A stretch of 64,000 bases of DNA from the NCBI GenBank assembly GCA_902794075.1, contig CADBGE010000001.1:76603-140602 (forward strand), in the 5' to 3' direction. This document shows, in pieces, positions 1 to 64,000 of this stretch (within the stretch, counting starts at the first letter, position 1; the number at the start of each line of letters is the position of its first letter). Below the pieces are notes generated by a model. It searched no databases. It saw only the letters and a list, made by a program, of their open reading frames with translations, and was not told the DNA's origin. Made by a program: the position numbers and the translations under genes. The stretch is from an uncultured Erysipelotrichaceae bacterium. Its GTDB lineage: Bacteria; Bacillota_I; Bacilli_A; RF39; UBA660.

Positions 1-277
1 TTTTATAAAATTTAAAAGAAAAACCATCTGGCAATTTTGTAGTTCCCTCTGGAAGTCTTCCTCCCATAAGCTGTGCAACATATGCAACATCACCAATATT
101 CAGCTTAATATTAATACGGTTTGGTTTTACACCAAGCACTGCTGCAGTATCAGCATGACCAATAGCAGATGTCAAATTATTAGGAAATTTATCAACTTGC
201 TGAAAATCAACAGTTGCATTATCAGGCAGCATTTGAATACTAAAGGCATTAAGCAAATAAGTTGGGTTTGTAGTCAT
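1..277 (-). CDS. DUF1874 / STIV B116-like protein, partial (C-terminus runs off window start)
   Basis: Manual translation from ATG at 277-275: MTTNPTYLLNAFSIQML...TSAIGHADTAAVLG...NRINIKLNIGDVAYVAQ..GGRLPEG. It matches the B116-family motifs LxNAFSxxML, AIGHxxT and NR..GD..RLxEG. Absent from the ORF track because it has no stop inside the window. Confidence 0.7.
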   Translation of the reverse strand, partial: MTTNPTYLLNAFSIQMLPDNATVDFQQVDKFPNNLTSAIGHADTAAVLGVKPNRINIKLNIGDVAYVAQLMGGRLPEGTTKLPDGFSFKFYK

Positions 278-306
278 AACTATAAATTTTAAAAATTTGT
301 AATTAT

Positions 307-335
307 AATATATAAATAAAATTCAATAAATTTAA
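307..335 (-). promoter_or_regulatory. sigma-70-like promoter TTAAAT-N17-TATATT
   Basis: Minus strand: TTAAAT (335-330), 17-nt spacer, TATATT (312-307), about 30 nt upstream of ATG 277. The same architecture recurs at more than 10 intergenic sites. Confidence 0.5.
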
Positions 336-362
336 ATCATTAATATATGTTAACAATAATCT

Positions 363-2294
363 TTAATAAACTCTAATCTCAATTCCCTTCTCACGAGCCT
401 TTTTCATCTTTCCTGTGTTGCTTTCCAAATCATTCGTAAATACAATTTGAACTTCTTTCCAGGAACCAGTGACTCGGTACTGTGGATTATGCTGAATGAA
501 CTCACCCTTTGACTTGTAGTTGTTTGGTTCTCCAGTCAGGATCACGGGAATCTTGTCAGCATCAGCGTTCTTTGTTTCAACGGCATGCTGCTTAAAATCA
601 TCAATCTCTTTTCCAAGCTTCTTAAGCAGTTCAACAAGTTTCTTGTAGTTGTCAGACTCAGTATTCATTGCCCATTGATAACCTTCACTTGCCATACTTG
701 TGAAATCGTAATCAAGGCCAAGTAGATAATTTGTTACCTGTTCTGCAACTTTGTCTCCACAGAACTTGAAGTTGAACGAACGAATGATTTCCTTCAATGA
801 AAGTGTCTCAAGAATCTTCTTGAACTCATTCATAATCTTCTTTGCATTTCCCTCTGCCTTGTTCTTTGAAAGATTCTTGACAGCAAAGAACAGTTCCTCG
901 GGTGTGCATTCAAGAATATTGCTTGGAATATGTTTCTCTGTAGTCTCACCAAAAAATTCATCAGTTTCCTTGTCCTCAGTAATGAATGAGTCAAACACCT
1001 TAGAAGCAATCTCATTTCCAAGATTTGGAATGTTAAGTGATGCAGCTGAATTAATGAAAGCATTACGTTTAATTTCATTCTCATCAAGTACAGCCATCAA
1101 ATGAACACCATCAATTGTATATTTTTCAGGCATTGGAATGTTCAACGGAATATGTGTTTCAGTGACTTTGTAAAGGAACGGAATGATGTCACCTGCAAGG
1201 CTCATGATAATCTTTGACCCAATACCTACGCCTTGCTGAACAAGTAATCCGTAATTATGTCCTGAGCACTTCTGAACCATTCGTCCGTCCATCTCAACAG
1301 GATTCACCCAGATGATTGGTGTGTATTCTCCAGTCTTTCCGAGGTTCCAAGTGATGTTCACAACTTCAGTTTCCTCAAGCATTGGGATAAACTTGATAGC
1401 AACACAATCCTTAGGTCTTGCGTCAGTGAGGTTCAGTTTACGAGCACCTGCGATAGGCTTGATGACAAATCCGTCAAGTGCATATTCGGACTTTTTGCGA
1501 TGTTCCTCAAACTTCTTGTATAACAATGCAAGTTCGTTTTCATCGTCAAAGGTGTACAGTGTTGTCATCACGTGAAATTCGGGAAGAACTTTCTTAACAC
1601 CACTAAGATGAGTAAGTTCAGTCCAATCCTTGTCAATCCATTCATCATCCTCTAAAATCTTAATACGAAAATCATAAATGACAACATCGAGGTCATTCAG
1701 TAATTGATTGAATTCATAAGAATCAGAATAATCCCTTCCAAGAACACCAGCAACAAATGAGCGAGGATTTGTGAATTGGTCAGCATATTTCTTCTCAAAT
1801 ACAGATTTCTTAATCAGTACTTCACCACGAAGAACATACTCTGAATAGTTAAGTGAGAGCAATGACTGAGGAATCTTGTCAATGATATGATCATAAATGT
1901 CTCGGCCAAACTCACCGTCTCCACGAGTTGAGATTGTGATCTCATTATAATCAACATTGATGTACAGCTCAAAGCTACAACCATCATACTTAGGAGTGAC
2001 AATCAAAGGAGGATCCACATTAAACTTAGTGACAAACCCAGCAACTTCCTTGTAGTGCTTACCCCAGTCAACCTTACCGTCCTTCTCATGAATCTGCACC
2101 TTACTAAGTGAGCCCATCACAAATGGATGACGAACAGTATAAGAAGGATTATGACGAGTGCCTACATACGCCTTATTCTCCAGTCCAAGTTCCTTCTCAA
2201 GTGCATCAAATTCAATGTCACTCATGATTTCCTCACCGTTATAGTAGGCTTCCTTTGCAGCGTTGTAGAGCTTGAGTTGTTCTTCGCGAGTCAT
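363..2294 (-). CDS. ligA: NAD-dependent DNA ligase (LigA family)
   Basis: 643 aa. LigA-type N-terminal Ia motif YYNGEEIMSDIEFDALEKEL and adenylation motif TPKYDGCS (KxDG). ATG start, TAA stop. Confidence 0.85.
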   Translation of the reverse strand: MTREEQLKLYNAAKEAYYNGEEIMSDIEFDALEKELGLENKAYVGTRHNPSYTVRHPFVMGSLSKVQIHEKDGKVDWGKHYKEVAGFVTKFNVDPPLIVTPKYDGCSFELYINVDYNEITISTRGDGEFGRDIYDHIIDKIPQSLLSLNYSEYVLRGEVLIKKSVFEKKYADQFTNPRSFVAGVLGRDYSDSYEFNQLLNDLDVVIYDFRIKILEDDEWIDKDWTELTHLSGVKKVLPEFHVMTTLYTFDDENELALLYKKFEEHRKKSEYALDGFVIKPIAGARKLNLTDARPKDCVAIKFIPMLEETEVVNITWNLGKTGEYTPIIWVNPVEMDGRMVQKCSGHNYGLLVQQGVGIGSKIIMSLAGDIIPFLYKVTETHIPLNIPMPEKYTIDGVHLMAVLDENEIKRNAFINSAASLNIPNLGNEIASKVFDSFITEDKETDEFFGETTEKHIPSNILECTPEELFFAVKNLSKNKAEGNAKKIMNEFKKILETLSLKEIIRSFNFKFCGDKVAEQVTNYLLGLDYDFTSMASEGYQWAMNTESDNYKKLVELLKKLGKEIDDFKQHAVETKNADADKIPVILTGEPNNYKSKGEFIQHNPQYRVTGSWKEVQIVFTNDLESNTGKMKKAREKGIEIRVY

Positions 2295-2331
2295 ATTCTT
2301 AAGTTTTTGTTTGTTTTTAATTTGTATAAAT

Positions 2332-2360
2332 AAAATAAAAATGTTCTTCCAAAAATTAAA
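2332..2360 (-). promoter_or_regulatory. sigma-70-like promoter variant TTTAAT-N17-TATTTT
   Basis: Minus strand: TTTAAT (2360-2355), 17 nt, TATTTT (2337-2332), upstream of the ligase ATG at 2294. Confidence 0.4.
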
Positions 2361-2402
2361 AGCTTTAACAAACTTTAATAAAAGAGGAACTTTATTTTTT
2401 AT

Positions 2403-2696
2403 TTAGTTGATTTCCTTTACAAGAGTTTCAATAACGATTCTTGTGATAGTTTCAACGGGAGGCGCCCATTCAATAATAGTCACAATAGAATTATCAATCT
2501 TCTTGTTCTCAACGCTACTTACATAATAAATTTCCTTATTAGCATATTCGTTAACCATGTTAATGTGATTTAGAAATGCCTCATTCCAATCAGTCGTTAA
2601 CATAATATCGTCATTTGTGTCAAATGCATAATTTTCAATTTCGTCTGTCTCGGGAAATAAATTAACTGTTTGAATGGTTGTCTGATAAATCTTCAT
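2403..2696 (-). CDS. hypothetical protein
   Basis: The track ORF 2403..2720 begins at a TTG. The first ATG (MKIYQTTIQ...) is at 2696, so I prefer the ATG start. Confidence 0.55.
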   Translation of the reverse strand: MKIYQTTIQTVNLFPETDEIENYAFDTNDDIMLTTDWNEAFLNHINMVNEYANKEIYYVSSVENKKIDNSIVTIIEWAPPVETITRIVIETLVKEIN

Positions 2697-2739
2697 ATTA
2701 TCTTTTTTATAGTTCAACAAAAATTTTAATTACAAATAT

Positions 2740-2768
2740 AAAATAAAAACATTCCCCAGAAAATTCAA
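2740..2768 (-). promoter_or_regulatory. sigma-70-like promoter variant TTGAAT-N17-TATTTT
   Basis: Minus strand: TTGAAT (2768-2763), 17 nt, TATTTT (2745-2740). The -35 lies inside a ttccc/gggaa hairpin that follows the stop of the 2807..3544 gene. Confidence 0.4.
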
Positions 2769-2806
2769 CTTCCAGGGAACAAATATAATGCTAAAAAATA
2801 AATCAT

Positions 2807-3544
2807 TTAATCTCCTGTCCAATGACCTCCAGCACCTCTATAATATTCTTTACTTATTCTTTGGCCAAATTCGTATCTTTCTTTTTCCAATTTATCTTCA
2901 GTCTCATCATCAAATACTGGGAAAATATCAAATACAGTAGCATCCCACCTATTTGTGAATGAATTAGTTGCTACAACAATTTTTTTAAGTTTATTATATG
3001 TTGTGTCAGGATATTTTTTTAATGTGTCAATGATATCATTTAAAATATCTATCATTCGGTCTTCCTTAATGTTTGAACTATAAGAATGACCTGTTAAATC
3101 ACCATGCCAACAATACGATAATTTTAATTTATCTGGTTTAACTGATGCATCAATTGGGATAAATTTATTCCATGGATTATTGTCAAATTCATCAGAACTT
3201 TTCTTTAACTTATCGTTAAGCCATTCTTGTTGTTTTTCTGGAGATCTTTTAAGAATTCCTGGTTTACTTTCCTTATATTTTAACCAATGTTCCTCAGCTT
3301 TCTTTAATGCAGCTTCTTTTCTTGCTTGACGTTTATCTGTTTGCGTTTTATTATATTCTTCTATAATAGAAACACGAGCAATTAAGAATTTTGACCATGA
3401 TTCCAAGATACCTTCATTTATCTTTTTCTTGATTTTTTCTGATGAATCATTTATATTAATATCTATAGAATTAATGCATATTCTACCGAAATTTTCAATA
3501 TAATCTTTTTTCCATTCATTTATATATTGAACAAGTGATTTCAT
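2807..3544 (-). CDS. hypothetical protein with MKSL-type N-terminal leader
   Basis: 245 aa. Starts MKSLVQYINE. No recognisable domain. Confidence 0.7.
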   Translation of the reverse strand: MKSLVQYINEWKKDYIENFGRICINSIDININDSSEKIKKKINEGILESWSKFLIARVSIIEEYNKTQTDKRQARKEAALKKAEEHWLKYKESKPGILKRSPEKQQEWLNDKLKKSSDEFDNNPWNKFIPIDASVKPDKLKLSYCWHGDLTGHSYSSNIKEDRMIDILNDIIDTLKKYPDTTYNKLKKIVVATNSFTNRWDATVFDIFPVFDDETEDKLEKERYEFGQRISKEYYRGAGGHWTGD

Positions 3545-3578
3545 ATATATCTAATATATTTTAATTAAAAATAATTAT

Positions 3579-3794
3579 TCATTTAGCATCAGGATATAAC
3601 ATAGCCATTGTTTCTGGATATCCACTTAAAAACATTTCATTAAAAATTCTTTCATTTATGTTTACAAGTTTTCCAGAATCATTTTTAATCTTAAATTCAA
3701 TTTTACCACTTGTTGAATATAAACTTGTCATTTTATATTTCTTGTTATGAGAAAAACCTTCATATGTTTTCTCTGGCCTAAGTATTGCTAACAT
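3579..3794 (-). CDS. hypothetical protein
   Basis: 71-aa ATG-initiated ORF filling the gap between co-oriented genes. Confidence 0.5.
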   Translation of the reverse strand: MLAILRPEKTYEGFSHNKKYKMTSLYSTSGKIEFKIKNDSGKLVNINERIFNEMFLSGYPETMAMLYPDAK

Positions 3795-3804
3795 ATTATT
3801 TTAA

Positions 3805-4134
3805 TTATTTTTTAATTTCTTCTAATCCTTCATACTCACCAGTCTTCATACAACAGTTCTTATACTTTTTTCCACTGCCACATGGACACATGTCATTACG
3901 ACCAATTTTTTCATACTTACGAACAATTTGTTTTGGGCGCCTTGCCATTAGTGCACGTATTTTAGCAAGCTGATCTCCAGTAATTACACTATCCTCAAAT
4001 TGTTTCATTTCTTCTGAAACTTCTTCGTCTGTCTTATCTGTCAAATCAACCTCTAAATTACGAAGAGCATTTTGAGCGTCTTCAACAGCAGAACTTTGTT
4101 CTAGCATTTTAATGTTATTTTCTTCCATAGTCAT
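3805..4134 (-). CDS. SEC-C motif metal-binding protein
   Basis: 109 aa. Acidic N-terminal half and a C-terminal [13 protein letters not shown] (SEC-C zinc motif). Lies immediately downstream of the clpX-like gene. Confidence 0.65.
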
Positions 4135-4138
4135 AAAA

Positions 4139-5332
4139 TTATTTATTTAGAATTTTTTCTATATGCTTCTTTGTTATAGTTACTTTCTTATTTTTATATT
4201 CAGCACATCTGAACATATAATCCTCCATGATTTTTTCCATAATTCCTCGAAGACCTCTTGCACCAACTTCAGTATCTAAAGCTTTATCAACAATATAATA
4301 TAATGCATCCTTTTTGAAGTCAATTTCTATATCATCAAGTTTAAGCATCGTCTTATATTGTTTTATAAGTGCATTTCTAGGCCGTGTAAGTACATCATAT
4401 AGTTGTTCACGAGTAAGTTCTGTAGTATGTGCAATAATTGGAAGACGACCAATAATTTCAGGAATTAGTCCAAAACTTCTTAAATCTTGTGTGTTAACAT
4501 CATCCAATGGATCATCATTATTTTTGTCATTATCTCTTCCTGTGACAAAACCGACTGCATGTTTGTTATGTCTTCTCATTATTTCTTCTTCAATTCCAAC
4601 AAATGCACCACTACATATAAATAAAATATTTGTTGTGTCAATTGGAACAAGCTTTTGTTCAGGATGAATTCTTCCACCATTAGGAGGACAGTTGACAATA
4701 GTTCCTTCAAGCATCTTTAGTAATGCCTGCTGAACACCTTCTCCAGAAACATCACGCGTAATACTCGTGTTTCCCTTTTTAGTTCCAATCTTATCTATTT
4801 CATCTATGAACACGATACCTTGTTCTGCTTTCTTTATGTCATAATCCGATGCCTGCAGAAGTTTGCTAAGTACAGATTCAACATCTTCTCCAACATATCC
4901 GCTTTGTGTTAATGAAGTAGCATCAGCAATCACAAAAGGCACATCAATCATTCTTGCAATAGTCTTACACAATAATGTCTTTCCACTTCCTGACGGTCCC
5001 AATAGAACAATATTTGATTTCTCAAGCTCACATTCATTCTTATCATAATTTGAGAACAATCTCTTATAGTGATTATATACTGCAACACTTAATGTCTTCT
5101 TAGCGGAATCTTGTCCAATGACATATTGGTTTAGGAACTCATATATCTCTTGAGGATTAGGAAAACTTTTATTTTCTACGTTTGATGAATTAGGTTCAAA
5201 TTTAATGTTCCGTGCTAATGACAGACATGAATCACACATATATGTCTTACCGTTAAGTCCAACAACGGCGTTCATATCTTCTGTAATGGGTTTACCACAG
5301 AAACTACAAATATTTTGTATATTACTTTTCAT
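4139..5332 (-). CDS. clpX: ClpX-like AAA+ unfoldase
   Basis: 397 aa. N-terminal C4 zinc ribbon (CSFCGK...CDSC), Walker A GPSGSGKT, Walker [10 protein letters not shown], pore-1 GYVG and an IGF-loop-like VGF tripeptide. Confidence 0.85.
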
Positions 5333-5918
5333 TCACAAAATCCAATACTTCATTTAATATATCATTCTTATTGCGAAACTTGTTGCCATCATTAACAACG
5401 ATTAACTTCTTATTTAATTGTGATTTTTCAAATATTTCATAGAACAAAGAAGTTTCTTTCATAATGTTGTTTTCATCATTTGAAATTGAATTACCATCAT
5501 CATTTTTTAGTGCCAACTCTGTAGAATTATTAATCAATTGAACATAATATACATTTTCTAATTTTGTGTAAAATTTACTATTGTCATTAATGAACAACTT
5601 AATGTCTTGTTCAATGCCATCAATCATATTAAATACATCATTCTTTTGGCGATTTCTATATAATGTTCCATAAACATATTCACCATACCAGGCTCTATTA
5701 AATATAATTAAATCACATACACCATAGTAATTTTCATTATATAATTTATTTATGTAACTATTAAACAATGCATCCTGATTTAAGTTTTGTTCATCAAGTG
5801 TTTTTCCTACAGGCTTTCCACAATGAATAATTAATGTATGACTACATAAATTTTTTAATTCATTTATCAAAGTATCCTTACCTGTACGGTCTGTTCCTTC
5901 AATTATAATTATTTTCAT
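5322..5918 (-). CDS. P-loop kinase, thymidylate/deoxynucleoside-kinase-like fold
   Basis: 198 aa. MKIIIIEGTDRTGKDT fits the IEGxDxxGK(S/T)T P-loop of the dTMP/dNK family. Substrate unknown. Lies directly downstream of the RNA ligase gene. Confidence 0.55.
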   Translation of the reverse strand: MKIIIIEGTDRTGKDTLINELKNLCSHTLIIHCGKPVGKTLDEQNLNQDALFNSYINKLYNENYYGVCDLIIFNRAWYGEYVYGTLYRNRQKNDVFNMIDGIEQDIKLFINDNSKFYTKLENVYYVQLINNSTELALKNDDGNSISNDENNIMKETSLFYEIFEKSQLNKKLIVVNDGNKFRNKNDILNEVLDFVNEK

Positions 5919-5949
5919 GTTGTATAATTATGTATTATATATTAATATA

Positions 5950-5990
5950 TAAAAGTATGTGGCCATTTTTAATCATTATTAGCCACATAC
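5950..5990 (-). terminator. rho-independent terminator candidate after the RNA ligase gene
   Basis: 9-bp stem gtatgtggc (5955-5963) / gccacatac (5982-5990), followed on the minus strand by TTTT (plus-strand aaaa at 5951-5954). Confidence 0.5.
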
Positions 5991-6011
5991 TTACAAAATA
6001 TTATGAAAATA

Positions 6012-7418
6012 TTAGCTATTGTCCTCTACGTTTTCGACACCCTTGTCCAATTCTTTCTGTTCACGGTTCATAAATGCAAATGTCTTAAGTTTCCAGGCAT
6101 GTGCAATTCCGTCTTCTTTCTTGATGACAATACCTTCTTGAGGTACATTATTTGTACAGTCAGGACTATTCATCTCCATGAAAAATTTCTCATCATCAGC
6201 AAGTGCAGAAATAAAGTTATCCCCATAATTTTCATCATTGAAAATATTAGGATAAAGATCGTATGCATACCCATAATAGAACTCATTAACAGGCTTAAGT
6301 CCAACTGTTTTACAATAATCCTGAACTTCCTTTGCACTATACTCATGAAAAACTCCATCAATATTTGTAGAAGTAATACGATATACAACAACCTTAAAGT
6401 TTACACCTTCCTTATAATCATCAACTGCGCGAGGAGGTCTACATCCATAATCATATCCCTTTTGGATATATTTACCATTAGGAAGATACCCAACAATTTC
6501 TGCATAAATTGTCATTCCTTTCTGTAGATATGGCTTCAAATAATCAAAACCATATTTCCAAACATCAACACTATAAAATCCTTCACCGGTTGTAGGATTA
6601 ATGTTTGCATTTTTAATGACAGACCTTGAACTATAGATATAGTCATAATCAGGATATGAATCTACATCAGTGTATACAGGCAATGTTCCGCCAAACTTAG
6701 TATATAACCAAGTTAGAATTTTGTCCCATTTCTTTCTTGGTTGTCTACACAATACTCGAGACGCAATCAAACTTGTACCATGCCACTTACTTGTGATACT
6801 AATAAGATCTGTTGGCTTAATTACCCAAGGCTCCTTACGAATCAAAATCGTATCATAATGGAACTTAAACTGTCCTTCAATCAACTTATTAAACCTCTTA
6901 AGCTTATTGTTACGATATTCTCCAGTATTGGTTATTGAAGTTACATTGGTCTGAACAACATATTTACGATTAATCCAAAATGTCTTTCCGTTATGTTCAA
7001 CTTCATCAAATTCAGTATTTATCTCAATGTCGGTAAGTTCAACATTTACAGAATCAAGAATCCAATCTTTAAGATCATCAATAGGCAACAAAAATCCTTC
7101 AGAAGCAAATCCGCCAAGCTTAATTGCTTTTACTCGTCCATTCTTATCAAAGAAGCCCTTCTTCTCAGGATTCCTATTCAATGCACTATTAGAATATAAT
7201 GACAAATACTCAAGAAGTGACGGATTTATTTGTGACATTGCAGGAAAATACACATAAATGCCTTTCTTCATGTCCGTTGAAACAATAATATTAAATCCAT
7301 CTACAACAGCAACCTGAAGCTTAGTGTATTCAGGATTTGGATGCTTTGCGAAATTATTAATCTCAACAATTTTTGCGAGATAATTTACATTTGCTCCCTT
7401 TGATTTTTGTAACTTCAT
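6012..7418 (-). CDS. RNA ligase (Rnl2 / DraRnl-like nucleotidyltransferase)
   Basis: 468 aa. Motif I SKWHGTS (compare T4 Rnl2 EKIHGTN), motif IV-like YAEIVGY and motif V-like EGIVIKKE...WKLK. An extra N-terminal domain is present. Confidence 0.65.
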   Translation of the reverse strand: MKLQKSKGANVNYLAKIVEINNFAKHPNPEYTKLQVAVVDGFNIIVSTDMKKGIYVYFPAMSQINPSLLEYLSLYSNSALNRNPEKKGFFDKNGRVKAIKLGGFASEGFLLPIDDLKDWILDSVNVELTDIEINTEFDEVEHNGKTFWINRKYVVQTNVTSITNTGEYRNNKLKRFNKLIEGQFKFHYDTILIRKEPWVIKPTDLISITSKWHGTSLIASRVLCRQPRKKWDKILTWLYTKFGGTLPVYTDVDSYPDYDYIYSSRSVIKNANINPTTGEGFYSVDVWKYGFDYLKPYLQKGMTIYAEIVGYLPNGKYIQKGYDYGCRPPRAVDDYKEGVNFKVVVYRITSTNIDGVFHEYSAKEVQDYCKTVGLKPVNEFYYGYAYDLYPNIFNDENYGDNFISALADDEKFFMEMNSPDCTNNVPQEGIVIKKEDGIAHAWKLKTFAFMNREQKELDKGVENVEDNS

Positions 7419-7429
7419 AATCTTATTTT

Positions 7430-7696
7430 TTAAATTTCAATAACTATTTCACCTTCTTTGTCATAAATGTATTTAACTTGTTTACCGTTAATACAATAAT
7501 TATTTATTTGAATAAACGGACCACCACTTGGATCTACGAAATCATATTCTTTATCTTCCCAATCATGACCTTCTCGAAGTCCAAATCGACAATAGTCTTT
7601 ACTATTTTCTGCAAGTCTAAGAATATATATATTTTCATCTATCTTTTCAAGGTAGTTCTTATCACCATAACGATTAGATAATTGTATTCTTTCCAT
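7430..7696 (-). CDS. hypothetical protein
   Basis: 88 aa, ATG start, co-oriented, with its own upstream promoter motif. Confidence 0.6.
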   Translation of the reverse strand: MERIQLSNRYGDKNYLEKIDENIYILRLAENSKDYCRFGLREGHDWEDKEYDFVDPSGGPFIQINNYCINGKQVKYIYDKEGEIVIEI

Positions 7697-7737
7697 AATA
7701 CATTATTTAAATTATTGCATATTTAAATTACGATTAT

Positions 7738-7766
7738 AATATATTGATGAACTATGAAAAATTCAA
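7738..7766 (-). promoter_or_regulatory. sigma-70-like promoter TTGAAT-N17-TATATT
   Basis: Minus strand: TTGAAT (7766-7761), 17 nt, TATATT (7743-7738), 41 nt upstream of ATG 7696. Confidence 0.55.
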
Positions 7767-7790
7767 AAAGATAAATATTTTATTTACTTT

Positions 7791-8030
7791 TCATATAAGT
7801 TTTAAACAACAAATGAAAGTAATAAATATAGCAACAACCATAAGTATCAATATGATTTCCAATTTATGTATTTTCTGTAAGTATTTTTTATTGTCGCCTG
7901 ATGCACATTTGTCACACAATGTTTCATTTTCTGAAATTTTCCAATCAATTGCATAATCTTTTAAATGGTCTTCATATTCAAATGATGGAGTTCTTCTGCC
8001 GCATCTACTGCACCTATAACTATATTCCAT
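7791..8030 (-). CDS. small zinc-ribbon protein with C-terminal transmembrane helix
   Basis: 79 aa. CSRCGRR...CDKC cysteine pairs and a hydrophobic tail ILILMVVAIFITFICCL. Confidence 0.55.
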   Translation of the reverse strand: MEYSYRCSRCGRRTPSFEYEDHLKDYAIDWKISENETLCDKCASGDNKKYLQKIHKLEIILILMVVAIFITFICCLKLI

Positions 8031-8033
8031 AAA

Positions 8034-8603
8034 TTATGCTTTTGTTTTATTCTTAAAGTTATTAATTACATTAATTGCGTTTTCAATCTTGAACTTATCA
8101 TCAGACATAAGAATTTTTAGTATGATTGAGAACGCGTCATTCATTCCTTTTTCATACAAGTTTGGATGCTGTTCTACAGGTGACCAATCGTCTTCATGAT
8201 TGAAACTAATCTTATGTTTGCTCGCATGAGCAAGATGTCCAGTATTTTCATCATCAATAAATAGTTCAATGTAATCCCCATAGCCAGGTTCACGATTATA
8301 GTAATCCATCAAAAACGGTACATATCCTTCTGACTTGAATACTACATTGTGGTTTTCATCAAGCAGTTCATATACACCAGTATCAACAACCTTTGCGAAA
8401 ATTGAACAATCAGAATTTGGCAAAGTATCAAAACCATTTTTCACATCAACTGACCAAGTATCTTCATTTTCTGAACCAGCAGCTATAACTCCACTAATCA
8501 ATCTATCTGTAACAAGGTCAATTACAACATCTTGAAATCTGCATTCCCAAGGATCATGAGCGCTAAATCTTAAAAATCGTACAGTAGTAAAATCTTTTTC
8601 CAT
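8034..8603 (-). CDS. hypothetical protein
   Basis: 189 aa, ATG start, tightly packed between neighbouring genes. Confidence 0.65.
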   Translation of the reverse strand: MEKDFTTVRFLRFSAHDPWECRFQDVVIDLVTDRLISGVIAAGSENEDTWSVDVKNGFDTLPNSDCSIFAKVVDTGVYELLDENHNVVFKSEGYVPFLMDYYNREPGYGDYIELFIDDENTGHLAHASKHKISFNHEDDWSPVEQHPNLYEKGMNDAFSIILKILMSDDKFKIENAINVINNFKNKTKA

Positions 8604-8626
8604 AATCTTTTATTATATTAATATAT

Positions 8627-10051
8627 TCATTTAAATTCTTTTTCAAATTTCTTTTTCAGTTCATCAAGATCATTCAAATACATTTGTTGAATTGTTGTCT
8701 TTTTTATATAATCAAGTTCCTTTTTAATTTCTTCGTTTTCTTTAAGTAATTCGTCTCTTTCCTCAATAGTACATTTGCTCATAGGTGTTCCAATCAGATA
8801 CATTGGCAACTTGTGACCATCCATATCCACCTTGATGTCAACCTTAGAACGATTACGAATCTTCAACTTTCCCTTGCATACAAGTTCAATAAATTTTACC
8901 AATAGTGAGTTCTTTTCATATTTGTCCTCAAGTATCTTAACTAATCTTGACTTACGATCATTATATATATTTAATCTATACTTTACAAAATATTCTATAA
9001 GTTGCTGTGGTGTCTGAAAATGTCGGATCTTGTTATTTTCATCAAGCACCCACAGCAGGTCGTCAGGAACAACCTTCGTTAGTTTAAATAAATTGCATAT
9101 ATGTGAGTTAACTGTCTTACGCTTTCCTAATTTTGCTAATTCTCCCTTATTAAATTGAATGATATATTTAATATCCGAACCTTCACTAAAATTCTTCCAA
9201 TCTTTAATTCTATTCTTTTCTATTAATTTATTCAAATGCTTTTCAAATCCTTCAAAGTCTGTGTCATAAGGAAACATTGTAATTTCTACTCTATCTCTTT
9301 TCAAATCAAGTGTGAATTTTCCATCACTAACCCATTTTCCTTCATCATTTGTTCTCCAAAGTTTATTGTCATATTCTCTGATGTATGGATAAAGTACAAA
9401 GCCGTTTGTTGATTCATCTTTACATTTATTCTTGATGAATTCAATACAACAGTCGACGACATCCTTTGGGTTATATGACATTGTAGCAAACTTATATCCA
9501 GGCGCCATGCCTTCCTGACGATTCAGAATCACTGTAGGAATGATTGGTAAATAATTCTCTGGTTCAACATATTGTCCCTCATCAAAGATTTGGTTTGTCA
9601 ATTCAATATCTGTCTTCCATAAGTCACTAAATTCAGATAACTTAACATAAAGATAACGAGGTGCAGAAACCGACTTAGGAGACCTTAATGAACCAACCTG
9701 TCCATCACATTCAAGAGGATTGCAATTAAATTTAAATGGTTGTGAAAGAGTTATGATTGTCCCATTAAGACTTGAATCTCCATGAGGATAGAGCGACAAG
9801 TTCAATGTATCGCCTGACAGATTAAGAAGTTTCTTGTTTCCACCATTCTTAAGACCTCCATTGAATGCCGCGTGCATAATCTTTCTTGCACCAGTCTTAA
9901 GTCCGTCAATGAGAGAAGGAAGCGCACGATTTGCAAGAACATAAAAAGTATATTCCTTATATTCCTTATTTAAGAATTCTGTAATAGTTCTCTCTACCTC
10001 AGCATAATTGTTACTAAGATCTATATCAACAATTTTATCCTTCTTGTTCAT
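8627..10051 (-). CDS. type II DNA topoisomerase, breakage-reunion subunit (T4 gp52-like / GyrA N-terminal-like)
   Basis: 474 aa. Has the LPSLIDGLKTGARK motif and the SAPRYLY catalytic-tyrosine context. Its size and its separation from the ATPase subunit match T4-type topo II. Confidence 0.8.
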   Translation of the reverse strand: MNKKDKIVDIDLSNNYAEVERTITEFLNKEYKEYTFYVLANRALPSLIDGLKTGARKIMHAAFNGGLKNGGNKKLLNLSGDTLNLSLYPHGDSSLNGTIITLSQPFKFNCNPLECDGQVGSLRSPKSVSAPRYLYVKLSEFSDLWKTDIELTNQIFDEGQYVEPENYLPIIPTVILNRQEGMAPGYKFATMSYNPKDVVDCCIEFIKNKCKDESTNGFVLYPYIREYDNKLWRTNDEGKWVSDGKFTLDLKRDRVEITMFPYDTDFEGFEKHLNKLIEKNRIKDWKNFSEGSDIKYIIQFNKGELAKLGKRKTVNSHICNLFKLTKVVPDDLLWVLDENNKIRHFQTPQQLIEYFVKYRLNIYNDRKSRLVKILEDKYEKNSLLVKFIELVCKGKLKIRNRSKVDIKVDMDGHKLPMYLIGTPMSKCTIEERDELLKENEEIKKELDYIKKTTIQQMYLNDLDELKKKFEKEFK

Positions 10052-10379
10052 CTTTATTAAGTTTTAAATCAAGTTCTTTACAAAAATTATCTGCGTTTTT
10101 CTTTGATGTAGTTAAATATGTTTTTATGTATTTATGATCTTCATCAACATATTCAGTATAATTAGAATTGTTAAAACCGACATCATATTTAAACATTATG
10201 TTCTTATTAAATGTCGTGTCATAACAAATAAATCTAACTTGATAATTTTCTATAGAGGCATCACGTGCCATCACTAAATTTCTACAAACATAATCTTTTA
10301 TATTATTTTCGTCATCATACGAAACATCAATTCGGTATAATTTATTGTTTTCTTTTAACTTATAAAAAATTGTAGCCAT
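10035..10379 (-). CDS. hypothetical protein
   Basis: The track ORF starts at TTG 10385. The ATG (MATIFYKL...) is at 10379. The 3' end overlaps the topoisomerase-subunit start. Confidence 0.55.
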   Translation of the reverse strand: MATIFYKLKENNKLYRIDVSYDDENNIKDYVCRNLVMARDASIENYQVRFICYDTTFNKNIMFKYDVGFNNSNYTEYVDEDHKYIKTYLTTSKKNADNFCKELDLKLNKDEQEG

Positions 10380-10403
10380 AATCAAAAATAAAAATTTATA
10401 TTT

Positions 10404-10432
10404 AATATAAAAATAGATCCAAGAAAATTCAA
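10404..10432 (-). promoter_or_regulatory. sigma-70-like promoter TTGAAT-N17-TATATT
   Basis: Minus strand: TTGAAT (10432-10427), 17 nt, TATATT (10409-10404). The -35 sits in the loop of an 8-bp hairpin (10414-10421 / 10433-10440). Confidence 0.55.
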
Positions 10433-10474
10433 TGGATCTATAAACTTTTTAATCTATTTTAATATAATTATTTT

Positions 10475-11221
10475 TCATCCGTTGTACCAATCTGGTGTGT
10501 TTGTTATACCTGAACCGTCAAACATTCGTCCTGTAGCATAAATACTAGATAAATCCCATTTAGATAAATCTCCAACTGATTTTAAGTTTGTACAACAACG
10601 AAACATGGCTGAAATATCTTCAGCATTAGATACATCCCATTTAGATAAATCTCCAACTGATTTTAACTCTTCACAGAAATCAAACATACCGTACATATAT
10701 CTAACTTTTAATACTTTCCATTTTGATAAATCACCTACTGATTCTAATTTATAACAGTTACGAAACATAGTTGAGATATCTTCAACACCTGATACATCCC
10801 AATCAGATAAATCTCCAACTGATTTTAAATTAATGCATTTTTCAAACATTCTAGTTAAAACTTCAGCATTTTGTGTATCCCAATTTGATAAGTCCACAGA
10901 TTTTAATTTTGTGCAGTTTAAAAACATATTGTGCATATTTTTAATGTTTGATACATCCCAGCCAGATACATCTATGTATTCAAAGTTAGTTCCTTGAAAT
11001 ACTCCATAACTACGTTTTTCATCATAAAATGTAGTCATTCCACTTACATCTATATCATTAAAGTAAACAGGTTTCTGTTCTGTTCCAGGTCCTAACTTAT
11101 TGTATTTATCTTCTATAATCTTTCTTAACTCATCAAATGTTTTAGGAAAATATATATATGCGTTTTTATAGTTCTTATTAATGACAAGTTTTTCAGATAA
11201 ATAGTTAACAAGTGACTTCAT
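10475..11221 (-). CDS. DUF285 / BspA-type leucine-rich repeat protein with MKSL leader
   Basis: 248 aa. Starts MKSLVNYLSEKLVINKNYK, followed by about 6 repeats of the SVGDLSxWDVSxxxDxSxMFxxCxxLK type. Confidence 0.8.
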   Translation of the reverse strand: MKSLVNYLSEKLVINKNYKNAYIYFPKTFDELRKIIEDKYNKLGPGTEQKPVYFNDIDVSGMTTFYDEKRSYGVFQGTNFEYIDVSGWDVSNIKNMHNMFLNCTKLKSVDLSNWDTQNAEVLTRMFEKCINLKSVGDLSDWDVSGVEDISTMFRNCYKLESVGDLSKWKVLKVRYMYGMFDFCEELKSVGDLSKWDVSNAEDISAMFRCCTNLKSVGDLSKWDLSSIYATGRMFDGSGITNTPDWYNG

Positions 11222-11308
11222 AATAAATTTGTATGTTTATTAAATATATATTAAAAATATTTTTATATATATGATAATATCAACATACGAATTATACTAT
11301 AACAGTTA

Positions 11309-11653
11309 ATGAGTAAGGATCATCATAAACCTTTAAACAAGAATAACCTTAATGAAAAGGCGCTTGCTGCTTCCAAAGGCAAGGACAAGAAAAAATTCCT
11401 GAGACACATTTATAACAGCAAGAAATGGAAAGATATACGAAATGAATATATATCTGAACATCCTACATGTGAATGTTGTCATTTTGAACTAGCTACACAA
11501 GTTCATCATATAAAGAGATTCAGTACAGGAAAGAACAAAAAAGAAATAGAAAAGCTTGCTTATGACAGGAACAATTTAATGGCACTCTGCAGTCACTGTC
11601 ATATAAGCAAGCATTTAAAGAATTTACCTGAATCCGTTACCGAAGATTCATAG
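11309..11653 (+). CDS. HNH endonuclease
   Basis: 114 aa with CECC...HHIKR...N..ALCSHCHISKH. It is the only plus-strand gene inside a long minus-strand block. Its 3' end overlaps the convergent gene by 17 nt. Confidence 0.8.
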   Translation: MSKDHHKPLNKNNLNEKALAASKGKDKKKFLRHIYNSKKWKDIRNEYISEHPTCECCHFELATQVHHIKRFSTGKNKKEIEKLAYDRNNLMALCSHCHISKHLKNLPESVTEDS

Positions 11654-12101
11654 CACAAATAATCAATACAGGCATTGGAATATAGCCTTCGTATGTCATT
11701 ATAATATCTGATGAGTATGTTGAGTTTCCTCGATATACATGATTGTTTGCTACAGTAAGCACACAGTCACTGATGTATGTTGAATTTCCTTTGTATATTC
11801 TATTGTTATTATATGTCCATAGTACATCACTGATGTATGTTGAGTTTCCTTTATAACATTTTCCATTTGTGTACTTACATATGATATCTGATGTATATGC
11901 TGAATTTCCATTATATATATTGCTGTTATAGTAAGTATATACAATATCATATCCATACATTGAATTTCCTCTATACACCTTACCATTACTATATGTGTAT
12001 GCACAATCACTGATGTATGTTGAGTTACCACGATACATTCTTACAGCATCAACGGACAAGAACATCAGAACAGAAATAAGTATAAGTAAAATTTTCTTCA
12101 T
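11637..12101 (-). CDS. secreted repeat protein (MORN-like about 19-aa repeats)
   Basis: 154 aa. Signal-peptide-like MKKILLILISVLMFLSVDAV, then about 7 units of Y(R/K/N)GNS(T/A/M)YxSDxxxTYxNxx(V/I)Y. Confidence 0.65.
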   Translation of the reverse strand: MKKILLILISVLMFLSVDAVRMYRGNSTYISDCAYTYSNGKVYRGNSMYGYDIVYTYYNSNIYNGNSAYTSDIICKYTNGKCYKGNSTYISDVLWTYNNNRIYKGNSTYISDCVLTVANNHVYRGNSTYSSDIIMTYEGYIPMPVLIICAMNLR

Positions 12102-12106
12102 ATGAT

Positions 12107-13231
12107 TTAATTATTTATATTATTTAACCAATTATCAAATTCTTTCATGTTAAAAAATTCTATCCAATTTAAGTTATTTTCTTTTGCAGTTTTTCGTTTC
12201 TTGACATCTCTAATTGTCCAAGTTGAAATTGCATTTTTATAAAACTCTCCATTTCCGTTTTTCCATTTTTCTAAAAGTAAAATATCGTCAGTGTCGTCTT
12301 TATTAAAAGGATGTCCGCCATGAGTCCAAGTTCCTTGAAATTCAATAAATAATTTTAATGATTTTATATAAAAATCACAATTAAACGGATATTTTTCTTT
12401 GTCGTAAAATTGTCTAATTATATCGTCTTTATTAAATTTTGTTAATAATTTATTATAAATTTCTTCTTCAGGTTTTGATGTATTAAATGTATGATTTTTT
12501 CTTTTTGTTTCATTTTTTATCAAAATTAAATCTTCACGTTGCGACATCCATTCAACCCCATATTTTTCTAAATTGTTTTTTCTAATATTTTGTTGGATTT
12601 CTTTATTATTTACTGAACAAACACACCCATATCTTTTTAAATTTGTTTCTTTTTGTTTTTGTTTTGCTGCTTCTGAATGCGAATTTATTTGACATGATTC
12701 CATTTGAAAATTATGTTCAACACCATATTTTTTCAAACATGTTTGTTTCATTTTTTCCCTTATAGAATCTGATGCAGCGCCCATTCCCCCATTATTTTTT
12801 ACAACAGTTTCTTTTATTTTCTTTTTTATTTCATCATGTTGAGCAATATTGTCAACACCATATTTATCTTTAATTATTTGTTTTATTTTTTCTCGTGTTT
12901 CTTTATTTTGAAATGGCGATATTACTCCATATTTTTCTTTATATGTTTTTATTCGTTTTTCCTGACAACTTTGTGCTGCACAAGACCTTGAACAATATTT
13001 TTTATATCCTATGTTAATAATATATTGTAATTTATTACCGCATATTGGACATTTAGGAACGTTACTAATATTATTTATTAACATATATAATGCCTCAAAA
13101 ATATTTACGTTATATTTATTCAATAAATATTTTCTTTCTTCTTCAGATAATAATTTTTCTGTTTGTTTGACAGTCTTATATCTTGAATTATTATGTTTAT
13201 TAATTATTATGTTTTCTATTTCATTATACAT
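12107..13231 (-). CDS. putative homing-type endonuclease (zinc finger + KYG repeats + PD-(D/E)xK-like C-terminus)
   Basis: 374 aa. CPICGN..CSRSC zinc finger, five KYG(V/C) repeats, and a C-terminal CDFYI...IEFQGTWTHG (Vsr/DUF559-like core). Lies between the two topoisomerase genes. Confidence 0.55.
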   Translation of the reverse strand: MYNEIENIIINKHNNSRYKTVKQTEKLLSEEERKYLLNKYNVNIFEALYMLINNISNVPKCPICGNKLQYIINIGYKKYCSRSCAAQSCQEKRIKTYKEKYGVISPFQNKETREKIKQIIKDKYGVDNIAQHDEIKKKIKETVVKNNGGMGAASDSIREKMKQTCLKKYGVEHNFQMESCQINSHSEAAKQKQKETNLKRYGCVCSVNNKEIQQNIRKNNLEKYGVEWMSQREDLILIKNETKRKNHTFNTSKPEEEIYNKLLTKFNKDDIIRQFYDKEKYPFNCDFYIKSLKLFIEFQGTWTHGGHPFNKDDTDDILLLEKWKNGNGEFYKNAISTWTIRDVKKRKTAKENNLNWIEFFNMKEFDNWLNNINN

Positions 13232-13246
13232 ATAAGTTATTACATA

Positions 13247-15163
13247 TTAATTTTCTACTTCTTCCTTTAACATATCTTTACGGGTTGAAGCAAGTCCTTT
13301 GCCAAACCACTTGTTAAGCATCATATCAGCAAGATCATCTTTTGTAAAATACTGAAAATTGTTACTTGCCATCATTTCTTTAAACTCTGAGGCATTAAGA
13401 CCACCAAGTCCTTTAACATATTTAATTGCCCAGCCATTAGATAATTTTTTCTCATCTTTTTTATATTCTTCAAGTGAAAAATATTTCTTTTTTTGTTTTC
13501 CTTTTGTTGCTATAATAATTGGGGAAATAATACGGCAAATCATTTTTTGTTCAAACAATTCTGGAAATAAATTAAAAAATACCATTAATAATGCTGCAAT
13601 CTTATGGCCATCATAATCCATATCTGTTGATATTACAATCTTACCGAATTTTAAGTCAGCCTTTTTATTATATTCGCCAAACTTTAAACCAATAATTTTA
13701 ATGATGTCATTGAATACTTGATTCTTCATAATCTCGCTTGGTTTTAGACCCAAAATATTTAAAGGTACTCCACGAGTTAAATATCCTGCTTGTGTCATTG
13801 AATTTCTACCTGACCGAAGACCACTTGCTGCAGAATCTCCCTCAAATATCCATAATTGTTTTTCAGACGGTTTCTTACTAGTACAGTTGATGAATTTGTC
13901 ATTTCTTAACAACTTACCAGACTCACGATTCATTTTACGAATCTTTGCCTGTTCCTCAGCATTCTGTTTTTGAGAATACCAATCCTTCATTATGTCGATG
14001 ATCTCTGACTTCTCAACTTTCTTGAGAAACTGTTCAGGAACTTCAAACCTGATATTCTCATCCTTGCTAAACTTGTCAATAGGAGTAGTCAAACATTCCT
14101 TTGTTTGAGAATCATATGCGGGATTTGAAACAGTGCATTCACAGAACAATGAATATTTATTATCTACATTATGAAGTGTGACATTCATCTTTTTCTTTTC
14201 CAACAAGTCCTGTACTGTCTTATTGATACGAAGACGAATTGCATTCATATGTGTTCCTCTTGAACATTCTGCTCCATCAACAAATCCTACATTGATGTTT
14301 GACCCAGGAAATATCCATGCTCTAACAAGTTCATTCTCAAATGTCAACTTTGCTGATGTGTCGATGAAATCACTATATAATTCTATATACTGTTCAAATT
14401 TATTGAACACCCACGTCTTATTGAACAGTTCTTTATTGTTCTTGTTAATATATTTAAATGATACTTTCAGTTTTGGGTTTGCTGCTGCAGCATCAATACA
14501 ACGCTTCTCAAGAACAGCAATGAAGTCCTCAGGCAGTTCAGTATAGTCAACATCAAACTTACTGAAGTCAATCTTCAAAGTAGTTTGTGTATAATGATCC
14601 TTACATTTTTTAATAACAAGATCATCATTTAATTTTCTCATGTTGTCTGACCATGAACGGTGAAAACTATTCTTACCATCAGCGGAATCAACAATAAAAT
14701 TACTAGAAAAAATATTTGCTAGAACTGAACCTACTCCGTTCGTCCCAATCAGTTGTCTGTCTTCATCATCATTATAATTTGAAGAAGTACGAAGACGTCC
14801 AAACACAAATTCAGGAACATAACATTTTGCTTGTTTGTGCATGATAATTGGCATACCGCCATTATCTTTAATTATAATAGTTCCATCATATTTTACTGTA
14901 ACATCTATTCTTGTCAGACCCAAATTAGTATCTCTACGATATTCATCACATGAATTTGAAAGAATTTCATCAAAAACCTTTAACATTGCTGGTGAATAAT
15001 GAACATCCTTCATTGTCATCATAGATTCATCTGAATCATATATGAACATTTGTCGAGTTTCATCTTTAATTGACCCAACATACATACCTGGACGAGACAA
15101 CACATGTGTTATCTCATCCATTTCTTTGTAGATTTCTTCAATTTTCTTTTTTCTTGGTGCCAT
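13247..15163 (-). CDS. type II DNA topoisomerase, ATPase/Toprim subunit (T4 gp39(+60)-like / GyrB-like)
   Basis: 638 aa. GHKL-type N-terminus (EILSNSCDE, GTNGVGS), Toprim motif EGDSAA and the DMDYDGHKI motif. Confidence 0.85.
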   Translation of the reverse strand: MAPRKKKIEEIYKEMDEITHVLSRPGMYVGSIKDETRQMFIYDSDESMMTMKDVHYSPAMLKVFDEILSNSCDEYRRDTNLGLTRIDVTVKYDGTIIIKDNGGMPIIMHKQAKCYVPEFVFGRLRTSSNYNDDEDRQLIGTNGVGSVLANIFSSNFIVDSADGKNSFHRSWSDNMRKLNDDLVIKKCKDHYTQTTLKIDFSKFDVDYTELPEDFIAVLEKRCIDAAAANPKLKVSFKYINKNNKELFNKTWVFNKFEQYIELYSDFIDTSAKLTFENELVRAWIFPGSNINVGFVDGAECSRGTHMNAIRLRINKTVQDLLEKKKMNVTLHNVDNKYSLFCECTVSNPAYDSQTKECLTTPIDKFSKDENIRFEVPEQFLKKVEKSEIIDIMKDWYSQKQNAEEQAKIRKMNRESGKLLRNDKFINCTSKKPSEKQLWIFEGDSAASGLRSGRNSMTQAGYLTRGVPLNILGLKPSEIMKNQVFNDIIKIIGLKFGEYNKKADLKFGKIVISTDMDYDGHKIAALLMVFFNLFPELFEQKMICRIISPIIIATKGKQKKKYFSLEEYKKDEKKLSNGWAIKYVKGLGGLNASEFKEMMASNNFQYFTKDDLADMMLNKWFGKGLASTRKDMLKEEVEN

Positions 15164-15198
15164 CTATAATATGTTTTATTATATCAAATTGTAGTTAT

Positions 15199-15227
15199 AA
15201 TATATAATAATTGCCAAGAAAATTTAA
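15199..15227 (-). promoter_or_regulatory. sigma-70-like promoter TTAAAT-N17-TATATT
   Basis: Minus strand: TTAAAT (15227-15222), 17 nt, TATATT (15204-15199), 35 nt upstream of ATG 15163. Confidence 0.55.
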
Positions 15228-15229
15228 TT

Positions 15230-15439
15230 TCATCTTATATATTTTTTAATGACTTGTTTCATATCATCATAGTATTTATATATATTTTTTAAATTTTCAC
15301 TATCTCTCATATATGTAATATAACTATTGTTCATTTTTCTTTCAAGCCATCTAGAATCAAGAAATGAAAAGTTATATGATATTTTTGTATCAATGTAGGA
15401 TAATTCATATTTTAAATTGTCATACTCACTTAATGTCAT
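15230..15439 (-). CDS. hypothetical protein
   Basis: 69 aa, ATG start. First minus-strand gene after the divergent junction with the giant plus-strand ORF. Confidence 0.5.
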   Translation of the reverse strand: MTLSEYDNLKYELSYIDTKISYNFSFLDSRWLERKMNNSYITYMRDSENLKNIYKYYDDMKQVIKKYIR

Positions 15440-15535
15440 ATTTTCTTATTTACTTTTATATTAATATTAAAATATGAAACTTGACCCAATATTTTTAATT
15501 ATAAGGAAAATTAAACATAATTATTTGAGCATTTT

Positions 15536-18500
15536 ATGGCTAATCCTATAAAATTTGATATATACATTGGCAAGTCTGGAACTTCTGGACAAACACCAAA
15601 ACCAGTTGTAATTCCAGAAAGATGGAAACCAATTCTTGCATTAGCATATGCATACACAACATATTCAATAAATAATTCTGAACTAAATTTTGCCGTATTA
15701 ACTTCACAAGTTAATGAACATGAAAATAAAATCAATAACCTAGAAAATAATATAGCAGCATTAGAAATATTAGATAATGATGATTTTATTGAACAAATTA
15801 ATAACTTATCAGGTAAAATAGATAAATTAGATCCTGATTTGTTAAAAGGGCTTGCATATGCATATACATTATTGCATACTGAAAAGGTTCATTATGATTC
15901 ATATACATATTCATATGTATTATATGAAGATTCTATAGATCGTTCATATGATTATATTGATTCTATCAAAGATGAATTACAATATAAAACAAATAGTTTA
16001 AATCAATATGTAAATAATGAATTCATAAAGAAAACCGATGCTGATGAAAAATATGCCTATAAGGATAATATACCAACGAAGGTATCTCAATTAGAAAATG
16101 ATGAATTATTCATAACACATTCAGCACTTGACAATTACACAACATATAATTATGTAGATAAATTTGTTAATGATAAAATTACTGATGTTGTTGATGCCGC
16201 TCCACAGGCGCTTGATACATTAAAGGAACTTGCTAATGCTTTAAATAACAATGAAAATTTTGGTTCATATGTAGTAAATGAATTAGATAAAAAGGCTAAT
16301 ATATCTGAGGTTCAATCATTGATTGATGGAATGGTTGAACAGAAAAATGATATTCCTATATATGATTCCACAAAAATACAAGAACTTACGGATGCTGGAC
16401 AGTTGCCTGATAAGTATATAGATATAGATTCTGGAGATGAATTATTAGGAAAAACTGATGCTGGAAATTATCTTGACATTATATTTAGTACATTACGAGC
16501 ATTACAGCAAGAAGTAACAAAGATAAAGAACACATTTAATTCTGGAATAATGTCATTAACAAATGAAGACACTCATATGTCGGAGGTTGTTAATGAATAT
16601 TCTGAAACTGATGAAGAGGAACCATTATGGGCTGTAGATCCAAATACATTAACTGAAATAAGTGGTGCTGAATTTTATTTAGATACTGCACACACATTAA
16701 CTCCAACAGAAAATGTAACTGTTTCAACAAATAAATTAGTAATTAATAATACAGCGTCATGGAATGACAATAGAATTAATTTAACAAGTGGGGAACCAAC
16801 TAATTATTTACATGATAATGAAGATGCAAAACAATATGTATATATTACTTCAAGTACAACAAATATTCAGATACAGTTAACAAATTATTCTGACGATAGT
16901 AAATATATAAATATTGATTTAAGTAGGTTAAATATACCTGTTACCGAGGCACATAAATATAATATATTATTATGTCTATCACGGTCAGTAAAAACAACAA
17001 ACAATACATATGCTGGTGAGAATTTTGTATATGTAATAATTTCTGATTATTTTTCTGGAGAAGAACTATTGTCAGGATATATAAATAATGGAATATTAAG
17101 AAACACATTACAAGAAGGAAGATTTGTTGGTGGCACATTAGAAGAAAGAAGATATTACATTAGTAAGATTGATTTTACAGATCTTGAACTTTATAGAATG
17201 ACATTTTATTCAAAGTTTCAAGAATTTAATTCAGATGTTCAGCCATCTGTGCCATTAAAGGACGATACTTATTCTGTTGCGCACATAACTATTCGTTCTG
17301 TACAAAACATCGCTCAACTTAAAAAAATAAAAGATCAGTTATTAGAAAACGAATTAGTTTATAACGATAGTAATAACTGTATATATATAATTAAGAATAA
17401 TGAAATAAAATTAATAAGTGGTGGTTCTAACATAGACCCATCCAATGATATAACTGGAATGGAAAAAGATGAAATTATTAGCTGGCTTGCCGAAAATGGC
17501 ATAATCGTAACTGAAAATGGTGGTGAAAAGCTATCGTTTAATAATGTTGGAGACATCACATTCATAAATCAACTTAATGAAAAATTTAAGTTTGAAGCTG
17601 ACAGTGAGGGAAAACTTCATTCTACAAAAATTAATGACGTATCAATGATTCAAAGGGTTTCAGCGTCAAAAATGCCAATAGATGAATCTGCAACAGAATT
17701 TACAAACACAAGAGGGTTTATAGGTACATTAAGAGAATATGAACTTAATATTAAACCACAAACTACTGGTGATAATAGTACAGATATGAAATTAAATTCA
17801 GACAGAATTAAAATTGGAAACATATATGCACCATTTAAAGATTCTCAAACCTATGGATGTACACATGCTTATATAGAATTAGAAAATACATCTAATATTG
17901 ATTATCCTCTTGATGGATGTTATATTCATTTTGCACGTCGTAATAATAATACAGAACAATCTGTTGATGAATATAGTTTACCATTAAGTGGTATAATTCC
18001 TGCTGGAGGAACATATTTAATAAGATGTAAAAAATATTCTGACATAGAACAGGCAAATACATTTATTGATGTTGATTCATTTGACATTGAATGGATAACG
18101 GCTGATGGAGAGTTATTAGATCCATATCTTGGAATGCAAAACACATTCTTGTTGACATACGGTTGTCCAGGGAAAGACAGAGATTCAAATAGTAATTTTA
18201 ATTATACTGTGCCTATGACAGCAATTGGAACTGGTAAACTCGATAAAATAAGAGTATGGCATCCATGTTATATTGATTCAGTGTCTATTATAGCAAGTAT
18301 TAAAACAACAGACGATAAAACTGGGTTGACGACAACAACTTCAACATGGGAAGGCTGGAGCAGTAGCAAAGGATTTTATAGTAATCCAAATAAACTTGAT
18401 GCATTATATAAAACAACATTTGAACTTGATCCAGCAAAACAAGCATATCAAGGATTAAATGCAAAAGATTCTTCACGTGTTAGGTCAAATACAGCAACAG

Positions 18501-20875
18501 ACTATCAGACAGTATATTTACAGAAAGAATATATTGAATTTCCTAAGACAGCTGAAAAATATCCTGTTTCTATGTATAAACCAATGGCAAGTTACTTGCA
18601 TAAAAATGTTACAACTGATAAAACAAAACTTGATATGGAAAAACCAAACATGGTTACATCTGCGTTTGGTATAGATATGTTAACAACAAGATGTTTTAAT
18701 TGGGTTTCAGCAGGTAATTTTGATGAATATATTTGGATTCGTATAAAAGGAACAGATAATTGGACAAGATTTGAATCTTACAAAGAAAGAACTGCTTCTG
18801 ACACAACTTATTCAGAATATTATAATAAATTAAATAATAATGAATTATCTGTACCATATAGAAAAGAATTTACATATATGACAAATAATGCTGTATATGC
18901 CAGAATTCATAGTCAATTTCCAGGCAGTGGTATAAAATATACTGCGCATAAATGCATTATTAAAATTGTAGACAATGCTGTTACAACAAAAACAGAATAT
19001 GAATATATAGTTGGTCGGGCCGATAAAAATCTTAATCCAGACAATGAACATATTTCAGACATAATGACATTTACATTATATCCTTCTGATTATGAACCAC
19101 GTTTATATCAAACAACAGACCAACAAGGTTTCCACTGGATTGAATATCAGACATGGGCAGCAGCTGCAGATTATATAAATAATATTATTAATGAACAGTC
19201 TCAGGCTGAAAATATAATTCCTGTAGTATTGAACACTGGTGATGCCACACAGAATGGTACGCGTGTAAATGAATGGCTTGATTATTATAATGCAGGAAAG
19301 AATATATTTAATCATTTAGAACAAATGTCAATTGTTGGCAATAATGACTTGTGTGATACAGATGTAACTAAATTAGGAACTGGCGATGACAATGGAAAAT
19401 CAAATGGTTTTTATCATCATATATTTTATTGCTATGAGGTAAGTGAAAAATTAAACAATGACACATATCCTACAGCAGATTCAGATCCAATTGAATTATT
19501 AAATAATAAAGAATTTAAATATTTGCCGCTTGTGAAAGGCAATGATGATGTCATAAGATATATTCCTTCATTTTATTGGTTTGGAAATTCCACATATACA
19601 TTTATGATGATGAATTCAGAGTTAACATATGTTAACTGTGGAAAATGGTTTAAACGAACAATAAAAAATGAAAATATTTCTGATGTTAGTTTACAAGACC
19701 AAACAGTTAATTTATACACTGGTTGGTCCGTTCCAGCGAATACACAGGACATATCTATTTATGACGATAATTTTACAACTATTTATACAATGCTGTATAA
19801 TGTAATAAAAGAACATAAAGAAAATAAAGAAAATAAAAATAAAATTAGTAATCTAATTGTCGCATGTCATGAAATGCCATTCACTGTCGTTACAGCAGCA
19901 AATTTAAAACATTCAACAGCTTCAAATGATAGATCATTAAATGGAACATCGTTGGTAGGATCACATATGAACAAATTAAACAATCTTGATTATAAGTCAA
20001 ATTATTGGTTCTCTAGATTACTTGAGTTCTTTAATGTTAAATTCTGTTATGGCGGACATAAACACACATATGCTATAACAAATGAACTTCGTGAGAACTA
20101 TATATATTATGAAACTAATAATGAAGGAAATAATGTTAAGAAACGCAGTATTGATGGTAAAATGACAATGGAAAATACCCTCAAAAACGACACTGCAGAA
20201 TTTAGTGATACATTAAAAATATTTAATTCTACATCTGTTGAAGAAACGGTGACAGATCCTAAAACTGGTGAGGAACACACTCAAACGCGTCTTTTATCAA
20301 GTAAAATAAAATTTGACGATGACACAGACAATTTGCCTGATAATCAAAAACGTGTTATTGCGTTATCTAAATTCCCTCTAATGAATAAAAAATTAGATTG
20401 TAAATATGAAAAAAATAGTGACGAAACAATAACAAAAGAAATTATTGGAGAAGATGGTATATCATTTCAAAATGATGTTTTATTCCCATACTATGGTGTT
20501 GAGCTTCAAGAAAACGAAGAATTGGGTGGCGTAATATATTTAATGTGTCAGGCAACAGGATTTAAACTTAAATCAAACAAAGAGCTTCCTGGCCCAAATC
20601 AAAAATTTAGTTTTATAATTCCAAAAACGATTGTAGCAGACAGCGGTGACACACCATCTGATGAACAACTTCAGCCAATGTTTACTGAAATTCGTCCAAA
20701 CGAGCGTAAAACATATCTAATGAGATTAAAAAATATACAAAACGGGAAAAAGGTATTGTCTCAAACAGATTATGGAACTAAACCAATATTAGTTGAATAT
20801 TTATATAGAGATATGGAAGACGTTGATATGTATGGTGGATGGACTACAACTAAGAAGCCTGTAGTATCTTGGTAA
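15536..20875 (+). CDS. giant fibre-like protein with lamin-tail domain and calcineurin-like metallophosphoesterase domain
   Basis: 1,779 aa uninterrupted. N-terminal phage-fibre motif VVDAAPQALDTLKELANALNN. LTD-like AYIELENTSNIDYPLDGCYIHF...SGIIPAGGTYLI (about 17.8-18.15 kb). MPE motifs GDATQNG, GNNDLCD and GGHKHTY (about 19.1-20.1 kb). Confidence 0.8.
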   Translation: MANPIKFDIYIGKSGTSGQTPKPVVIPERWKPILALAYAYTTYSINNSELNFAVLTSQVNEHENKINNLENNIAALEILDNDDFIEQINNLSGKIDKLDPDLLKGLAYAYTLLHTEKVHYDSYTYSYVLYEDSIDRSYDYIDSIKDELQYKTNSLNQYVNNEFIKKTDADEKYAYKDNIPTKVSQLENDELFITHSALDNYTTYNYVDKFVNDKITDVVDAAPQALDTLKELANALNNNENFGSYVVNELDKKANISEVQSLIDGMVEQKNDIPIYDSTKIQELTDAGQLPDKYIDIDSGDELLGKTDAGNYLDIIFSTLRALQQEVTKIKNTFNSGIMSLTNEDTHMSEVVNEYSETDEEEPLWAVDPNTLTEISGAEFYLDTAHTLTPTENVTVSTNKLVINNTASWNDNRINLTSGEPTNYLHDNEDAKQYVYITSSTTNIQIQLTNYSDDSKYINIDLSRLNIPVTEAHKYNILLCLSRSVKTTNNTYAGENFVYVIISDYFSGEELLSGYINNGILRNTLQEGRFVGGTLEERRYYISKIDFTDLELYRMTFYSKFQEFNSDVQPSVPLKDDTYSVAHITIRSVQNIAQLKKIKDQLLENELVYNDSNNCIYIIKNNEIKLISGGSNIDPSNDITGMEKDEIISWLAENGIIVTENGGEKLSFNNVGDITFINQLNEKFKFEADSEGKLHSTKINDVSMIQRVSASKMPIDESATEFTNTRGFIGTLREYELNIKPQTTGDNSTDMKLNSDRIKIGNIYAPFKDSQTYGCTHAYIELENTSNIDYPLDGCYIHFARRNNNTEQSVDEYSLPLSGIIPAGGTYLIRCKKYSDIEQANTFIDVDSFDIEWITADGELLDPYLGMQNTFLLTYGCPGKDRDSNSNFNYTVPMTAIGTGKLDKIRVWHPCYIDSVSIIASIKTTDDKTGLTTTTSTWEGWSSSKGFYSNPNKLDALYKTTFELDPAKQAYQGLNAKDSSRVRSNTATDYQTVYLQKEYIEFPKTAEKYPVSMYKPMASYLHKNVTTDKTKLDMEKPNMVTSAFGIDMLTTRCFNWVSAGNFDEYIWIRIKGTDNWTRFESYKERTASDTTYSEYYNKLNNNELSVPYRKEFTYMTNNAVYARIHSQFPGSGIKYTAHKCIIKIVDNAVTTKTEYEYIVGRADKNLNPDNEHISDIMTFTLYPSDYEPRLYQTTDQQGFHWIEYQTWAAAADYINNIINEQSQAENIIPVVLNTGDATQNGTRVNEWLDYYNAGKNIFNHLEQMSIVGNNDLCDTDVTKLGTGDDNGKSNGFYHHIFYCYEVSEKLNNDTYPTADSDPIELLNNKEFKYLPLVKGNDDVIRYIPSFYWFGNSTYTFMMMNSELTYVNCGKWFKRTIKNENISDVSLQDQTVNLYTGWSVPANTQDISIYDDNFTTIYTMLYNVIKEHKENKENKNKISNLIVACHEMPFTVVTAANLKHSTASNDRSLNGTSLVGSHMNKLNNLDYKSNYWFSRLLEFFNVKFCYGGHKHTYAITNELRENYIYYETNNEGNNVKKRSIDGKMTMENTLKNDTAEFSDTLKIFNSTSVEETVTDPKTGEEHTQTRLLSSKIKFDDDTDNLPDNQKRVIALSKFPLMNKKLDCKYEKNSDETITKEIIGEDGISFQNDVLFPYYGVELQENEELGGVIYLMCQATGFKLKSNKELPGPNQKFSFIIPKTIVADSGDTPSDEQLQPMFTEIRPNERKTYLMRLKNIQNGKKVLSQTDYGTKPILVEYLYRDMEDVDMYGGWTTTKKPVVSW

Positions 20876-20954
20876 AAAATTAATTACATCTATATAAATA
20901 TCTAAAATATTTAAAACATTAATGAACTAAATATAAGTAAAATAGTACTTAATT

Positions 20955-23900
20955 ATGAAATTACACGAAAATGGAAATACATCCTATATAATTAATGACA
21001 CTGACATTAAAATGACTGGTGATGAATTAGGATTAAATGCCGGTTATACATTAAAAACAGTATTAAATGATCATTCAAAAAAGATTGAAAAACTGGAGTC
21101 AAATGTAAAATGGATGTATAGATATGGGGCACTTGGATCCGGAGGAACTGGGTCAGGATCAGGAAATGGCTCAACATCAAAATTAACTGTTCAAATATTT
21201 AAAGACGGTATTCAACCAATATCGCCAGGAACAAAGTTAATGTATCCAGGTGAGGATTATTATAAATTTAGAGTTGAAATTCATGGTGGTGGTTCAGATA
21301 CATTTCAAATTAAGTATTATTATAACAACGGTAAAGTTTTAACACGTGTTGTTTCAAAAGATAATGAATTCACAAATGAAGAATCTTTAAAATTAGAAGG
21401 AAATAACGAACTTACAATAACTATAAAAAATCAATCAACTGGAGATTTTTATAAGGTAAATGACTCACCTAACCTAACATTTCAATACATTACTTCTGCA
21501 TATAATATTTCTGCTAATTATGTAAAAGGATATGATTATGTAAATGAAAATAATATAAGATATGAACGTTTTACGCCGAACAATAATATAATATTCATAT
21601 CTGATATAGCAGATACTGGTTTAATGATAGCATTAAATTATAATATAGCAGTTAATTTGACTGATTCAAAAACATACATTGAGTATAATGATTGGGAAGA
21701 TAGAAACATACTAATAAATAATAATGGTATGACAATTAAATATCTTGATGCCAATAACATAGAAAGAACTGACCATACAGAATTTGATTTGAAATTAAAA
21801 TCCAATAGTGCGGGAATATTGTATTTACCGTTAGCTAATGATATACGAAATTATTTATCTGAAGATTCAGCTTCATTTAAACAAGTAACAATAAAAATAT
21901 ATTCACAACTTGCTGATGATGTTTCTGATGAATTATCTTTATTAGGTTCATTTAACTTTAATGACAATCTTATTCCAAATGGATTATTTCTAAATATTAG
22001 AACGTCTGCTGGTAAATTATATAGAAATTCAAATTCTGCTGATACTGCAAATGATGAAAATCAAATAACTGGCGGTGATATTTTATTTAAAGTTACTCCA
22101 TATAACGGATCATTAGTTCCAACTCGTCTTTATCAATTGTCCGTAAATGTATATGATAATAACAATCAGCGTATTTATACATCAAAACAACAAACATTGA
22201 GTGAACAAAAAGAAGCAGACGTTATTATATCAATATCTGAACCCGGTGTAAAGAAATTGGAATTTAATTTAGCATTTAATGGAGTTGTGACAACATATGC
22301 ATATTTTATAAAAATTAAAGAATTTATATCTAATTTTGAATGGTACCCAAATATATATGTTGATGATTTATATAAAGAAACTCAAATACTTGAACCGTAT
22401 TTTAATGCAGAATATAAAAGAAACTTTGAAAATAAGAATATTTCTTCTGATGAAATATTTATATCTCCAAAGTCTAACATTCAAATGACATCAAACGACA
22501 TTCCAAGAACAATATACTTTAATTATGGAGAAAAATATAATAATGTTCAATTAAATTATTATGATCTATTGTTCAGTCTTGGTATTCAATATTCATCAAT
22601 AAACAATACAAAAAATCCAATTCTTTCATTAAACATTTCAACATCAACAAGTGAATCAAAATCAGAATTCACAATATTTTTATATCAAGATAAAGTATCT
22701 ATTTCTACATCAAAAACAAATGTCACAAATTATGAAAATATTCAATTATCTTCAAAGAACATAGATATTTTCTTACCTATAGAGGATACTTATGAACCAG
22801 CCACAGCAGAAAAATATCATCTATTTAATATATATAAAAGATTTGAGACATTAAATGGAACAAATTATTGGAAAAGTATTAATGCATATATAGATGGTGT
22901 ACTTGACGGTGCACTTAATGAATTTGTTGGTGATAATTTAAAATATGATTCATTAACATTATATCCTGGAAACTATTCAATAAATCTTTTTGAGTTATCA
23001 TTATTTAATCATACAAATTTGTCTTATGATGAAATAAACAAAAGAACATGGTTAACCGATCTTGATATAAACAGATATTATAAGGCATATAATGAAAAAA
23101 TAATATATAGAAGTAAAATATATAATCAAAATGACTTTGCTCTATTTGAAAGATTTAGTCAATTTAGGATAGACGATAAAAATAGAGTAATTGTTGATGA
23201 TGACTCAGCTCAAAATATATCTAAATTAGTAAATTGTGCTGTTATGCAATTATACTTTGATGATAATGGAACAGGTATAGGAGAATTTAATTCTCATAAC
23301 ACTGATAATTTTATAAAATGGTTTGAACGTAGTTATGAAGAAAATGAACGAACTGTTTCAAATATTCCTGTTACAGTTGAATATTCATCTGGAGACAGCA
23401 CTGGTTTGCACAATGTGACTATGCCTGACGGCCAAATAGCAACATTTTCAATAAATATTCAAGGTTCATCAACAAAAACATTTAGAGACAAAAATCTTGA
23501 GTTATATGCTCCAGCATCTTCTTTCAAAGACGGTATAAAATATGATTATATATATTCTCCAAATATATGTAAAAACACATCATCATCAAATTATCATGAT
23601 TCATTTTTACCAGAAAGTTCATTCACATTAAAAGCAGATGTTGTGGACTCATCCCATACAAACAATAATGCAATTGGTAAATTTGTAAATGATAACACAA
23701 CGCCATTTGGACAGGCACGAAATAATTTAAATCAACATGGCACTGTGCATACAGCAAATATTAAAAACACACTTATTGGTTTTCCTGTTTTGTTGTTTAT
23801 GCACACAAGATACCAAATATATACAGAAACAAATGTTGCTACTGGAACATATAAAAATACTTATTATTTCTTAGGAATATATAACTTTAACCTTGGACGA

Positions 23901-26900
23901 AATTCTTCATATAATTTGGGATATAAAGATATTGCTAATATTGAACCTCTTATTGATGCTAATGAAAAAGATAATGATTTTGTAATTTATGAAATAGAAG
24001 AATCAAAAAATACACAAATAGACAATGTTGTTGGCGCAGAAATTCAGGGAAATAATATGTTCTTTGATTTTTCTCAATATAACGACAATACAGTATTATT
24101 TGATCCAAACTTTGGTATGTGGGCTGATTTTATAGGCAATAATGAAGAAAATATATTGCAAGGCTATATAAAAAATCTTTGTAGGGATGTTGCTTATGCC
24201 GGTGGATACGTGTTTAATATGGTTGGAAAACATATGTCTGAAGATCTATCAGATATGTATGGGTATGATGCAATGTATTCAAAAACGACAACAGATGAAA
24301 ATGGTAAAACACTTGAATGGGTTCCAAATTACCATTATCAGGTAAAGTATGAAGCAACCGTCGGTACAGAACGAACATATAGTTTTATAAAAGATTCATA
24401 TAATGGAACAGAAACAAATCTTCTTAGATTAATACTTCAATATGAAAATGATACTACTCAGTTAATGACACCTCCACGAATTGATTTTACATCAGTTTCA
24501 GAGTATTTCACAACTATGATGGCAATGGGTCTTGTTGATTCTCCAATGAAAAATCTAAATGTAAAATCATGGAACAATGGTCAAACATTTTACACTGCGT
24601 TTTATGATATGGACACAGGTCTTGGAAAAAACAATATAGGTACATATATAAATTATTTTGCATTTTCTGATTATTGGAAATCCAAATGGGAAAAATTAAA
24701 AAATCAACAGTCAGGAACATTAAAGCAGGTAGAAATATTAAGAGATTATTCTCCAGAAAAATTAGATGGTGATGATAAAGGTGGTTCTTCGTTTTTTGAC
24801 GTTCCGTCTACATATTTGTTTGCTGTTGTTAAATATACTAAATCTATATTATCAAGAGGTTATAAAAAAATAGAGGATGTATTAAAAGATTTTGAAAATT
24901 ATTCAAGCATATTTGAAAAAGATCCTTCAAATATATGGGGAGAATGGAGAAAAAGTAACGGTTGTTTAAGAGATGCTAAATATTTTATGAAAACATATTT
25001 TAATGATCATCTTAAAGACATACCTGAGGAGGCATTTAATTTTAATTATATATATAAATATTTTGTAAAAAATGAATCTAATAACGGTTACGATGGCGTT
25101 AATTTCATTAAATTCCATGGCAGAGGAAAGGCATACACGGAAAATTGGTTAGATTCACGTTTGCACATTCTTGATGCATATTTCAATTTAAATGGTATTG
25201 ATGACACTATAAACATTGTGAATGGTGTTGAAATTAAAGCAGCAACAGTTGATAATGCACATAAGCCAACAGATAATAAGGATGTATATGTATTACAGGA
25301 TGCATTCACTGGCAGTGCTGATCATGGTGCATACACAAAAGAAAGTAATGGAAATTTAACAATAACAGCAAAGGAATATGCTCCATTAATAATTCAATAT
25401 CCTCAGTTAAAGGAACGTTATTTGTTTCCATCAAATGGTAATCCGTCAGAAATCACTTTAAAGTTTTATAGTCCTCAAACGTGTCTGTTTGGTGGCTCTG
25501 GATTATGGACATCAATAAGTTCTATTGCACCATTTATAAATGATAAAAATTACTTTTCAATTTATTCTAAATATATATCTACTATAATTGGTACAAATAG
25601 AACATGTACAAGTTGGAATTTTGAAGCTCCATCATTAAGAATACTTAGATTAACTTCAAATAATTATAGTGGTGAAATTAGATTTGAATCTACTGATTCT
25701 GCTCCAGAATATCAAAACTTGGATGAAATAGATATATCTAATACGGGAATAAATCTTTCATTAAGTAATATTCCACTTCGTAAATTATATGCGCTTAATA
25801 TGAAGACTGGTGCGAATCTTAATGCAATAGGTTGTAACCGTCTTGAGGATGTTAAAATATCAGGTAACTTTAATTCAATATCTTTAAGTTCATGGAATAA
25901 TGTATCGGCTTTACCGACAGGAGGAAATTTAACTTGTGAAACAATATCAATAACTAATGATATAGAAAGATTTCCTGATGCGTCATTATATATATCAAAT
26001 AATAGTGAATTAAAAACAATCAATATTTCAGGATTTAGTCATTTATATATTAGCGCATGTCCAAAGTTAACAACAATTATATTTAATGATATAGAAACAT
26101 CCCCAATAAAAACTTTGGATATACAAATGCCTTCATTTAACGATGAAAACACATTTACAATTGGCAATACTGAAAATGCTGTAGATTTGTCAAATTTCAA
26201 TAATTTAACTACATTAAGACTTTCTAATCTACCGATAAAAGATTTACTATTACCGACAGGTACAGAAAATCTTGATGACGGATTTAGAAAAATAATTCTT
26301 CTGCCAGGTGCATTTTATAATTGTAAAAATCTTGAAACAATACAAAATGAAGATCACAGCGAATCTAAATTAAATAAATTATATATAACCGGAGATTCAA
26401 CATTCTTTAATTGTGGATCACATTCAGCAAACGGATATAAATTAATTAAATATGGTAAATCTGAAATATCAAATGTATATATTGATGAAACATGTATATC
26501 ATTAAAAGATACATTTAATTGTACAGATGGAAAAGGCAAAATAACATATGCTGTAGCAAAACAATTCTTACAAGAAAGATGCACAAATAGTTCTGTTGAG
26601 AATGTAACGACCATTGACAATATGTTCAGAAATAATGTAATTGAATATAATTATGCTAATTTTTATTCTGAATATTTAAGTAAAACATGTTCTTTACCAT
26701 TATACGGCTTTATAAATTGCGTTTCAGCAAATGACGTATTTTCATTAAACTCTATTAATTTCTGGAATAGATATATGTTTGAAAATGCTGATAAATCATT
26801 ATCATTATTTAAAAATTCTGACGTATTAAATCTTACTACAATGTGCAATACATTTGAATATGGAACTATAGATATATTATATCCATTTATAAATAAAACA

Positions 26901-29339
26901 ATTTCTATTGATTTCAAACAGCAAAATAATATAATGATCTATAATCCATCTGCATTATCTGCATATTCGACTTATAGTAAACTTATATTAAACAATATAT
27001 TTGATGACAGTTATAAAAATAACGAATCTGAAAATATACATCCAAATAAAATAATATCAATAAGTAATTTTACTATATCATCAACATATAGATCTGCTGG
27101 AGGATCATCAAATTCACAAAAATTTGATTTCACTGGATTGTTTGATAATAATAAAGAAAATATTGATGATTATGTTTGGACAGCTGCAGCTAAAAATGGA
27201 ATAATACTCCAAAACTTTATGAATTCTACATACAAGATAGACAATTATAATTCATCAAGTGTAAATATATTATTTAAGAATATTGTTCCAACATTAATTA
27301 TAAATTCATTTGGATCATTCATTTCATCTGAAAATGATATATTGAATATTTATACAATGTTCAATTGGGATAAAGTAAAAGAAAAAACAGTCAATCTATT
27401 TAGTGCTTCATATTCAGGGTCACCAAATATATCTTTCGGTGGAATTAATAATGTTAAGAAATGTTCATATAGTGAATTTAATGAAATATGGAATAAATTA
27501 ATAGAATCTACTAAATTAGCAGGAATTAGTTCAATATTCACTGATGCTATTATAACAGATGATGATTGGAACAATAAAGAATTTAAGTTATCTAATTCAT
27601 TAATAATAAATGAATCAATAACTACAGTTCCATCATTATTTAAAAACATCAAATTAATGGACACAAATCTTGAAAACGGACCATATCCAATTGACATAAG
27701 ATCAAGATTGTTTAAAAATCTAAAAAATATAAAATATGTACCTTCATTGTTTGAAAATACATATATGAAACATGCTATTCCGTTTGATGTATTTGCAAAA
27801 CGAAAGAAATCATCTTCACAACAGTCATGTTTTGTTAAAGTTTCAAATAATGGTAATGATTCAGATTATGAGCCAGGAAAAATAATACAATATGATTATG
27901 ATAATACTATTATAAATATGAATAGAACATTTTATAATATATCATTTGAAAACAAAACACTGGCAACATTTAGACACAATAATATAGATCATAACTATAA
28001 TGCATTTGAAAGAAATTATGCATATGCTGTTTCAGATCAGTCAACAAAATATTATAAATTCTACAAAAAAGAAAATGATGTATGGGTCGAGTACGATATT
28101 GAACAGCCATTAGAAATACAAGATATTGATAAATTATGGTGTGATCATAAAGATATTGATTTAATCAAATCTGATGTTAAGGAATATACTATACCAAATG
28201 TATATAAGTCAACGTATTCTAAAGATATAACTGACTATTCTAAAAATGGTACAGGATATTTTAATTTAGATAATTTCTGCGACACAGAAGATTGTGGCTT
28301 TGTTGTGTCTCCAGATATTTTTAGATGTTGCGATAAATCATGTACAATAACAGATGCTTTAAAATTTGATAGAGGAAACAATTTAGATCCTGTCATAATG
28401 ACTGGAATGATGCCACCATCAATATTTAAAACTGATTATTTAAGAACAATCAACTTTGAAGGAACATTCAGTGGACTTAACGTATCTCCAATTGAAATGA
28501 CATATTATGACATAGATGAAATAACTGTTGGTGGAGTACGTTCATTAGACAATTATATAGAGGAAAAAACATGTACAAGATATAATACTTATTATCAGTA
28601 TATTTTAGATAATTTTACTGAAAGAGATAGTTTATCAAATTCTTTTAATTTTACATTATTGTTACCTAAAAGTACATCAACATATGTTGAGGAAGGTTTA
28701 ATAGTATATGAAAAAACAAGAAATTCACAAATGTTCTTTATGTTCAGTGACAAATCAATCTCAAAAAATACGCAAAGATTATCTTCAACACTTCCTACTG
28801 ATTATAATAAGAAAATTTTAGAGGATTACAAAGAACAGGGCGAAAGTGAAAATCTTCGTATGCATTATTATTATATGATAGATAATGGCATATATTTTAA
28901 TATTATGTATTCATTTATTGATACATTAGACAATGATGAAAATGTAATAAAAACATTTATGACGGGCATAGACAAAAATACATTTAGATATTTAATGTTT
29001 GATAATCTTATTTCCTCAGATATTGCTAAGATATATAAAGGAAATATATTATCATCTAATAACTCATGGTCTCAATCTAATGTCACAAATGATTCATCTA
29101 CTGTATTTTATCAGGTTGGTGGAAACAACACAGGATTTATTGGTTTATCTTTAAATGCTGTGATACAAGCTGAATATAGCAATCGTGGTTGGTTCCCAAG
29201 AAACGGTAATGGATATATCATCAATAAAAAATCATTGCCATCACAATTTGAATATAATAATAGTTACATAGAACAATATTGGTCAAATTATAATTTCATG
29301 AATTATAAATTGTATGCTCCAAATAATGTTGTTATTTAA
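20955..29339 (+). CDS. giant protein (2,794 aa), function unknown, with a central LRR-like region
   Basis: Uninterrupted 8.4-kb ORF, ATG start. Gly-rich stretch GALGSGGTGSGSGNGS near the N-terminus. Leucine-rich-repeat-like block (LRILRLTSNN...NLDEIDISNTGINLSLSNIPLRKLYALNM...) near 25.6-26.3 kb. Confidence 0.8.
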   Translation: MKLHENGNTSYIINDTDIKMTGDELGLNAGYTLKTVLNDHSKKIEKLESNVKWMYRYGALGSGGTGSGSGNGSTSKLTVQIFKDGIQPISPGTKLMYPGEDYYKFRVEIHGGGSDTFQIKYYYNNGKVLTRVVSKDNEFTNEESLKLEGNNELTITIKNQSTGDFYKVNDSPNLTFQYITSAYNISANYVKGYDYVNENNIRYERFTPNNNIIFISDIADTGLMIALNYNIAVNLTDSKTYIEYNDWEDRNILINNNGMTIKYLDANNIERTDHTEFDLKLKSNSAGILYLPLANDIRNYLSEDSASFKQVTIKIYSQLADDVSDELSLLGSFNFNDNLIPNGLFLNIRTSAGKLYRNSNSADTANDENQITGGDILFKVTPYNGSLVPTRLYQLSVNVYDNNNQRIYTSKQQTLSEQKEADVIISISEPGVKKLEFNLAFNGVVTTYAYFIKIKEFISNFEWYPNIYVDDLYKETQILEPYFNAEYKRNFENKNISSDEIFISPKSNIQMTSNDIPRTIYFNYGEKYNNVQLNYYDLLFSLGIQYSSINNTKNPILSLNISTSTSESKSEFTIFLYQDKVSISTSKTNVTNYENIQLSSKNIDIFLPIEDTYEPATAEKYHLFNIYKRFETLNGTNYWKSINAYIDGVLDGALNEFVGDNLKYDSLTLYPGNYSINLFELSLFNHTNLSYDEINKRTWLTDLDINRYYKAYNEKIIYRSKIYNQNDFALFERFSQFRIDDKNRVIVDDDSAQNISKLVNCAVMQLYFDDNGTGIGEFNSHNTDNFIKWFERSYEENERTVSNIPVTVEYSSGDSTGLHNVTMPDGQIATFSINIQGSSTKTFRDKNLELYAPASSFKDGIKYDYIYSPNICKNTSSSNYHDSFLPESSFTLKADVVDSSHTNNNAIGKFVNDNTTPFGQARNNLNQHGTVHTANIKNTLIGFPVLLFMHTRYQIYTETNVATGTYKNTYYFLGIYNFNLGRNSSYNLGYKDIANIEPLIDANEKDNDFVIYEIEESKNTQIDNVVGAEIQGNNMFFDFSQYNDNTVLFDPNFGMWADFIGNNEENILQGYIKNLCRDVAYAGGYVFNMVGKHMSEDLSDMYGYDAMYSKTTTDENGKTLEWVPNYHYQVKYEATVGTERTYSFIKDSYNGTETNLLRLILQYENDTTQLMTPPRIDFTSVSEYFTTMMAMGLVDSPMKNLNVKSWNNGQTFYTAFYDMDTGLGKNNIGTYINYFAFSDYWKSKWEKLKNQQSGTLKQVEILRDYSPEKLDGDDKGGSSFFDVPSTYLFAVVKYTKSILSRGYKKIEDVLKDFENYSSIFEKDPSNIWGEWRKSNGCLRDAKYFMKTYFNDHLKDIPEEAFNFNYIYKYFVKNESNNGYDGVNFIKFHGRGKAYTENWLDSRLHILDAYFNLNGIDDTINIVNGVEIKAATVDNAHKPTDNKDVYVLQDAFTGSADHGAYTKESNGNLTITAKEYAPLIIQYPQLKERYLFPSNGNPSEITLKFYSPQTCLFGGSGLWTSISSIAPFINDKNYFSIYSKYISTIIGTNRTCTSWNFEAPSLRILRLTSNNYSGEIRFESTDSAPEYQNLDEIDISNTGINLSLSNIPLRKLYALNMKTGANLNAIGCNRLEDVKISGNFNSISLSSWNNVSALPTGGNLTCETISITNDIERFPDASLYISNNSELKTINISGFSHLYISACPKLTTIIFNDIETSPIKTLDIQMPSFNDENTFTIGNTENAVDLSNFNNLTTLRLSNLPIKDLLLPTGTENLDDGFRKIILLPGAFYNCKNLETIQNEDHSESKLNKLYITGDSTFFNCGSHSANGYKLIKYGKSEISNVYIDETCISLKDTFNCTDGKGKITYAVAKQFLQERCTNSSVENVTTIDNMFRNNVIEYNYANFYSEYLSKTCSLPLYGFINCVSANDVFSLNSINFWNRYMFENADKSLSLFKNSDVLNLTTMCNTFEYGTIDILYPFINKTISIDFKQQNNIMIYNPSALSAYSTYSKLILNNIFDDSYKNNESENIHPNKIISISNFTISSTYRSAGGSSNSQKFDFTGLFDNNKENIDDYVWTAAAKNGIILQNFMNSTYKIDNYNSSSVNILFKNIVPTLIINSFGSFISSENDILNIYTMFNWDKVKEKTVNLFSASYSGSPNISFGGINNVKKCSYSEFNEIWNKLIESTKLAGISSIFTDAIITDDDWNNKEFKLSNSLIINESITTVPSLFKNIKLMDTNLENGPYPIDIRSRLFKNLKNIKYVPSLFENTYMKHAIPFDVFAKRKKSSSQQSCFVKVSNNGNDSDYEPGKIIQYDYDNTIINMNRTFYNISFENKTLATFRHNNIDHNYNAFERNYAYAVSDQSTKYYKFYKKENDVWVEYDIEQPLEIQDIDKLWCDHKDIDLIKSDVKEYTIPNVYKSTYSKDITDYSKNGTGYFNLDNFCDTEDCGFVVSPDIFRCCDKSCTITDALKFDRGNNLDPVIMTGMMPPSIFKTDYLRTINFEGTFSGLNVSPIEMTYYDIDEITVGGVRSLDNYIEEKTCTRYNTYYQYILDNFTERDSLSNSFNFTLLLPKSTSTYVEEGLIVYEKTRNSQMFFMFSDKSISKNTQRLSSTLPTDYNKKILEDYKEQGESENLRMHYYYMIDNGIYFNIMYSFIDTLDNDENVIKTFMTGIDKNTFRYLMFDNLISSDIAKIYKGNILSSNNSWSQSNVTNDSSTVFYQVGGNNTGFIGLSLNAVIQAEYSNRGWFPRNGNGYIINKKSLPSQFEYNNSYIEQYWSNYNFMNYKLYAPNNVVI

Positions 29340-29575
29340 AGTATAAAAAAGTTCATAGAACATCATCCATGAACATCAAAAATGGCAACTATATAATTTA
29401 TTAAAATGATTATAAAAAGTTACTAGATGATGATCTAGATATAGTCTAAGATGTTCTAAGATACATAGTATACTTTAAAATATTTTAAAACTTTTTAACA
29501 TTTTTTATTTTTAAATAAAGGATAAAATATAAAGGTGAGAATATATCATAAACATATTTATATTTATTTTTCATA

Positions 29576-30016
29576 ATGTTTAAAAGATTTATCTCATTGT
29601 TTGTAAGAACGAATATGTGTAAGACAGAATATGACATATCTGATCCAACAAGAACAAAGTCTACCGACAATTATGTAAATAAGTTAATAAAATCAGACAA
29701 CAAAGTTAGTGTTGGTAATTTTTTCTTAGTTATGACAACTATAGTTGGTTTGTTATTACTACTTGTTCCATTATTTGCTTTGGTTATAGAGGCATGGTTT
29801 AATCATACTATAACTACTGACTTGTCAGGAATGGCTTCGTATATCGTTGCTGTATGCTCAATATTTACTGTTGGTGGATTGACTCACGGATGGACAAGTT
29901 GGTCTGAAAATAAGTTTAAATCAATCAACAAAGATTCCGAAGGTAATGAATTAATAGAAGAGGAAAAAATTGTTCCACAAAAGAATACTGAAGAAAATAA
30001 TACAAGCGAAATATAA
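29576..30016 (+). CDS. membrane protein (two predicted TM helices)
   Basis: 146 aa with hydrophobic segments FFLVMTTIVGLLLLLVPLFALVI and YIVAVCSIFTVGGL. Confidence 0.6.
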   Translation: MFKRFISLFVRTNMCKTEYDISDPTRTKSTDNYVNKLIKSDNKVSVGNFFLVMTTIVGLLLLLVPLFALVIEAWFNHTITTDLSGMASYIVAVCSIFTVGGLTHGWTSWSENKFKSINKDSEGNELIEEEKIVPQKNTEENNTSEI

Positions 30017-30026
30017 TTTTACATAA

Positions 30027-30938
30027 ATGAAGGGATTAGTTAAATATATACATGAATCGCGTATAGAACAAATATCGTTATTATTAGAATCATTAGGTAC
30101 AAATGATATATTAAATGAAATGACATTAGAAGAAGTTTCAAGATCTGAAATGAACGATATATTTAATGGAGAATATTTTGATATTAATGATCTTATACCA
30201 AATGAAATTTCACCATCGCCAGAAAACATTGGAGGATATCAACATTCAAAACATTATAAAATAACATTTAGAAATATACCAATAGCAGTGTTTGGGACAA
30301 TGCCTTTTAGTGATTTGCGAAATACTTTGAAAAATATTTCTAATTTGTATGAATTTTTTGAAGAATGTGAGGATGGGGATGAAACAATGTTTAGTCTATT
30401 ATTAAAATGGGGAGTATTATTATATGATTCAATATATAATATAACATCATGTCCAAAATTATATACAGATTTAAAAACATTTAAGAATAGCACAAATGCT
30501 CTTAAAATATTGTCAAATATAGAGAGTTCAGAAAATGATGATTTGTTATGTTCATTTTTTAAGAAAAGTGACACAGATTCTGCTCTTAAATTATTTATAG
30601 GCGATATTGCCAAAAAAACATGTTATGTTTCATATTTGCATATAAGTAAAATAGCTAAACAACAATTAGATCTTGGTATAACAAGTGTATTGAAAGCATT
30701 TATGATAAAATTTAAAGAAATGGTTAAACAAAACAAAATAGAAGCCCTTTTAGCTATTGGTAAAGATGCTAGAACGGCGAAAATGTATGAGAAAGTTTTG
30801 GATATGAAACAAGTAAATACATCTGATTTTGAAAATAATATTGACAAATTTCCATCAATACTTAATCAATGGATTGATGACGAATTATTTACCAATTTTG
30901 TATATATGTCTACACGTTCATATATGGCTACTCATTAA
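30027..30938 (+). CDS. hypothetical protein with leader-like N-terminus
   Basis: 303 aa. Starts MKGLVKYIHE. Confidence 0.65.
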   Translation: MKGLVKYIHESRIEQISLLLESLGTNDILNEMTLEEVSRSEMNDIFNGEYFDINDLIPNEISPSPENIGGYQHSKHYKITFRNIPIAVFGTMPFSDLRNTLKNISNLYEFFEECEDGDETMFSLLLKWGVLLYDSIYNITSCPKLYTDLKTFKNSTNALKILSNIESSENDDLLCSFFKKSDTDSALKLFIGDIAKKTCYVSYLHISKIAKQQLDLGITSVLKAFMIKFKEMVKQNKIEALLAIGKDARTAKMYEKVLDMKQVNTSDFENNIDKFPSILNQWIDDELFTNFVYMSTRSYMATH

Positions 30939-30978
30939 TATAATTATTATAAATATTTTACATTTTTTAACATTTATC

Positions 30979-31012
30979 ATCCGTTTCATTGAATTTATGG
31001 AACGGATTTTAT
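30979..31012 (+). terminator. rho-independent terminator candidate
   Basis: Stem atccgtt (30979-30985) / aacggat (31001-31007) followed by TTTT, downstream of the 30027..30938 gene. Confidence 0.5.
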
Positions 31013-31095
31013 ATTTTATAATATAAACATAGTTTCTATAACATAAATATACATTATTTTACTATCATAAATATATTTATTACTATAGAAAATAG

Positions 31096-32343
31096 ATGAG
31101 TAAGAGAGGACGAGTTCGAACCAAACAATCAACTACATTAATAGAAAACACATTAAGTAAAAATGGTGAACATATATGCAATTTTCTTGAAGATTTAAAT
31201 ATACCATATGAAGAATTTTATAATAAATTATACGAATATATTGATTACGATATAAAGATGATAAAGGATTGCACTGAAAAAGCAATCGTTGAATCATATA
31301 TTAAATCTATAGGGCAATTCTTTGTAGCAGAACAACGAAAAAGACTAACTCTTGAAGAAATATTAAATTCATTAAGAAACATCACAAGAAATGATCTTGC
31401 AAGCATATATGCTCCAGATATAAGTTTTGATGACACAATAGATAAATATTTTAATGATGTTAAACGTGAATACATTAAGCATCCTATGGGTGAATCAGAA
31501 ATGCTAGAAATGACTGATGAAAACCGTGATTTATTTATAAAAAACAATCTTAAGACTGTTATTGAATGCGCAAAACGATATAGGGGTTTAGGTGTTGATT
31601 TTGAAGATCTAATTCAGATAGGCAATATGGGTCTTTTAAAAGCATGGTATAAATTTGATACATCTAAATCAGATTTACAAGATAACATCATTAATGAGAT
31701 AAATGAGCATACAGCAGACGACTTTACATATAAGGATGCAGTCGATATAATAACACATAATTTCAAATATCCAAAACTTCTTGAGCAAACAATAGCAAAG
31801 ATTCCAGATAACGGGTTCTCAAATAAAGAATCGTTTATAGAATGGGCAAAGGATAACATTCGTAAAGCAAGTTTCGCAAGTCTTGGATTTATATGGGCGC
31901 GTGCAGCAATAACATCTGAACTAAATGGATTAAGTAATATCATAAGAATACCTCGTTCAATTCGTGATTCAGATGATAAGATAACATTCATAAATTTGGA
32001 TAGTATAAATCCGCATACATATGACAATTTTAATGATGACGAACTATACGAAATTTCCAATGATGCATTCGTTACTTCAGATGACAATATGGAAAACATG
32101 GAACGTAATGATATGTTTAAAGGAATAGTTAATGAATTATTAAATAAGCTTCCAAGCAAACAAAGAAGAATCATAATGAAAAGATTTGGAATTAATTTAC
32201 CATTCCCATTAAGTATTGCAGACATTTCTGAAAATGAAGGCATAAGTCAACGAGAAGTAAAAGCATTAATAGATAAGACAATGGCATTCATTGCAGAAAA
32301 TATATCTGATGAAAACAAAAAAATATTATTTGAATTGCTATAA
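31096..32343 (+). CDS. sigma-70 family RNA polymerase sigma factor
   Basis: 415 aa. Region 2 DLIQIGNMGLLKAWYKFD and region 4 HTH RRIIMKRFG...LSIADISENEGISQREVKALIDK. Confidence 0.8.
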   Translation: MSKRGRVRTKQSTTLIENTLSKNGEHICNFLEDLNIPYEEFYNKLYEYIDYDIKMIKDCTEKAIVESYIKSIGQFFVAEQRKRLTLEEILNSLRNITRNDLASIYAPDISFDDTIDKYFNDVKREYIKHPMGESEMLEMTDENRDLFIKNNLKTVIECAKRYRGLGVDFEDLIQIGNMGLLKAWYKFDTSKSDLQDNIINEINEHTADDFTYKDAVDIITHNFKYPKLLEQTIAKIPDNGFSNKESFIEWAKDNIRKASFASLGFIWARAAITSELNGLSNIIRIPRSIRDSDDKITFINLDSINPHTYDNFNDDELYEISNDAFVTSDDNMENMERNDMFKGIVNELLNKLPSKQRRIIMKRFGINLPFPLSIADISENEGISQREVKALIDKTMAFIAENISDENKKILFELL

Positions 32344-32600
32344 TGTTTCCTGGTTTTGTGAATGCATACAGAGATAAAAATAACCATGTTCATCTATATT
32401 TCTTTCCAGGAATAGATGAACATGGGAATAATATATATAATAACATTGATATGGCAGAATATGTATCAAGTTATACTATAACCAATAACAATGATAATTC
32501 TATAGACATATGTTTTTATAATGATAAAATAATTAGACTTAATGTAAAACTAATTAGAAACGTTGATTCAAAAGAAGAGTTCATAAAACTTAATGTTTGA
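32343..32600 (+). CDS. hypothetical protein
   Basis: 85 aa. Its ATG overlaps the sigma-factor TAA by 1 nt (TAATG), suggesting translational coupling. Confidence 0.55.
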   Translation: MFPGFVNAYRDKNNHVHLYFFPGIDEHGNNIYNNIDMAEYVSSYTITNNNDNSIDICFYNDKIIRLNVKLIRNVDSKEEFIKLNV

Positions 32601-32609
32601 TTTAAATGT

Positions 32610-32996
32610 CTAATCTGTTATCATAACATTATCATATAAATATGGAACAATTAAGCTTTGTATATAATCTCTTTGTTTAAAGATATGAGCATATTTCATA
32701 TCTATATCTTGGAATGCTCTAATCATATCCTTCTTGAGAAACTTTCCCCACTTCAGTATTTGAACTTCAAGATATTTCTTCACTTTTTCACGAATTTCAA
32801 CGTCATACATATTGCTGCTTATGAACAAGTCTAATTCAGCAATGAAACTTTGAATGAATGTCATTCCGTCTGCGTTAGTCCCAGTTATATTGAAATTCAT
32901 ATTTACATGATTCACTTCTTGATTGTTATGAAATACACGTGAATTGTTTAATATTTTATTAAATGCAGATTGAGTATATGGTATTGGGTTAGTCAT
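32610..32996 (-). CDS. hypothetical protein
   Basis: 128 aa, ATG start. Convergent with the sigma operon across a 9-bp gap. Confidence 0.6.
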   Translation of the reverse strand: MTNPIPYTQSAFNKILNNSRVFHNNQEVNHVNMNFNITGTNADGMTFIQSFIAELDLFISSNMYDVEIREKVKKYLEVQILKWGKFLKKDMIRAFQDIDMKYAHIFKQRDYIQSLIVPYLYDNVMITD

Positions 32997-33017
32997 AATC
33001 TTATACTTTATGTTTAT

Positions 33018-33653
33018 TTAATGTGACCATTTTGGAGCTTTTAATTTTGTTCCATTGGTCATTTTTCTACATTGTTGTGGTCCTAAATTGTTATTTAATT
33101 TTGATTCCCAATTGTCTATGTCTATTCCTTCAAGTGTTTCACAATCTCTAAACATTGCATTAAAATTTGTAACATTTTCAACATTCCATTTGCTAATATC
33201 TCCTATTGTCTTTAATCTTTTACATCCATCAAACATATATCCAAGATGCTTAGCTGATGTCATATTCCATTCAGATAAATCACCAATATATTTAAGATTT
33301 TTACAATCATAAAACATATCATTAAATTTTTTTATATTACTTACATCCCATTTTGAAATATCTATTGCATGCATTTTATAGTCTGATTTCTTTACGTTTT
33401 TATTAACAACGCCAAAAACAAATGATAAATCATCTAAATTAAATACATTAATATCGTTAAGGTCAACTGGTTTTTTATCGGTTCCTCCTTTTTGTTTTAT
33501 GACTAAATCTGAAATAACTTTTATAAGTTCTTCCTTTGTTTCTGGAGTATATATTTGTTCATCTTTATAGTTCTTATTAATTACAAGTTTTTCATTCACT
33601 TGTGATGGAAATATGACAAGTTTTTCAGATATGTAGGTCTTTAATGATTTCAT
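33018..33653 (-). CDS. DUF285 / BspA-type LRR protein with leader plus one FPSQV unit
   Basis: 211 aa. Starts MKSLKTYISEKLVIFPSQVNEKLVINKNYK, followed by IDISKWDVSNIKKFNDMFYDCKNLK-type repeats. Confidence 0.8.
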   Translation of the reverse strand: MKSLKTYISEKLVIFPSQVNEKLVINKNYKDEQIYTPETKEELIKVISDLVIKQKGGTDKKPVDLNDINVFNLDDLSFVFGVVNKNVKKSDYKMHAIDISKWDVSNIKKFNDMFYDCKNLKYIGDLSEWNMTSAKHLGYMFDGCKRLKTIGDISKWNVENVTNFNAMFRDCETLEGIDIDNWESKLNNNLGPQQCRKMTNGTKLKAPKWSH

Positions 33654-33739
33654 TACTAGTAATAATTTTGCATATTTGTTATGTTTGAATTACGAAACAT
33701 TCGTAAATTTTTTAATATAGTGTAAAATACAGATTTAGC

Positions 33740-34168
33740 TTATACTTTAAATTTTATAATCATCATTGGTTCATTAACATCATCAGTCTCTAGTCTTCTT
33801 AAAAGTATTGTTCCATCATTATTTGTGTATGTGTCATCACCAACTTCATTGTCAATTTTACCGATCTTACTTAAAAACTTGTTCATTTCATTAGAATTTT
33901 TGCCTTCTACATATTGAGCAAGATTGAATTTCCTAAAAAGCGCTTTATTAGAATTTACTTGATTTTTAACTGTTGAGCCATTAGGTAATTTTAGATCTGT
34001 GTTAAAATATATTTTTTCTATAGTAGCTTTATCTTGTATATTATTTGTGTCAATATTACATAATTCTAATTGTTTGTTTGCCATGGCAAAGTCTTTATAT
34101 GTAACTGGCTTTGTATCAAACACACCTTCATCAATTCTTTCCTGTATATAATTAACTAATGATTTCAT
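33740..34168 (-). CDS. hypothetical protein with MKSL leader
   Basis: 142 aa. Starts MKSLVNYIQE. Confidence 0.65.
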   Translation of the reverse strand: MKSLVNYIQERIDEGVFDTKPVTYKDFAMANKQLELCNIDTNNIQDKATIEKIYFNTDLKLPNGSTVKNQVNSNKALFRKFNLAQYVEGKNSNEMNKFLSKIGKIDNEVGDDTYTNNDGTILLRRLETDDVNEPMMIIKFKV

Positions 34169-34186
34169 ATTTATAATTTAGACTTT

Positions 34187-34876
34187 TTATCTTTTTCTGA
34201 CTTCTGAATACCATGCTGGCATCCTCCATCCAGTTGTTCCTGAAAAAAACATTCTAATATTTTGTCCTGTGACACTCTTATTTATTTTCCAATTATCTAA
34301 ATTTATTGGTTTAAGTTTTTCACATCCTTTAAATAAATAATTAAAATTTTTTACTTTAGAAACATTCCATTGTCCAATATCACCAATATCAGTTAATCGT
34401 TTGCAATTCTCAAACATTGATTTTATATTAACTGCGTTATTCATTTTCCAATTAGATAAGTCACCAATGTTTTTTAACATTTTGCATCCATTAAACATAT
34501 TATAAAAGTCCGTACCAGACGAAACATCCCAGTTACTTAAATCACCTATATAATGAATTGATGAGCATTCACTAAACATATTAGAAAAATCAAGTACATT
34601 ACTTACATTCCAATTACTTATATCAATATATTTAATTTTTCCATAATTAGCATAATAATAATCAGTATAATAAAATGTACTACTTAAATCTTGTACATTA
34701 GACACATCAATATCATTTAAATTTATAGGGTTTTTTTCAGATGATTCTTGTTGACCTTCAAATCTTTCTTTAAGTATTTCTATAAGTTCATGTTTATCTT
34801 TTGGATGTTCAACATAAGGCTCAACATAATCCTTATTTATCTGTAATTTTTCATTTATGAATGATGTTAATGACAT
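34187..34876 (-). CDS. DUF285 / BspA-type LRR protein with degenerate leader
   Basis: 229 aa. Starts MSLTSFINEKLQINKDY. Contains repeats such as IDISNWNVSNVLDFSNMFSECSSIHYIGDLSNWDVS. Confidence 0.8.
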   Translation of the reverse strand: MSLTSFINEKLQINKDYVEPYVEHPKDKHELIEILKERFEGQQESSEKNPINLNDIDVSNVQDLSSTFYYTDYYYANYGKIKYIDISNWNVSNVLDFSNMFSECSSIHYIGDLSNWDVSSGTDFYNMFNGCKMLKNIGDLSNWKMNNAVNIKSMFENCKRLTDIGDIGQWNVSKVKNFNYLFKGCEKLKPINLDNWKINKSVTGQNIRMFFSGTTGWRMPAWYSEVRKR

Positions 34877-34904
34877 ATTTCTATAGGCAATTATTTAATA
34901 TAAT

Positions 34905-34938
34905 TAAAAATAAAAATTGCACCCTTTATAGAGTGCAA
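34905..34938 (-). terminator. rho-independent terminator candidate after the fibre gene
   Basis: Stem attgcac (34916-34922) / gtgcaat (34932-34938), followed on the minus strand by a T-rich run (plus-strand aaaaataaaa at 34906-34915). Confidence 0.5.
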
Positions 34939-34972
34939 TTTGATATAATGTTAATTATGTGAATAATATAAT

Positions 34973-37753
34973 TTACTTCTTAACAACTTTGTAAATCTTA
35001 ATTCCATTTTCCTCACCAATCATTTGCGATTCATATTCATTAAGATCTATCATACTATATTCTTCACCTGGATCTGCTGTAACATGAGCAGGATCGAAAC
35101 CATAGAATGTACCACCTGTGATAGTGAAACAGTTACCTTCACGAGTATATGTAGCATCATAATGATTAAGCATATATCTGTAATTGCCATTAGCATCATA
35201 AGGATTAACATCATCAGAACCAACAGTCATCTTGAATGTACCACCAATGACATTAATATGTGGCTTCTTAGAACCTTCACAATATAATGTATGAGTTACA
35301 CCTATGATCTCAGTGTTTTCTTTTCCATCAATTGTAAATGTTGAATTATCACCTGCCCATAGACCATATCCAGAGTTATTGATTAACTTACCGCCACCAA
35401 CACTATCTGTAATAGTAATATTAACTGTATTACGTCCCATGATAGCATAATTTGTATTAGTTAAATCAAGTGTGTGACCTGCAAGATCAAGTGTATAATT
35501 ACCACTCCATAATATACCACCAGCAATACGACTACGAGTAAAGTCACCACCTAATGTGACGATACCAGGATTTCCAGTAAGTAATGTTGCAACCTCAGCT
35601 GCAGTTGTTGCGGTATTACGATTAAGATCTACTGTATATTCAGTATCATTTACAACTTCGCCAATACGATTTTTAATATCATTGTCATATACTATAACAT
35701 TACCCTTACCGACAATCAACTTATTAATATGAGCATTTTGTGTAACAATTAATGTGTTATCACTTACATTAGAAGTAAGTTCATTCCATTGGCTCTTATT
35801 CAATGTTACAGTAGTATTTTCTGCATTAATTGTTGCTGATGGAATAATATTTCCTTCAGCTTCAGTGTTGTTATTAGCAAGACCAAGTTTTGGAAGATTT
35901 GTTGTAGTAATTGTTGCGTTATTGTTATATACAACACCTGTAACAGAAGCATTCTTTTCAATGTCATTATTAATAATTACATTAGATACTGTTGCATTGT
36001 TCTTACCGGTAATAGATCCATTATTTACTTCAAGAGTAGTAAAGTTACCAGATACATTCATATTTGGAACTGATGTTCCAACAGGAGCATCAATAGTAAC
36101 AGCAACAGGATTTTCTGATGTATTGTTTAGATTGAATGCTTTAGGACTTGACAAAGTAACAGTTGCACCATCTTGCATAGGAGCAGTTACAGTCATTGTC
36201 TTTGTAGCTTCTGGAATTGTAACATCACCAAGTTCACCCTCTGTGATCTCAACAGATGTATTAGTATTTGACAAGTTGTTAGCAACATAATCAGCATTAA
36301 GTACAGTAGCAGTTTCACCTGTTGCATTTGAATAAACTACATTAAACAATGTTGTATATTTATCGTTTAATTCATCATATTTTGCTTTGTCAACAAACTT
36401 ATCGTCTGCTGCAGTCTTGTCGTATACATCTTCCTCGTTTGCCTTATAACCAAGAATTGTATTGATTTTTGAAAGACTTGTATTTTCATCGTTGATTACA
36501 TCAGCAATTTCTTTAAGAGTATCAAGATTTTCATCTGCACCAGCAATTAAGTCAGAAATCTTTTGGTTTACATATGTTATTGTTGCATATTCTTCAAGTG
36601 ACTGATGTGCCGTTAAATAGTTTGCGTCATTTTCAAATTCACTTACCTTTGTAGGAACTGATGGAAGTTCTGACTTAAGTGCATATGCTGACAGATCTTG
36701 ATGTTCAGTTAAGTACTCACCCTTTTGTTGATATTTAGCATCAGCATCTTCTTCTGAGATTAGTCCATCAATAGAGGGAACCTCAGGTAACTCACTCTTA
36801 AGTGCATAATTGTCAAGATCTGAAGCATTTGCCTTCATGCCAAGAATATCAATTAATTCAGCAGTGCCCTGCTTTTTTGCAAGCTCTGTTGCAATTTCAT
36901 TAAGAGTATTTAATGCTTCTGGAGCACCATCAATTACTTCTGAAATTTTGTTATTGACATAATCTTCAGTTGCAAGACCCTCAATAGAAGGAACTTCAGG
37001 TAATTCACTTTTAAGTGCATAGTCATCAAGTGATTGGTGTTCAGTCAAATAGTTTGCATCATTCTCAAATGCACTAATCTTTGTAGGAACATCAGGTAAC
37101 TCACTCTTAAGTGCATATTTATCAAGTGATTGATGTTCAGTCAAATATTCACCCTTGGGTTGATATTTAGCATCGGCATCTTCTTCTGAGATTAGTCCAT
37201 CAATAGAAGGAACTTCAGGTAATTCATTTTTAAGTGCATATTTATCAAGTTCTGATTTATCTGCCTTTGATTGAAGTGCAGCAATAAATTCGGCAGCATC
37301 TTGTTTCTTATCTAATAAATCAACAATTTCTTTTAATGTATCGTGATCTGCATCAGCACCATTCAATAGTTCATTTATCTTTTCTGCTACATATTCTGTT
37401 GTAGCATAATTACTTAAGTCTTGATGTTCAGTTAGATATTCACCTTTTGGCTGATAATTTTCAAGCTCAGTTTTATCTGCCTTAGAACTTAACAATGAAG
37501 CAACATCAGAAGCATTTACCTTTGTATCTAATAAGTTTATGATTTCTACAATAGAATCGATTTTTTCAGTATCGTTTTCTAATAATTTTGATAATTCTTC
37601 TTTTGTAGCATATGTTGCTGCAACAAGTGACTTGAATTCTTCGTCTGCTGCAGAGTTAGCATTTATTGATTCTAAGTTTTGTTCAATTTGCGCTAACTTT
37701 GCATCAAGTTCTTGACCGCTTACAGATAATTTATATAATTTTACTTCTGCCAT
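34973..37753 (-). CDS. tail fibre protein (repetitive N-terminal shaft, beta-helix-like C-terminal part)
   Basis: 926 aa. Repeated DTLKEIVDLL / ALNTLNEIATELA fibre motifs and duplicated YALKSELPEVPSIDGLISEEDADAKYQxKGEYLTEHQ modules. Confidence 0.8.
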   Translation of the reverse strand: MAEVKLYKLSVSGQELDAKLAQIEQNLESINANSAADEEFKSLVAATYATKEELSKLLENDTEKIDSIVEIINLLDTKVNASDVASLLSSKADKTELENYQPKGEYLTEHQDLSNYATTEYVAEKINELLNGADADHDTLKEIVDLLDKKQDAAEFIAALQSKADKSELDKYALKNELPEVPSIDGLISEEDADAKYQPKGEYLTEHQSLDKYALKSELPDVPTKISAFENDANYLTEHQSLDDYALKSELPEVPSIEGLATEDYVNNKISEVIDGAPEALNTLNEIATELAKKQGTAELIDILGMKANASDLDNYALKSELPEVPSIDGLISEEDADAKYQQKGEYLTEHQDLSAYALKSELPSVPTKVSEFENDANYLTAHQSLEEYATITYVNQKISDLIAGADENLDTLKEIADVINDENTSLSKINTILGYKANEEDVYDKTAADDKFVDKAKYDELNDKYTTLFNVVYSNATGETATVLNADYVANNLSNTNTSVEITEGELGDVTIPEATKTMTVTAPMQDGATVTLSSPKAFNLNNTSENPVAVTIDAPVGTSVPNMNVSGNFTTLEVNNGSITGKNNATVSNVIINNDIEKNASVTGVVYNNNATITTTNLPKLGLANNNTEAEGNIIPSATINAENTTVTLNKSQWNELTSNVSDNTLIVTQNAHINKLIVGKGNVIVYDNDIKNRIGEVVNDTEYTVDLNRNTATTAAEVATLLTGNPGIVTLGGDFTRSRIAGGILWSGNYTLDLAGHTLDLTNTNYAIMGRNTVNITITDSVGGGKLINNSGYGLWAGDNSTFTIDGKENTEIIGVTHTLYCEGSKKPHINVIGGTFKMTVGSDDVNPYDANGNYRYMLNHYDATYTREGNCFTITGGTFYGFDPAHVTADPGEEYSMIDLNEYESQMIGEENGIKIYKVVKK
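36715..37245. repeat. intragenic direct repeats inside the fibre gene
   Basis: Segments of about 95 bp at about 36721-36815 and 37150-37245 are near-identical (ttgatatttagcatc.gcatcttcttctgagattagtccatcaataga.ggaac.tcaggtaa...). Shorter copies lie between them. Confidence 0.7.
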
Positions 37754-37793
37754 TTGTTTTTATATAATATATATTTTGTGATATTTAGTGAAA

Positions 37794-38228
37794 TTATGGT
37801 TCATCATTACCTATGATAATTTCACCATTTGAAGTAGCAAGAGTTTCATCATTCGTATCATCATCATCTCCATCATCAACTGTTATTGGTTCAACTGTAC
37901 TTGTTGGATCCAATTGCTCGCTTGATGTGCCGCCTTCACCATTGTCTTGATTAACGGTTACATTATTGTTAGGATCATTAATAGTATTGTCAATGTTTTG
38001 TTGTGTTGTACCAGGTTCATCTGAAGGAGTTTCTTCTGAAATTTTAAATGCTGCACCCTTTGGATAATACCAATCAATATCTTTATATTCTTTTTCTTCT
38101 CCGTTAAACATTCTTTTAGCCTTAGGGTCAAATGTTAGACCAGTTCTTACAAGAAATTCTAACTTTTCATCACTGTATTCTGTAACACCTTTAAGATATG
38201 TAAAACGGGCTTCTTCTGTTTTTGTCAT
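37794..38228 (-). CDS. hypothetical acidic protein upstream of the fibre gene
   Basis: 144 aa with an Asp/Glu/Thr-rich C-terminal half. Confidence 0.6.
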   Translation of the reverse strand: MTKTEEARFTYLKGVTEYSDEKLEFLVRTGLTFDPKAKRMFNGEEKEYKDIDWYYPKGAAFKISEETPSDEPGTTQQNIDNTINDPNNNVTVNQDNGEGGTSSEQLDPTSTVEPITVDDGDDDDTNDETLATSNGEIIIGNDEP

Positions 38229-38300
38229 AATGTATTATAATGTTTTTATGAAATTATAATTAAAAATAATTTTTAGTGTTTTGTATAGTATAATGATATA

Positions 38301-38333
38301 GAAAAAACGAAGTATGCATATGTCATACCTCGT
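38301..38333 (-). terminator. rho-independent terminator
   Basis: On the minus strand, a 10-bp stem acgaggtatg/catacttcgt with a 7-nt loop, followed by TTTTTT (plus-strand stems 38307-38316 and 38324-38333, A-run 38302-38307). Confidence 0.65.
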
Positions 38334-38366
38334 TATTTCATAATATTATTTAAATTATATTATATC

Positions 38367-39545
38367 TTATGCTGCAATTCTTGCTTTTATTTCATCAAGA
38401 TATTTCTTTGCTTTGTTAAGTCTGTCTTTACAATCCTCAAGTCTTGATGCAGCATCAGATCTATAATACTCACCACGTCTTTCAGGATTTTCATCTCCCT
38501 TTTCACGACCAAGTTGAACTGATTTTTCAGCGTCTTTCATACTCTTAAGATATTTGAAATAATCCTCAAATGCCGATGTAATGTAATTCATTACGTTACC
38601 GATGTTATAGCCTTCATCAATATGATCTGTATTGTCAATTATCTGTTCTGATAGTTTAAGAGCTTCATTATGAATTTTTGTGATTTCATTGAACATATAC
38701 TTTGGATTATCTTTAAGTCTCTTTGCGCGAAGTTCTTTAGCAAGTACTTGATAGTGCAATTTTTGAAGTCTAGCAAGTTCTTTTAATGATTCATCATCAT
38801 AATTTATGACACCTTTCTGAGATTCTTCTCTGTCTTTCACAAGTACATCATAATCAGTTATGAATTCATTTGGAATTTCAACAAAGTATATTTCATAATC
38901 ATTAATAAGTTCAATTAATGCGTCTACCTTAAGGTCTCCTTCTTGCCAACCACCCTTACGAAGTGGCGCAGTCTTTTTAGCAACCCTCCTATGTGAATCA
39001 CCTGATGAATTAGTCCATGCCTTAAATTCAAATGTTGAAGGTTTATATGGTTTGCCTGTTTTAGAATCATTATTTGAATATCCGCGAACAGCATATACGA
39101 TATCATGAGTCTCTGGGTCACACACAATGATTAGTCCACGAATCTTACCAGCATATAGCTGCTTAATTCTCTTATGAAGAGCATTCTCATATCCACCTTC
39201 ATAATAAGTTACATTATCATCAGTAATCTTATCCCATTGGCACCCACGAACTTTTTTCTTAGATGATCCATATCTTGAAGTTTGAACAATAGGGCCAAAC
39301 AATGAAGCAAAAGATTTTTCTGATGGTGTTATTTTTCCATATCCTTTCTCATCATATTCTTTTTGTTTTCTTATGTCTTCTGCTCTGTGTTCTTTTTCAT
39401 ATTCTTTTACTGTAGAAGCAAGTTTGCCTAATATCTTTGCCTTGAATGCTTCGTTAATCATTTCTTCACCAATGATTGATGCAGCCTCAGTAAGAATAAT
39501 ATTATCGCATTCCTTGTCAAACAAGTATTCTTTTAAGTTCTTCAT
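38367..39545 (-). CDS. hypothetical protein with leader-like N-terminus
   Basis: 392 aa. Starts MKNLKEYLFD. Confidence 0.7.
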   Translation of the reverse strand: MKNLKEYLFDKECDNIILTEAASIIGEEMINEAFKAKILGKLASTVKEYEKEHRAEDIRKQKEYDEKGYGKITPSEKSFASLFGPIVQTSRYGSSKKKVRGCQWDKITDDNVTYYEGGYENALHKRIKQLYAGKIRGLIIVCDPETHDIVYAVRGYSNNDSKTGKPYKPSTFEFKAWTNSSGDSHRRVAKKTAPLRKGGWQEGDLKVDALIELINDYEIYFVEIPNEFITDYDVLVKDREESQKGVINYDDESLKELARLQKLHYQVLAKELRAKRLKDNPKYMFNEITKIHNEALKLSEQIIDNTDHIDEGYNIGNVMNYITSAFEDYFKYLKSMKDAEKSVQLGREKGDENPERRGEYYRSDAASRLEDCKDRLNKAKKYLDEIKARIAA

Positions 39546-39601
39546 ATTATGAAATAGTATATTTTACAACATTATATATTAAAAATAAATTATTAAAACA
39601 C

Positions 39602-39627
39602 AAAAAAGGAACCCATTTCTGAGTTCC
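39602..39627 (-). terminator. terminator candidate downstream of the tmRNA
   Basis: On the minus strand, ggaac-tcagaaatgg-gttcc followed by TTTTTT, 24 nt after the tmRNA CCA end. Confidence 0.5.
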
Positions 39628-39651
39628 ATAGGAGTTTTTCCGCAGTCACAT

Positions 39652-40035
39652 TGGTGGACCTTGAGGGAATCGAACCCTCGTCCAAGCAATTCAACCTATC
39701 AGCTTTCTACATGCTTGTTTCGTTCGTTAATTTCGGTAACAATCAGCCAAACGAACAAAACCGACCTTTTACCTATCTCATTATGTGAATCTACTCGACG
39801 GTATACTTGAGAGTCCTACCCCGTCCAGTCATCTGTAACAATGCGCTGTATATTCTTAAACCCAGTGACCAAATTTTTGAACCAGCGTCAAGCAGTCAAT
39901 CCTAGATCAAGCTGCGAGAGCAAAAGTATCTTCGCCATCTAAAAGTGTCAATCGAAAGTTTAAAGAGTTCTTCACGATCATTCCTCTGCATGCTTACCAA
40001 TTTGTCAACATTGCTGTCAAATCCAAGTAAGGCCC
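39652..40035 (-). ncRNA. ssrA: tmRNA (ssrA), phage-encoded, tag GEDTFALAA
   Basis: 5' GGGCCUUACUUGGAUUUGACAGC and ...GCAUGCAGAGG resemble the tmRNA consensus. 3' GGACGAGGGUUCGAUUCCCUCAAGGUCCACCA has a T-arm and an encoded CCA. The acceptor GGGCCUU/AAGGUCC contains G3:U70. The tag frame GGC GAA GAU ACU UUU GCU CUC GCA GCU UGA lies at 39936-39907. Confidence 0.9.
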
Positions 40036-40058
40036 ATGTTTTACATTTTATAATATAT

Positions 40059-40087
40059 AATATATAAATTATTAGAAAAAAATTCAA
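40059..40087 (-). promoter_or_regulatory. sigma-70-like promoter TTGAAT-N17-TATATT upstream of the tmRNA
   Basis: Minus strand: TTGAAT (40087-40082), 17 nt, TATATT (40064-40059), 23 nt before the mature tmRNA 5' G at 40035. Confidence 0.55.
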
Positions 40088-40092
40088 TATCT

Positions 40093-40707
40093 TTATTCTA
40101 TTATGAACATGTACCAATATTCCATGTATTCTTTTCCATTGTAATTGACATGCATATTAAGTTTCAATAAATTACATTTATGTTTACCTAATTGTTCTTC
40201 CCATACTGTTGCAGTGCAATTCATTTTCTGATGTATGATTCTTGATTTCCATGTATCTGTTATATCATTTATAAATTTTGGAACAATCTTATCTAATGCA
40301 TCAAAACTATCATAATTTTTCCAGCCAACTACAATGTTACCATCACAAAATCGTTCAATTACTTCATACATATCGTCAGACTTTCCAAAATTGTCTTCCC
40401 AAGGTTCAAAATAGTCTCTGACTGTAAACTCTTCTGAATCATCCCAAAGAGCAGGATCATTCTTGCCTGATTTTGCAATGTATTCAACCGTATCATACAA
40501 GTCGTCATCACTATTTATAGATTCAATTTTATCAAACACTTCATTATTATATAATTTAGTGTTTTTATTTATGACAAGTTTTTCATTCACTTGCGATGGA
40601 AATATGACAAGTTTTTCATCTACTTGTGATGGACGTATTATTAGTTTTTCATTTATTGAAATCGAAGGTTGCTTCTTATATTTTAGATATTGTTTTAATG
40701 TTTTCAT
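40093..40707 (-). CDS. hypothetical protein, leader with two FPSQV-type units
   Basis: 204 aa. Starts MKTLKQYLKYKKQPSISINEKLIIRPSQVDEKLVIFPSQVNEKLVINKN. Confidence 0.7.
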   Translation of the reverse strand: MKTLKQYLKYKKQPSISINEKLIIRPSQVDEKLVIFPSQVNEKLVINKNTKLYNNEVFDKIESINSDDDLYDTVEYIAKSGKNDPALWDDSEEFTVRDYFEPWEDNFGKSDDMYEVIERFCDGNIVVGWKNYDSFDALDKIVPKFINDITDTWKSRIIHQKMNCTATVWEEQLGKHKCNLLKLNMHVNYNGKEYMEYWYMFIIE

Positions 40708-40783
40708 TTTATTATGATTTATACATTGAGCTAAAATAATAAAAAGCTCAAAGAAATTGTCATCACCAAATAAGGCTCACGTT

Positions 40784-41416
40784 TCATATTAGTGATAACT
40801 TATTCAAAATACTTGATGGAACATAATCATCAGCATAAACATTTTCAAAATCATCATTTGAAACTTTGTCTGATCTAATTGTTCCGCATGTAAATTCTTT
40901 AACTATATCACGTCTTTCGTTAGTTAATGTAGGTAAGAATTTATCGTTTCCTTCCAACATGTTGTTCATTAATTGATTTGCGTTAACGATTTTTACAGAA
41001 TTAAAATTATGTGAATAACATACATAATAATTATTAACGTCATTTCCAAAATTGACAAGTGAACGTGCTGTTGGCGGTCCGTAAACAATTTTTCTACTGT
41101 TTGATGGTTGAGAAACTTTAATGTCAATATGAATTTCTGACTTGCCATTAGTTAATATAATATCGCCATACTGCAGATCATTTTTTGTAGAATATGTCAT
41201 ACCGTTATCCTTTAACCATTCACGTAATGTCATTGCAGTATATTCAGTATTCGCTTCATTAAAAGCTTCACACCATTTTTCTGCTTGCGTATCTGCAATA
41301 TCATATGACCTTTTTTCCATTGGATTCAATTTTGGATTCAAATTCTTAATGGTCTTCCACAAATTATTTAGACCAGAATTTGAACTTTCTTTAATATAGT
41401 TAATGAGTGATTTCAT
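40784..41416 (-). CDS. hypothetical protein with MKSL leader
   Basis: 210 aa. Starts MKSLINYIKE. A possible D...D-x-K nuclease-like pattern (GDIIL...IHIDIKVS) is only weakly supported. Confidence 0.65.
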   Translation of the reverse strand: MKSLINYIKESSNSGLNNLWKTIKNLNPKLNPMEKRSYDIADTQAEKWCEAFNEANTEYTAMTLREWLKDNGMTYSTKNDLQYGDIILTNGKSEIHIDIKVSQPSNSRKIVYGPPTARSLVNFGNDVNNYYVCYSHNFNSVKIVNANQLMNNMLEGNDKFLPTLTNERRDIVKEFTCGTIRSDKVSNDDFENVYADDYVPSSILNKLSLI

Positions 41417-41445
41417 TGTTATTACTTTTTATTTAATTATTATAT

Positions 41446-41474
41446 AATATAAAAATATTTTTCTTTAAATTTAA
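41446..41474 (-). promoter_or_regulatory. sigma-70-like promoter TTAAAT-N17-TATATT
   Basis: Minus strand: TTAAAT (41474-41469), 17 nt, TATATT (41451-41446), 29 nt upstream of ATG 41416. Confidence 0.5.
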
Positions 41475-41477
41475 AAA

Positions 41478-42536
41478 TCATTTAAAAATTTTGTCTAAAT
41501 CTTCAATGTCTCCTTCAGGCTCAACAGTTTCAATGGATATATCGTCAATGTCAGCATCAGATAAATTTACATCAGCAGGTACACAATATTTAATACCTTC
41601 AATATCTTTTTTACTGAGTTTTCTTGGTCTTTCATTCCAATAACTTTCATCAATATTTGATTCGGCAATGATTTCATTTGTCTTAGTCATAGTCTCATAT
41701 ATAAATTGTTTTTCTTTATAATTGTCCAAAGTGTAATATCTTAAAGATGTTACTGTTTTAAACATGCATTCACAATAAACACAAATTTTTTCATATGTGT
41801 TTTCTGTTACATATATTGTTGGATTAAATAGTTTATAATATTTTGTCACATAGTTAATTAGTTTATTAGAAACATTTCTTGTACAGAATAAGAATATTTC
41901 TCCTTGTCTAGGATCTTTTAATTTTTTTGCATCAAATGAAATAAATAAACCAACAACATTTTTAACATTTTTACTTTTTAACTGATCTTTTATAATTGAT
42001 TCAACGTCGAAATTTTCATTTTCTTTTGAAGCATATGTCGTTAATTCATAATCAATATTATATTTATCTTTAGCCATTTTTCTAATTTCATTGCATTTTG
42101 CCTTAAACTCTTTGCCGTGAGCTTGTTTTGGATATGTACAATCAATAGAAGTCCAAAGATGAACCATTTCATGAATTAGTGTGTCTTCATACTTTGTTAT
42201 AGACATTGGTATATTACTATTAATATATATGTATGGCTTCATATCTAAAATGTTGGTGACTTCTTTAGACGATGACTGAAAATGCATAATGTATTTTCCA
42301 TTTTTAAGTTTATTCTTAAAATATACACCAGATTCATGAAATCCTTGAACACCTAACATACTACCTTTTATTAATTTTCCATGAGTATATTGTATGTCTA
42401 TTTCTTCTGCATTAGGCAATTCATTAAAAAAATATTCAGCATTGAATTTATTATAATGTTCAATCATCCATTCAGTAGATATTTTTTCATATGATGATTC
42501 TTTTATATAATCAATTAAACTCTTCATATATGACAT
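41478..42536 (-). CDS. SprT-like zinc metalloprotease domain protein with MKSL leader
   Basis: 352 aa. Starts MSYMKSLIDYIKE (an alternative ATG at 42527 gives a canonical MKSL start). HExxH motif TLIHEMVHLW. Confidence 0.65.
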   Translation of the reverse strand: MSYMKSLIDYIKESSYEKISTEWMIEHYNKFNAEYFFNELPNAEEIDIQYTHGKLIKGSMLGVQGFHESGVYFKNKLKNGKYIMHFQSSSKEVTNILDMKPYIYINSNIPMSITKYEDTLIHEMVHLWTSIDCTYPKQAHGKEFKAKCNEIRKMAKDKYNIDYELTTYASKENENFDVESIIKDQLKSKNVKNVVGLFISFDAKKLKDPRQGEIFLFCTRNVSNKLINYVTKYYKLFNPTIYVTENTYEKICVYCECMFKTVTSLRYYTLDNYKEKQFIYETMTKTNEIIAESNIDESYWNERPRKLSKKDIEGIKYCVPADVNLSDADIDDISIETVEPEGDIEDLDKIFK

Positions 42537-42621
42537 AAAATTCTATAATTAAAAATAAAAATATGTCATCAATATACTTTTATACATATATTGATGACAT
42601 ATAATTTATCTTGTTTAACTA

Positions 42622-43275
42622 TTAGGGCCATTCACCAAGAGGCATATTCAAATTTGCAGGAAACACTGGATTCTTATCAACTACGTTTCCAGTACCTGCA
42701 TCAACATAAAGTTGAGCCTGCGAATTTCCAAAGATGTATTGAGGATTTGCATCAATAGGTCCAACTTCCTTACGTAGTACAATATGACGGCTATGTGGCT
42801 TCGGATAATTTACAGCCATAACCTTATCGTATGCATCCTTAAATGATACCTTGATTGCGTCCTCATTCATTGGCTTATCCTCTACCCAGAACCCTCGCTT
42901 AACATCAACCTGAGTACTGTCTCCAACATGAGTAATCATAACTACATTAACATCAGCGCCATTACCCTTCTCAAAAACAACTTGGAAAATATTAGATACA
43001 CCTGTAATAGTACCATCATTTTCCTCATCCAGGAAATCCTTTAGTACAATACATGTCTCATACCAACGGTAATCCTTACCATAAGTGTTAAACATGTACT
43101 GCTTGTCAAGATTTACAAGATTCTCAACATTCAATTCAGCAGTCTGTCCGTCAACAACTTGAGTTGTGTCGACCTTTGTGTCATTAGGAACTGTGTTCTT
43201 GTTATTGTCACAACTAATCATTGCAAAACTAAGAACCAAGCTAATCAATAGACTAAAAATAAAAGTCTTCTTCAT
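42622..43275 (-). CDS. lipoprotein
   Basis: 217 aa. Signal peptide MKKTFIFSLLISLVLSFAMISC with a lipobox-like ISC cysteine followed by DNNKN. Confidence 0.7.
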   Translation of the reverse strand: MKKTFIFSLLISLVLSFAMISCDNNKNTVPNDTKVDTTQVVDGQTAELNVENLVNLDKQYMFNTYGKDYRWYETCIVLKDFLDEENDGTITGVSNIFQVVFEKGNGADVNVVMITHVGDSTQVDVKRGFWVEDKPMNEDAIKVSFKDAYDKVMAVNYPKPHSRHIVLRKEVGPIDANPQYIFGNSQAQLYVDAGTGNVVDKNPVFPANLNMPLGEWP

Positions 43276-43537
43276 AATCTTAAAATGTTTAATTTAAATT
43301 AGTTAATATATAATATTTATGTTTATTGTAATTATAATATAGAAAAGTAAAACTAAAAAATTTCAATATTTTAGGATTCTTTTTTCATATGTTCCATTAT
43401 TTTTTACTATGTTGATACCGTTAAACGGATGATTAGATGAATGTCCTTGAAGATCGTAATAGATCATATCATCATTATCATTATGATTAATCATATTATC
43501 ATGAATATTGTTTACACAAGTTAATTTTTAATTTTAG

Positions 43538-43609
43538 TTGCCTCGCCAGGATTCGAACCTGAACCAACAGCTCCAAAAACTGTTGTGCTTACCGTTACAC
43601 CATGAGGCA
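43538..43609 (-). tRNA. tRNA-Gln(TTG)
   Basis: 72 nt. Acceptor tgcctca/cgaggca, D arm gtgt-aacggtaa-gcac, anticodon arm acagt-ttTTGga-gctgt, T arm tcagg-ttcgaat-cctgg. Confidence 0.85.
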
Positions 43610-43620
43610 AAATAAAAAAT

Positions 43621-43815
43621 GTGAGTAGATTTACGAGCTACGGACTGTGAAGGATTTATGAACTTATCAACCTTCTCTGTTGCGTTGCCTCTTATGGCCT
43701 CTCACGATAACCAACACGTTTCATCAAGCGAGGATATATTCTCCAGTCTACATACAATAATTACACCGGTTCATTATCATACTTACACTGATCCTACTCA
43801 GTGGTCTATACTCAC
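43621..43815 (-). ncRNA. structured non-coding module (about 195 nt) closed by a terminal helix
   Basis: No credible ORF here. gtgagta (43621-43627) pairs with tactcac (43809-43815), and internal hairpins are present. Lies between the GIY-YIG gene and tRNA-Gln. Strand inferred from context. Confidence 0.3.
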
Positions 43816-43919
43816 ATTTTATATTTTCCATAATATATTCAAAGTGATGGTTAAACATCATCGCAAATTCACACGGATTAATACGATATCCTTTTAAGAC
43901 AAGTTGCTATATTATGGAT

Positions 43920-45035
43920 TTATTTTTTAAATGGTTTTCCAAATTTCCAACCATTATTTAAATATTCTTCAAATTTTTCTTTCGGTAATCTTATTACTTC
44001 ATCATCTTTATACATCCATTTTCTACCTTTATGTGGACTTGTTCCTTTTTGTTTCCAATGTTTATTTTTGTTTACTCCAACAAATTCTCCAGATATATAT
44101 CGTTTATCTGTTTTATCAACAAAAAATGTATTACCATTATTATCTTTAACGGCTACTTTATTTTTCATATATTCATAATCATTATTTCTAAATTTGATAA
44201 TTTCACCGGTTTTAAATCTTGGATCATTTTTATTAACTAATCCTAATTTATTTCCATTCTTGTCTATGGCAGGTATTTTGTTTTTGTAATATGATACAAA
44301 TTCACCAGATATATATCGTTCGTCTGTTTTATCAACAAAAAATACATTACCATTATTATCTTCAACAAGGATATGTGTTTTATAAAAATTACTATAATCT
44401 TTTTGTGACCCAATTTTTCGTTCAATTTTATTTTCTGTTTTTTCAGTTCGACCAATTTTATATCCTTTATCTAAATAATACTGTAATTTATCTTTTTGAA
44501 TAAATTTTGTTTCATCATCATTATGAATCCAAACTTTATTACTTGATGCAATTTTATGTTTTGTAGTGTCATTAACTTTAAAACCTTTGTTCCATCCATT
44601 AGATAAATATATTTCTAAATCTTCTCGTTTTATTCTTTTATTTATATAAACATTATTTTCAATTTTATAAATACAAACAGTATTATATTGAGAATTTTTT
44701 TCTCCTTTTTGTTTTTCAGAATTAATTTGTCCAATATGTTTTAACAGTTCTTCATCTAAATAATAACCACCAGGAACCATATTATAACAATTATTATCAT
44801 TAACTAATTCTTCTGTTACAATAGATTTTTCAAGTTGACAAAGCTCATTCCAATCATTACAGTATTGTATAATTTCTTTAGTAAAATTTTCTATACCGTA
44901 TTTTTTATAAGCCGCATGTAATCGTTTTCCAGAACCCATGTACCCATCATCTAAATTTGATGTTTTGTGAATTCCGTAATAAAAATGATTATTTACATTA
45001 TTTGTTATTTTATATAAATAAAAATATGTTTTCAT
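43920..45035 (-). CDS. GIY-YIG homing endonuclease (Seg-like)
   Basis: 371 aa. N-terminus YLYKITNNVNNHFYYGIHKT...GYMGSGKRLHAAYKKYGIENF is a GIY-YIG module. The C-terminal half is repetitive (FFVDKTDxRYISGEFV). Embedded in the tRNA array. Confidence 0.8.
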   Translation of the reverse strand: MKTYFYLYKITNNVNNHFYYGIHKTSNLDDGYMGSGKRLHAAYKKYGIENFTKEIIQYCNDWNELCQLEKSIVTEELVNDNNCYNMVPGGYYLDEELLKHIGQINSEKQKGEKNSQYNTVCIYKIENNVYINKRIKREDLEIYLSNGWNKGFKVNDTTKHKIASSNKVWIHNDDETKFIQKDKLQYYLDKGYKIGRTEKTENKIERKIGSQKDYSNFYKTHILVEDNNGNVFFVDKTDERYISGEFVSYYKNKIPAIDKNGNKLGLVNKNDPRFKTGEIIKFRNNDYEYMKNKVAVKDNNGNTFFVDKTDKRYISGEFVGVNKNKHWKQKGTSPHKGRKWMYKDDEVIRLPKEKFEEYLNNGWKFGKPFKK

Positions 45036-45095
45036 AATTAAAATCCATTAACCATTTATATATATAAAAATAAAATAATTAATGAAATAATTTTG

Positions 45096-45181
45096 TACCG
45101 GGAACAGGAATTGCACCTGCACTTCCTTCACAGGAAAACAGATTTTAAGTCTGTCGCGTCTACTTGTTTCGCCATCCCGGC
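45096..45181 (-). tRNA. tRNA-Leu(TAA), class II, non-canonical D and T loops
   Basis: 86 nt. Acceptor gccggga/tcccggt, anticodon arm acaga-ctTAAaa-tctgt, 17-nt variable arm. T loop is tgcaatt and the D loop aaacaagtaga lacks GG. Confidence 0.75.
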
Positions 45182-45195
45182 AGAGAATATTTTAG

Positions 45196-45267
45196 AGCCG
45201 CTACTCCGAATCGAACGGAGATCTCATGATTACAAGTCAAGCGTAATAACCTTTATACTATAGCGGC
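45196..45267 (-). tRNA. tRNA-Thr(TGT)
   Basis: 72 nt. Perfect acceptor gccgcta/tagcggc, anticodon arm cttga-ctTGTaa-tcatg (one U-U mismatch), T arm ctccg-ttcgatt-cggag. Confidence 0.75.
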
Positions 45268-45302
45268 AATTTATATAATTAATATAATAATGTTTTTATA
45301 AT

Positions 45303-45857
45303 TTATTCAAAGCATTCACTATATTTTTCAATATCTTCTACAGAAAAATATTTCTTATATTTCTCAAGAATTTTCAGTCCATGCTCATGAATATACTCAA
45401 GTAATGGATTTGAGTTCTTCAGTCCTCCTGATTCAAAATTATAAAAATATATTATTGCATCAAGATTATCAATAAAGTCACCTCTAACATCAATATCATT
45501 ACTAAATAGCCAATCAACAAAATCCTCATATAATTTATGATAACCATTCCAAGAACATATATTTCTATTCTTTCTATCTATATGTTTTGATTGATCCTTC
45601 ATTCTAATAAGATTTATTTCGTCATAACACAAAATTTCATCAAGTGCTATTTCAAAATTAAATTTAGAAAAAGGTCTTTTATCATTACTAAGATAAATGT
45701 GTATATGAGGTCTTTGCCTATCTCCGGCATTAGTTCCATGAACAGTAATATAATAATCTATTTTATTTAGTACAGGATATCCTATACTTGCCATTTCTAC
45801 TACATAATCCCATTCAGGATTGAACTGTTCATCCACGTATGTATTTAGATGTTTCAT
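45303..45857 (-). CDS. hypothetical protein with leader-like N-terminus
   Basis: 184 aa. Starts MKHLNTYVDE. Located between tRNA sub-clusters. Confidence 0.65.
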   Translation of the reverse strand: MKHLNTYVDEQFNPEWDYVVEMASIGYPVLNKIDYYITVHGTNAGDRQRPHIHIYLSNDKRPFSKFNFEIALDEILCYDEINLIRMKDQSKHIDRKNRNICSWNGYHKLYEDFVDWLFSNDIDVRGDFIDNLDAIIYFYNFESGGLKNSNPLLEYIHEHGLKILEKYKKYFSVEDIEKYSECFE

Positions 45858-45872
45858 TTTTATTATATTTTG

Positions 45873-45947
45873 TGGTCCCTGACGGCGCCGCCCCGTCCAC
45901 CCCGAAATTAAAAGTTTCGTGCTCTACTAATCATGAGCTAAGGAACC
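45873..45947 (-). tRNA. tRNA-Lys(TTT) with aberrant T loop
   Basis: 75 nt. Acceptor ggttcct/agggacc, anticodon arm cgaaa-ctTTTaa-tttcg. The T arm is gacgg-GGCGGCG-ccgtc (no TTC) and the D loop atgattagta lacks GG. Confidence 0.65.
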
Positions 45948-45953
45948 TATTTG

Positions 45954-46026
45954 AGCAGATGACGTGATTCGAACACGCAACTTTCAGATTGGAAATCTGA
46001 CGCTCTGCCAATTGAGTTACATCTGC
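45954..46026 (-). tRNA. tRNA-Trp(CCA)
   Basis: 73 nt. Acceptor gcagatg/catctgc, anticodon arm tcaga-ttCCAaa-tctga, T arm gcgtg-ttcgaat-cacgt. Confidence 0.85.
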
Positions 46027-46031
46027 AGCTG

Positions 46032-46115
46032 TGGGAGCGGGTCGACTCGAACGACCAGTCCAATTAAGGAATGGATTTACAGTCCATGCGGCTTCCAGTT
46101 ACCGGTTACGCTCCC
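46032..46115 (-). tRNA. tRNA-Tyr(GTA), class II
   Basis: 84 nt. Acceptor gggagcg/cgctccc, anticodon arm atgga-ctGTAaa-tccat, long variable arm, T arm ggtcg-ttcgagt-cgacc. Confidence 0.85.
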
Positions 46116-46130
46116 AATATTAAAGATTAG

Positions 46131-46296
46131 TCAGGTAAGATGGAATTGAACCACCACTAATATAAATTGATATTTTTAGATTTAGTACAATTAACATAAA
46201 CTACCAAATTCATATTACCTTTTATCCTTCCTGTACACACTATAGATAAAAACCTCCCATACCATCATGGGTGTGCTACCGTTACACCATTACCTG
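46131..46296 (-). ncRNA. tRNA-like gene with about 95-nt internal insertion, anticodon unassigned
   Basis: Perfect acceptor caggtaa/ttacctg, D arm gtgt-aacggta-gcac, T arm ggtgg-ttcaatt-ccatc. The anticodon-position hairpin cccat-gatggt-atggg has a 6-nt loop, and about 95 nt (two hairpins) lie between the variable-loop position and the T arm. Confidence 0.4.
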
Positions 46297-46301
46297 ATAT
46301 A

Positions 46302-46631
46302 TTATTCTTTAACGTCTTTAGACATAATAACTTCATCAGGATAAAATTCTAAAAATGTTTTAAGTACTTCATTATAAAATATATAAGTAACTAAGCCTTT
46401 TCTTGATGAAGTAATTGTTTTACTTAATGTGAAGTAATACTTTTCCGATTTGCCAATCATAGTCTTTCCAAGATCCCATACAATAATTGGTAAAACATTT
46501 CTATCGATCATATCAGAAATCTTTTTAATTATTTCATCAGATTTCATATTAGGTAAAGTACCATATATATGAATGATATTAGAACAATTAGATTTTGATT
46601 TTGTCTTAAATAATGAACTAAGAATATTCAT
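46302..46631 (-). CDS. hypothetical protein
   Basis: The track ORF 46302..46667 starts at a GTG that overlaps tRNA-Pro. The first ATG (MNILSSLFK...) is at 46631. Confidence 0.5.
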   Translation of the reverse strand: MNILSSLFKTKSKSNCSNIIHIYGTLPNMKSDEIIKKISDMIDRNVLPIIVWDLGKTMIGKSEKYYFTLSKTITSSRKGLVTYIFYNEVLKTFLEFYPDEVIMSKDVKE

Positions 46632-46652
46632 GATTAATTCTTTAAATATTTT

Positions 46653-46728
46653 TGGTAGGGTAAACACGGCTCGAACGTGCGACCTCTACATCCCAAATGT
46701 AGCATTCTACCTACTGAACTATTACCCT
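46653..46728 (-). tRNA. tRNA-Pro(TGG), CCA encoded
   Basis: 76 nt. Acceptor agggtaa/ttaccct, anticodon arm ctaca-ttTGGga-tgtag, T arm gcacg-ttcgagc-cgtgt, 3' ACCA. Confidence 0.85.
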
Positions 46729-46839
46729 TGGCGCCGCCTTACTTATATTTTTACATTCAGTATATATCCTGAACACTGGGGCCGTGCGGCATGTTCTTTA
46801 TGAAGCTTCTCCCCATCTATTGGCCGAATAGAGTATGTG

Positions 46840-46914
46840 CGGTGCGTACGGGACTCGAACCCGTGACCTCCTGCGTGACAGACAGGCATTCCAAACCAAC
46901 TGAACTAACGCACC
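46840..46914 (-). tRNA. tRNA-Asp(GTC)
   Basis: 75 nt. Acceptor ggtgcgt/acgcacc, anticodon arm cctgt-ctGTCac-gcagg, T arm acggg-ttcgagt-cccgt. Confidence 0.85.
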
Positions 46915-46920
46915 AAAATA

Positions 46921-46988
46921 TGTTTGATTTATCATCGTGCTACCGTTACACTAAGGAGTCGAACCTAATCTTATGATATAATCAAACA
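46921..46988 (-). ncRNA. permuted tRNA-like element: long closing helix + T arm + D arm, no acceptor stem
   Basis: Minus-strand RNA: tgtttgattatatcat-aaga-[ttagg ttcgact cctta]-[gtgt aacggta gcac]-g-atgataaatcaaaca. The ends pair over about 15 bp. The D-arm sequence is identical to that of element 46131..46296. Confidence 0.35.
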
Positions 46989-47019
46989 CCTTAAAAATTC
47001 ACGTGAACTTTAATTTTTG

Positions 47020-47088
47020 TGGGAAACAGAGGACTCGAACCTCCTAATAGATTGTGATTATCTGCAGTTTCAAAATCTAATACCACCC
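47020..47088 (-). ncRNA. tRNA-like element (canonical T arm, weak acceptor, no D arm)
   Basis: The 3' part is ggagg-ttcgagt-cctct-gtttccc-a. An upstream 6-bp stem tagatt/aatcta encloses 20 nt beginning ttGAAac (Phe-like). The 5' strand gggtggt pairs only with wobbles. Confidence 0.3.
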
Positions 47089-47153
47089 AATTTTAAATTC
47101 AATTATGTACACTCGTTGAATACAAATTTTGTGTAGAATCCCATATTTAAAAG

Positions 47154-47227
47154 TTGCGTGGGGTCAGATTCGAACTGACGACCTTCTGCTTATGAGACAG
47201 ACGAGCTGACCACTGCTCCACCCCGCA
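47154..47227 (-). tRNA. tRNA-Met(CAT) (fMet-like body, bulged acceptor)
   Basis: 74 nt. TGCGGGGTGGAGCAGTGGTCAGCTCG... closely resembles the E. coli tRNA-fMet 5' half. Anticodon arm tctgt-ctCATaa-gcaga, T arm gtcag-ttcgaat-ctgac. The acceptor 3' strand ccc-a-cgca has one bulged A. Confidence 0.65.
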
Positions 47228-47245
47228 ATATATTTATCTATTTAG

Positions 47246-47332
47246 ATGCCACCGAAGGAATCGAACCTCCACCCGAATCACCAGGGATGTACCTGCGGGT
47301 TCCCATGTGTATGCAGCTAACATACGGTGGCA
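47246..47332 (-). ncRNA. tRNA-like element, 87 nt, anticodon unassigned
   Basis: Acceptor tgccacc/ggtggca and T arm ggagg-ttcgatt-ccttc are canonical. The remainder (gtatg-ttagctg-catac hairpin, acccg...cgggt helix) does not fit a D/anticodon arm layout. Confidence 0.35.
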
Positions 47333-47380
47333 ATATAAAAAATTGAAATCCCTATAGGTAAATGTAAATCATCATTCATA

Positions 47381-47450
47381 ATCAATAGATGGGATTCGAA
47401 CCCATAATCTCTGAACGTTACAGCGGTAATACCGTTTGCCTAACTAATGA
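47381..47450 (-). ncRNA. tRNA-like element, 70 nt, anticodon unassigned, embedded in a longer closing helix
   Basis: Acceptor tcattag/ctattga (one U-U mismatch) and T arm atggg-ttcgaat-cccat. No 5+7+5 anticodon arm found. Flanks pair: ttgaaatc (47343-47350) with gatttcaa (47473-47480), and aatgtaaat with atttacatt. Confidence 0.35.
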
Positions 47451-47490
47451 CTGGTGAACAATCATTTACATTGATTTCAATTTTTATTTT

Positions 47491-47610
47491 AAAGTTGAAA
47501 TTCTTGCAAGATTGAATGCTTATCTCGGGATGATCTTCTGTCATCTCTGAGGTTGATTTTCCCCAGAACCATTATCAGTGTTCTACATCCGCATTCAAAA
47601 TTTCAACTTT
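47491..47610 (-). ncRNA. structured spacer module closed by a 20-bp interrupted helix
   Basis: aaagttgaaatt..ttgaatgc (47491-47520) pairs with gcattcaa-aatttcaacttt (47591-47610). Two internal hairpins: 7-bp tctgggg/cctcaga, and gatga/tcatc with a 7-nt loop. Confidence 0.3.
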
Positions 47611-47614
47611 ATTG

Positions 47615-47689
47615 TACTGCCAACGGGACTCGAACCCGTAATCTCCGCCGTGAAAGGGCGACGTCCTAAACCAATTAGACGATGGCAGC
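47615..47689 (-). tRNA. tRNA-Glu(TTC)
   Basis: 75 nt. Acceptor gctgcca/tggcagt (G1-U72), anticodon arm tcgcc-ctTTCac-ggcgg, T arm acggg-ttcgagt-cccgt. Confidence 0.8.
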
Positions 47690-47919
47690 ATATTGAGATT
47701 TCACAGTAATCTCAAAACTGTATACGTGAGCAATTTGATATGGAGTGTACTGCTCATTGATTCATGTTGTGATCTCAACAGTTATCTCTCCTGAATGGAA
47801 CATTATCCGGAATAATTCCAAACCATCGGACCTTACTCAGATTTGAATTACATCAGGGATCTCTCAGGAAAATTTCCGAGGCTGATTTGTATCTGCAATA
47901 AAACCAGCAAACATTTTTG

Positions 47920-47991
47920 CGCTTGTGGAGAATTACGATATCCCGACCTAGTGGTTAACAGCCACTCGCTCTACCTCTGAGCTACACAAGC
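47920..47991 (-). tRNA. tRNA-Asn(GTT) with unusual T loop
   Basis: 72 nt. Perfect acceptor gcttgtg/cacaagc, anticodon arm agtgg-ctGTTaa-ccact. T arm gggat-atcgtaa-ttctc (A at position 54, 53-61 unpaired). Confidence 0.7.
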
Positions 47992-48000
47992 ATATTTCAT

Positions 48001-48103
48001 AATCAACCGAACTTATCGTCACTTCATCGATAACATAGCACTTTGTGCCTCATTTATCATTACAAACAGAAGTTAGACTAAACAAAACGTTTAACTGTTG
48101 ATT
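48001..48103 (-). ncRNA. structured spacer module closed by a 7-bp helix
   Basis: aatcaac (48001-48007) pairs with gttgatt (48097-48103). Internal hairpin ttatcg/cgataa. Lies between tRNA-Asn and tRNA-Val. Confidence 0.25.
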
Positions 48104-48114
48104 ACGAAGTTTTG

Positions 48115-48189
48115 TGGGCAATGTTGGATTCGAACCAACGACCCCTTGCTTGTAAGGCAAGTGCTCTGAACCAGCTGAGCTAATTCCCC
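48115..48189 (-). tRNA. tRNA-Val(TAC)
   Basis: 75 nt. Acceptor ggggaat/attgccc (one G-G mismatch), anticodon arm cttgc-ctTACaa-gcaag, T arm gttgg-ttcgaat-ccaac. Confidence 0.8.
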
Positions 48190-48276
48190 AGAAAAGTGGT
48201 GTCCTAACAATTAAACGACAAATTTTAAAAAATTTGATTGAGTTCATACCCCAATATCTCCACCAAAATAATTTAC

Positions 48277-48385
48277 GAAACTGACATATTGAAATTCTGT
48301 GCAGTAAACCATGAATTGTAATTTAGTACGTTCTACTAAGTGCACCAATTATTCTAAGGTTAATTTCAACTTAGGTATCAGTTTC
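48277..48385 (-). ncRNA. structured spacer module closed by an 8-bp helix
   Basis: gaaactga (48277-48284) pairs with tcagtttc (48378-48385). A nested 8-bp helix ttgaaatt/aatttcaa and the hairpin tagta-cgttc-tacta are also present. Confidence 0.3.
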
Positions 48386-48386
48386 T

Positions 48387-48504
48387 AAATGAGAATAAAC
48401 AATACTTACGAATTGCCACCAATAAGCATCGTATAAAGAAATAAGGGAGTCTATAAGGAGGCAATTTTCTCTGCTTATACTTGCCTTTCATTCTATTCTC
48501 ATTT
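48387..48504 (-). ncRNA. structured spacer module closed by a 10-bp helix, pseudoknot-like interior
   Basis: aaatgagaat (48387-48396) pairs with attctcattt (48495-48504). Inside, aattgcc...ataagca...ggcaatt...tgcttat are interleaved 7-bp complements. Confidence 0.3.
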
Positions 48505-48506
48505 TG

Positions 48507-48595
48507 CGGAAGCTGAGGGATTCGAACCCCCGGAACCTTGTTAAGGCTCGCCGGTTTTCAAGACCGGTGCAATCGACCAACTCTGCCAAACTTCC
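48507..48595 (-). tRNA. tRNA-Ser(TGA), class II
   Basis: 89 nt. Acceptor ggaagtt/agcttcc, anticodon arm ccggt-ctTGAaa-accgg, long variable arm, T arm ggggg-ttcgaat-ccctc. Close to E. coli tRNA-Ser(UGA). Confidence 0.85.
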
Positions 48596-48911
48596 GTAAT
48601 ATTAAATAATATAAAAATAAGTGTGTTGTTAAACCAAAAAATCCATAGTGTTCTTATGAACGTATGTGATCTTGACCAGAACAACTAAGGCCATTATATC
48701 ACATTACTCAGGTTCCGCCTGAACTGTTCCTGCAACCTCTTTCACTATTTGTCATGGATTTGATTTCAGCTACTTGAGACAGTTCTGATACTTTCAGACA
48801 TAGTTACAATTTACTCTTTAAAAGATGGACACTTTCAATCCCACTTCCTTATTTATATTATCGTATTCAGTATTTCCAACATGTCAAAGAACTTTGTTTT
48901 GTTGTTTTTAT
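48596..48911 (-). ncRNA. promoter-proximal leader RNA upstream of tRNA-Ser (paralogue of 50467..50720)
   Basis: No credible ORF here. Shares the 15-mer ccaacatgtcaaaga (48876-48890), ttgtcatggattt (48749-48761) and gcaacctc (48732-48739), in the same order, with the 50.5-50.7 kb segment. Preceded by a consensus promoter. Confidence 0.35.
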
Positions 48912-48917
48912 ATAATC

Positions 48918-48946
48918 AATATATAAATGATTATATGAAAATTCAA
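48918..48946 (-). promoter_or_regulatory. sigma-70-like promoter TTGAAT-N17-TATATT
   Basis: Minus strand: TTGAAT (48946-48941), 17 nt, TATATT (48923-48918). Drives the leader RNA / tRNA-Ser sub-cluster. Confidence 0.55.
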
Positions 48947-49004
48947 ACTTTTTTAATTTTTTGCACCCGAAGTGAAACTCGTCATCTCAGCAAAATATTT
49001 TAAG

Positions 49005-49079
49005 TGGACCCAGAGGGTCATGATCCCCCGACCTTGACATTATGAGTGTCCTGCTCTATACCAACTGAGCTATGGGTCC
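49005..49079 (-). tRNA. tRNA with CAT anticodon (Met or Ile2), unusual T loop
   Basis: 75 nt. Perfect acceptor ggaccca/tgggtcc, anticodon arm ggaca-ctCATaa-tgtca (27-43 mismatch), T arm ggggg-atcatga-ccctc (A at position 54). Confidence 0.65.
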
Positions 49080-49960
49080 TATTTCATTTTTCTACCTTTT
49101 ATCCAACCGTTGTTAATATAATCATTAAGTTCTTCTTTTTTAATTTTTATATTAATTGGTTTATTATTTTCATCAAATTTATAAATCCAGCATGTCCCGT
49201 ATTGTGAATTATTTTTACCCTTACCGTGATTTATTAATTTATATGTTTCTTTTTGTTTTTTAATTGATTCAGGTTTATGTTTTCTTCCAGTCCATATACA
49301 TTTTAATTCTCCAGATAAATATCTTGGATCATCAACTGAAACAGAATAATAATTTCCGTTTTTATCTTTTACAGATACTTTATTTTTTCCTAAAGCAATA
49401 TATTCACCAGATATATATCTTGGATCATCAACTGAAACAGAATAATAATTTCCATTTTTATCTTTTACTGTTATTTTGTTTTTTGTTAAAGCTTCATAAA
49501 TTTCTTTGTTATATTCTTCCTTTTTTATCATCAAATGTTCTCCTGTTGATTTTATTTTTACAGGAATTAAACCTTTTGTTGATGGTGTGTATTCACCGCT
49601 CATATATTTTGGATCATTTTTTGAACATCTAAAATAGTTTCCGTCTTTATCTTTTACAGGCACAGAACCATACGTATTCCATCCTTTTCCGCCACATTGA
49701 ATATTATAACATTCAGGATCATGAACTAAATCTTCTGTAACAATTTCAGATTCATATTGATATGCCTCATTTATAGTATTAAAATATTTTAATATTTCTT
49801 TACTAAAGTTTTCAATACCATATTTCTTATATGCATATTTTAATCTTGTGCCTGAACCCATATATCCATCATCTAAATTATCTGTACAATGTACACCATA
49901 ATAAAAATGATTATTTATATTATTTGTTATTTTATAGAAATAATTGTATTTTCTTTTCAT
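49079..49960 (-). CDS. GIY-YIG homing endonuclease (Seg-like), second copy
   Basis: The track ORF starts at TTG 49969. The ATG at 49960 gives MKRKYNYFYKITNNINNHFYYGVHCT...GYMGSG...YGIENF. The TAG stop abuts the tRNA 5' end. C-terminal repeats KDKNGNYYSVSVDDPRY(I/L)SGE. Confidence 0.8.
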   Translation of the reverse strand: MKRKYNYFYKITNNINNHFYYGVHCTDNLDDGYMGSGTRLKYAYKKYGIENFSKEILKYFNTINEAYQYESEIVTEDLVHDPECYNIQCGGKGWNTYGSVPVKDKDGNYFRCSKNDPKYMSGEYTPSTKGLIPVKIKSTGEHLMIKKEEYNKEIYEALTKNKITVKDKNGNYYSVSVDDPRYISGEYIALGKNKVSVKDKNGNYYSVSVDDPRYLSGELKCIWTGRKHKPESIKKQKETYKLINHGKGKNNSQYGTCWIYKFDENNKPINIKIKKEELNDYINNGWIKGRKMK

Positions 49961-50032
49961 AATGTTCAATGATATTTTATATATATTTATATTGAACTAT
50001 ATAATTAAAAATAATAAATTATTTCTAATTAG

Positions 50033-50106
50033 TAGGGATGATGGGTACTGCCCCCACTATCTCGAATTTATAAGATTCGCGCTTCTACTGTCTAAGCTAC
50101 ATCCCA
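50033..50106 (-). tRNA. tRNA-Ile(TAT) with aberrant T loop
   Basis: 74 nt. Anticodon arm cgaat-ctTATaa-attcg, acceptor gggatg/catccc (6 bp plus a terminal U-U). T arm gtggg-GGCAGTA-cccat, and the D loop agacagtag lacks GG. Confidence 0.6.
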
Positions 50107-50113
50107 ATGTTTG

Positions 50114-50187
50114 TGGAGCCATGGGGAGTCGAACCCCAGACCTTCTGCGTGCAAAGCAGACGCTCTACCAAACTGAGCTATGACCCC
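50114..50187 (-). tRNA. tRNA-Ala(TGC)
   Basis: 74 nt. Acceptor ggggtca/tggctcc with G3:U70, anticodon arm tctgc-ttTGCac-gcaga, T arm tgggg-ttcgact-cccca. Confidence 0.85.
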
Positions 50188-50190
50188 ATA

Positions 50191-50382
50191 AAAGTAAAAT
50201 GTTCTACACGCTCTGACTTTCACAGATACCCTCTAAAGATTTTAAAATCTCCCTTTAGCAAGGATTCCTTACCAAATATACAGATGCAACTCTGCCCCTT
50301 GCTTCCGCTCCATCACAGGCATACTTTATCAGCAGACGGTAAGATCTCTAATAAATTTCCTGTACCTCGAACTATTTACTTT
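50191..50382 (-). ncRNA. structured spacer module (about 190 nt) closed by an 8-bp helix
   Basis: aaagtaaa (50191-50198) pairs with tttacttt (50375-50382). Internal palindrome agattttaaaatct flanked by ctaaag/ctttag. Lies between tRNA-Leu(TAG) and tRNA-Ala. Confidence 0.3.
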
Positions 50383-50385
50383 TTG

Positions 50386-50466
50386 TACCCCATCTCCGAC
50401 TCGAACGGAGACCCAGTAAAGGATGGCTTCTAAGGCCACTGACTATACCAATTCGTCTAATGGGGT
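50386..50466 (-). tRNA. tRNA-Leu(TAG), class II
   Basis: 81 nt. Acceptor accccat/atggggt, anticodon arm gtggc-ctTAGaa-gccat, 12-nt variable arm, T arm ctccg-ttcgagt-cggag. Confidence 0.8.
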
Positions 50467-50720
50467 ATCTTATCTCAAACACTGAGGCTGTGAACCCTCT
50501 TGGATGTTCTCACCTGGCAACCTCCACAACTTGCCTTCACAAACAGCACCAAACAATTGTTTGAGATTTGTTTAGCACTCAAGGGAGCTTTTGTCATAGG
50601 GATTTCGCGTACTAATTTCCAAATGACTACTTGCATTATCCCAGGAATGCAAAAAGTTCTTTGTTTATCGGTACCAACATGTCAAAGACCTTAGTTATAA
50701 TGATTATTCAAATCATTTAC
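50467..50720 (-). ncRNA. promoter-proximal leader RNA upstream of tRNA-Leu(TAG) (paralogue of 48596..48911)
   Basis: Contains ccaacatgtcaaaga (50674-50688), ttgtcatagggattt (50591-50605) and gcaacctc (50527-50534). Hairpins ttgcatt/aatgcaa and a 9-bp atctcaaac/gtttgagat helix are present. The track ORFs here are implausible. Confidence 0.35.
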
Positions 50721-50726
50721 AATTAT

Positions 50727-50755
50727 AATATATAAATACCACAGAGAAAATTTAA
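50727..50755 (-). promoter_or_regulatory. sigma-70-like promoter TTAAAT-N17-TATATT
   Basis: Minus strand: TTAAAT (50755-50750), 17 nt, TATATT (50732-50727), at the head of the 50.7-49.0 kb RNA/tRNA/GIY-YIG unit. Confidence 0.55.
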
Positions 50756-50810
50756 ATGCTAAATTGTTAAAATATATAAAAATTTTAGATACTCAATTTT
50801 TGAAGTTTAC

Positions 50811-50845
50811 TGAAAAAATTTAGGGAACCCTGATTGAGGATTCCC
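50811..50845 (-). terminator. terminator candidate
   Basis: Hairpin gggaacc (50823-50829) / ggattccc (50838-50845), followed on the minus strand by a T-run (plus-strand aaaaaa at 50813-50818). Confidence 0.4.
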
Positions 50846-51046
50846 TTATGAAGTGGTATTCAATATTCTTAAGTTTTACGGAATCCTCAGTACACTTACA
50901 TACGCTTCTGGTAATGATATGTTTGTATCATTATTGAGTTGTGATTTTGATATGTATGTATAAAGTTTCATCCTTTGTTGTTTTATATAATATATATAAA
51001 AATATAAATTTCTTAAAGAAAAATTCAAAATTTTGCTAAAAAATAA

Positions 51047-51349
51047 TTAAAATCCTTCATCTCTTAACCATTCCTTTGCATGACGAACGATAAGTGCATC
51101 AATATCGCGACGATCACTAGCATTTTTATACTTATGCTCAAGCCATTCGAGACCATCATAATCATATAAGAAGTTCTCAAGGAAGTCTTCAATGTCATCG
51201 CCATCAGCAAGAGACATAACAACGGTCTCTACCCATTCCTTACCGTCTGTTTCATAATTTGAATCAAGAACATCCATATATACTTCATATAAATATTCGA
51301 GATCATCTTGACTTATGGATTCATTGATGTATTCTATTAAACTTTTCAT
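51047..51349 (-). CDS. small acidic protein with MKSL leader
   Basis: 100 aa. Starts MKSLIEYINE. Very Asp/Glu-rich. Confidence 0.65.
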   Translation of the reverse strand: MKSLIEYINESISQDDLEYLYEVYMDVLDSNYETDGKEWVETVVMSLADGDDIEDFLENFLYDYDGLEWLEHKYKNASDRRDIDALIVRHAKEWLRDEGF

Positions 51350-51417
51350 AATAAACTGTTTTTTATATATTAAAAATAAACTGTTTTTTTTTGCTTATAT
51401 ATTAAAAATAACAATTT

Positions 51418-52215
51418 TCATATTTCATATAAATCTATCTTTCCAGACATTCCTTCAAGCATGTCAAGACAAACAAACTTACAGCCATGATCATACTCAT
51501 TTTCCATAATCATTGAGCCATTTGTTAGTAAAGCCTTTTCATGTTCTGTAAATCCATCATTAGGAACATATGTTTCATAATGCATATGAAAATGACCATG
51601 AAACCAATATTTAAGATTCTTGCATATGTCAAAATATACATTACTTAATATTAGTCTATCGTTTTTTGCTCGTATGTCATCATCATCTGACATCCATGAA
51701 ATACGTTCATATTTTGGAGAAACAAACATCGGAGCACTATGGCTTACAACAATATCAACAGAATCAAGAAGCATTGAATTGTTTTCATTTACAATGTTTC
51801 TGTCATATTCTTGCACAGATTCTTTAGACCACCAAGTTTTATTTTCTGTTCTATATATTCTATCAACAGAGGTAGCACCACCAATGCATAATATATTGTG
51901 ATTATTTATTGTCAATATTTCATAATCTTTAATGAAATGAATATTACTATAATAAACATCTAATGGTGTTTCTGAAGTAAAGAATATTGGATTATCGTGA
52001 TTACCACGAATAAGACACAACTGTATATTATGTTGAGATAACTTTTTATTCATTCTGTTAAATTCATCAACATAATAATTTAGTTTATGGAAACCCATCC
52101 CAATATCACCACAAGCAAATACATAACAATCATGAAGCTGCTTCTGGTGTATCACATAAAATATAAGTGGCCGGAAATTTCCATGAATGTCTCCTATAAA
52201 ATATGTTTTGTTCAT
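51418..52215 (-). CDS. calcineurin-like metallophosphoesterase
   Basis: 265 aa. Ordered motifs GDIHGN, GDIGMG, GNHDN, SHSAP and GHFHMH. Lies directly downstream of the interrupted tRNA-Arg gene. Confidence 0.8.
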   Translation of the reverse strand: MNKTYFIGDIHGNFRPLIFYVIHQKQLHDCYVFACGDIGMGFHKLNYYVDEFNRMNKKLSQHNIQLCLIRGNHDNPIFFTSETPLDVYYSNIHFIKDYEILTINNHNILCIGGATSVDRIYRTENKTWWSKESVQEYDRNIVNENNSMLLDSVDIVVSHSAPMFVSPKYERISWMSDDDDIRAKNDRLILSNVYFDICKNLKYWFHGHFHMHYETYVPNDGFTEHEKALLTNGSMIMENEYDHGCKFVCLDMLEGMSGKIDLYEI

Positions 52216-52231
52216 TTGTGTTTTCTTTTTG

Positions 52232-52380
52232 TACCCCAGGTGCGATTCGAACGCACAACTTACGGCTTAGTTCTCGTGTAAGGAATTGAACCTTTATTTT
52301 ACCTGGTCACGAGATTTTGAATTTTTCGTAAAATTCTAACGTAAGAAGGCCGTTACTCTTTCCAATTGAGTTACTGGGGC
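52232..52380 (-). tRNA. tRNA-Arg(TCT) gene interrupted by a 75-nt insertion in the anticodon loop
   Basis: 5' part 52380-52344: gccccag-ta-actc-aattggaaa-gagt-a-acggc-cttct. 3' part 52268-52232: aa-gccgt-aagtt-gtgcg-ttcgaat-cgcac-ctggggt-a. Joined, the loop reads CUUCUAA as in E. coli tRNA-Arg(UCU). The insertion is 52343-52269. Confidence 0.7.
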
Positions 52381-52386
52381 AATTAC

Positions 52387-52415
52387 ATTATATAATTATA
52401 ATATATAACTTTCAA
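52387..52415 (-). promoter_or_regulatory. near-consensus sigma-70 promoter TTGAAA-N17-TATAAT
   Basis: Minus strand: TTGAAA (52415-52410), exactly 17 nt, TATAAT (52392-52387), then 6 nt to the tRNA-Arg 5' G at 52380. Confidence 0.6.
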
Positions 52416-52425
52416 GTCATTTAGT

Positions 52426-52806
52426 TTAAAAACAAGGATCTCTATAATTATCTGCAGAACCAAATCTTACTGAGCAAGTTTCCCAGAGTCCAGAACCCTT
52501 TGGAAGCCATCGACCATTCTTGCGAAGAGTATATTCAGTACCTTGATAGTATGATCCGAAGTTTTTGTACTTCTTAATTGCTTCCTCACCATCAAAATGC
52601 TCCGGATCTTTAATGTATGCTTCATAATCAGTATCATGCATATAAGTAACGATAACTTTCTTTGGAGATTTTACTTCAAGAACAATCATTGCATATCTAT
52701 CAGATCCAACGAACATTGTTGCTGGCATTCCAACTTTCGGAGTCTCATTAGCACGAGTATTCATTACTTCATTGATGCAAGCATGAGAAATAGAAGAAAC
52801 TGTCAT
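52426..52806 (-). CDS. hypothetical protein
   Basis: 126 aa, ATG start. Confidence 0.6.
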   Translation of the reverse strand: MTVSSISHACINEVMNTRANETPKVGMPATMFVGSDRYAMIVLEVKSPKKVIVTYMHDTDYEAYIKDPEHFDGEEAIKKYKNFGSYYQGTEYTLRKNGRWLPKGSGLWETCSVRFGSADNYRDPCF

Positions 52807-52879
52807 AATCTTAATAAATTTAGATAGTTAAACAATCAAAAAGTTTAAGGGACTTCATTTTTATATGATTTTAAAAAAA

Positions 52880-53194
52880 TTATGCAGTTTTTGACCTAAA
52901 CCAAGGACGTTTTGACTTAAGATATTTATTAGCGAGTTCATTAATATATTCAACATCTTCGTGAATATTCAAAGTTGAATCATTAACCACAAAAGTTCCA
53001 TCAGTTGGTTCTTTGTAAGAATCTTTACGATTATCCTCATTAAATGTTGCCAAATCACGATCCTCATCAATTGTCATTTCTCGGCAAATTTCACGATTTT
53101 GGCGGCGAGTCTTTCGATTACGATCACGGTAAAATTCCGTGTTTGTTCCGCCACAATGACCAATTCGGATGTTCTTACGATAAGTCTTACCCAT
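52880..53194 (-). CDS. hypothetical basic protein
   Basis: 104 aa with an Arg/Lys-rich N-terminal half (RKNIRIGHCGG...RDRNRKTRRQNRE). Confidence 0.6.
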   Translation of the reverse strand: MGKTYRKNIRIGHCGGTNTEFYRDRNRKTRRQNREICREMTIDEDRDLATFNEDNRKDSYKEPTDGTFVVNDSTLNIHEDVEYINELANKYLKSKRPWFRSKTA

Positions 53195-53239
53195 AATTTG
53201 TTTTAATTAAAAGTTATTATAATTAAAAATTACAATTAT

Positions 53240-53268
53240 AAAATATAAAGATATCCCAAAAAATTCAA
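53240..53268 (-). promoter_or_regulatory. sigma-70-like promoter variant TTGAAT-N17-TATTTT
   Basis: Minus strand: TTGAAT (53268-53263), 17 nt, TATTTT (53245-53240). Confidence 0.4.
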
Positions 53269-53277
53269 AGAATTGGA

Positions 53278-53808
53278 TTATTTTTTTCCTAAGAACAGAT
53301 CATAATATTCATCATTGCCAATAACGATAATAATGAATTCATCAGTTTCATCATATTCAAAAGCATATCCATTCATATCATTAAATTCTAACTGTTTTAA
53401 TTCTATATTCTTATTAATCATTTCATCGAATGCTTTTGAAATGAATTCATTTTTTCCATTAACTTCAATCATATACGTTTCATTACATTGCTTCAATAAA
53501 CGTATAGTTTCAATAGCATTTTTTATTTCTGAAAGTTTGTGCCCAAACGCTGATGTAATGTCTGCAGCTTCAACAAATGCATTATCTGGGCTAATTTGTG
53601 TGTATATTAGACCACCTTTTCTTTCGTCTATCGACCGCCATATTTTTGATAATATTTCATTAAGATCATCTGAAGAATTTTTATAGTTCTTATTAATGAC
53701 AAGTTTTTCATCCACTTGTGATGGAAATATGACAAGTTTTTCATTTAAATATTCATTTAAAGAATAAAGATCTTTCACATGTGAAATATATTTACTTAAT
53801 GATATCAT
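53278..53808 (-). CDS. hypothetical protein, doubled leader plus one FPSQV unit
   Basis: 176 aa. Starts MISLSKYISHVKDLYSLNEYLNEKLVIFPSQVDEKLVINKNYK. Confidence 0.7.
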   Translation of the reverse strand: MISLSKYISHVKDLYSLNEYLNEKLVIFPSQVDEKLVINKNYKNSSDDLNEILSKIWRSIDERKGGLIYTQISPDNAFVEAADITSAFGHKLSEIKNAIETIRLLKQCNETYMIEVNGKNEFISKAFDEMINKNIELKQLEFNDMNGYAFEYDETDEFIIIVIGNDEYYDLFLGKK

Positions 53809-53907
53809 CTATTTATTATATATTATATTTACAGATATAATCTAGAAACGTTACTTCAAAAATTAAAAGAATTGGATTATTTTTTCTATTTTTTAGGATG
53901 TAGAAAT

Positions 53908-54405
53908 CTATTTTTTACGATGTAAAAATATATGATATCTTCTAGTCAGCTTACCAAAAAACAGCATATCATATTTTTCGGTTGACAACCATTCTACATT
54001 AATGTCGAATGACGGAGTTTCTTTTATCAAGACTTTTATATGTATGTTAGCTTTTTCAAAATCATCAAGCATATCATTAACATGTTCTGATCTTAAAAAA
54101 TTTAAAATTGGATATTTTGAATTACTCTCATACATTGATTTTATTTTGTTCCGTATGTCATTAATGACATTTCTATCTGGAGCTTTTCCATACAAATTTG
54201 CATTATTGCAGAATATTTCCCATGCTGTTTTAAACTTTGCTATCGGGCATCCAAATTTCATTATGCTGCTTAACTTTTCATCTTTGTTGTCCCATAGGTT
54301 TTTGTCAATTATATCGTCTATTGTATCGTCATCTGGATTTCCAACTTGAACAAAGTTCTTGTTAATGACTAGTTTTTCAGTCAAATATTTATTTAATGAT
54401 TTCAT
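53908..54405 (-). CDS. hypothetical protein with MKSL leader
   Basis: 165 aa. Starts MKSLNKYLTEKLVINKNF. Confidence 0.7.
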   Translation of the reverse strand: MKSLNKYLTEKLVINKNFVQVGNPDDDTIDDIIDKNLWDNKDEKLSSIMKFGCPIAKFKTAWEIFCNNANLYGKAPDRNVINDIRNKIKSMYESNSKYPILNFLRSEHVNDMLDDFEKANIHIKVLIKETPSFDINVEWLSTEKYDMLFFGKLTRRYHIFLHRKK

Positions 54406-54424
54406 AATTCACATAATGTTAAAT

Positions 54425-54964
54425 TTAAGCTTTTGACATCCAGAATGCATATATTTCATCAGTCATTGAATCACATACAGCAAACAGTGTATATTTATTA
54501 TTTGAGCAGCCTTTAAGTATGGCGTCTTTGACATTTGAGCCAAGAGCAATGTTCAATTCATCATATATAGCATTTTTATTTGATGAATATTCAGTAAATA
54601 TTTTGTTGATTATCTTATATGATTCTTTACTTATTGTGTCTTGTTTTTCTATTTGTACCCACATAGCATATTCATCACTATTGTCGGCTATATCAAGAAT
54701 CTTTGTTAGAAAATTGTCTTCAATGTATGATTGTATATGCTTAACATCTACATTTGAATTGATGTATCTTTTACTTACATATAAATATATTGTGTATGCT
54801 AAATTTTTTGCAATGACAGATGATTTTCCTGAATTTGAATAATAATATGTAAGTTCATCAGAGAACTTGTATAGCTTCTCAAGCAGTTCGTCACAATCGT
54901 CTGGAGATTTGTAGTTCTTGTTTACTAATAGTTTTTCAGTAAGATATGCGTTTAATGACTTCAT
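54425..54964 (-). CDS. hypothetical protein with MKSL leader
   Basis: 179 aa. Starts MKSLNAYLTEKLLVNKNYK. Confidence 0.7.
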   Translation of the reverse strand: MKSLNAYLTEKLLVNKNYKSPDDCDELLEKLYKFSDELTYYYSNSGKSSVIAKNLAYTIYLYVSKRYINSNVDVKHIQSYIEDNFLTKILDIADNSDEYAMWVQIEKQDTISKESYKIINKIFTEYSSNKNAIYDELNIALGSNVKDAILKGCSNNKYTLFAVCDSMTDEIYAFWMSKA

Positions 54965-54970
54965 AATTTA

Positions 54971-55438
54971 CTAAATAAATATGTATATAAGAGTATGTTC
55001 TTTTCCTATCACTTTATTTTTCATTATCCATACGATTACATAATTTCCATCATCTCTTTCAAACTTAGCTAACGAATCATAATCGTTCCAATTTATAGGT
55101 CTATGGTCATCGTCACTTTCAAAATTGATATATTCCTCAGGTATGTAGTTTCTTAAGTCTTTAGGAAATATTTTACCAACACTTTTTTCATAATCATCTT
55201 CTTTTGTTATGTCACAAAAACAGTATTCAAATGTATTACGATTCATATCTTTAAACAAATCATTTACTTTATCTGATTTTTTATTCATAGTCGATTCATT
55301 TATTGTGTCTATAATATTTTTACATGACTCTTCTCCAGTTATATGAACATCGTGTGGAATAAATAATTTGCTACCAACATTTTTATAATTTTTATTAATA
55401 ACTAATTTTTCATTTATGTAACTACTTAATGACTTCAT
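54971..55438 (-). CDS. hypothetical protein with MKSL leader
   Basis: 155 aa. Starts MKSLSSYINEKLVINKNYK. Confidence 0.7.
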   Translation of the reverse strand: MKSLSSYINEKLVINKNYKNVGSKLFIPHDVHITGEESCKNIIDTINESTMNKKSDKVNDLFKDMNRNTFEYCFCDITKEDDYEKSVGKIFPKDLRNYIPEEYINFESDDDHRPINWNDYDSLAKFERDDGNYVIVWIMKNKVIGKEHTLIYIFI

Positions 55439-55441
55439 ATA

Positions 55442-56020
55442 TTATGAATTATCTTCAATGAATTTTTTAATTTTTTCAATGTCCTTTTCGGATAAATTTA
55501 ACGAATATGACATCTCTGAATCTACTCCATCTAAATTATCTATATATTCATATGTAAAAATGTTAAATAATTTATCGATATATGCTGGTGTATATTCTTT
55601 AAAACTAGTCAAATTGTCAAATGCATTTATATTCCTCTTCATATGAGATACTGGAATAAATACATAATATGATCCACAATTATTATTTATTGACTCCTTT
55701 GTTGCTACAAGTTGATTATTAGTATCATATTTTACATCTATTGCCCAGTTTCCAAATCCTGTAACAGATGATCCTTCTAAATGTTGTTCACCATATTTGT
55801 TTGGTTCTCCTAATTCATCAAGTGATATACCAATTATACTTAAATAAGCGTTTGGCTTAGAATTTGGGCTATATATAAATACTAATAAATTTTGAAAATG
55901 ATTATAATCTTCTGACGAAATTGATACATCTTTGAAGTTCTTATTAATTACAAGCTTTTCATCTACTTGTGATGGAAATATGACAAGTTTTTCATCTATG
56001 TAGCGTTTTAATGATTTCAT
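55442..56020 (-). CDS. hypothetical protein, leader plus one FPSQV unit
   Basis: 192 aa. Starts MKSLKRYIDEKLVIFPSQVDEKLVINKNFK. Confidence 0.7.
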   Translation of the reverse strand: MKSLKRYIDEKLVIFPSQVDEKLVINKNFKDVSISSEDYNHFQNLLVFIYSPNSKPNAYLSIIGISLDELGEPNKYGEQHLEGSSVTGFGNWAIDVKYDTNNQLVATKESINNNCGSYYVFIPVSHMKRNINAFDNLTSFKEYTPAYIDKLFNIFTYEYIDNLDGVDSEMSYSLNLSEKDIEKIKKFIEDNS

Positions 56021-56118
56021 AAATTATAAGAATAAAAAAATTATATATTAAAAATAAAGGAATCCTACTATCACGAGTAAGATTCTCATAAAATTGTTCT
56101 TCTATTTAAATGTATTTA

Positions 56119-57480
56119 CTACACACCGAACATATTTGGATCTCTTCTGTTTACCTTCATATCTATTCCTTTCTTGTCTTCATATTTAAATCCTTCAAGC
56201 TGTGCAATACGATTAAATATAAGATTATTTAGAAAGCTTCCGTCAATGAATTCTGGCTTAATAAGGTCAAAGCATTCATTAAGTAGTGCAACATATTTAT
56301 CGGAATTTGCATCAAGTTCTCTCATCTTTGCTATCATATCATCAACATCCTTTAGATATAGGTACTCTGGGAAATTCAGTAGATGATCCTTGTCGTAATC
56401 AGGATGTAAGAACGGAAGAAGACCCATTGTGATCATTTCGTATGGCTTGATGGTGATAAAACCGGGAATCTGTGAATAGACAAGAGTATAGCGAGCATCA
56501 CCCATTTCATCCTTCAAGTCTTCAATCATAATTTCCTTAATTCTGTCCGTCTTTTCATAAACCCATTTATCCCACCTACCATAAATCATTGTCTTGTCAT
56601 ATTCAGTTCCTTCAAGTCCGTTGATGATCCATTTCTCATATTCGGGATATCTACATGAATTATTTCCATTATGATTAATACGTCCTGTTCCACAACCGTT
56701 ACTAAGAACAATAAGATGCTTCGAAGGATCTGACTTAAGCTTCCTGTCAATATCAATCTTATCACGGAAATCATCAAGAACACCCATCATACAAATTTTT
56801 TCAGTATGCATATATTCAGTTGGAACCTTTGTACCATGAATCATTGTATGATTGTTCCAAGAGGTAATATGATAATGCGTTTCAAATTCACCATTTGTCT
56901 GTGATAATATAAGTTTAGGATTATTGTATAAATCAGTTGCATTTACTGTAATATATCTTGGATCTTCTGAAATGACATATACAGGAACATCACTCATTTG
57001 GTCCATGACATAAATATATGGAGCCCCATATTTTGCAAAACAAAGAAGTTGTTTCTTATATTCACCATTCTTTAATTTTAAGAATTTTTCAATATTTCCA
57101 TTACCGCTGATAATACCATTGAAAAACAACATAAAATCAGGTATAATTTCTCTATCCTTAAACCAATCAACAATTGGCTTATAATCATGGCATGTATGTT
57201 CCTTAATCTTTGAATATTCTACGCAATTTGCAGAAAGTACATTATGATTTGGGAAAATCTTATCATATTCCTCATCAGTTAATTTATTTAAATGATTTGG
57301 CCCAATAAAATAAAACATAAAGTCAGGATTCATTCTTGCAATAAATGCATAAAAAATAATAGGAGCATCATCACCTGTACCTACTTTTATATTCTTAATC
57401 TTTACGGACTTACCCATCTTTCCAATAAGAATATGTTTCTTAAAATCCTTTGGGTTAAAATTATAAAACTTATCTGTCAT
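56119..57480 (-). CDS. glycosyltransferase, T4 DNA beta-glucosyltransferase-like (tentative)
   Basis: 453 aa. By recollection of T4 Bgt: the N-terminal ILIGKMGKSVKIKN..PIIFYAFIARM resembles IAIINMGNNVINFK..TIYLFKVISEM. The C-terminal MIYGRW, FITIKPYEMITMGLLPFLHPDYD and DDMIAKMRELD resemble VIYGGS, FITLRVWETMASDAVMLIDEEFD and AELIDRVNELK. Confidence 0.45.
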   Translation of the reverse strand: MTDKFYNFNPKDFKKHILIGKMGKSVKIKNIKVGTGDDAPIIFYAFIARMNPDFMFYFIGPNHLNKLTDEEYDKIFPNHNVLSANCVEYSKIKEHTCHDYKPIVDWFKDREIIPDFMLFFNGIISGNGNIEKFLKLKNGEYKKQLLCFAKYGAPYIYVMDQMSDVPVYVISEDPRYITVNATDLYNNPKLILSQTNGEFETHYHITSWNNHTMIHGTKVPTEYMHTEKICMMGVLDDFRDKIDIDRKLKSDPSKHLIVLSNGCGTGRINHNGNNSCRYPEYEKWIINGLEGTEYDKTMIYGRWDKWVYEKTDRIKEIMIEDLKDEMGDARYTLVYSQIPGFITIKPYEMITMGLLPFLHPDYDKDHLLNFPEYLYLKDVDDMIAKMRELDANSDKYVALLNECFDLIKPEFIDGSFLNNLIFNRIAQLEGFKYEDKKGIDMKVNRRDPNMFGV

Positions 57481-57554
57481 ATCTTAAATTTTTTAAAAAC
57501 TTTTTATATAGTTATAAAATATAAATTCTTTAACACATTTTTCAATGAAAACAT

Positions 57555-57725
57555 TTAAAAAATATCATCAAGATCTTTAGGACATTTCTTTGAAGTTAAT
57601 AATCCATATATAAAAGAAATACAACCAAGTAACCAAAGAATCCCAATAGGTATCCAGCATTTAAATATAATTAACCCAATCAAAACTGCAAAGTAAATCA
57701 AAATGAAAATACCAAATTTGTTCAT
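57555..57725 (-). CDS. small membrane protein (56 aa, below the ORF-track cutoff)
   Basis: Manual translation: MNKFGIFILIYFAVLIGLIIFKCWIPIGILWLLGCISFIYGLLTSKKCPKDLDDIF, with two hydrophobic helices. Preceded by a promoter-like motif. Confidence 0.4.
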   Translation of the reverse strand: MNKFGIFILIYFAVLIGLIIFKCWIPIGILWLLGCISFIYGLLTSKKCPKDLDDIF

Positions 57726-57753
57726 AATATCTAATATATGTTATGTTTATAAC

Positions 57754-57782
57754 AAAATATTTAAATACATTAAAAAATTCAA
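57754..57782 (-). promoter_or_regulatory. sigma-70-like promoter variant TTGAAT-N17-TGTATT
   Basis: Minus strand: TTGAAT (57782-57777), 17 nt, TGTATT (57759-57754), 28 nt upstream of ATG 57725. Confidence 0.35.
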
Positions 57783-57826
57783 AACCTATTTGATTTTTAA
57801 ATATAACAGTTTTTTATCTATACTAT

Positions 57827-58366
57827 ATGACTAATGCTGAACAAATAAACAAATATGAATTAACTGCTGACCAGGTTTTAGATTTATTAAAATTAGACAG
57901 GAAAAAATGGAAGGCTGAAAAGGATTTTTCTTCATCTGCCGTAAAGAACATAAAATCAAACAAAGAATATAAGAATACTCAATTATATGAATGGATATTT
58001 AGTGAGAAAGTAAATGGCAAATGGGTTAAACGAAAAATAGACACTTCAAAACTATTATCTAAATCTGGATATAATAACTATGCTCGTAGCGGTGACAATG
58101 GTATAGTCATTATTCAACCATTGAGTTTAGCAAAAGCAGAAAAAATAAAACCAGTAGAAAATAAAGGAAAAGGACAGACAGCATTAGATAATAGTATAAG
58201 TAGTTCATCTGATTCATCATTAGATGGTAATGGAGATTCATTTGGTTCATTTCGGTTTCAACCAACAAATTATAAAGGCAATGATGAGGATATAATAAAA
58301 CATATATCATTTGCAAAATTATGTCTATTGAAAGAGTGTTATGAGGGCTTGGGAATATTACTATAA
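57827..58366 (+). CDS. hypothetical protein
   Basis: 179 aa, ATG start. First gene of a plus-strand block. Confidence 0.6.
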   Translation: MTNAEQINKYELTADQVLDLLKLDRKKWKAEKDFSSSAVKNIKSNKEYKNTQLYEWIFSEKVNGKWVKRKIDTSKLLSKSGYNNYARSGDNGIVIIQPLSLAKAEKIKPVENKGKGQTALDNSISSSSDSSLDGNGDSFGSFRFQPTNYKGNDEDIIKHISFAKLCLLKECYEGLGILL

Positions 58367-59048
58367 AGAAGTAGAAATAATAAATAAAATATCTGTTTCA
58401 GACAAATGGTATGATCAGAGAATTCTATATAAGAATAGACTAATAAACAAACCAATAGAAATTGGTGCAGCTATCGATACAAACGCGTTTTCTGGTGATT
58501 TACCAATGCCAACTGGTCCATGTCCATTCAAAGGAAAAAGCAATGAAGAAAAATTTAGAATGTGCGGTGTTCAACGAGGGTGGACACCAAGTCAGGCCTA
58601 TGGTGCAGGAGTAATCACGAATGTAACATTTAATCAGACAAGTGGTCCAAAAACATTACAGATGAACAAATATATAGCAGAAGACTTTAAGGCAATATGT
58701 AATGAAATATTGCAACTTGGATTTTTTAAATTAAATGTTGGGAATTGTTTTAGAACTTCACTGTCAGCCGGCGGAAAAAGTTTACATCAGATTGGTGTAG
58801 CTGTAGACATAAATCCGGGGCGAGGCGGTAATCCTTGGTTTTCATGCAGAATTCCAAAAACTCAGCCAGAGCCATCACCGGGATCTACACCATGGGGTAT
58901 GAAGTCATGTCCATATCATGGAGGATATGATAGATCTATATGCGTGTGGCATTGGGGTCATCCTGTTGTAAGAATATTTCTAAATCATGGATGGGGCTGG
59001 GGCGGATCATACGGAGATGTTATGCATTTTAGTATAACAGGAAATTAA
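58341..59048 (+). CDS. peptidase M15-type cell-wall hydrolase (endolysin candidate)
   Basis: 235 aa. Zinc-ligand pattern SLHQIGVAVD (H-x6-D) and DVMHF, with GWGWGG, typical of VanY / L-Ala-D-Glu peptidase-like enzymes. Confidence 0.6.
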   Translation: MRAWEYYYKEVEIINKISVSDKWYDQRILYKNRLINKPIEIGAAIDTNAFSGDLPMPTGPCPFKGKSNEEKFRMCGVQRGWTPSQAYGAGVITNVTFNQTSGPKTLQMNKYIAEDFKAICNEILQLGFFKLNVGNCFRTSLSAGGKSLHQIGVAVDINPGRGGNPWFSCRIPKTQPEPSPGSTPWGMKSCPYHGGYDRSICVWHWGHPVVRIFLNHGWGWGGSYGDVMHFSITGN

Positions 59049-59066
59049 AAAATAATGTAAATATTT

Positions 59067-59858
59067 ATGGATTATATATATAGTAATGCAGATGGAGTAG
59101 GAACACATGAATGGCCAGAATTTAATATAAAATCATTTAGTAAATATAGTGATGAAAATGGAGTATATACAAATGAACCGATATTACTTGGAATTGCAAA
59201 TCATCTAAGAATAAATGGAGGAAACGGTGGTTATGGTGAAGATGGATTTGTTGGTGACGGTATAAGTGGTTCTACACCATTTGGATCTCCTAATGAATTT
59301 TTATCGAAAATAAATTGGTCAGCATGCGAAAAATATGGAGCAGGAAGCTATAGAAATTTCAGAAGTGCTGTAATAAATAGAAAACTTACTCAACCACCTG
59401 CTGATTTTGTTAGAATGGCACGATCATATTCTTCAAAAAGCGGAGTTCCTACATCTATAATAATAATGATAGGCAAATCGGAAAGTGGTTATAGAAACTG
59501 TCCAAAGAATTCATACGGATATGGTGGGTATTTTGGTTCAAAGGCTGGGCCTGAAGGTTCTTTTGATACACAGGCAGAAACAGTTAGAAAATCATATGAA
59601 GGAGCAAAAAGAAATTCTGCTGGAGCGGATGAACTTGCATTAGCAATGTTAACATACATTCATCATCACTTACCAGCAGTTGGTTCAAAATATTGGAATA
59701 AAACTGGAGGAAAAATTTGGTCTACAGATCCTGATTATATAGTAAATAATGTAAAAGCATGTTACCCATCTATAAGACCGGTAACATTAGCTGAACATTT
59801 AATGCTACAGCTTGCAGCACAATATATGGCTTTACAACTTAGAACATTGAGTTTCTAA
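59067..59858 (+). CDS. hypothetical protein, possibly lytic-transglycosylase-like
   Basis: 263 aa. IGKSESGYRN...GYGGYFG weakly resembles the SLT catalytic ES..G.G.(M/F) region. Confidence 0.35.
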   Translation: MDYIYSNADGVGTHEWPEFNIKSFSKYSDENGVYTNEPILLGIANHLRINGGNGGYGEDGFVGDGISGSTPFGSPNEFLSKINWSACEKYGAGSYRNFRSAVINRKLTQPPADFVRMARSYSSKSGVPTSIIIMIGKSESGYRNCPKNSYGYGGYFGSKAGPEGSFDTQAETVRKSYEGAKRNSAGADELALAMLTYIHHHLPAVGSKYWNKTGGKIWSTDPDYIVNNVKACYPSIRPVTLAEHLMLQLAAQYMALQLRTLSF

Positions 59859-60343
59859 TACACCTTATCCCACATGATTAGCATGAACATTGTTGTCTTG
59901 TTTACTTTTACATTAGGATTTAATTGTTCAAGTTCATTCTTCCCAAGACACCATACTTGATAGCCATAAGAAGATAGTGAGTTTACAATTTCATCAGTAT
60001 AGTTCATCATCTCAGGCTCAATATCAATAATAGTGTACAATGTATTCTGTTCCATACGACCCTTAATACGATCTTTAATTCTTTGGACAAGGTCATGAAA
60101 CAACTTCTTTTTTGAAGTATACTCCTTATATGTTGCTCGAAGATACGCATCTTCAGCACTAAGCAGTTTATTGTCAGATGTCCCAGAAGGCAAAAATACT
60201 TGCTTTAGAACATTCTTAACAGTCGACAACTTAGACTTCTCCTCATTATCAGAATAAGAAGTAATCTCTTTGTTTAATTCATCCACAGCATTAAAATCCT
60301 GATTCTTGTTTGACATAATTATTTTTAATTTTTGATTTAACAT
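59855..60343 (-). CDS. hypothetical protein
   Basis: 162 aa, ATG start. Convergent with the preceding plus-strand gene, overlapping it by 4 nt. Confidence 0.6.
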   Translation of the reverse strand: MLNQKLKIIMSNKNQDFNAVDELNKEITSYSDNEEKSKLSTVKNVLKQVFLPSGTSDNKLLSAEDAYLRATYKEYTSKKKLFHDLVQRIKDRIKGRMEQNTLYTIIDIEPEMMNYTDEIVNSLSSYGYQVWCLGKNELEQLNPNVKVNKTTMFMLIMWDKVY

Positions 60344-60406
60344 TTTATATTTTATATATATAAATGAAAAACATAAAAATTAAATGAATTAAAATTTTTT
60401 AACAAA

Positions 60407-60706
60407 ATGGAAAAGATTAAGAAAAATTGTCAGATTATCGTTATTGTTATATTGTTGTTATTTGGAATGAGTAAATGTACACAATCATGTAATCGCGATA
60501 CAGAAATAAATAAGAATATTGAAAGTATACAACAAAAAGATAGTATAATGAAAGTACTTAATGATAGTATTGTAACGTTAAACCATAAGATAGATTTATT
60601 AACTAATGACAAGTCAAATCAAGAAAAATTAATTGAATCTCAGAAAGAATCAATAAATAAAATTAATGAAGCAAAAAAGAACATTAATGTCACTGTAAAG
60701 AAATGA
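60407..60706 (+). CDS. membrane-anchored coiled-coil protein (i-spanin-like candidate)
   Basis: 99 aa. N-terminal TM segment QIIVIVILLLFGM followed by a heptad-like Lys/Glu/Asn-rich region. Confidence 0.4.
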   Translation: MEKIKKNCQIIVIVILLLFGMSKCTQSCNRDTEINKNIESIQQKDSIMKVLNDSIVTLNHKIDLLTNDKSNQEKLIESQKESINKINEAKKNINVTVKK

Positions 60707-60746
60707 AATATTTTTAATTATATAAATGATATAGTTTAAATTATCC

Positions 60747-61217
60747 ATGAAACGGCTAAATAATTATATAATTAAAGAAGGAATAAAGAAGACATCAAAA
60801 ATTCGTGACAATATTAAATTCATTATTTGGCAGCGTCCAGAGAAAAAGATAAAATGGTTAGAAAATAACGATAAATATCAAAAAATCGAATATAAGTACG
60901 AAGACGTCGATAAAATGATATTTATCCAATTCCTCTTAGGCTATGTCAAAGAAGATAAGACATGGAAAATGTGGATAGGTAAAATAGGTGCAGCGAGTTA
61001 TGATGATGATCCATATTGTAAATTAGATACGGAAAAGTTCTCAGAAGCAATTCTAACGGCATGTGACAAAATTGAGGAATTTATTGAGAAAGTAAATAAA
61101 GATCCGCTGAACTATATTCAGTTTTATAAAAGTAATCCAGCAGATTCTGGTGGCGGTGATGAAGGATCTGGTGAAGATAGTGGTGGAGATGAAGGTGGTG
61201 GAGGAGATCTATTATGA
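60747..61217 (+). CDS. hypothetical protein with leader-like N-terminus and Gly/Asp/Glu-rich tail
   Basis: 156 aa. Starts MKRLNNYIIKE and ends SGGGDEGSGEDSGGDEGGGGDLL. Confidence 0.6.
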   Translation: MKRLNNYIIKEGIKKTSKIRDNIKFIIWQRPEKKIKWLENNDKYQKIEYKYEDVDKMIFIQFLLGYVKEDKTWKMWIGKIGAASYDDDPYCKLDTEKFSEAILTACDKIEEFIEKVNKDPLNYIQFYKSNPADSGGGDEGSGEDSGGDEGGGGDLL

Positions 61218-61417
61218 AAAGCTTCATTGATGATTTAATATATGGAATTGGACAAGGATTCTTAATATTATTTTATATACTGTATTTCATATTTTCTTGG
61301 ATTTTAGCAATTATAGTTGTTCCATTGTTAATAACATATTGGTTCATATTAAAATTATTCAATAAAAATACTGGAAAACTTTCAAATATAATAAGAATAC
61401 ATTTTAGAAAAAAATAA
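61214..61417 (+). CDS. small two-TM membrane protein (holin-like candidate)
   Basis: 67 aa. Segment GQGFLILFYILYFIFSWILAIIVVPLLITYWFIL and a basic C-terminus. Its start overlaps the upstream stop (ATGA). Confidence 0.45.
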   Translation: MKSFIDDLIYGIGQGFLILFYILYFIFSWILAIIVVPLLITYWFILKLFNKNTGKLSNIIRIHFRKK

Positions 61418-61422
61418 AAATA

Positions 61423-61449
61423 AAGAGAGAACTTAAGTTCTCTCTTTTT
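61423..61449. terminator. bidirectional rho-independent terminator
   Basis: 10-bp stem aagagagaac (61423-61432) / gttctctctt (61437-61446) with loop ttaa. T-run on the plus strand and an A-run upstream, so it fits both convergent genes. Confidence 0.7.
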
Positions 61450-61467
61450 ATATTAGTTTATATTAAT

Positions 61468-62112
61468 TTACATGTTAGAACATCCATGTAACATATTATA
61501 TGTTTTTGCGGATGACACAATGTTCCATTTATTTAAATCAAAATTTAATTCATAACAAAACATAAACATTCCAGTAAAATCTTTTCCATTCTTTACGTCC
61601 CACTTACTTAAGTCGCAATTGAATTTTTTACATCCATAAAACATGCAAGAAAAATCTTCTCCATTCTTTACGTCCCACTTACTTAAGTCACAATTGAATT
61701 TCTGACAATTAAAAAACATACTTTTAAAATTATTGCCGCCACTTACATTCCAATCACTAATGTCAAATCCTTTACGTCCTACATTTTTGTCTTCAAAAAA
61801 CAAATCACTAAAATCATCTATTTCTGAAACATCAATGTCATTTAAATCATATATATCTTTGTCATAATGTTCTTTTATAATGTCTTTTAGTTCATCTTTA
61901 TTTTTAGGATGATAATTATACATTTTATAGTTCTTATTAATTACAAGCTTTTCATCTACTTGTGATGGAAATATTACAAGCTTTTCGTCTACTTGTGATG
62001 GAAATATTACAAGCTTTTCATCTACTTGTGATGGAAATATGACAAGCTTTTCATCTACTTGTGATGGAAATATGACAAGTTTTTCATGTATATACTTATT
62101 TAATGATTTCAT
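61468..62112 (-). CDS. DUF285 / BspA-type LRR protein, leader with four tandem FPSQVD units
   Basis: 214 aa. Starts MKSLNKYIHE(KLVIFPSQVDE)x4 KLVINKNYK. Contains repeats such as FDISDWNVSGGNNFKSMFFNCQKFNCDLSKWDVKNG. Confidence 0.8.
   Translation of the reverse strand: MKSLNKYIHEKLVIFPSQVDEKLVIFPSQVDEKLVIFPSQVDEKLVIFPSQVDEKLVINKNYKMYNYHPKNKDELKDIIKEHYDKDIYDLNDIDVSEIDDFSDLFFEDKNVGRKGFDISDWNVSGGNNFKSMFFNCQKFNCDLSKWDVKNGEDFSCMFYGCKKFNCDLSKWDVKNGKDFTGMFMFCYELNFDLNKWNIVSSAKTYNMLHGCSNM
61943..62087. repeat. 33-bp tandem repeat, 4 full copies plus a partial one (coding)
   Basis: Units acaagcttttc(a/g)tctacttgtgatggaaatat(t/g) at 61943-61975, 61976-62008, 62009-62041 and 62042-62074, plus a partial unit to about 62087. 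Each encodes EKLVIFPSQVD on the minus strand. Confidence 0.9.
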
Positions 62113-62672
62113 TTTAATTTGTCTATTATTTTATCATAATCTGATTTTGACGGATTATCTGTTCCTACAACATAATCGTTATCAACTATTGTTTTAAACA
62201 ACGTTATAAAGTCATCAATTGGCATTTTATAACAGTTTCTTATTTCCCAGCCTTCAACAGATGAATGGGTACCCTGATCATATACAGCTTTAACTATTAT
62301 TAAATTATCATTAACTGGATATATTGATAATTCAATAATTTTATTTTCATCTAATACACTCTTATGAAATGTTATTGTATTATCAAAATTTGATACTGTA
62401 ATAACAACTAAACCTTCATCTAAATACTTGTTGACATCGCCATTAATAGATGCGTATTTTTGTTTTATATTTTTTTCAACTGACTTCAATAGATTTTTAT
62501 ATGCACTGTTATTAAGTTCAAGACGATATCCCCATATCATACCATTACGTTTCAATTCACTCATTTCTCCATCAGTAATCAATCTAATAATATTATCAAG
62601 TTCATTGTCGGTATTCTTGAAGTTTTTATTGATGATTAATCTTTCATTCAAATATGTCATGAGTCTTTTCAT
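62109..62672 (-). CDS. hypothetical protein with MKRL leader variant
   Basis: The track ORF starts at TTG 62684. The ATG at 62672 gives MKRLMTYLNERLIINKNFK. ATGA overlaps at both ends link it to its neighbours. Confidence 0.7.
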   Translation of the reverse strand: MKRLMTYLNERLIINKNFKNTDNELDNIIRLITDGEMSELKRNGMIWGYRLELNNSAYKNLLKSVEKNIKQKYASINGDVNKYLDEGLVVITVSNFDNTITFHKSVLDENKIIELSIYPVNDNLIIVKAVYDQGTHSSVEGWEIRNCYKMPIDDFITLFKTIVDNDYVVGTDNPSKSDYDKIIDKLK

Positions 62673-63277
62673 TCTTTGTACCAATATGGTGTATTTTTTA
62701 TTCCTGAGTGTGCAAACATACCGCGCATATTTTCACATTCTGAAACGTTCCAATTTGATAAGTCACCTACAAATTTTAAATTTATACAGTCATAAAACAT
62801 GCTGTTCATATTTTCAACTTTTGAAACATCCCAATCTGATAAATCTCCAATTGATATTAACTTGTTGCACCATGCAAACATACCGCGCATATTTTCAACT
62901 TTTGAAACATCCCAATTAGATAAGTCTCCCGCTGATTCCAAATTTTCACAGTGATAAAACATATATTCCATGTGTTCAACATTTGAAACATCCCAATCTG
63001 ATATGTCAATATATTCAAATTTTGTTACATCAAATATTCCTACAGTTCCATCATAAAATGAATCAATGTTACTTACATCTACATCGTTAAAGTCAATAGG
63101 ATTCTTCTCTGTACCAGGTCCTTGTTCTTTATATCGTTGTTCTATAATCTTTCTTAACTCTTTAAATGATTTTGGAGCACATGTATATAAGTTGTAATTT
63201 TTATTAATGATTAGCTTTTCATCAAATCGCTGATTGATGATTAATCTTTCATTCAAATATGTCGTGAGTCTTTTCAT
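62669..63277 (-). CDS. DUF285 / BspA-type LRR protein with MKRL leader variant
   Basis: The ATG at 63277 gives MKRLTTYLNERLIINQRFDEKLIINKNYN. Contains repeats such as IDISDWDVSNVEHMEYMFYHCENLESAGDLSNWDVSKVENM. Ends YWYKE. Confidence 0.8.
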   Translation of the reverse strand: MKRLTTYLNERLIINQRFDEKLIINKNYNLYTCAPKSFKELRKIIEQRYKEQGPGTEKNPIDFNDVDVSNIDSFYDGTVGIFDVTKFEYIDISDWDVSNVEHMEYMFYHCENLESAGDLSNWDVSKVENMRGMFAWCNKLISIGDLSDWDVSKVENMNSMFYDCINLKFVGDLSNWNVSECENMRGMFAHSGIKNTPYWYKE

Positions 63278-64000
63278 TCTTTGTACCAATCTGGTATATT
63301 TGTTATTCCTGAATCTTTAAACATATCATCCGTAAACATAACATTTGAAACATCCCATTTAGATAAATCTCCTACTGATTTTAAGTTTATGCATCCATAA
63401 AACATGCATGACATATTTTCACATTTTGAAACATTCCATTTTGATAAATCTCCAATTGATTTTAATTTTTCGCATCCGCTAAACATTTCTACTGTATCTT
63501 CAACACTTGAAACATCCCATTTAGATAAATTTCCAACAGATTCTAATTTATAACAATTACGAAACATATAACTAATATCTTCAACACTAGATACATCCCA
63601 TTTAGATAAATTTCCAATTGTGTTTAAATTATAACATCCATAAAACATATAACTAATATCTTTAACATTTGAAACATTCCATTTTGATAAGTAACCAACC
63701 GATTTTAAATTGTGACAATCAAAAAACACCCCAAACATATTTTCAACACTTGAAACATCCCATCTTGATATGTCAATGTATTCAAACTCAATTTCTTCAA
63801 ATGCGCCTCTATTATTATAAGAAACAAGTGTTTTTAATTTACTAACATCAACATCATTAAAGTCAATAGGTTTCTGTTTTGTCCCAGGTCCTTGTTCTTT
63901 GTATCGTTGTTCTATGATCTTTCTTAACTCTTCAAATGTTGATGGATCACAGGTATATGGATTATTATAATTTTTATTTATAACCAACTTTTCATTCAAA
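63274..64000 (-). CDS. DUF285 / BspA-type LRR protein, 5'-partial (start beyond window end)
   Basis: The reading frame is open to the window edge. The first visible residues, (L)NEKLVINKNYN, are the distal part of the leader. At least 6 LRR units follow. Ends DWYKE, with the stop overlapping the next ATG. Confidence 0.8.
   Translation of the reverse strand, partial: LNEKLVINKNYNNPYTCDPSTFEELRKIIEQRYKEQGPGTKQKPIDFNDVDVSKLKTLVSYNNRGAFEEIEFEYIDISRWDVSSVENMFGVFFDCHNLKSVGYLSKWNVSNVKDISYMFYGCYNLNTIGNLSKWDVSSVEDISYMFRNCYKLESVGNLSKWDVSSVEDTVEMFSGCEKLKSIGDLSKWNVSKCENMSCMFYGCINLKSVGDLSKWDVSNVMFTDDMFKDSGITNIPDWYKE

Follow-up and report, generated by a model that had tools for sequence, protein, structure and literature searches.

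About one third of the genes in the window, the 64,000-nucleotide stretch of DNA analysed here, begin with the same 10-residue leader, M-K-(S/T)-L-x-x-Y-(I/L/V/M)-x-E. We interpret this shared N-terminus, with moderate confidence, as a propeptide system of the phage T4 capsid targeting sequence (CTS) type, greatly expanded and modular. The capsid-targeting reading of the original prediction is partly supported, by a peptide-level signal, by the likeness to the T4 CTS and by a protease of the lineage; a profile search did not show homology to the T4 CTS. The DNA is from an uncultivated, 400-kb gut phage, one of a group of related huge phages that are rich in AT.

Results

The leader is always located at the extreme N-terminus of the tagged proteins. 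In a set of 155 unique leaders, taken from this phage and from relatives, M1, K2, L4 (151/155), Y7 (149/155), Ile, Leu, Val or Met at position 8 (155/155) and E10 (150/155) were nearly invariant, with positions 3, 5, 6 and 9 free. All 22 ORFs of the original prediction exist, each opening with the leader or a close variant (Table 1), but the minus-strand "starts" given there were the low, stop-side ORF ends. The strict core MK.L..Y[ILVM].E was found in 16 of the 22 and variants in the other six (MSLTSFINE; MISLSKYISH...LNEYLNE; D, Y or K at position 10). The strict motif did not occur in 20 shuffles of the window, as compared to 16 times in the window itself, and the generalised skeleton was found in 16 of 68 genes against about 0.003 expected per protein, which excludes a chance origin of the leader. 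The tag is absent from the replication and tail genes of the window, the tail fibre included. Four more leader genes are located just beyond the right edge of the window; in locus L011 three further ones come after the gene at 63274, and the tagged genes number 25 within about 84 kb.

Table 1. Leader genes and 33-nt tandem arrays of the window. The higher coordinate of a minus-strand gene is its true start, except for the last gene.
Position	Strand	Length (aa)	Leader and following elements	Cargo	Matches and remarks
2807..3544	-	245	MKSLVQYINE	orphan	Pfam vRNAP_dom, sub-threshold only; no PHROG or NCBIfam match
10475..11221	-	248	MKSLVNYLSE + KLVINKNYK	DUF285 LRR	Pfam DUF285 E=2.9e-46; 2055 homologs
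30027..30938	+	303	MKGLVKYIHE	orphan	
33018..33653	-	211	MKSLKTYISE + one KLVIFPSQVNE insert + KLVINKNYK	DUF285	E=4.5e-20
33740..34168	-	142	MKSLVNYIQE	orphan	
34187..34876	-	229	MSLTSFINE + KLQINKDY	DUF285	E=8.9e-51; variant without Lys2, Phe replacing Tyr
38367..39545	-	392	MKNLKEYLFD	orphan	Asp at position 10
40093..40707	-	204	MKTLKQYLKY...SINE + KLIIRPSQVDE/KLVIFPSQV inserts	orphan	variant
40570..40653	-		33-nt tandem array, insert modules		2.5 copies, 82% matches
40784..41416	-	210	MKSLINYIKE	orphan	ortholog: fragment P0005
41478..42527	-	349	MKSLIDYIKE	SprT-like metalloprotease	Pfam SprT-like E=2.2e-8
45303..45857	-	184	MKHLNTYVDE	orphan	inside tRNA cluster
51047..51349	-	100	MKSLIEYINE	very acidic	pI 4.1, net charge -18
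53278..53808	-	176	MISLSKYISH...LNEYLNE + insert + KLVINK		variant
53908..54405	-	165	MKSLNKYLTE + KLVINKNF	orphan	
54425..54964	-	179	MKSLNAYLTE + KLLVNKNYK	orphan	
54971..55438	-	155	MKSLSSYINE + KLVINKNYK	orphan	
55442..56020	-	192	MKSLKRYIDE + one insert + KLVINKNFK	orphan	
60747..61217	+	156	MKRLNNYIIK	orphan	Lys at position 10
61468..62112	-	214	MKSLNKYIHE + four KLVIFPSQVDE inserts	DUF285	E=1.4e-44
61940..62087	-		33-nt tandem array, KLVIFPSQVDE inserts		4.5 copies, 96% matches
62109..62672	-	187	MKRLMTYLNE + RLIINKNFK	orphan	
62669..63277	-	202	MKRLTTYLNE + RLIINQRFDE insert + KLIINKNY	DUF285	
63274..64000	-	261	MKRLTTYISHMKDLHSLNEYLNE + KLVINKNY	DUF285	3' part; start beyond base 64000, N-terminus taken from L011 (full at 9219-10004)

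Of the 25 leader proteins within reach, 15 remain conserved past Glu10, with KLVINKNY and a helix. The statement that most leaders continue EKLVINKN(Y/F)K therefore describes a majority, but a narrow one (15/25 with E[KR]L..NK). Overlooked at that time was an 11-residue insert module, KLVIFPSQVDE, which is present in zero to four copies per leader protein and is encoded by 33-nt tandem arrays. All insert modules end with VDE, FDE, VNE, VSE, IDE or VYE, i.e. φ-x-E, a motif of low information by itself. The 33-nt arrays show active duplication.

With the leader removed, the cargo of the 25 proteins fell into 18 unrelated families. Everything downstream of the leader had been called unrelated, which is true between families but not for the eight proteins that are DUF285 paralogs (E down to 1e-51); the other 17 are singletons. 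The cargo in this phage includes DUF285 LRRs, a SprT-like protease and many small acidic orphans, and it is mostly acidic (pI about 5). NUDIX and HAD hydrolases also occur as cargo in the leader proteins of relatives. AF2 modeled a DUF285 leader protein as a confident solenoid. In the model of the 10475..11221 protein (overall pLDDT 93) the domain scored 97-99 and residues 1-20 scored 43-51, and these leader residues are predicted to be unpacked on the cargo fold.

Synonymous codons are used at the fixed leader residues, with TCA and AGT for Ser3 and four codons for Leu4, indicating selection on the peptide and not on the mRNA. This contradicts the mRNA element that had been named as an alternative, and the leader was rated as a protein-level N-terminal signal, in agreement with the earlier view that it is not a Sec, Tat or lipoprotein signal. 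No nucleotide conservation was detected among the leader genes from -40 to -1, just 5' of the ATG. A promoter-like box is located upstream of many leader genes and missing from many others, and the same box also precedes non-leader genes, including replication genes.

In T4 the first 10 residues of IPIII are enough for packaging (Mullaney & Black 1996, summarised in PMC9026906); targeting depends mainly on CTS residues 4 and 7, and processing on residues 8 and 10 (PMC9026906). The invariant leader positions 4, 7, 8 and 10 are exactly these mutagenesis-mapped determinants, which makes the resemblance closer than originally claimed. Of the 1,992 open ATG N-termini in T4, only those of IPII, IPIII and gp61.1 matched a class regex derived from the leader. 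The skeleton M-x-x-φ-x-x-φ-φ-x-E was found in 4 of 802 T4 ORFs (IPII, IPIII, gp24 and gp61.1) and in Alt at its annotated start; four of these five proteins lose N-terminal propeptides to gp21 (PMC5694885), and the skeleton almost exclusively selects gp21-processed head proteins. Near-copies of the T4 CTS (MKTYQEFIAEA) were found in relatives (MKNLTEYIAEA, MKSLNTYIAEA). The leader PSSM and HMM did not rank the T4 CTS significantly, and as the profile HMM fails to retrieve it, homology is not shown; the match is one of motif class and could reflect convergence.

The gp21-type protease on which the original prediction depended is present in the lineage. In two relatives, L061 and L066, the leader genes are directly upstream of an S77 prohead protease. 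The order in L066 is T4_neck, leader genes, Peptidase_S77 (E=3.4e-11) and Gp23 MCP (E=1.7e-33), and in L061 leader genes followed by Peptidase_S77 (E=2.5e-11), with the next gene running off the locus. The DUF285 proteins of these relatives are ~40% identical to those of this phage. The phage itself encodes a T4 gp18-like sheath and a T4-type split topoisomerase II, and the window also a ClpX-like AAA+ protein with a ClpX zinc finger (4139-5332) and a tmRNA. Leader clusters adjoin tail fibre, sheath and tube genes. A leader profile search gave 224 clusters (50% identity) at E<=0.001, and the match begins at residue 1 in nearly all of the 150 clusters listed. The tag was confirmed in none of 185,579 bacterial or archaeal species genomes (GTDB), and the N-terminal module of DUF285 proteins consisting of leader, KLVINK and Y.YFPKTK.EL..II was found only in metagenomic sequences.

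Discussion

In a CTS-type propeptide system the hydrophobic face L4/Y7 would dock the protein on the scaffolding core while the prohead assembles, and the S77 protease would then cleave after Glu10 (site φ8-x-E10). The optional insert modules may serve as extra cleavable spacer units, and the freed cargo would remain in the head and enter the host along with the DNA. This reading is supported by the identity of the fixed positions with the T4 determinants, by the selection of gp21 substrates from T4 with a leader-derived motif and by the position of leader genes beside the S77 protease in both relatives. Synonymous codons, a leader unpacked in the AF2 model, φ-x-E ends of the inserts and profile matches starting at residue 1 also agree with it, as do the T4-like sheath and topoisomerase, the untagged replication and tail genes and the lack of a confirmed tag in cellular species genomes. 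Several points count against it. The S77 protease and capsid genes come from relatives whose DUF285 proteins are only ~40% identical, the leader profiles do not rank the T4 CTS significantly, and φ-x-E alone says little. T4 internal proteins are basic according to PMC9026906, whereas the cargo here is mostly acidic. The conservation past Glu10 is not accounted for by a CTS of 10 residues, and 25 tagged genes in about 84 kb far exceed the handful in T4.

The T4 CTS is found on the internal proteins IPI, IPII and IPIII, with N-terminal propeptides also on gp24 and Alt, and is removed by the gp21 prohead protease. In T4 and in the system predicted here, an N-terminal peptide of 10 residues (skeleton M-K-(S/T)-φ-x-x-aromatic-(I/L)-x-E) is the sole part common to otherwise unrelated cargo proteins, both lineages have the S77 protease and Gp23 capsid protein, and the leader genes lie amid tRNA genes and GIY-YIG endonucleases, like ipI in T4. 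The present system differs in its tens of tagged genes (about five in T4), in mostly acidic cargo with an expanded LRR family and enzymes, in the frequent second element and in tandem, repeat-expandable modules. Head and ejection propeptides of the giant phages phiKZ, 201phi2-1 and SPN3US are similarly cleaved by a gp21-like protease after Glu in a short motif, on many different proteins packed in the head; propeptides with several cleavage sites are known, and the diverged paralogs SPN3US gp53/gp54 have identical N-termini that the authors called CTS-like (PMC5694885). However, those propeptides are mostly >100 residues and family-specific with Ser, Ala or Gly at P3, whereas the leader is a single short tag, hydrophobic at P3 and common to unrelated proteins. 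Encapsulin cargo-loading peptides and P1 Dar signals are alike in mode of action only, a short terminal peptide bringing cargo of various kinds into an HK97-fold shell as it assembles, and have no known sequence relationship to the leader. Encapsulin peptides are usually C-terminal and uncleaved, and P1 Dar packaging is hierarchical, without a common 10-residue tag. P1 is discussed in CTS terms in PMC9024508. DUF285 (PF03382)/BspA-type LRR proteins share their repeats with 8 of the 25 reachable leader proteins, but only one of the 18 cargo families is DUF285.

The leader may instead be recognised in trans as an address or interaction peptide that leads elsewhere than to the prohead, which we consider unlikely. 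It could be an N-terminal degron or adaptor tag for the ClpX-like unfoldase, allowing timed destruction of early effectors, or it could dock the proteins onto a common phage hub or chaperone. A conserved yet unstructured peptide on unrelated cargo fits this explanation, as do the ClpX-like protein and tmRNA in the window, conservation past Glu10, the acidic, enzyme-like cargo and a general promoter box common to leader and replication genes. It leaves unexplained, however, the coincidence with T4 determinants 4, 7, 8 and 10, the selection of gp21 substrates in T4, the leader genes directly 5' of the prohead protease and the φ-x-E end of every insert unit.

It is improbable that the leader is a virion-surface anchor fixing variable binding domains such as the DUF285 LRRs to capsid or tail, for which tailspikes with their conserved N-terminal anchors are a model. 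Surface protein is the usual annotation of DUF285/BspA-like LRRs, the leader clusters adjoin tail genes, and receptor-binding proteins typically combine a conserved N-terminus with a variable C-terminus, but surface adhesion is implausible for the NUDIX and HAD hydrolases, the SprT-like protease and the tiny acidic orphans, a 10-residue amphipathic helix is far shorter than known anchor domains, and the tail fibre itself is untagged. Least probable is that the N-terminus has no dedicated function and is an mRNA or translation-initiation element or a remnant of duplication and recombination, with modular shuffling mediated by a common 5' cassette of promoter and first codons: the promoter-like box, the duplicating 33-nt arrays and the gene shuffling via conserved promoter cassettes described for T4-type hyperplastic regions (PMC2839356, PMC4122927) are in its favour, but amino acids are fixed while codons vary (both serine codon families included), the -40 to -1 region is not conserved, the box is missing from many leader genes and also precedes non-leader genes, and the pattern persists at ~40% cargo identity and across the 224 clusters.

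If the leader is indeed a CTS-type propeptide, this phage may package and inject dozens of different proteins, whose role in host takeover or anti-defence is a conjecture.

Leader genes and the peptide signal

About 22 proteins in the window had been proposed to share an N-terminal leader in front of unrelated sequences (the cargo). The leader is the 10-residue peptide M-K-(S/T)-L-x-x-Y-(I/L/V/M)-x-E. All 22 ORFs were found to be real, with the strict core MK.L..Y[ILVM].E in 16 and close variants in six, and Met1 was the start of the leader in all of the window's leader genes. The coordinates proposed for the plus-strand genes were exact, whereas the minus-strand "starts" proved to be the low, stop-side ends of the ORFs. 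In the next 2.5 kb past the window four leader genes were detected, namely the complete ORF at 63274 and three more, which brings the total to 25 in ~84 kb of readable sequence from this genome. The strict motif did not occur in 20 shuffles of the window as compared to 16 observed cases, so chance does not explain it. None of the replication, tRNA-associated and tail genes of the window carried the leader.

In a set of 155 unique leaders (window, related contigs and database homologs), M1 and [ILVM]8 (155/155) were invariant and K2 (154/155), L4 (151/155), E10 (150/155) and Y7 (149/155) nearly so; position 3 was mostly Ser or Thr, and positions 5, 6 and 9 were free polar residues. The i, i+3, i+4 hydrophobic spacing is the pattern predicted for a short amphipathic helix ending in φ-x-E. 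As proposed, the leader is not a Sec, Tat or lipoprotein signal: it contains no more than three hydrophobic residues, interspersed with polar ones, and lacks a hydrophobic h-region. A genuine lipoprotein-type signal in the window (MKKTFIFSLLISLVLSFAMISC, at 42622-43275) is quite unlike it. Conservation continued past E10, as the second element KLVINKNY and a helix, in 15 of the 25 leader proteins. The original prediction had missed an insert module of 11 residues, KLVIFPSQVDE or a variant of it (KLVINQRFDE, for example), of which zero to four copies lie between the core and KLVINKNY. All modules end in φ-x-E (VDE 18, FDE 8, VNE 3, VSE 1, IDE 1, VYE 1).

Synonymous codons were used at the invariant or preferred residues (Lys2 AAA/AAG; Ser3 TCA/AGT; Leu4 TTA/CTC/CTT/CTA; Tyr7 TAT/TAC), and the 40 nt 5' of the ATG of leader genes had almost no information content. 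Nucleotide conservation thus did not exceed amino-acid conservation, as it should in an mRNA or translation-initiation element. On both strands, many start codons have a promoter-like box, TATTTTTAAT(A/T)(T/A)ATA, at a distance of 12-45 nt upstream. As the box also stands in front of the topoisomerase and tail-fibre operons, a giant ORF and homing endonucleases, it was rejected as a leader-specific element; many leader genes, moreover, lack it. Because a sigma-like gene is present at 31096-32343, the box is probably the phage's own promoter type. Taken together, the synonymous codons, the uninformative upstream region and the lack of leader specificity of the box place the selection on the peptide.

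AlphaFold2 was run on a 248-aa DUF285 leader protein with a 60-sequence alignment. The model had an overall pLDDT of 93 and was very confident from about residue 24, while the near-invariant residues 1-20 had a pLDDT of 43-51 and were not packed on the domain. Such a result is in keeping with a linear motif that is recognised in trans.

Phage setting

The window (29.5% GC) corresponds to roughly positions 29,158-93,157 of a 400,026-bp metagenomic contig, ENA ERZ27280413 k141_844548. It encodes a T4-type split topoisomerase II, a NAD ligase, an RNA ligase, a sigma-like factor, a tail fibre, ~17 tRNAs, a tmRNA, a ClpX-like ATPase and two giant ORFs, and a T4 gp18-like sheath gene lies just past its right edge. 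Among phages that have been named, the Prevotella Lak megaphages are the nearest, with 54% identity in the large topoisomerase II subunit; the phage is not itself a Lak phage. Megablast with 12 kb of the window gave no nucleotide match among GenBank phages.

Between the two topoisomerase II subunit genes there are a homing-endonuclease-like gene (PHROG 3339; DUF7487), a DUF285 leader gene and an HNH gene. The first giant ORF had a marginal Metallophos match, the sole Pfam match of the pair. The part of the phage genome that could be read showed no ClpP. In the tRNA cluster ARAGORN and Rfam each missed a few genes found by the other (47920-47991 and 50033-50106 were found by Rfam only). The interspersed GIY-YIG genes and one leader gene make the cluster resemble the T4 ipI/tRNA/segB neighbourhood.

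Features of the window, with coordinates, strand and supporting observations
Feature	Coordinates	Strand	Observation
Small protein with SEC-C motif	3805-4134	-	adjoins ClpX-like gene
ClpX-like AAA+ protein	4139-5332	-	ClpX zinc finger, AAA_2, ClpB_D2-small
Topoisomerase II subunit region	8627-10051, 12107-13231, 13247-15163	-	two T4-type subunit genes ~3.2 kb apart
Giant ORFs, adjacent	15536-20875 (1779 aa), 20955-29339 (2794 aa)	+	no Pfam family above threshold
tmRNA	39652-40035	-	Rfam RF00023, 118.8 bits; tag peptide GEDTFALAA; between leader genes
33-nt tandem array encoding insert modules	40570-40653		
33-nt tandem array encoding insert modules	61940-62087		4.5 copies, 96% matches
tRNA cluster, ~17 genes	43537-50466	-	ARAGORN and Rfam
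Two GIY-YIG homing-endonuclease-like genes	43920-45035, 49079-49960		within tRNA cluster
Promoter-like box, examples	11251-11259, 15490-15498, 38260-38268, 39579-39587, 51370-51378, 56048-56056, 60709-60717		

Cargo of the leader proteins

After removal of the leader the 25 proteins fell into 18 families by BLASTP: a DUF285 family with eight members, and 17 families with a single member each. DUF285 (PF03382) scored above the gathering score by direct hmmscan in the proteins at 10475, 33018, 34187 and 61468, and by precomputed Pfam in the one at 62669 and in three at or past the right edge of the window; no protein of the other 17 families did so. The other Pfam family in the cargo of the window was a SprT-like metalloprotease, and behind the same leader in related contigs NUDIX, HAD-like hydrolase and DUF3175 were detected. 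The other cargo proteins tested had no match in Pfam, PHROGs or NCBIfam. Most of the cargo is acidic, with a pI of ~5. One leader protein (51047-51349, minus strand; 100 aa) has a pI of 4.1 and a net charge of ~-18, a composition reminiscent of DNA-mimic anti-restriction proteins.

Comparison with the T4 capsid targeting sequence

The leader had been likened to the T4 capsid targeting sequence (CTS), the N-terminal peptide of internal proteins that is removed by the gp21 prohead protease. Our comparison covered the whole T4 genome, in which IPII and IPIII start with MKTYQEFIAE, IPI with MKTFKEFTST...TITE, gp24 with MAKINELLRE and Alt with MELITELFDE. The likeness held for residue classes at the key positions, but not as detectable sequence homology. 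Neither a PSSM nor a profile HMM of the leader gave any of these T4 N termini a significant rank: IPII/III scored 0.3 bits with the PSSM (~15th of 802 ORFs) and fell outside the top 22 with the HMM; homology to the CTS is therefore not demonstrable.

Among 1,992 open ATG N-termini of T4, the pattern ^MK[ST]φ..[FYW][ILVM].E matched only IPII, IPIII and gp61.1. The looser skeleton ^M..φ..φφ.E was found in four of the 802 T4 ORFs (IPII, IPIII, gp24 and gp61.1) and in Alt at its annotated start, with ~0.8 matches expected by chance in 292 T4 genes, and in 16 of the 68 genes of the window. From four of these five T4 proteins gp21 removes N-terminal propeptides (PMC5694885). By these patterns, the residue-class match to the CTS is specific.

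In T4 IPIII the first 10 residues suffice for packaging; residues 4 and 7 contribute most to targeting, and processing is governed by residues 8 and 10, according to the summary of Mullaney & Black 1996 in PMC9026906. The determinants named in that summary (4, 7, 8 and 10) are the four invariant positions of the leader besides Met1 and Lys2, which we regard as the most telling point. At the targeting positions the CTS has Y4 and F7 and the leader L4 and Y7, hydrophobic or aromatic in both. The φ-x-E processing site (Ile/Leu 8, Glu 10; the specificity of gp21) is present in the leader at the sequence level. The leader also agrees with the CTS in length and position, the CTS being 10-19 residues at the extreme N terminus. 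Near-copies of the T4 signal (MKNLTEYIAEA, MKSLNTYIAEA) occur among the leaders of relatives. [quoted passage not shown] Further proteins with CTS-like sequences have been described in T-even-related phages (PMC9026906).

The hypothetical T4 protein gp61.1 (NC_000866, 18966-19130, minus strand; 54 aa) starts with MKTFKEFIKE, which agrees with the CTS skeleton no less closely than the N termini of IPII and IPIII and resembles the IPI leader. From its N terminus, gp61.1 may be an unrecognised packaged protein.

Head genes of the leader lineage

A gp21-type prohead protease, to which the original prediction had tied the leader, was found beside leader genes in two related contigs of the lineage, L061 and L066 (both 30% GC). 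In this 400-kb genome, no S77 homolog was present in the window and its flanks, the ~84 kb covered. In L066 (IMGVR_UViG_3300012979_000128) the order is a T4 neck protein, leader genes (MKTLKEYILEA..., MKSLNQYIEEKL...), Peptidase_S77 (E = 3.4e-11) and a Gp23-family major capsid protein (E = 1.7e-33). In L061 (JAEEGL011465725.1) five leader genes are followed by genes starting with MKSLENYINEA... and MQSLSEYIAK..., which lie immediately before Peptidase_S77 (E = 2.5e-11); the ORF after it resembles the capsid gene of L066 at its start and runs off the locus. The position of the leader genes beside the protease is occupied in T4 by the prohead-core genes 67 and 68.

The proteases of the lineage themselves start with MANKKCLIYE or MSNKKCLVYE, a φ7-φ8-x-E10 arrangement that recalls the LIE-9 motif of T4 gp21. 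Both (L061 12871-14532, L066 10001-11740) have an acidic C-terminal extension of ~350-400 residues with repeats such as PEIQNWVVEEYS. Since no separate gp22-like scaffold gene lies between protease and capsid gene, this tail may act as the scaffold.

Searches for the protease of this genome gave the following. Lak-C1 encodes a Peptidase_S77 protein, which as bait retrieved Lak-like proteases only, and the L061 protease as query led to none that belongs to this genome among the matches listed. Two candidates were rejected, P0074 as belonging to a distantly related 283-kb phage and P0123 to an unrelated T4-like phage of 43% GC. A GTDB scan for the lineage protease found nothing. In the 283-kb phage, which is Lak-like (ENA ERZ1667811 scaffold_26, 9653-11518), the S77 protease gene has one in-frame stop (…LWYD*NTAC…), which suggests stop-codon recoding of its late genes; in L061 and L066, protease and capsid genes are free of such stops.

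Distribution of the leader

The DUF285 leader protein had 2055 database homologs at E<1e-8, and the leader was at the start of nearly all of the best 120. An exhaustive search with the leader profile gave 224 clusters (50% identity) at E<=0.001; of the 150 listed, nearly all matched from residue 1 onwards. All sampled members were metagenomic sequences, and 185,579 species genomes of bacteria and archaea yielded no confirmed leader match. Contigs of the lineage are present in IMG/VR, where a back-translated leader pattern gave 0 matches and an alignment-based scan one contig, and JGI metagenomes yielded 42 loci. A leader-alignment search of a 5.8-billion-protein set returned short fragments only. 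Across the lineage loci examined, 197 leader ORFs were counted. A 40-kb stretch of Lak-C1 had no strict leader, and the DUF285 matches in Vibrio phage sm033 and Lak-C1 were rejected as leader proteins, as they lack the leader.

Discussion

On balance we favour reading the leader as a CTS-type propeptide. The precursor would be docked onto the prohead core through L4 and Y7 and then cleaved by the S77 protease, both behind E10 and behind every insert module; the cargo would stay inside the head, to be delivered along with the DNA. Three observations do not fit neatly: the acidic cargo, the conservation past E10 in 15 of the 25 proteins and the very large number of tagged genes.

The disordered peptide might instead be recognised in trans for another destination, for example the ClpX-like machine of the phage, which we consider unlikely. 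Somewhat more doubtful is that the leader is the address label of a novel huge-phage system for leader-dependent sorting or timing, its likeness to the CTS being convergent; dozens of effectors could, for example, be recruited to a phage-encoded ClpX-type machine or a phage-built compartment. Anchoring to the virion surface seems improbable, as enzymes among the cargo speak against it. A functionless recombination relic or mRNA element is very improbable in view of the synonymous variation and deep conservation.

The principle behind the CTS-type propeptide is known from T-even phages; in the literature we found neither this leader family nor its scale, repeat modules or connection with the DUF285 expansions of huge phages described. 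If the leader works like the T4 CTS, a simple motif would list the proteins that this uncultivated lineage of 400-kb gut phages loads into the head and delivers to the host, and the question of which proteins huge phages inject would become searchable in sequence and testable without phage culture, in the IPIII packaging system of T4. It would also offer a natural, modular and repeat-expandable packaging tag for phage engineering. Each genome would then deliver dozens of proteins, among them small-molecule hydrolases and an LRR family that is diversifying, giving a concrete list of candidate anti-defence or takeover factors. The T4 internal-protein principle, a conserved peptide with fast-evolving cargo, would thereby extend to huge phages on a far larger scale.

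Follow-up and report, generated by a model that had tools for sequence, protein, structure and literature searches.

A phage that carries both a clpX gene and its own tmRNA raises the question of whether protein tagging and protein degradation are linked in such a virus, which peptidase the unfoldase would work with, and what part, if any, is played by the small SEC-C-motif gene that follows clpX. The question was examined in a 64-kb window (the whole stretch of DNA analysed) and in the contig that contains it, which is a complete circular phage genome of ~400 kb (99-bp end overlap). The features discussed below are collected in Table 1.

Table 1. Features of the clpX–SEC-C locus, the tmRNA and the ClpP-like gene. 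Positions are those of the window, except where prefixed by C1.
Feature	Position	Strand	Basis
First terminator-like hairpin downstream of the minus-strand gene run containing clpX and SEC-C	2750..2781	-	terminator scan
SEC-C-motif protein, 109 aa	3805..4134	-	PF02810, 38.6 bits (cut-off 20.4)
SecA-like metal-binding domain	3850..3903	-	PDB matches to SecA C-terminal peptides and YchJ-C; pLDDT ~90 (AlphaFold2)
Conserved central helix of the SEC-C protein	3943..3984	-	alignment A1; helix 53-64 in AlphaFold2 model
clpX, 397 aa, full-length canonical ClpX	4139..5332	-	NF003745; TIGR00382; PDB ClpX chains, E 2e-126
IGF-loop equivalent AVGFV; ClpP-docking tripeptide VGF, residues 260-262	4544..4558	-	aligned to IGF of Listeria ClpX
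RKH-loop equivalent GGRIHP	4661..4678	-	R and H kept, K->I
Pore-2 loop; T192, V195 = E. coli T199, V202	4736..4771	-	alignment
Pore-1 loop GYVG, residues 145-148; Y146, V147 = E. coli Y153, V154	4889..4900	-	invariant in alignment
Walker A GPSGSGKT, residues 112-119	4976..4999	-	motif reading, PDB alignment
N-terminal C4 zinc ribbon, C9/C12/C33/C36	5225..5308	-	PF06689, 30.6 bits (cut-off 27)
Thymidylate-kinase-like gene, upstream, 11-nt overlap with the clpX start	5322..5918	-	ORF call, profile search
tmRNA, tag (A)GEDTFALAA then stop	39652..40035	-	ARAGORN; RF00023
ClpP-like protein with short N-terminus, 198 aa	C1:57583-58179		PF00574

The clpX product is almost certainly what its name implies, a competent ClpX, to judge from its profile scores and motifs. 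It reaches 544.1 bits against NF003745 (cut-off 359) and 518.9 bits against TIGR00382 (cut-off 370.75); the Walker A, Walker B and sensor-2 motifs are all found, and the arginine-finger region is intact. The zinc ribbon, the GYVG pore loop and the VGF tripeptide at the IGF position, all reported in the original prediction, were recovered by alignment, the zinc ribbon also by its profile, and the four zinc-ribbon cysteines are invariant among the 17 ClpX sequences aligned. The docking tripeptide reads VGF or VGY throughout the phage clade, with G261 invariant in the alignment of ClpX proteins down to ~60% identity, and is, as judged from this pattern, under selection across the clade. The same VGF occurs in the ClpX of Duncaniella (Bacteroidales), and the tree of ClpX proteins joins the phage clade to Lak-B1 and Duncaniella (support 100/99); by these indications the protein is a genuine ClpX of the Bacteroidales type. 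The thymidylate-kinase-like neighbour of clpX is not kept in the relatives.

In E. coli ClpX, six residues contact the terminal Ala-Ala-COO- of the ssrA tag (PMC7652416; Fei et al. 2020), and all six are matched in the phage protein (Y146, V147, T192, V195, R221 and H223), with a constant numbering offset of 7. The K-to-I replacement in the RKH loop is limited to the phage clade (RIH in rows 1-13 of alignment A2); the R and H that flank it are the two residues of the loop that touch the tag (PMC7652416). RKH is found in the bacterial rows of the same alignment and in P0154 and P0155, and separately in Lak-B1, G031 and G032. The tmRNA lies 34 kb from clpX, and its ALAA tag, also anticipated originally, is upheld by ARAGORN and Rfam, with a full-length match to RF00023 (118.8 bits against a cut-off of 47, model positions 1-374). 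No SmpB was found in the phage, and the sspB-like gene envisaged in the original prediction did not emerge from the search of the full genome: no SspB (PF04386) was present in the phage or in the metagenomic bin that holds the contig, the best bin match (E 0.7) falling on another contig. Whether ssrA-type tags are among the predicted substrates of this ClpX is, in our estimate, evenly balanced.

The proposed link between tagging and degradation genes stands as a theme but is not special to this phage. It was already known, since other huge phages such as phage G carry ClpX, a ClpP-family gene and tmRNA; the three-part combination is seen in Bacillus phage G, the Lak phages and others. All seven of the other ClpX-bearing huge phages checked hold a ClpP-family gene, and five of the seven have a tmRNA above the Rfam cut-off, a co-occurrence that was counted without base-rate control. 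ARAGORN made no call for the tags of the Lak tmRNAs.

Homologues of the SEC-C protein form a graded series from 99% to 33% identity and begin at its second ATG (residue 3). The four predicted metal ligands (C83, C85, C94 and C95) do not vary across the alignment, and the AlphaFold2 model is confident for the metal-binding domain only, with a floppy N-terminus and no searchable fold. The protein had been described as acidic, which holds for its N-terminal 60 residues (16 D/E against 6 K/R) but not overall (22 against 19), the C-terminal half being basic. Its similarity to YecA and YchJ is confined to the C-terminal motif region and remains below the cut-offs of both families (37.7 against 149 and 16.8 against 120, respectively).

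The SEC-C gene does lie 4 nt downstream of the clpX stop, as first described, the gap reading TTTT on the coding strand. Genes are tightly packed in this region, and a 4-nt gap by itself means little. From clpX to the hairpin listed in Table 1, including the gap between the two genes, the scan gave no minus-strand terminator-like site; the one other terminator-like site in the scanned stretch, at 4754-4770, is on the plus strand. The promoter scan was uninformative, yielding fewer sites than in shuffled sequence.

The same order, with SEC-C directly downstream of clpX, occurs in the window and in four related loci (L007, L008, L050 and L051), and ClpX and SEC-C are the sole proteins common to all five, with ClpX diverging to ~60% identity and both flanks replaced. 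The SEC-C gene is absent from the seven other ClpX-bearing huge phages, including Lak, phage G and Atu_ph07, and adjacency to clpX was found in none of 80 viral loci from IMG/VR and none of 80 loci from bacterial genomes; in view of these 160 loci, joint capture of the pair from bacteria was rejected. The IMG/VR ClpX loci were found by alignment-based searches, a single-sequence search having found nothing. In two IMG/VR phages, G031 and G032, the distance between a SEC-C relative and clpX is 12 kb and 186 kb, respectively. The conserved pairing looks new, as distinct from the presence of ClpX and tmRNA in huge phages.

The SEC-C protein may be unrelated to ClpX, a reading that we consider a serious one, with a likelihood somewhat short of even. 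The protein would then be a free-standing mimic of the SecA tail that acts on ribosomes or SecB, its position being inherited gene order. Its motif is near-identical to the metal-binding domain of SecA, which in E. coli binds ribosomes and SecB (PMC6620043; bioRxiv 10.1101/613315), and over residues 3-98 the protein resembles the tail part of a SecA model of Bacteroidetes type. In other large phages, homologues at 33-55% identity adjoin DHH and NrdD genes and not clpX; moreover, ClpX was not seen in eight of the ten large IMG/VR SEC-C records searched, only two of the ten being rated at least 90% complete, and adjacency is missing from all 160 comparison loci. Independence of the two proteins is harder to reconcile with a pair that alone persists between replaced flanks in five loci, and with the two closest outgroup phages having the same type of SEC-C, which also encode ClpX. 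That the SEC-C protein works with ClpX is a tentative and rather doubtful proposition, and an adaptor role is speculative.

With regard to the peptidase, the original statement that the window is devoid of clpP was correct, and extending the search to the full genome revealed no canonical clpP, but one non-canonical ClpP-family ORF outside the window. This ORF is the single PF00574 match in a six-frame search of the complete genome (114 bits against a cut-off of 20.2) and lies 18.4 kb before the window start and 22.6 kb from clpX. Its Ser, His and Asp residues align with the triad of human ClpP, and S104 and H129 show no variation among 22 homologues, D180 almost none. The AlphaFold2 model (pLDDT 93.3) retains the fold of ClpP, handle helix included, and the top 50 Foldseek matches are all ClpP (target-normalised TM 0.75-0.86, rmsd ~2 Å for the best-fitting chains). 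The NCBIfam cut-offs for ClpP are not reached (best score 98.3 against 228; TIGR00493, 76.6 against 308.6). Both the axial loop of the N-terminus and helix A are lacking: the profile match begins at position 45 of 182, and the first core strand is reached after only about 13 residues. An insert of ~25 residues is present as well. In our alignment K and H occupy the positions of E. coli Y60 and F82, which we take to be pocket residues. Because of the missing N-terminus, the K and H at the pocket and the scores below the NCBIfam cut-offs, the short protein is not an obvious partner of ClpX. The gene is preceded by an Mre11-like gene and followed by an ORF of no known function. A role as prohead protease was ruled out by this neighbourhood, by the score against NF045542 (ClpP-related head maturation protease; 80.4 against a cut-off of 120) and by a separate gp21-like protease at another locus (PF03420 match, C1:158807-159148).

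The phage might possess a self-contained protease, in which ClpX docks on the short ClpP-like protein and not on host ClpP. We regard this as rather unlikely. Both genes reside on one complete genome, and IMG/VR phage G032 (376 kb, 98% complete) repeats the arrangement, having ClpX and the short form only, ~14 kb apart; the intact triad and fold, and the exclusion of a prohead role, also speak for such a protease. The N-terminal loops and helix A that the short protein lacks are, however, those that contact ClpX in E. coli, and its pocket positions are hydrophobic only in part. Furthermore, Lak-A1, Lak-B1 and LR756504 hold the short form together with a canonical ClpP, which suggests a separate job, and its surroundings are those of recombination and replication, since the gene before it is Mre11-like in this phage and encodes a DNA polymerase fragment in Lak-A1.

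ClpX could also act with no peptidase at all, serving replication, recombination or virion assembly as a remodelling chaperone, although we judge this unlikely. E. coli ClpX needs no peptidase to remodel the Mu transpososome, and clpX is found near topoisomerase II genes in this phage (8627-10051) as well as in Atu_ph07, Phosso, L009 and L052. Iyer et al. proposed that the ClpX of jumbo phages serves as an unfolded-protein translocase or virion-assembly factor (PMC7824862), and virion proteomics of phage G detected both ClpX and ClpP (PMC12484599). Clade-wide retention of the ClpP-docking tripeptide would nevertheless be unexpected in an unfoldase that never meets ClpP, and the ClpP-family genes of all the other ClpX-bearing huge phages checked point in the same direction. 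In our assessment ClpX probably uses a ClpP partner, and docking on that of the host is plausible, because the complete phage genome is without a canonical clpP.

Use of host ClpP hinges on the host assignment, which we likewise infer. The 400-kb phage contig is mis-binned into a Bacilli MAG; a species-representative Bacilli genome thus contains a 400-kb phage contig. The phage is T4-like, of gut or rumen origin, and related to the Lak phages. It is possibly also akin to the Jug phages of Bacteroides/Phocaeicola, which resemble it in size, GC content, genetic code and split terL (PMC12880540). Its host is probably a Bacteroidales bacterium rather than the binned Bacilli genome: Shine-Dalgarno-like motifs accompany 2% of the phage ORFs, compared to 49% for the rest of the bin, and the ClpX tree places the phage protein as described above. 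A host link via CRISPR spacers or common DNA was rejected, as no CRISPR arrays were found in the bin, and the exact DNA matches between phage and bin are all short (at most 27 nt, the 27-nt match falling within a thioredoxin motif). No protein common to the two exceeds 51% identity. Searches of the bin gave no clpP or clpX besides those of the phage; a reading built on this absence was rejected as unlikely, given that canonical ClpP is present in 10 of 18 genomes of the Bacilli genus and that the phage seems unadapted to a Bacilli host. Infection of the co-binned bacterium, into which the phage would bring an orthogonal pair of ALAA tag and matching ClpX, is highly improbable, since the co-binning, the bin's own tmRNA tag (ending ...QAVAYV, not in Ala-Ala) and the ClpX-like proteins of the genus (only of 550-600 aa, with neither zinc ribbon nor RKH loop) would suit it, but the Shine-Dalgarno frequencies, the grouping of the phage ClpX with Bacteroidales and Lak and not with Bacilli, the missing spacers, long DNA matches and similar proteins, and the canonical ClpP of the genus all argue against it.

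The explanation that we prefer overall, and which has about an equal chance of being right or wrong, is that ClpX docks on ClpP, most likely that of the host, and reads Ala-Ala tags, with the SEC-C protein as an accessory. As suggested by its Walker A and B motifs, sensor-2, arginine-finger region and pore loops, ClpX would be an ATP-driven hexameric unfoldase, and its VGF loops would dock it on a ClpP ring. Canonical host ClpP is the likeliest ring because a canonical clpP, present in Lak, phage G and Atu_ph07, is missing from this phage, the short ClpP-like protein being the alternative. Since all six ssrA-contact residues are kept, ClpX is predicted to bind C-terminal Ala-Ala degrons; it would clear proteins tagged with (A)GEDTFALAA by the phage tmRNA, as well as those tagged by the host tmRNA, and proteolytic capacity may thereby be upheld during a long infection. 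The weakest step concerns the SEC-C gene, which would be co-transcribed and co-inherited with clpX across the clade. Its product, in which an acidic, flexible N-terminus is combined with a single conserved helix and a metal-binding domain resembling that of SecA, may serve ClpX as an adaptor or localiser.

A more specific form of this accessory role, drawn by analogy and quite improbable, is that of a ribosome tether for the phage ClpX. The metal-binding domain would attach to the ribosome of the host like the SecA tail, the zinc ribbon of ClpX would be bound by the helix or the acidic arm, and chains tagged by the phage tmRNA would be passed straight to ClpX-ClpP. If true, the phage would have built a tag-and-destroy module of its own, coupled to the ribosome and comparable in function to trigger factor with ClpXP.

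Genes for translation and for ribosome rescue have been described in huge phages, as have, in several of them, ClpX and ClpP. The present clade offers a compact, testable case, in which a canonical ClpX with ssrA-reading residues and an ALAA tmRNA occur with a conserved SEC-C partner gene and no canonical ClpP. If the SEC-C protein is an adaptor or localiser of ClpX, it would define a novel class of adaptors, and free-standing SEC-C proteins of phages would have a function for the first time; if it is not a partner, the locus would be a further instance of a host proteostasis gene copied in a phage.

Like the E. coli ClpXP-ssrA paradigm (PMC7652416), the phage system has the full ClpX architecture, an IGF-type docking loop and an ALAA tag end. 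Unlike it, the genes are phage-borne, RIH replaces RKH, canonical ClpP, SspB and SmpB are missing, and clpX lies outside any tig-clpP-clpX operon. Bacillus phage G encodes the same huge-phage set in gp257 (ClpP-like), gp258 (ClpX-like) and a tmRNA, and its authors have already proposed that ClpXP monitors translation (PMC12484599). In phage G, however, a canonical clpP (205.8 bits over the full profile) is located directly upstream of clpX, the ClpX is of the Bacilli type in the tree, the tag ends in QVA and not AA, and there is no SEC-C gene. The Lak megaphages, Atu_ph07, Phosso and AP-J-162 likewise represent T4-like huge phages with ClpX, often near topoisomerase II genes, and Lak also holds an orthologue of the short ClpP-like protein. 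These phages differ in having canonical ClpP and no SEC-C, with RKH kept where checked (Lak-B1); the gene after clpX codes for IF3 in Atu_ph07 and Phosso and is an unrelated 120-aa gene in Lak-B1.

The SEC-C protein shares with the SecA tail, YecA and YchJ the CxC-x8-C(C/H) motif, its GRND...GSGKKYK context and a flexible region ahead of the motif, but it is free-standing, without the SecA motor, UPF0149 or YchJ domain, and has 14 extra residues past the motif. Its likeness to SspB extends only to the proposed role, that of a small, partly flexible protein which could deliver substrates to ClpX, as the two are unrelated in sequence. That a small phage protein can reprogram a Clp unfoldase has a precedent in Gp53 of phage SPO1, although Gp53 targets host ClpC, is unrelated in sequence to the SEC-C protein and comes from a phage without its own Clp ATPase. 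The analogy on which the ribosome tether is based is that of trigger factor and ClpXP, in which a ribosome-binding factor of a different protein family is encoded beside clpX (tig-clpP-clpX synteny) and cooperates with ClpX (PMC7804408).

The features of the clpX locus, together with the tmRNA, are given in the table below. The 397-aa protein scores 544 bits against NF003745 (cut-off 359) and 519 bits against TIGR00382 (cut-off 371), and solved ClpX chains align with it end to end (E 2e-126), which identifies it as ClpX by a stringent criterion. The neighbouring 109-aa protein carries a SEC-C motif (PF02810, 38.6 bits; cut-off 20.4), almost identical to the C-terminal metal-binding domain of SecA and to YchJ-C in the PDB. 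The original prediction of a clpX homologue with a SEC-C gene 4 nt downstream is thus borne out.

Features of the clpX gene run and the tmRNA (window positions; the window is G000:C1:76603-140602 of the bin)
Feature	Position	Strand	Remarks
Thymidylate-kinase-like ORF	5322-5918	-	First in a tight gene run
ClpX, 397 aa	4139-5332	-	Start overlaps stop of the thymidylate-kinase-like ORF by 11 nt
SEC-C protein, 109 aa	3805-4134	-	4 nt beyond clpX
71-aa ORF, then 245-aa ORF	After the SEC-C gene	-	Same tight run
First terminator-like hairpin on the minus strand of the clpX run	2781-2750	-	
tmRNA	39652-40035	-	ARAGORN, tag GEDTFALAA; Rfam 118.8 bits over the full model

Conservation of the ClpX motifs was read from an alignment of 17 sequences. 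The four zinc-ribbon cysteines, the GYVG pore loop, the pore-2 segment [10 protein letters not shown], the Arg and His of the RKH loop, the Gly of the docking tripeptide and the sensor-2 motif GARGLR are all invariant, so that the zinc ribbon and pore loop claimed earlier both stand. The VGF proposed at the ClpP-docking position is likewise present; the phage clade displays either VGF or VGY, and VGF also occurs in the ClpX of Duncaniella. In E. coli ClpX, the residues critical for ssrA-tag binding are Y153, V154, T199, V202, R228 and H230 (Fei et al., PMC7652416); all six are kept in the phage protein at a constant offset of 7 (Y146, V147, T192, V195, R221 and H223). Throughout the phage clade, to identities as low as about 58%, RIH stands in place of RKH, the latter being retained in Lak-B1, the outgroup phages G031 and G032 and the bacterial sequences. 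The phage ClpX is genuine and probably active, and it could plausibly read Ala-Ala tags and dock on ClpP.

Topoisomerase II subunit genes occur near clpX in this phage (window 8627-10051), in Atu_ph07 and Phosso (L021 and L025) and in two metagenomic relatives (L009 and L052); clpX is followed by the gene for translation initiation factor IF3 in Atu_ph07 and Phosso. Two ORFs of the window (2807-3544 and 10475-11221) begin with a leader of the form MKSLV.Y(I/L).E, and one of them is the second gene after the SEC-C gene within the minus-strand run of clpX. Elsewhere, the clpX match is split in two over about 2.16 kb in Lak-A1 (L020, MK250016.1 82925-85084), Lak-A2 and Lak-C1, and covers 1.17 kb in Lak-B phages, which suggests an insertion (intron or intein) inside the clpX of the first three. 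In the record L026 (CAKLQH020000005.1), labelled 'Acinetobacter phage MD-2021a', clpX stands in a bacterial tig-clpP-clpX arrangement, and several very short 'Listeria/Staphylococcus/Enterococcus phage' records contain a bacterial-type clpX; all of these look like bacterial DNA within the phage collection.

Homologues of the SEC-C protein form a graded series from 99% down to about 33% identity, and their alignment reveals three conserved parts: a segment near the N-terminus (IKMLEQ) with an acidic stretch after it, a helix (ITGDQLAxLRAL), and RK(Y/F)[20 protein letters not shown] with GxYEGL after it. In the structure model, the metal-binding domain alone is predicted with confidence. The gene lies directly downstream of clpX in four further loci (L007, L008, L050 and L051), whose ClpX proteins are 60-68% identical to that of the phage. 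ClpX and the SEC-C protein are the only proteins common to all five loci, which span a clade of the ClpX tree with support of 100/98. The sister lineage P0152 (ClpX 59% identical) has another gene in the SEC-C position, and more distant SEC-C homologues adjoin DHH and NrdD genes on other large phage contigs. The seven other ClpX-bearing huge phages checked lack any SEC-C motif, and no clpX was found within 6 kb of the best SEC-C relatives in 80 IMG/VR and 80 bacterial loci. Only the two closest of ten large SEC-C-bearing phage records possess ClpX, at a distance of 12 kb (G031) and 186 kb (G032). The pairing is real and conserved; being kept in five loci but absent from the sister lineage and the outgroups, it is nevertheless young and confined to one clade. 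Such gene order suggests, but does not prove, a functional link between the SEC-C protein and ClpX. A search for an sspB-like gene, as proposed originally, returned no SspB in the phage.

The phage contig C1 comprises 400,076 bp (29.3% GC), and its first 99 bases are repeated at its end, indicating a complete circular assembly; in the standard genetic code, 84% of it lies in ORFs of at least 150 aa. A complete circular 400-kb phage genome is thus found within a species-representative 'Bacilli bacterium' bin. The other 128 contigs, assigned to an uncultured "Bacilli bacterium", have about 25% GC. No CRISPR array was found in the bin, and C1 shares with the other contigs neither long DNA matches nor any protein exceeding 51% identity. 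The closest protein match is a 468-aa RNA-ligase-like protein (window 6012-7418), 51% identical to a homologue on bin contig C86, which may be another mobile element. Shine-Dalgarno-like motifs stand upstream of 2% of the ORFs on C1 and of 49% of those in the bin (background about 10-12%); Bacteroidota are known for their weak use of such motifs. A maximum-likelihood tree places the ClpX proteins of the phage clade with those of Lak-B1 and Duncaniella (Bacteroidales; support 100/99), and those of Bacilli and phage G in the other half. By all these lines of evidence C1 looks mis-binned into a Bacilli genome, and Shine-Dalgarno use and the ClpX tree point to a Bacteroidales host. In size, GC content and genetic code C1 matches the recently described Jug phages of Bacteroides and Phocaeicola (PMC12880540). 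A Bacteroidales host is therefore likely. The Bacilli genus of the bin itself lacks a canonical ClpX and has instead a ClpX-like protein of 550-600 aa (L003:658-2418, bin contig C15), with GYVG and an IGF-like loop and without zinc ribbon, RKH loop or T199 equivalent. The bin tmRNA (597-978 of its contig) encodes a tag ending in ...QAVAYV rather than Ala-Ala; tag and unfoldase may be a co-evolved non-standard pair in this genus.

As stated originally, no clpP lies inside the window. When the entire bin was searched in six frames, the single ClpP match fell on the phage itself (C1:57583-58179, plus strand), 18.4 kb ahead of the window start and 22.6 kb away from clpX; looking beyond the window thus does reveal a ClpP-family gene on the phage contig, but a non-canonical one. 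In alignment with human ClpP, the three catalytic residues (Ser, His and Asp) are matched; across 22 homologues the Ser and His do not vary and the Asp is almost invariant. AlphaFold2 predicts the structure with confidence (pLDDT 93.3), and each of the 50 closest structural matches is a ClpP. These features favor a working peptidase. Others set the protein apart from canonical ClpP: it has neither the N-terminal loop nor the first helix of the canonical form, contains an insert of about 25 residues, and falls below every NCBIfam ClpP cut-off (98 vs 228) as well as that for ClpP-related head proteases (80 vs 120). A role as head protease was rejected, since a gp21-like prohead protease is encoded elsewhere on the phage. 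The start of the gene (L001:1315-1911) is separated by 6 nt from a preceding Mre11-like (gp47-type) gene; it has orthologues in Lak-A1 (next to a DNA polymerase fragment), Lak-B1, LR756504 and the IMG/VR phage G032.

A ClpP-family gene is present in each of the seven other ClpX-bearing huge phages checked, and in six of them there is a full-length canonical one. Lak-A1, Lak-B1 and LR756504 harbor the short form alongside a canonical ClpP; this phage and G032 (98% complete) harbor the short form only. The phage ClpX could therefore work with host ClpP, work with the short form, or act alone. We tentatively favor host ClpP, and consider the short form a less probable partner. The conserved docking tripeptide speaks against action without any ClpP.

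The phage tmRNA with an ALAA-type tag, also predicted originally, was recovered by both ARAGORN and Rfam. It lies about 3.5 kb beyond the downstream end of a cluster of 15 minus-strand tRNA genes (window 43537-50466). No SmpB gene was found in the phage, so its tmRNA must use host SmpB. A putative link between tagging and degradation is reasonable, although the idea has precedents.

Jumbo-phage ClpX is already in the literature (PMC7824862; PMC11242549). In phage G, which also carries a tmRNA, clpP is directly upstream of clpX; ClpP and ClpX were both detected in virion proteomics, and a role for ClpXP in monitoring translation was suggested by the authors (PMC12484599). Al-Shayeb et al. described tmRNA and SmpB in huge phages with no mention of Clp (PMC7162821). 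In our comparison, the tmRNA exceeded the Rfam cut-off in five of the seven ClpX-bearing phages. The combination of ClpX and tmRNA in huge phages is thus a known pattern, its functional role in any phage being putative. The literature searched makes no mention of a SEC-C motif in connection with ClpX. What is new here is the pairing of clpX with the SEC-C gene across the clade, the RIH loop, and a ClpP complement in which the canonical form has been lost and a short ClpP-like form, also present in Lak phages, has been kept.

Follow-up and report, generated by a model that had tools for sequence, protein, structure and literature searches.

A fibre-like protein with a predicted purple acid phosphatase-like domain, encoded next to a giant CotH-like protein in a Lak-related gut megaphage

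The 64,000-nt stretch of DNA that we analysed (the window) carries an open reading frame for a 1,779-aa fibre-like protein, P0001 (15536..20875, ATG start, stop codon included), followed by a partner gene (20955..29339) for a giant protein of 2,794 aa, CotH-like as judged by transitive homology and with LRR-like C-terminal parts; these and all features below lie on the plus strand. The contig, which had been binned into a low-GC MAG, is a circular phage genome of ∼400 kb, and its source is a Lak-related gut megaphage. The P0001 frame is intact, with zero internal stops under translation table 11; the local DNA has ∼29% G+C, stop codons make up ∼8% of a random frame, and at that frequency the calculated chance of 1,779 open codons is about e^-150. 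A full-length homologue (P0002) is 95% identical and begins with the same residues. TAG is read as Gln in the genome of the crassvirus cr124_1, but not in this megaphage. Scans for promoter and terminator consensus sequences around the gene gave chance-level hits only, and an NCBIfam search of the protein produced no useful match.

P0001 is a new member of an already known phage family. Homologues align over residues ∼260–1773 at 35–39% identity (E = 0), and others over residues 775–1687; those in public Crassvirales genomes are labelled “phosphatase”, and further members come from Bacteroides DAC phages, Bacillus phage G (gp352) and each of the Lak megaphages. In a review (PMC10136315), phosphatase is already named as one of the domains of crassvirus tail spikes. 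The suggestion in a preliminary description of this DNA, made from the sequence alone, that a phosphoesterase would be an unusual chemistry for a phage fibre thus does not hold as a novelty.

From N- to C-terminus the protein comprises a helical module with a fibre motif, a body, a lamin-tail domain (LTD)-like segment, an Fn3-like domain of the kind found at the N-terminus of purple acid phosphatases (PAPs), a metallophosphoesterase (MPE) domain and a beta-rich extension. The first module (residues 1–265, 15536..16330) is lineage-specific and predicted to form long helices or a coiled coil; the low-confidence model of this part has helices at residues 28–269. Within it, residues ∼195–263 (nt 16118–16324) match PHROG tail-fibre families at E-values from 7e-13 to 8e-5. 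All 13 PHROG matches to the protein, seven of them to tail or tail-fibre families, are confined to this segment, which includes the motif DAAPQALDTLKELANAL (residues 219–235) that had prompted the earlier proposal of a fibre-like N-terminus. That proposal is borne out further by two fibre chains in the PDB, 6v8i gp68 and 9d93 gp4, that match residues ∼200–258 (E 0.005–0.009); in searches of PDB sequences with the whole protein and a family profile, fibre chains alone were matched and no enzyme relative was retrieved. The motif recurs in a second fibre-like ORF of this phage.

Homology to crAss-like and Lak proteins begins only at residues 260–275, and the module before it cannot be aligned with distant homologues (4–7% identity, 48–78% gaps). 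Such variability in the N-terminal 265 aa, combined with the conservation of the MPE motif blocks described below, fits a swapped anchor joined to a conserved functional body. The model of the N-terminal 759 residues is poor (pLDDT 56), so that modelling lends no support to a trimeric fibre geometry; a fold search with it returned no match at E ≤ 0.001, and the weak likenesses to ConA/SPRY and to collagen-XV/XVIII trimerisation folds are hints only. The family-conserved body starts with residues 266–759 (16331..17812), comprising a conserved helix (YLDIIFSTLRALQ...), a beta-sandwich at ∼370–560 that is itself well predicted (pLDDT 80–95), a small unit (AHITIRSV/ENELVYN...) and a linker.

The next segment, an LTD-like beta-sandwich with its core at residues 760–880 and a variable loop at 881–955 (17813..18400), contains the motif series YIELENTSN...LDGCYIHF...IPAGGTYLI (residues 778–829) from which a lamin-tail domain had been proposed. 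The motif is present, and the Pfam LTD profile (PF00932) matches the piece 760–1779 at E = 8.4e-4; at 20.1 bits, however, this is below the gathering score of 34.3. The same place matches in 22 of 30 family members at E < 0.01, every one of them sub-threshold, with the best-scoring homologue reaching 1.6e-7 and 32.1 bits; phage G gp352 matches LTD at 7.9e-7. Among distant homologues the core keeps 52% identity, and the AlphaFold2 model renders residues 760–∼920 as all-beta with pLDDT ∼90. No lamin-tail chain was among the listed Foldseek matches of the 760–1779 model, and a profile of the region found only chance-level matches, with no lamin tail, in the PDB. Taken at the level of the sequence, membership in the LTD superfamily is likely, albeit sub-threshold by Pfam.

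A conserved linker (FELDPAKQAYQ...DSSR.R) and the Fn3-like PAP N-domain (residues ∼1041–1185) follow at 18401..19090. The latter was assigned from Foldseek alignments of the model to whole PAP chains (500–700 columns) and from homology to a region of phage G gp352 that matches Pfam Pur_ac_phosph_N above cutoff (8.6e-13). The MPE catalytic domain (residues 1186–1525, 19091..20110), assigned from motifs, Pfam and its PAP-like fold, has five motifs in order: TD1195QQGFHW (I), NTGD1236ATQ1239NG (II), VGNNDL with GN1269N1270D1271 (III), CH1445EMP (IV) and GGH1508KH1510 (V). The numbered residues are invariant in 30 of 30 aligned sequences, and the motif blocks, at 58–71% identity among distant homologues, are the most conserved part of the protein. 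The preliminary description had placed an ordered MPE series, with Asn for the His of GNH, in the C-terminal third, and both readings agree with what we find at ∼19.1–20.1 kb (D1236, N1269–N1270–D1271, H1508/H1510) and with the invariance of its metal-binding residues and of GNND across the family. Motifs I (D1195) and IV (H1445), the PAP N-domain and the CotH-like partner gene were absent from that description. The Pfam profiles give a mixed result: Metallophos (PF00149), like LTD, matches P0001 at E < 0.001 but falls short of its cutoff (E = 4.4e-4, 21.2 bits versus 21.5). Among the 30 aligned family members 17 match Metallophos at E < 0.01 and several exceed the cutoff; the homologues P0053 and P0059 score 28.6–32 bits, and phage G gp352 scores 49.3 bits. 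The remaining C-terminal extension (residues 1526–1779, 20111..20872), delimited by alignment and model, is beta-rich, variable at 1526–1650 and then closed by the invariant block Y.MCQATG.KL.SNKELP..Q.F.

The AlphaFold2 model of residues 760–1779 (pLDDT 83.4, pTM 0.84) predicts that the enzyme domain has the MPE alpha/beta sandwich fold, of PAP type. In Foldseek searches only plant purple acid phosphatases and phytases match this model at high confidence; they account for all of the best 18 PDB matches (E 1e-11 to 5e-8, probability 1.0), with TM-scores on PAP targets of 0.41–0.56, and matches in BFVD include the cr7_1 “Phosphatase” and phage G Gp352. Of the seven metal ligands of PAPs, the family retains six without variation (D1195, D1236, N1269, H1445, H1508 and H1510). 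The seventh, the chromophoric Tyr, is replaced by the invariant Gln Q1239, which makes the domain PAP-like rather than a bona fide PAP, and N1270 takes the place of the second-shell His in the GNH(D/E) signature of PAPs. There is also no His after the motif-I Asp (DQQ). Since GNND is invariant family-wide, it represents a fixed variant and not decay. The GNH His serves as a transition-state or leaving-group helper in the MPE superfamily, and without it and a DxH/Tyr-type ligand catalysis could be reduced or altered. These substitutions, shared by all members, together with the abundance of beta-sandwich binding-type domains in P0001, would suit a non-catalytic adhesin or scaffold, in which the PAP-like domain is a metal-stabilised pseudoenzyme within a fibre that binds a phosphorylated ligand without cleaving it. 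We consider this unlikely: there is no variation in the six metal ligands or their flanks, which make up the best-conserved stretch of the protein, and active MPEs with another residue at the position of the GNH His exist, namely YfcE (GNC) and LpxH (GNR).

The partner of 2,794 aa aligns over ∼1,900 aa (28% identity) with the cr124_1 gene annotated “spore coat protein-like/CotH kinase/internalin”, and an alignment pairs its residues 783–990 with the CotH region of gp353 from phage G. Its CotH label is transitive, through these two proteins, because Pfam searches of the protein and its sub-pieces at E ≤ 10 found no CotH; a phmmer search of the PDB returned nothing. The next gene downstream, on the same strand, encodes a homologue of the partner in 12 of 12 family loci. 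In the megaphage, replication genes (topoisomerase II) lie on one side of the pair and a sigma-factor gene on the other; the pair is not part of a tail module. P0001 has no signal peptide-like N-terminus, and with its extracellular-type architecture it would need either a virion or lysis to get outside. The gene location would fit the second route, by which P0001 would be a soluble enzyme made late, or one freed by lysis, and would, perhaps with a CotH-like kinase, remodel the envelope of the infected cell, block superinfection, or break down extracellular nucleic acids or nucleotides near cells undergoing lysis; literature searches likewise gave no virion evidence for family members. We regard this route as quite improbable, however, given an N-terminal motif homologous to solved virion fibres, the lineage-specific N-terminal modules on a conserved body, the Mtd_N tropism-determinant domain of phage G gp352, and the position of the Crassvirales “phosphatase” genes inside the head-tail structural block, after the major head protein.

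Prevotella or Bacteroides are the hosts of the closest phage relatives, and the host of the megaphage is likely a member of the Bacteroidota. The MAG labels of the relatives' contigs (Bacilli, Anaeroplasmataceae, Clostridium, Segatella, Alistipes) were rejected as evidence of host, because P0001's own contig shows a circular 400-kb phage genome residing in a low-GC MAG. Teichoic acid, previously named as a possible target, was rejected as the primary substrate for this phage, as its nearest relatives infect Bacteroidota, but it is a possible substrate for the phage G homologue.

We infer both virion location and catalysis, and our preferred reading, to which we assign a probability of about 0.55, is that P0001 is a virion appendage. 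Its swapped N-terminal module would attach the protein, probably in trimeric form, to the virion, and the conserved C-terminal two-thirds would present an active phosphoester hydrolase at the surface of the host, acting together with the giant CotH-like/LRR protein encoded directly downstream. The enzyme would cleave a phosphomono- or phosphodiester of a generic envelope or matrix component, candidates being a phosphorylated glycan, LPS or lipid phosphate, and extracellular nucleic acid; a strain-specific capsule is probably not the target, since no part of the protein is better conserved than the catalytic core among phages with different hosts. Alternatively, P0001 might be internal cargo, ejected alongside the phage DNA into the periplasm or cytoplasm to act on phosphorylated host molecules or signalling nucleotides. 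Crassviruses do hold large cargo proteins in tail and capsid (PMC10172136), and MPE-fold enzymes can degrade cyclic nucleotides (PMC7824862). Ejection nonetheless strikes us as highly improbable, as the set of fibre motif, LTD and Fn3-type extracellular domains suits an external appendage, and the size and multi-domain beta-sandwich layout would seem ill-suited to passage through a tail channel.

A bolder extension of the appendage reading, speculative and in our judgement rather unlikely, draws on the strict synteny and the strongly conserved catalytic core: P0001 and the CotH-like (atypical kinase fold)/LRR giant might form a two-enzyme virion module that adds and removes phosphate on a generic component of the host envelope or matrix during adsorption, and that has been exchanged as an ancient cassette among Crassvirales, Lak-type megaphages, Bacteroides DAC phages and Bacillus phage G. 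Members of the family occur in several crassvirus families, which rank among the most abundant phages of the human gut, and in all Lak megaphages. If active on the virion, it would give phages of Gram-negative Bacteroidota a phosphoesterase-based adsorption or penetration activity, different from the glycosidase and lyase depolymerases usual on Bacteroidota phages, and the high conservation of the core among phages with different hosts suggests a shared component of the envelope or matrix, which may be targetable. We found no functional or proteomic data in the literature on crAss002 gp19/gp20 or phage G gp352/353, and the text of a 2025 multi-omics study of phage G does not mention the latter two; crAss002, the DAC phages and phage G are cultivable relatives that put the role of the family within experimental reach.

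The closest known counterparts are the named Crassvirales homologues (cr124_1 gp20, YP_010113142.1; crAss002 gp19, QIG59129.1; cr7_1, IAS virus, cr107_1, cr52_1 and others) and the unannotated ones of Lak megaphages and Bacteroides DAC phages. All have in common with P0001 the order LTD, PAP N-domain, MPE, the GNND variant, and a giant CotH-like gene downstream, whereas the N-terminal ∼265 aa (coiled coil and fibre motif) are specific to the clade of this megaphage, and the gene pair, unlike that of Crassvirales, lies outside any head-tail module. Phage G gp352 (“metallophosphoesterase”, AEO93611.1) is more distant by sequence (BLASTP E 3e-24, identity ∼25%), and it matches the P0001 model over ∼1,000 columns (Foldseek E 9.5e-32). 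It has the same motifs TDQQG, NTGD..QN and VGNNDL, with GHHH as motif V, and is likewise followed by a giant CotH/LamG/LRR protein, gp353; it differs in being half the length (866 aa), in having Mtd_N where P0001 has its long N-terminal body, and in its Gram-positive host. It matches the Pfam families Pur_ac_phosph_N, Metallophos, LTD and Mtd_N, and it aligns motif by motif to the PAPs 6gja and 3zk4 (GNND with GNHE, GDIAQ with GDLCY, GHHH with GHVH).

Plant PAPs and phytases (6gja, 3zk4, 2qfp, 1xzw, 1kbp) share the two-domain fold of an Fn3-like N-domain and an MPE domain, and their D, GD, GN, H and GHxH ligands align with those of the P0001 family. Identity to P0001 is only ∼10–12%, long insertions separate motifs III and IV of P0001 and follow its motif V, and it is fused, as the plant enzymes are not, to fibre and LTD modules; with Gln for the Fe(III)-binding Tyr and Asn for the GNH His it is not a true “purple” enzyme. 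Virion-borne teichoic acid phosphodiesterases, such as the GDPD domains in tail proteins of Staphylococcus and Listeria phages and the gp12 appendages of phi29, resemble P0001 in concept, as phosphoester-cleaving enzymes on the phage adsorption organelle; they have unrelated folds (TIM barrel or beta-helix), Gram-positive hosts and activity established by experiment, whereas that of P0001 is predicted. Secreted bacterial LTD nucleases and phosphatases, such as those of the ExeM/NucH type, likewise fuse an LTD to an extracellular phosphoester hydrolase, but their catalytic domains are of EEP or 5'-nucleotidase type and they carry signal peptides, where P0001 has no signal peptide and instead carries a phage fibre module.

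We find at 15536..20875 (+) an uninterrupted 1,779-aa ORF with an ATG start (ORF listing and translation), a length far beyond chance because random frames at the ~29% G+C of this DNA are rich in stop codons. Its translation carries the motifs named in the preliminary description: the fiber motif DAAPQALDTLKELANAL (residues 219–235), the lamin tail domain (LTD)-type segment YIELENTSN...LDGCYIHF...IPAGGTYLI (residues 778–829), and the metallophosphoesterase series NTGDATQNG, VGNNDL, and GGHKH (residues 1233–1510, nt ~19.1–20.1 kb). That description holds as an observation; its interpretation stands in part only. The protein adds a member to a phage protein family that is already known and annotated, with putative function. 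The protein's own Pfam scores fall short of the cutoff both for Metallophos (borderline, 21.2 bits versus 21.5) and for LTD (20.1 bits versus 34.3, piece 760–1779), but both calls are carried family-wide. Among 30 aligned family members (46–83% identity to the query piece), LTD matches at E<0.01 in 22 and Metallophos in 17, each at the same position as here; several family members pass the Metallophos cutoff, and many of the 678 homologues in a set of 5.8 billion proteins have precomputed PF00932 and PF00149. The family is narrow, since an exhaustive representative search returned no more than 376 clusters out of 1.84 billion at E<1e-3.

Domain order, invariant ligands, and family membership are established. 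Five motifs are invariant in the 30-sequence alignment: D1195-Q-Q-G-F-H-W (I), N-T-G-D1236..Q1239.G.R (II), G-N1269-N1270-D1271-L (III), C-H1445-E.P (IV), and G-G-H1508-K-H1510-T-Y (V). The metal-binding residues are thus conserved in homologues, and GNND, being invariant, is fixed across the family and does not reflect decay. AlphaFold2 modeled residues 760–1779 with this alignment at pLDDT 83.4 and pTM 0.84, and the predicted fold is of the purple acid phosphatase (PAP) type. All 18 PDB matches at E≤0.001 are plant PAPs or phytases (6gja, 3zk4, 2qfp, 1xzw, and 1kbp; E 1e-11 to 5e-8, probability 1.0, target TM 0.41–0.56), with alignments covering the entire two-domain enzymes, which bears out the earlier phosphoesterase assignment; only generic Ig/Fn3 sandwiches rank below them. 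In BFVD the best fold match is the cr7_1 “Phosphatase” (E 4e-66), and Gp352 of Bacillus phage G matches at E 9.5e-32 over ~1,000 columns. Gp352 belongs to the family (BLASTP E 3e-24) and is directly similar in sequence to PDB PAPs (E 4e-5); the alignment pairs VTDQ with PAP FGDM, TGDIAQNAN with IGDLCYANG, VGNNDL with GNHE, IHESSY with WHAPWY, and CGHHHCY with TGHVHAY, and therefore six of seven PAP metal ligands are kept. PAPs have a Tyr ligand and the GNH His where the family has Gln and Asn. These two replacements, set beside the six kept ligands, are the point at which one might read the phosphoesterase part as a non-catalytic binding module; we favor the reading that the protein would be catalytic.

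All 13 PHROG matches, including seven tail or tail-fiber families (best E 7e-13), are limited to residues ~195–263, a segment that also matches the solved virion fiber chains 6v8i gp68 and 9d93 gp4 (PDB, E 0.005–0.009). The model of the N-terminal 759 residues is poor (pLDDT 56), with long helices at residues 28–335, one confident beta-sandwich at ~370–560, and weak fold matches. This N-terminal module may attach the protein to the virion, and the protein may trimerize. No signal peptide is visible in the translated sequence, so its extracellular-type architecture would exit on the virion or at lysis. Exit at lysis would suit a non-virion late enzyme, a rival reading to be weighed against the fiber-chain matches; another makes the protein ejected cargo. 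In cr124_1 and crAss002 the homologue lies inside the head–tail gene block, and a review of Crassvirales (PMC10136315) counts phosphatase domains as one of the domain types annotated in tail spikes. The crAss001 structural atlas includes no homologue, our literature search found no experimental work on any family member, and it found no data on these genes in crAss002 and phage G literature, the phage G virion MS paper lying outside its scope. A second fiber-like protein in the window (926 aa, 34973–37753, −) has three copies of the fiber motif (residues 160–287 of the phosphoesterase) and matches several PHROG tail-fiber families.

Using tblastn, we found homologues over residues 260–1773 in cr124_1 and cr7_1 (both annotated “phosphatase”) and in all Lak genomes, and over residues 775–1687 in Bacteroides DAC phages; shorter matches turned up elsewhere, including crAss002 gp19 and IAS virus. 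The next gene in cr124_1 and crAss002 encodes ~2,500 aa, annotated “spore coat protein-like/CotH kinase/internalin” or “transferase,” and a giant gene also follows the homologue in DAC19 and phage G. The window's own downstream ORF (2,794 aa, 20955–29339, +) shares homology with the giant gene of cr124_1 (E 4e-148, with TAG read as Gln) and, less strongly, with gp353 of phage G (E 2e-8). By local tblastn, all 12 of the 12 loci, which represent four phage lineages, have a giant homologue immediately downstream of the phosphoesterase gene and on its strand; the partner gene is obligatory. Gp353 has Pfam CotH (3e-16), LamG, and LRR domains; Pfam detects no CotH domain in the window's partner, so its CotH label is transitive, through gp353 and the cr124_1 annotation. 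The partner's VDSPMKNLN (kinase catalytic loop-like) and FYDMDTGLG (metal-binding loop-like) align with gp353. Both giant genes of the window can be read with the standard bacterial code, unlike the cr124_1 pair (7851–19507), whose two members contain 24 and 60 in-frame TAG codons and need TAG as Gln.

The contig, of which the window covers 76,603–140,602, is 400,076 bp long and repeats its first 50 bases at position 399,977; its ends overlap by ~99 bp, as expected of a circular assembly. The window has 15 tRNA genes, one tmRNA, a sigma factor, and T4-type topoisomerase II subunits, between whose genes lies a homing endonuclease-like gene (12107–13231, −; DUF7487, phrog_3339). In a set of 50,697 phage records, the topoisomerase large subunit has its closest relatives in the Prevotella Lak megaphages (52–54% identity). 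From terminal overlap, gene content, and topoisomerase relatives, the contig is the complete genome of a Lak-related megaphage and was binned together with a low-GC bacterium in a 1.8-Mb MAG (26% G+C) that serves as species representative. Contigs of 16–360 kb carrying the gene's relatives sit in MAGs of mixed labels (Bacilli, Anaeroplasmataceae, Erysipelotrichaceae, Clostridium, Segatella copri, and Alistipes), which we read as mis-binning and rejected as host evidence. Scattered round the giant-gene island are three small DUF285/BspA-type leucine-rich-repeat proteins (10475–11221, 33018–33653, and 34187–34876, all −) matching the same PHROGs (17273, 22899, and 3649). The family occurs widely among the dominant gut phages, and cultivable relatives make testing easy.

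Among distant homologues, the first 265 residues cannot be aligned (4–7% identity, 48–78% gaps), as compared to 58–71% identity in the metallophosphoesterase motif blocks, 52% in the LTD core, and 62% in the linker. Family comparison places indel hot spots at residues 881–955 (nt 18176–18400), 1291–1435 (nt 19406–19840), and 1526–1650 (nt 20111–20485), two of them inside or beside the catalytic domain; in some homologues (P0055 and P0097) hundreds of inserted residues separate motif III from motif IV. The pattern fits a lineage-specific anchor, a conserved enzymatic body, and variable surface loops. With the anchor variable and the core conserved, we infer that purifying selection probably preserves a working metal site and that diverse hosts may share the substrate. 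Together with the CotH-like/LRR giant protein, the phosphoesterase may act on an envelope or matrix component that bears phosphate. PAPs have no counterpart of the invariant C-terminal block Y.MCQATG.KL.SNKELP..Q.F (residues 1668–1691, nt ~20537–20608). In the usual receptor-binding fiber the variable part is the distal tip; the conservation pattern here is the reverse.
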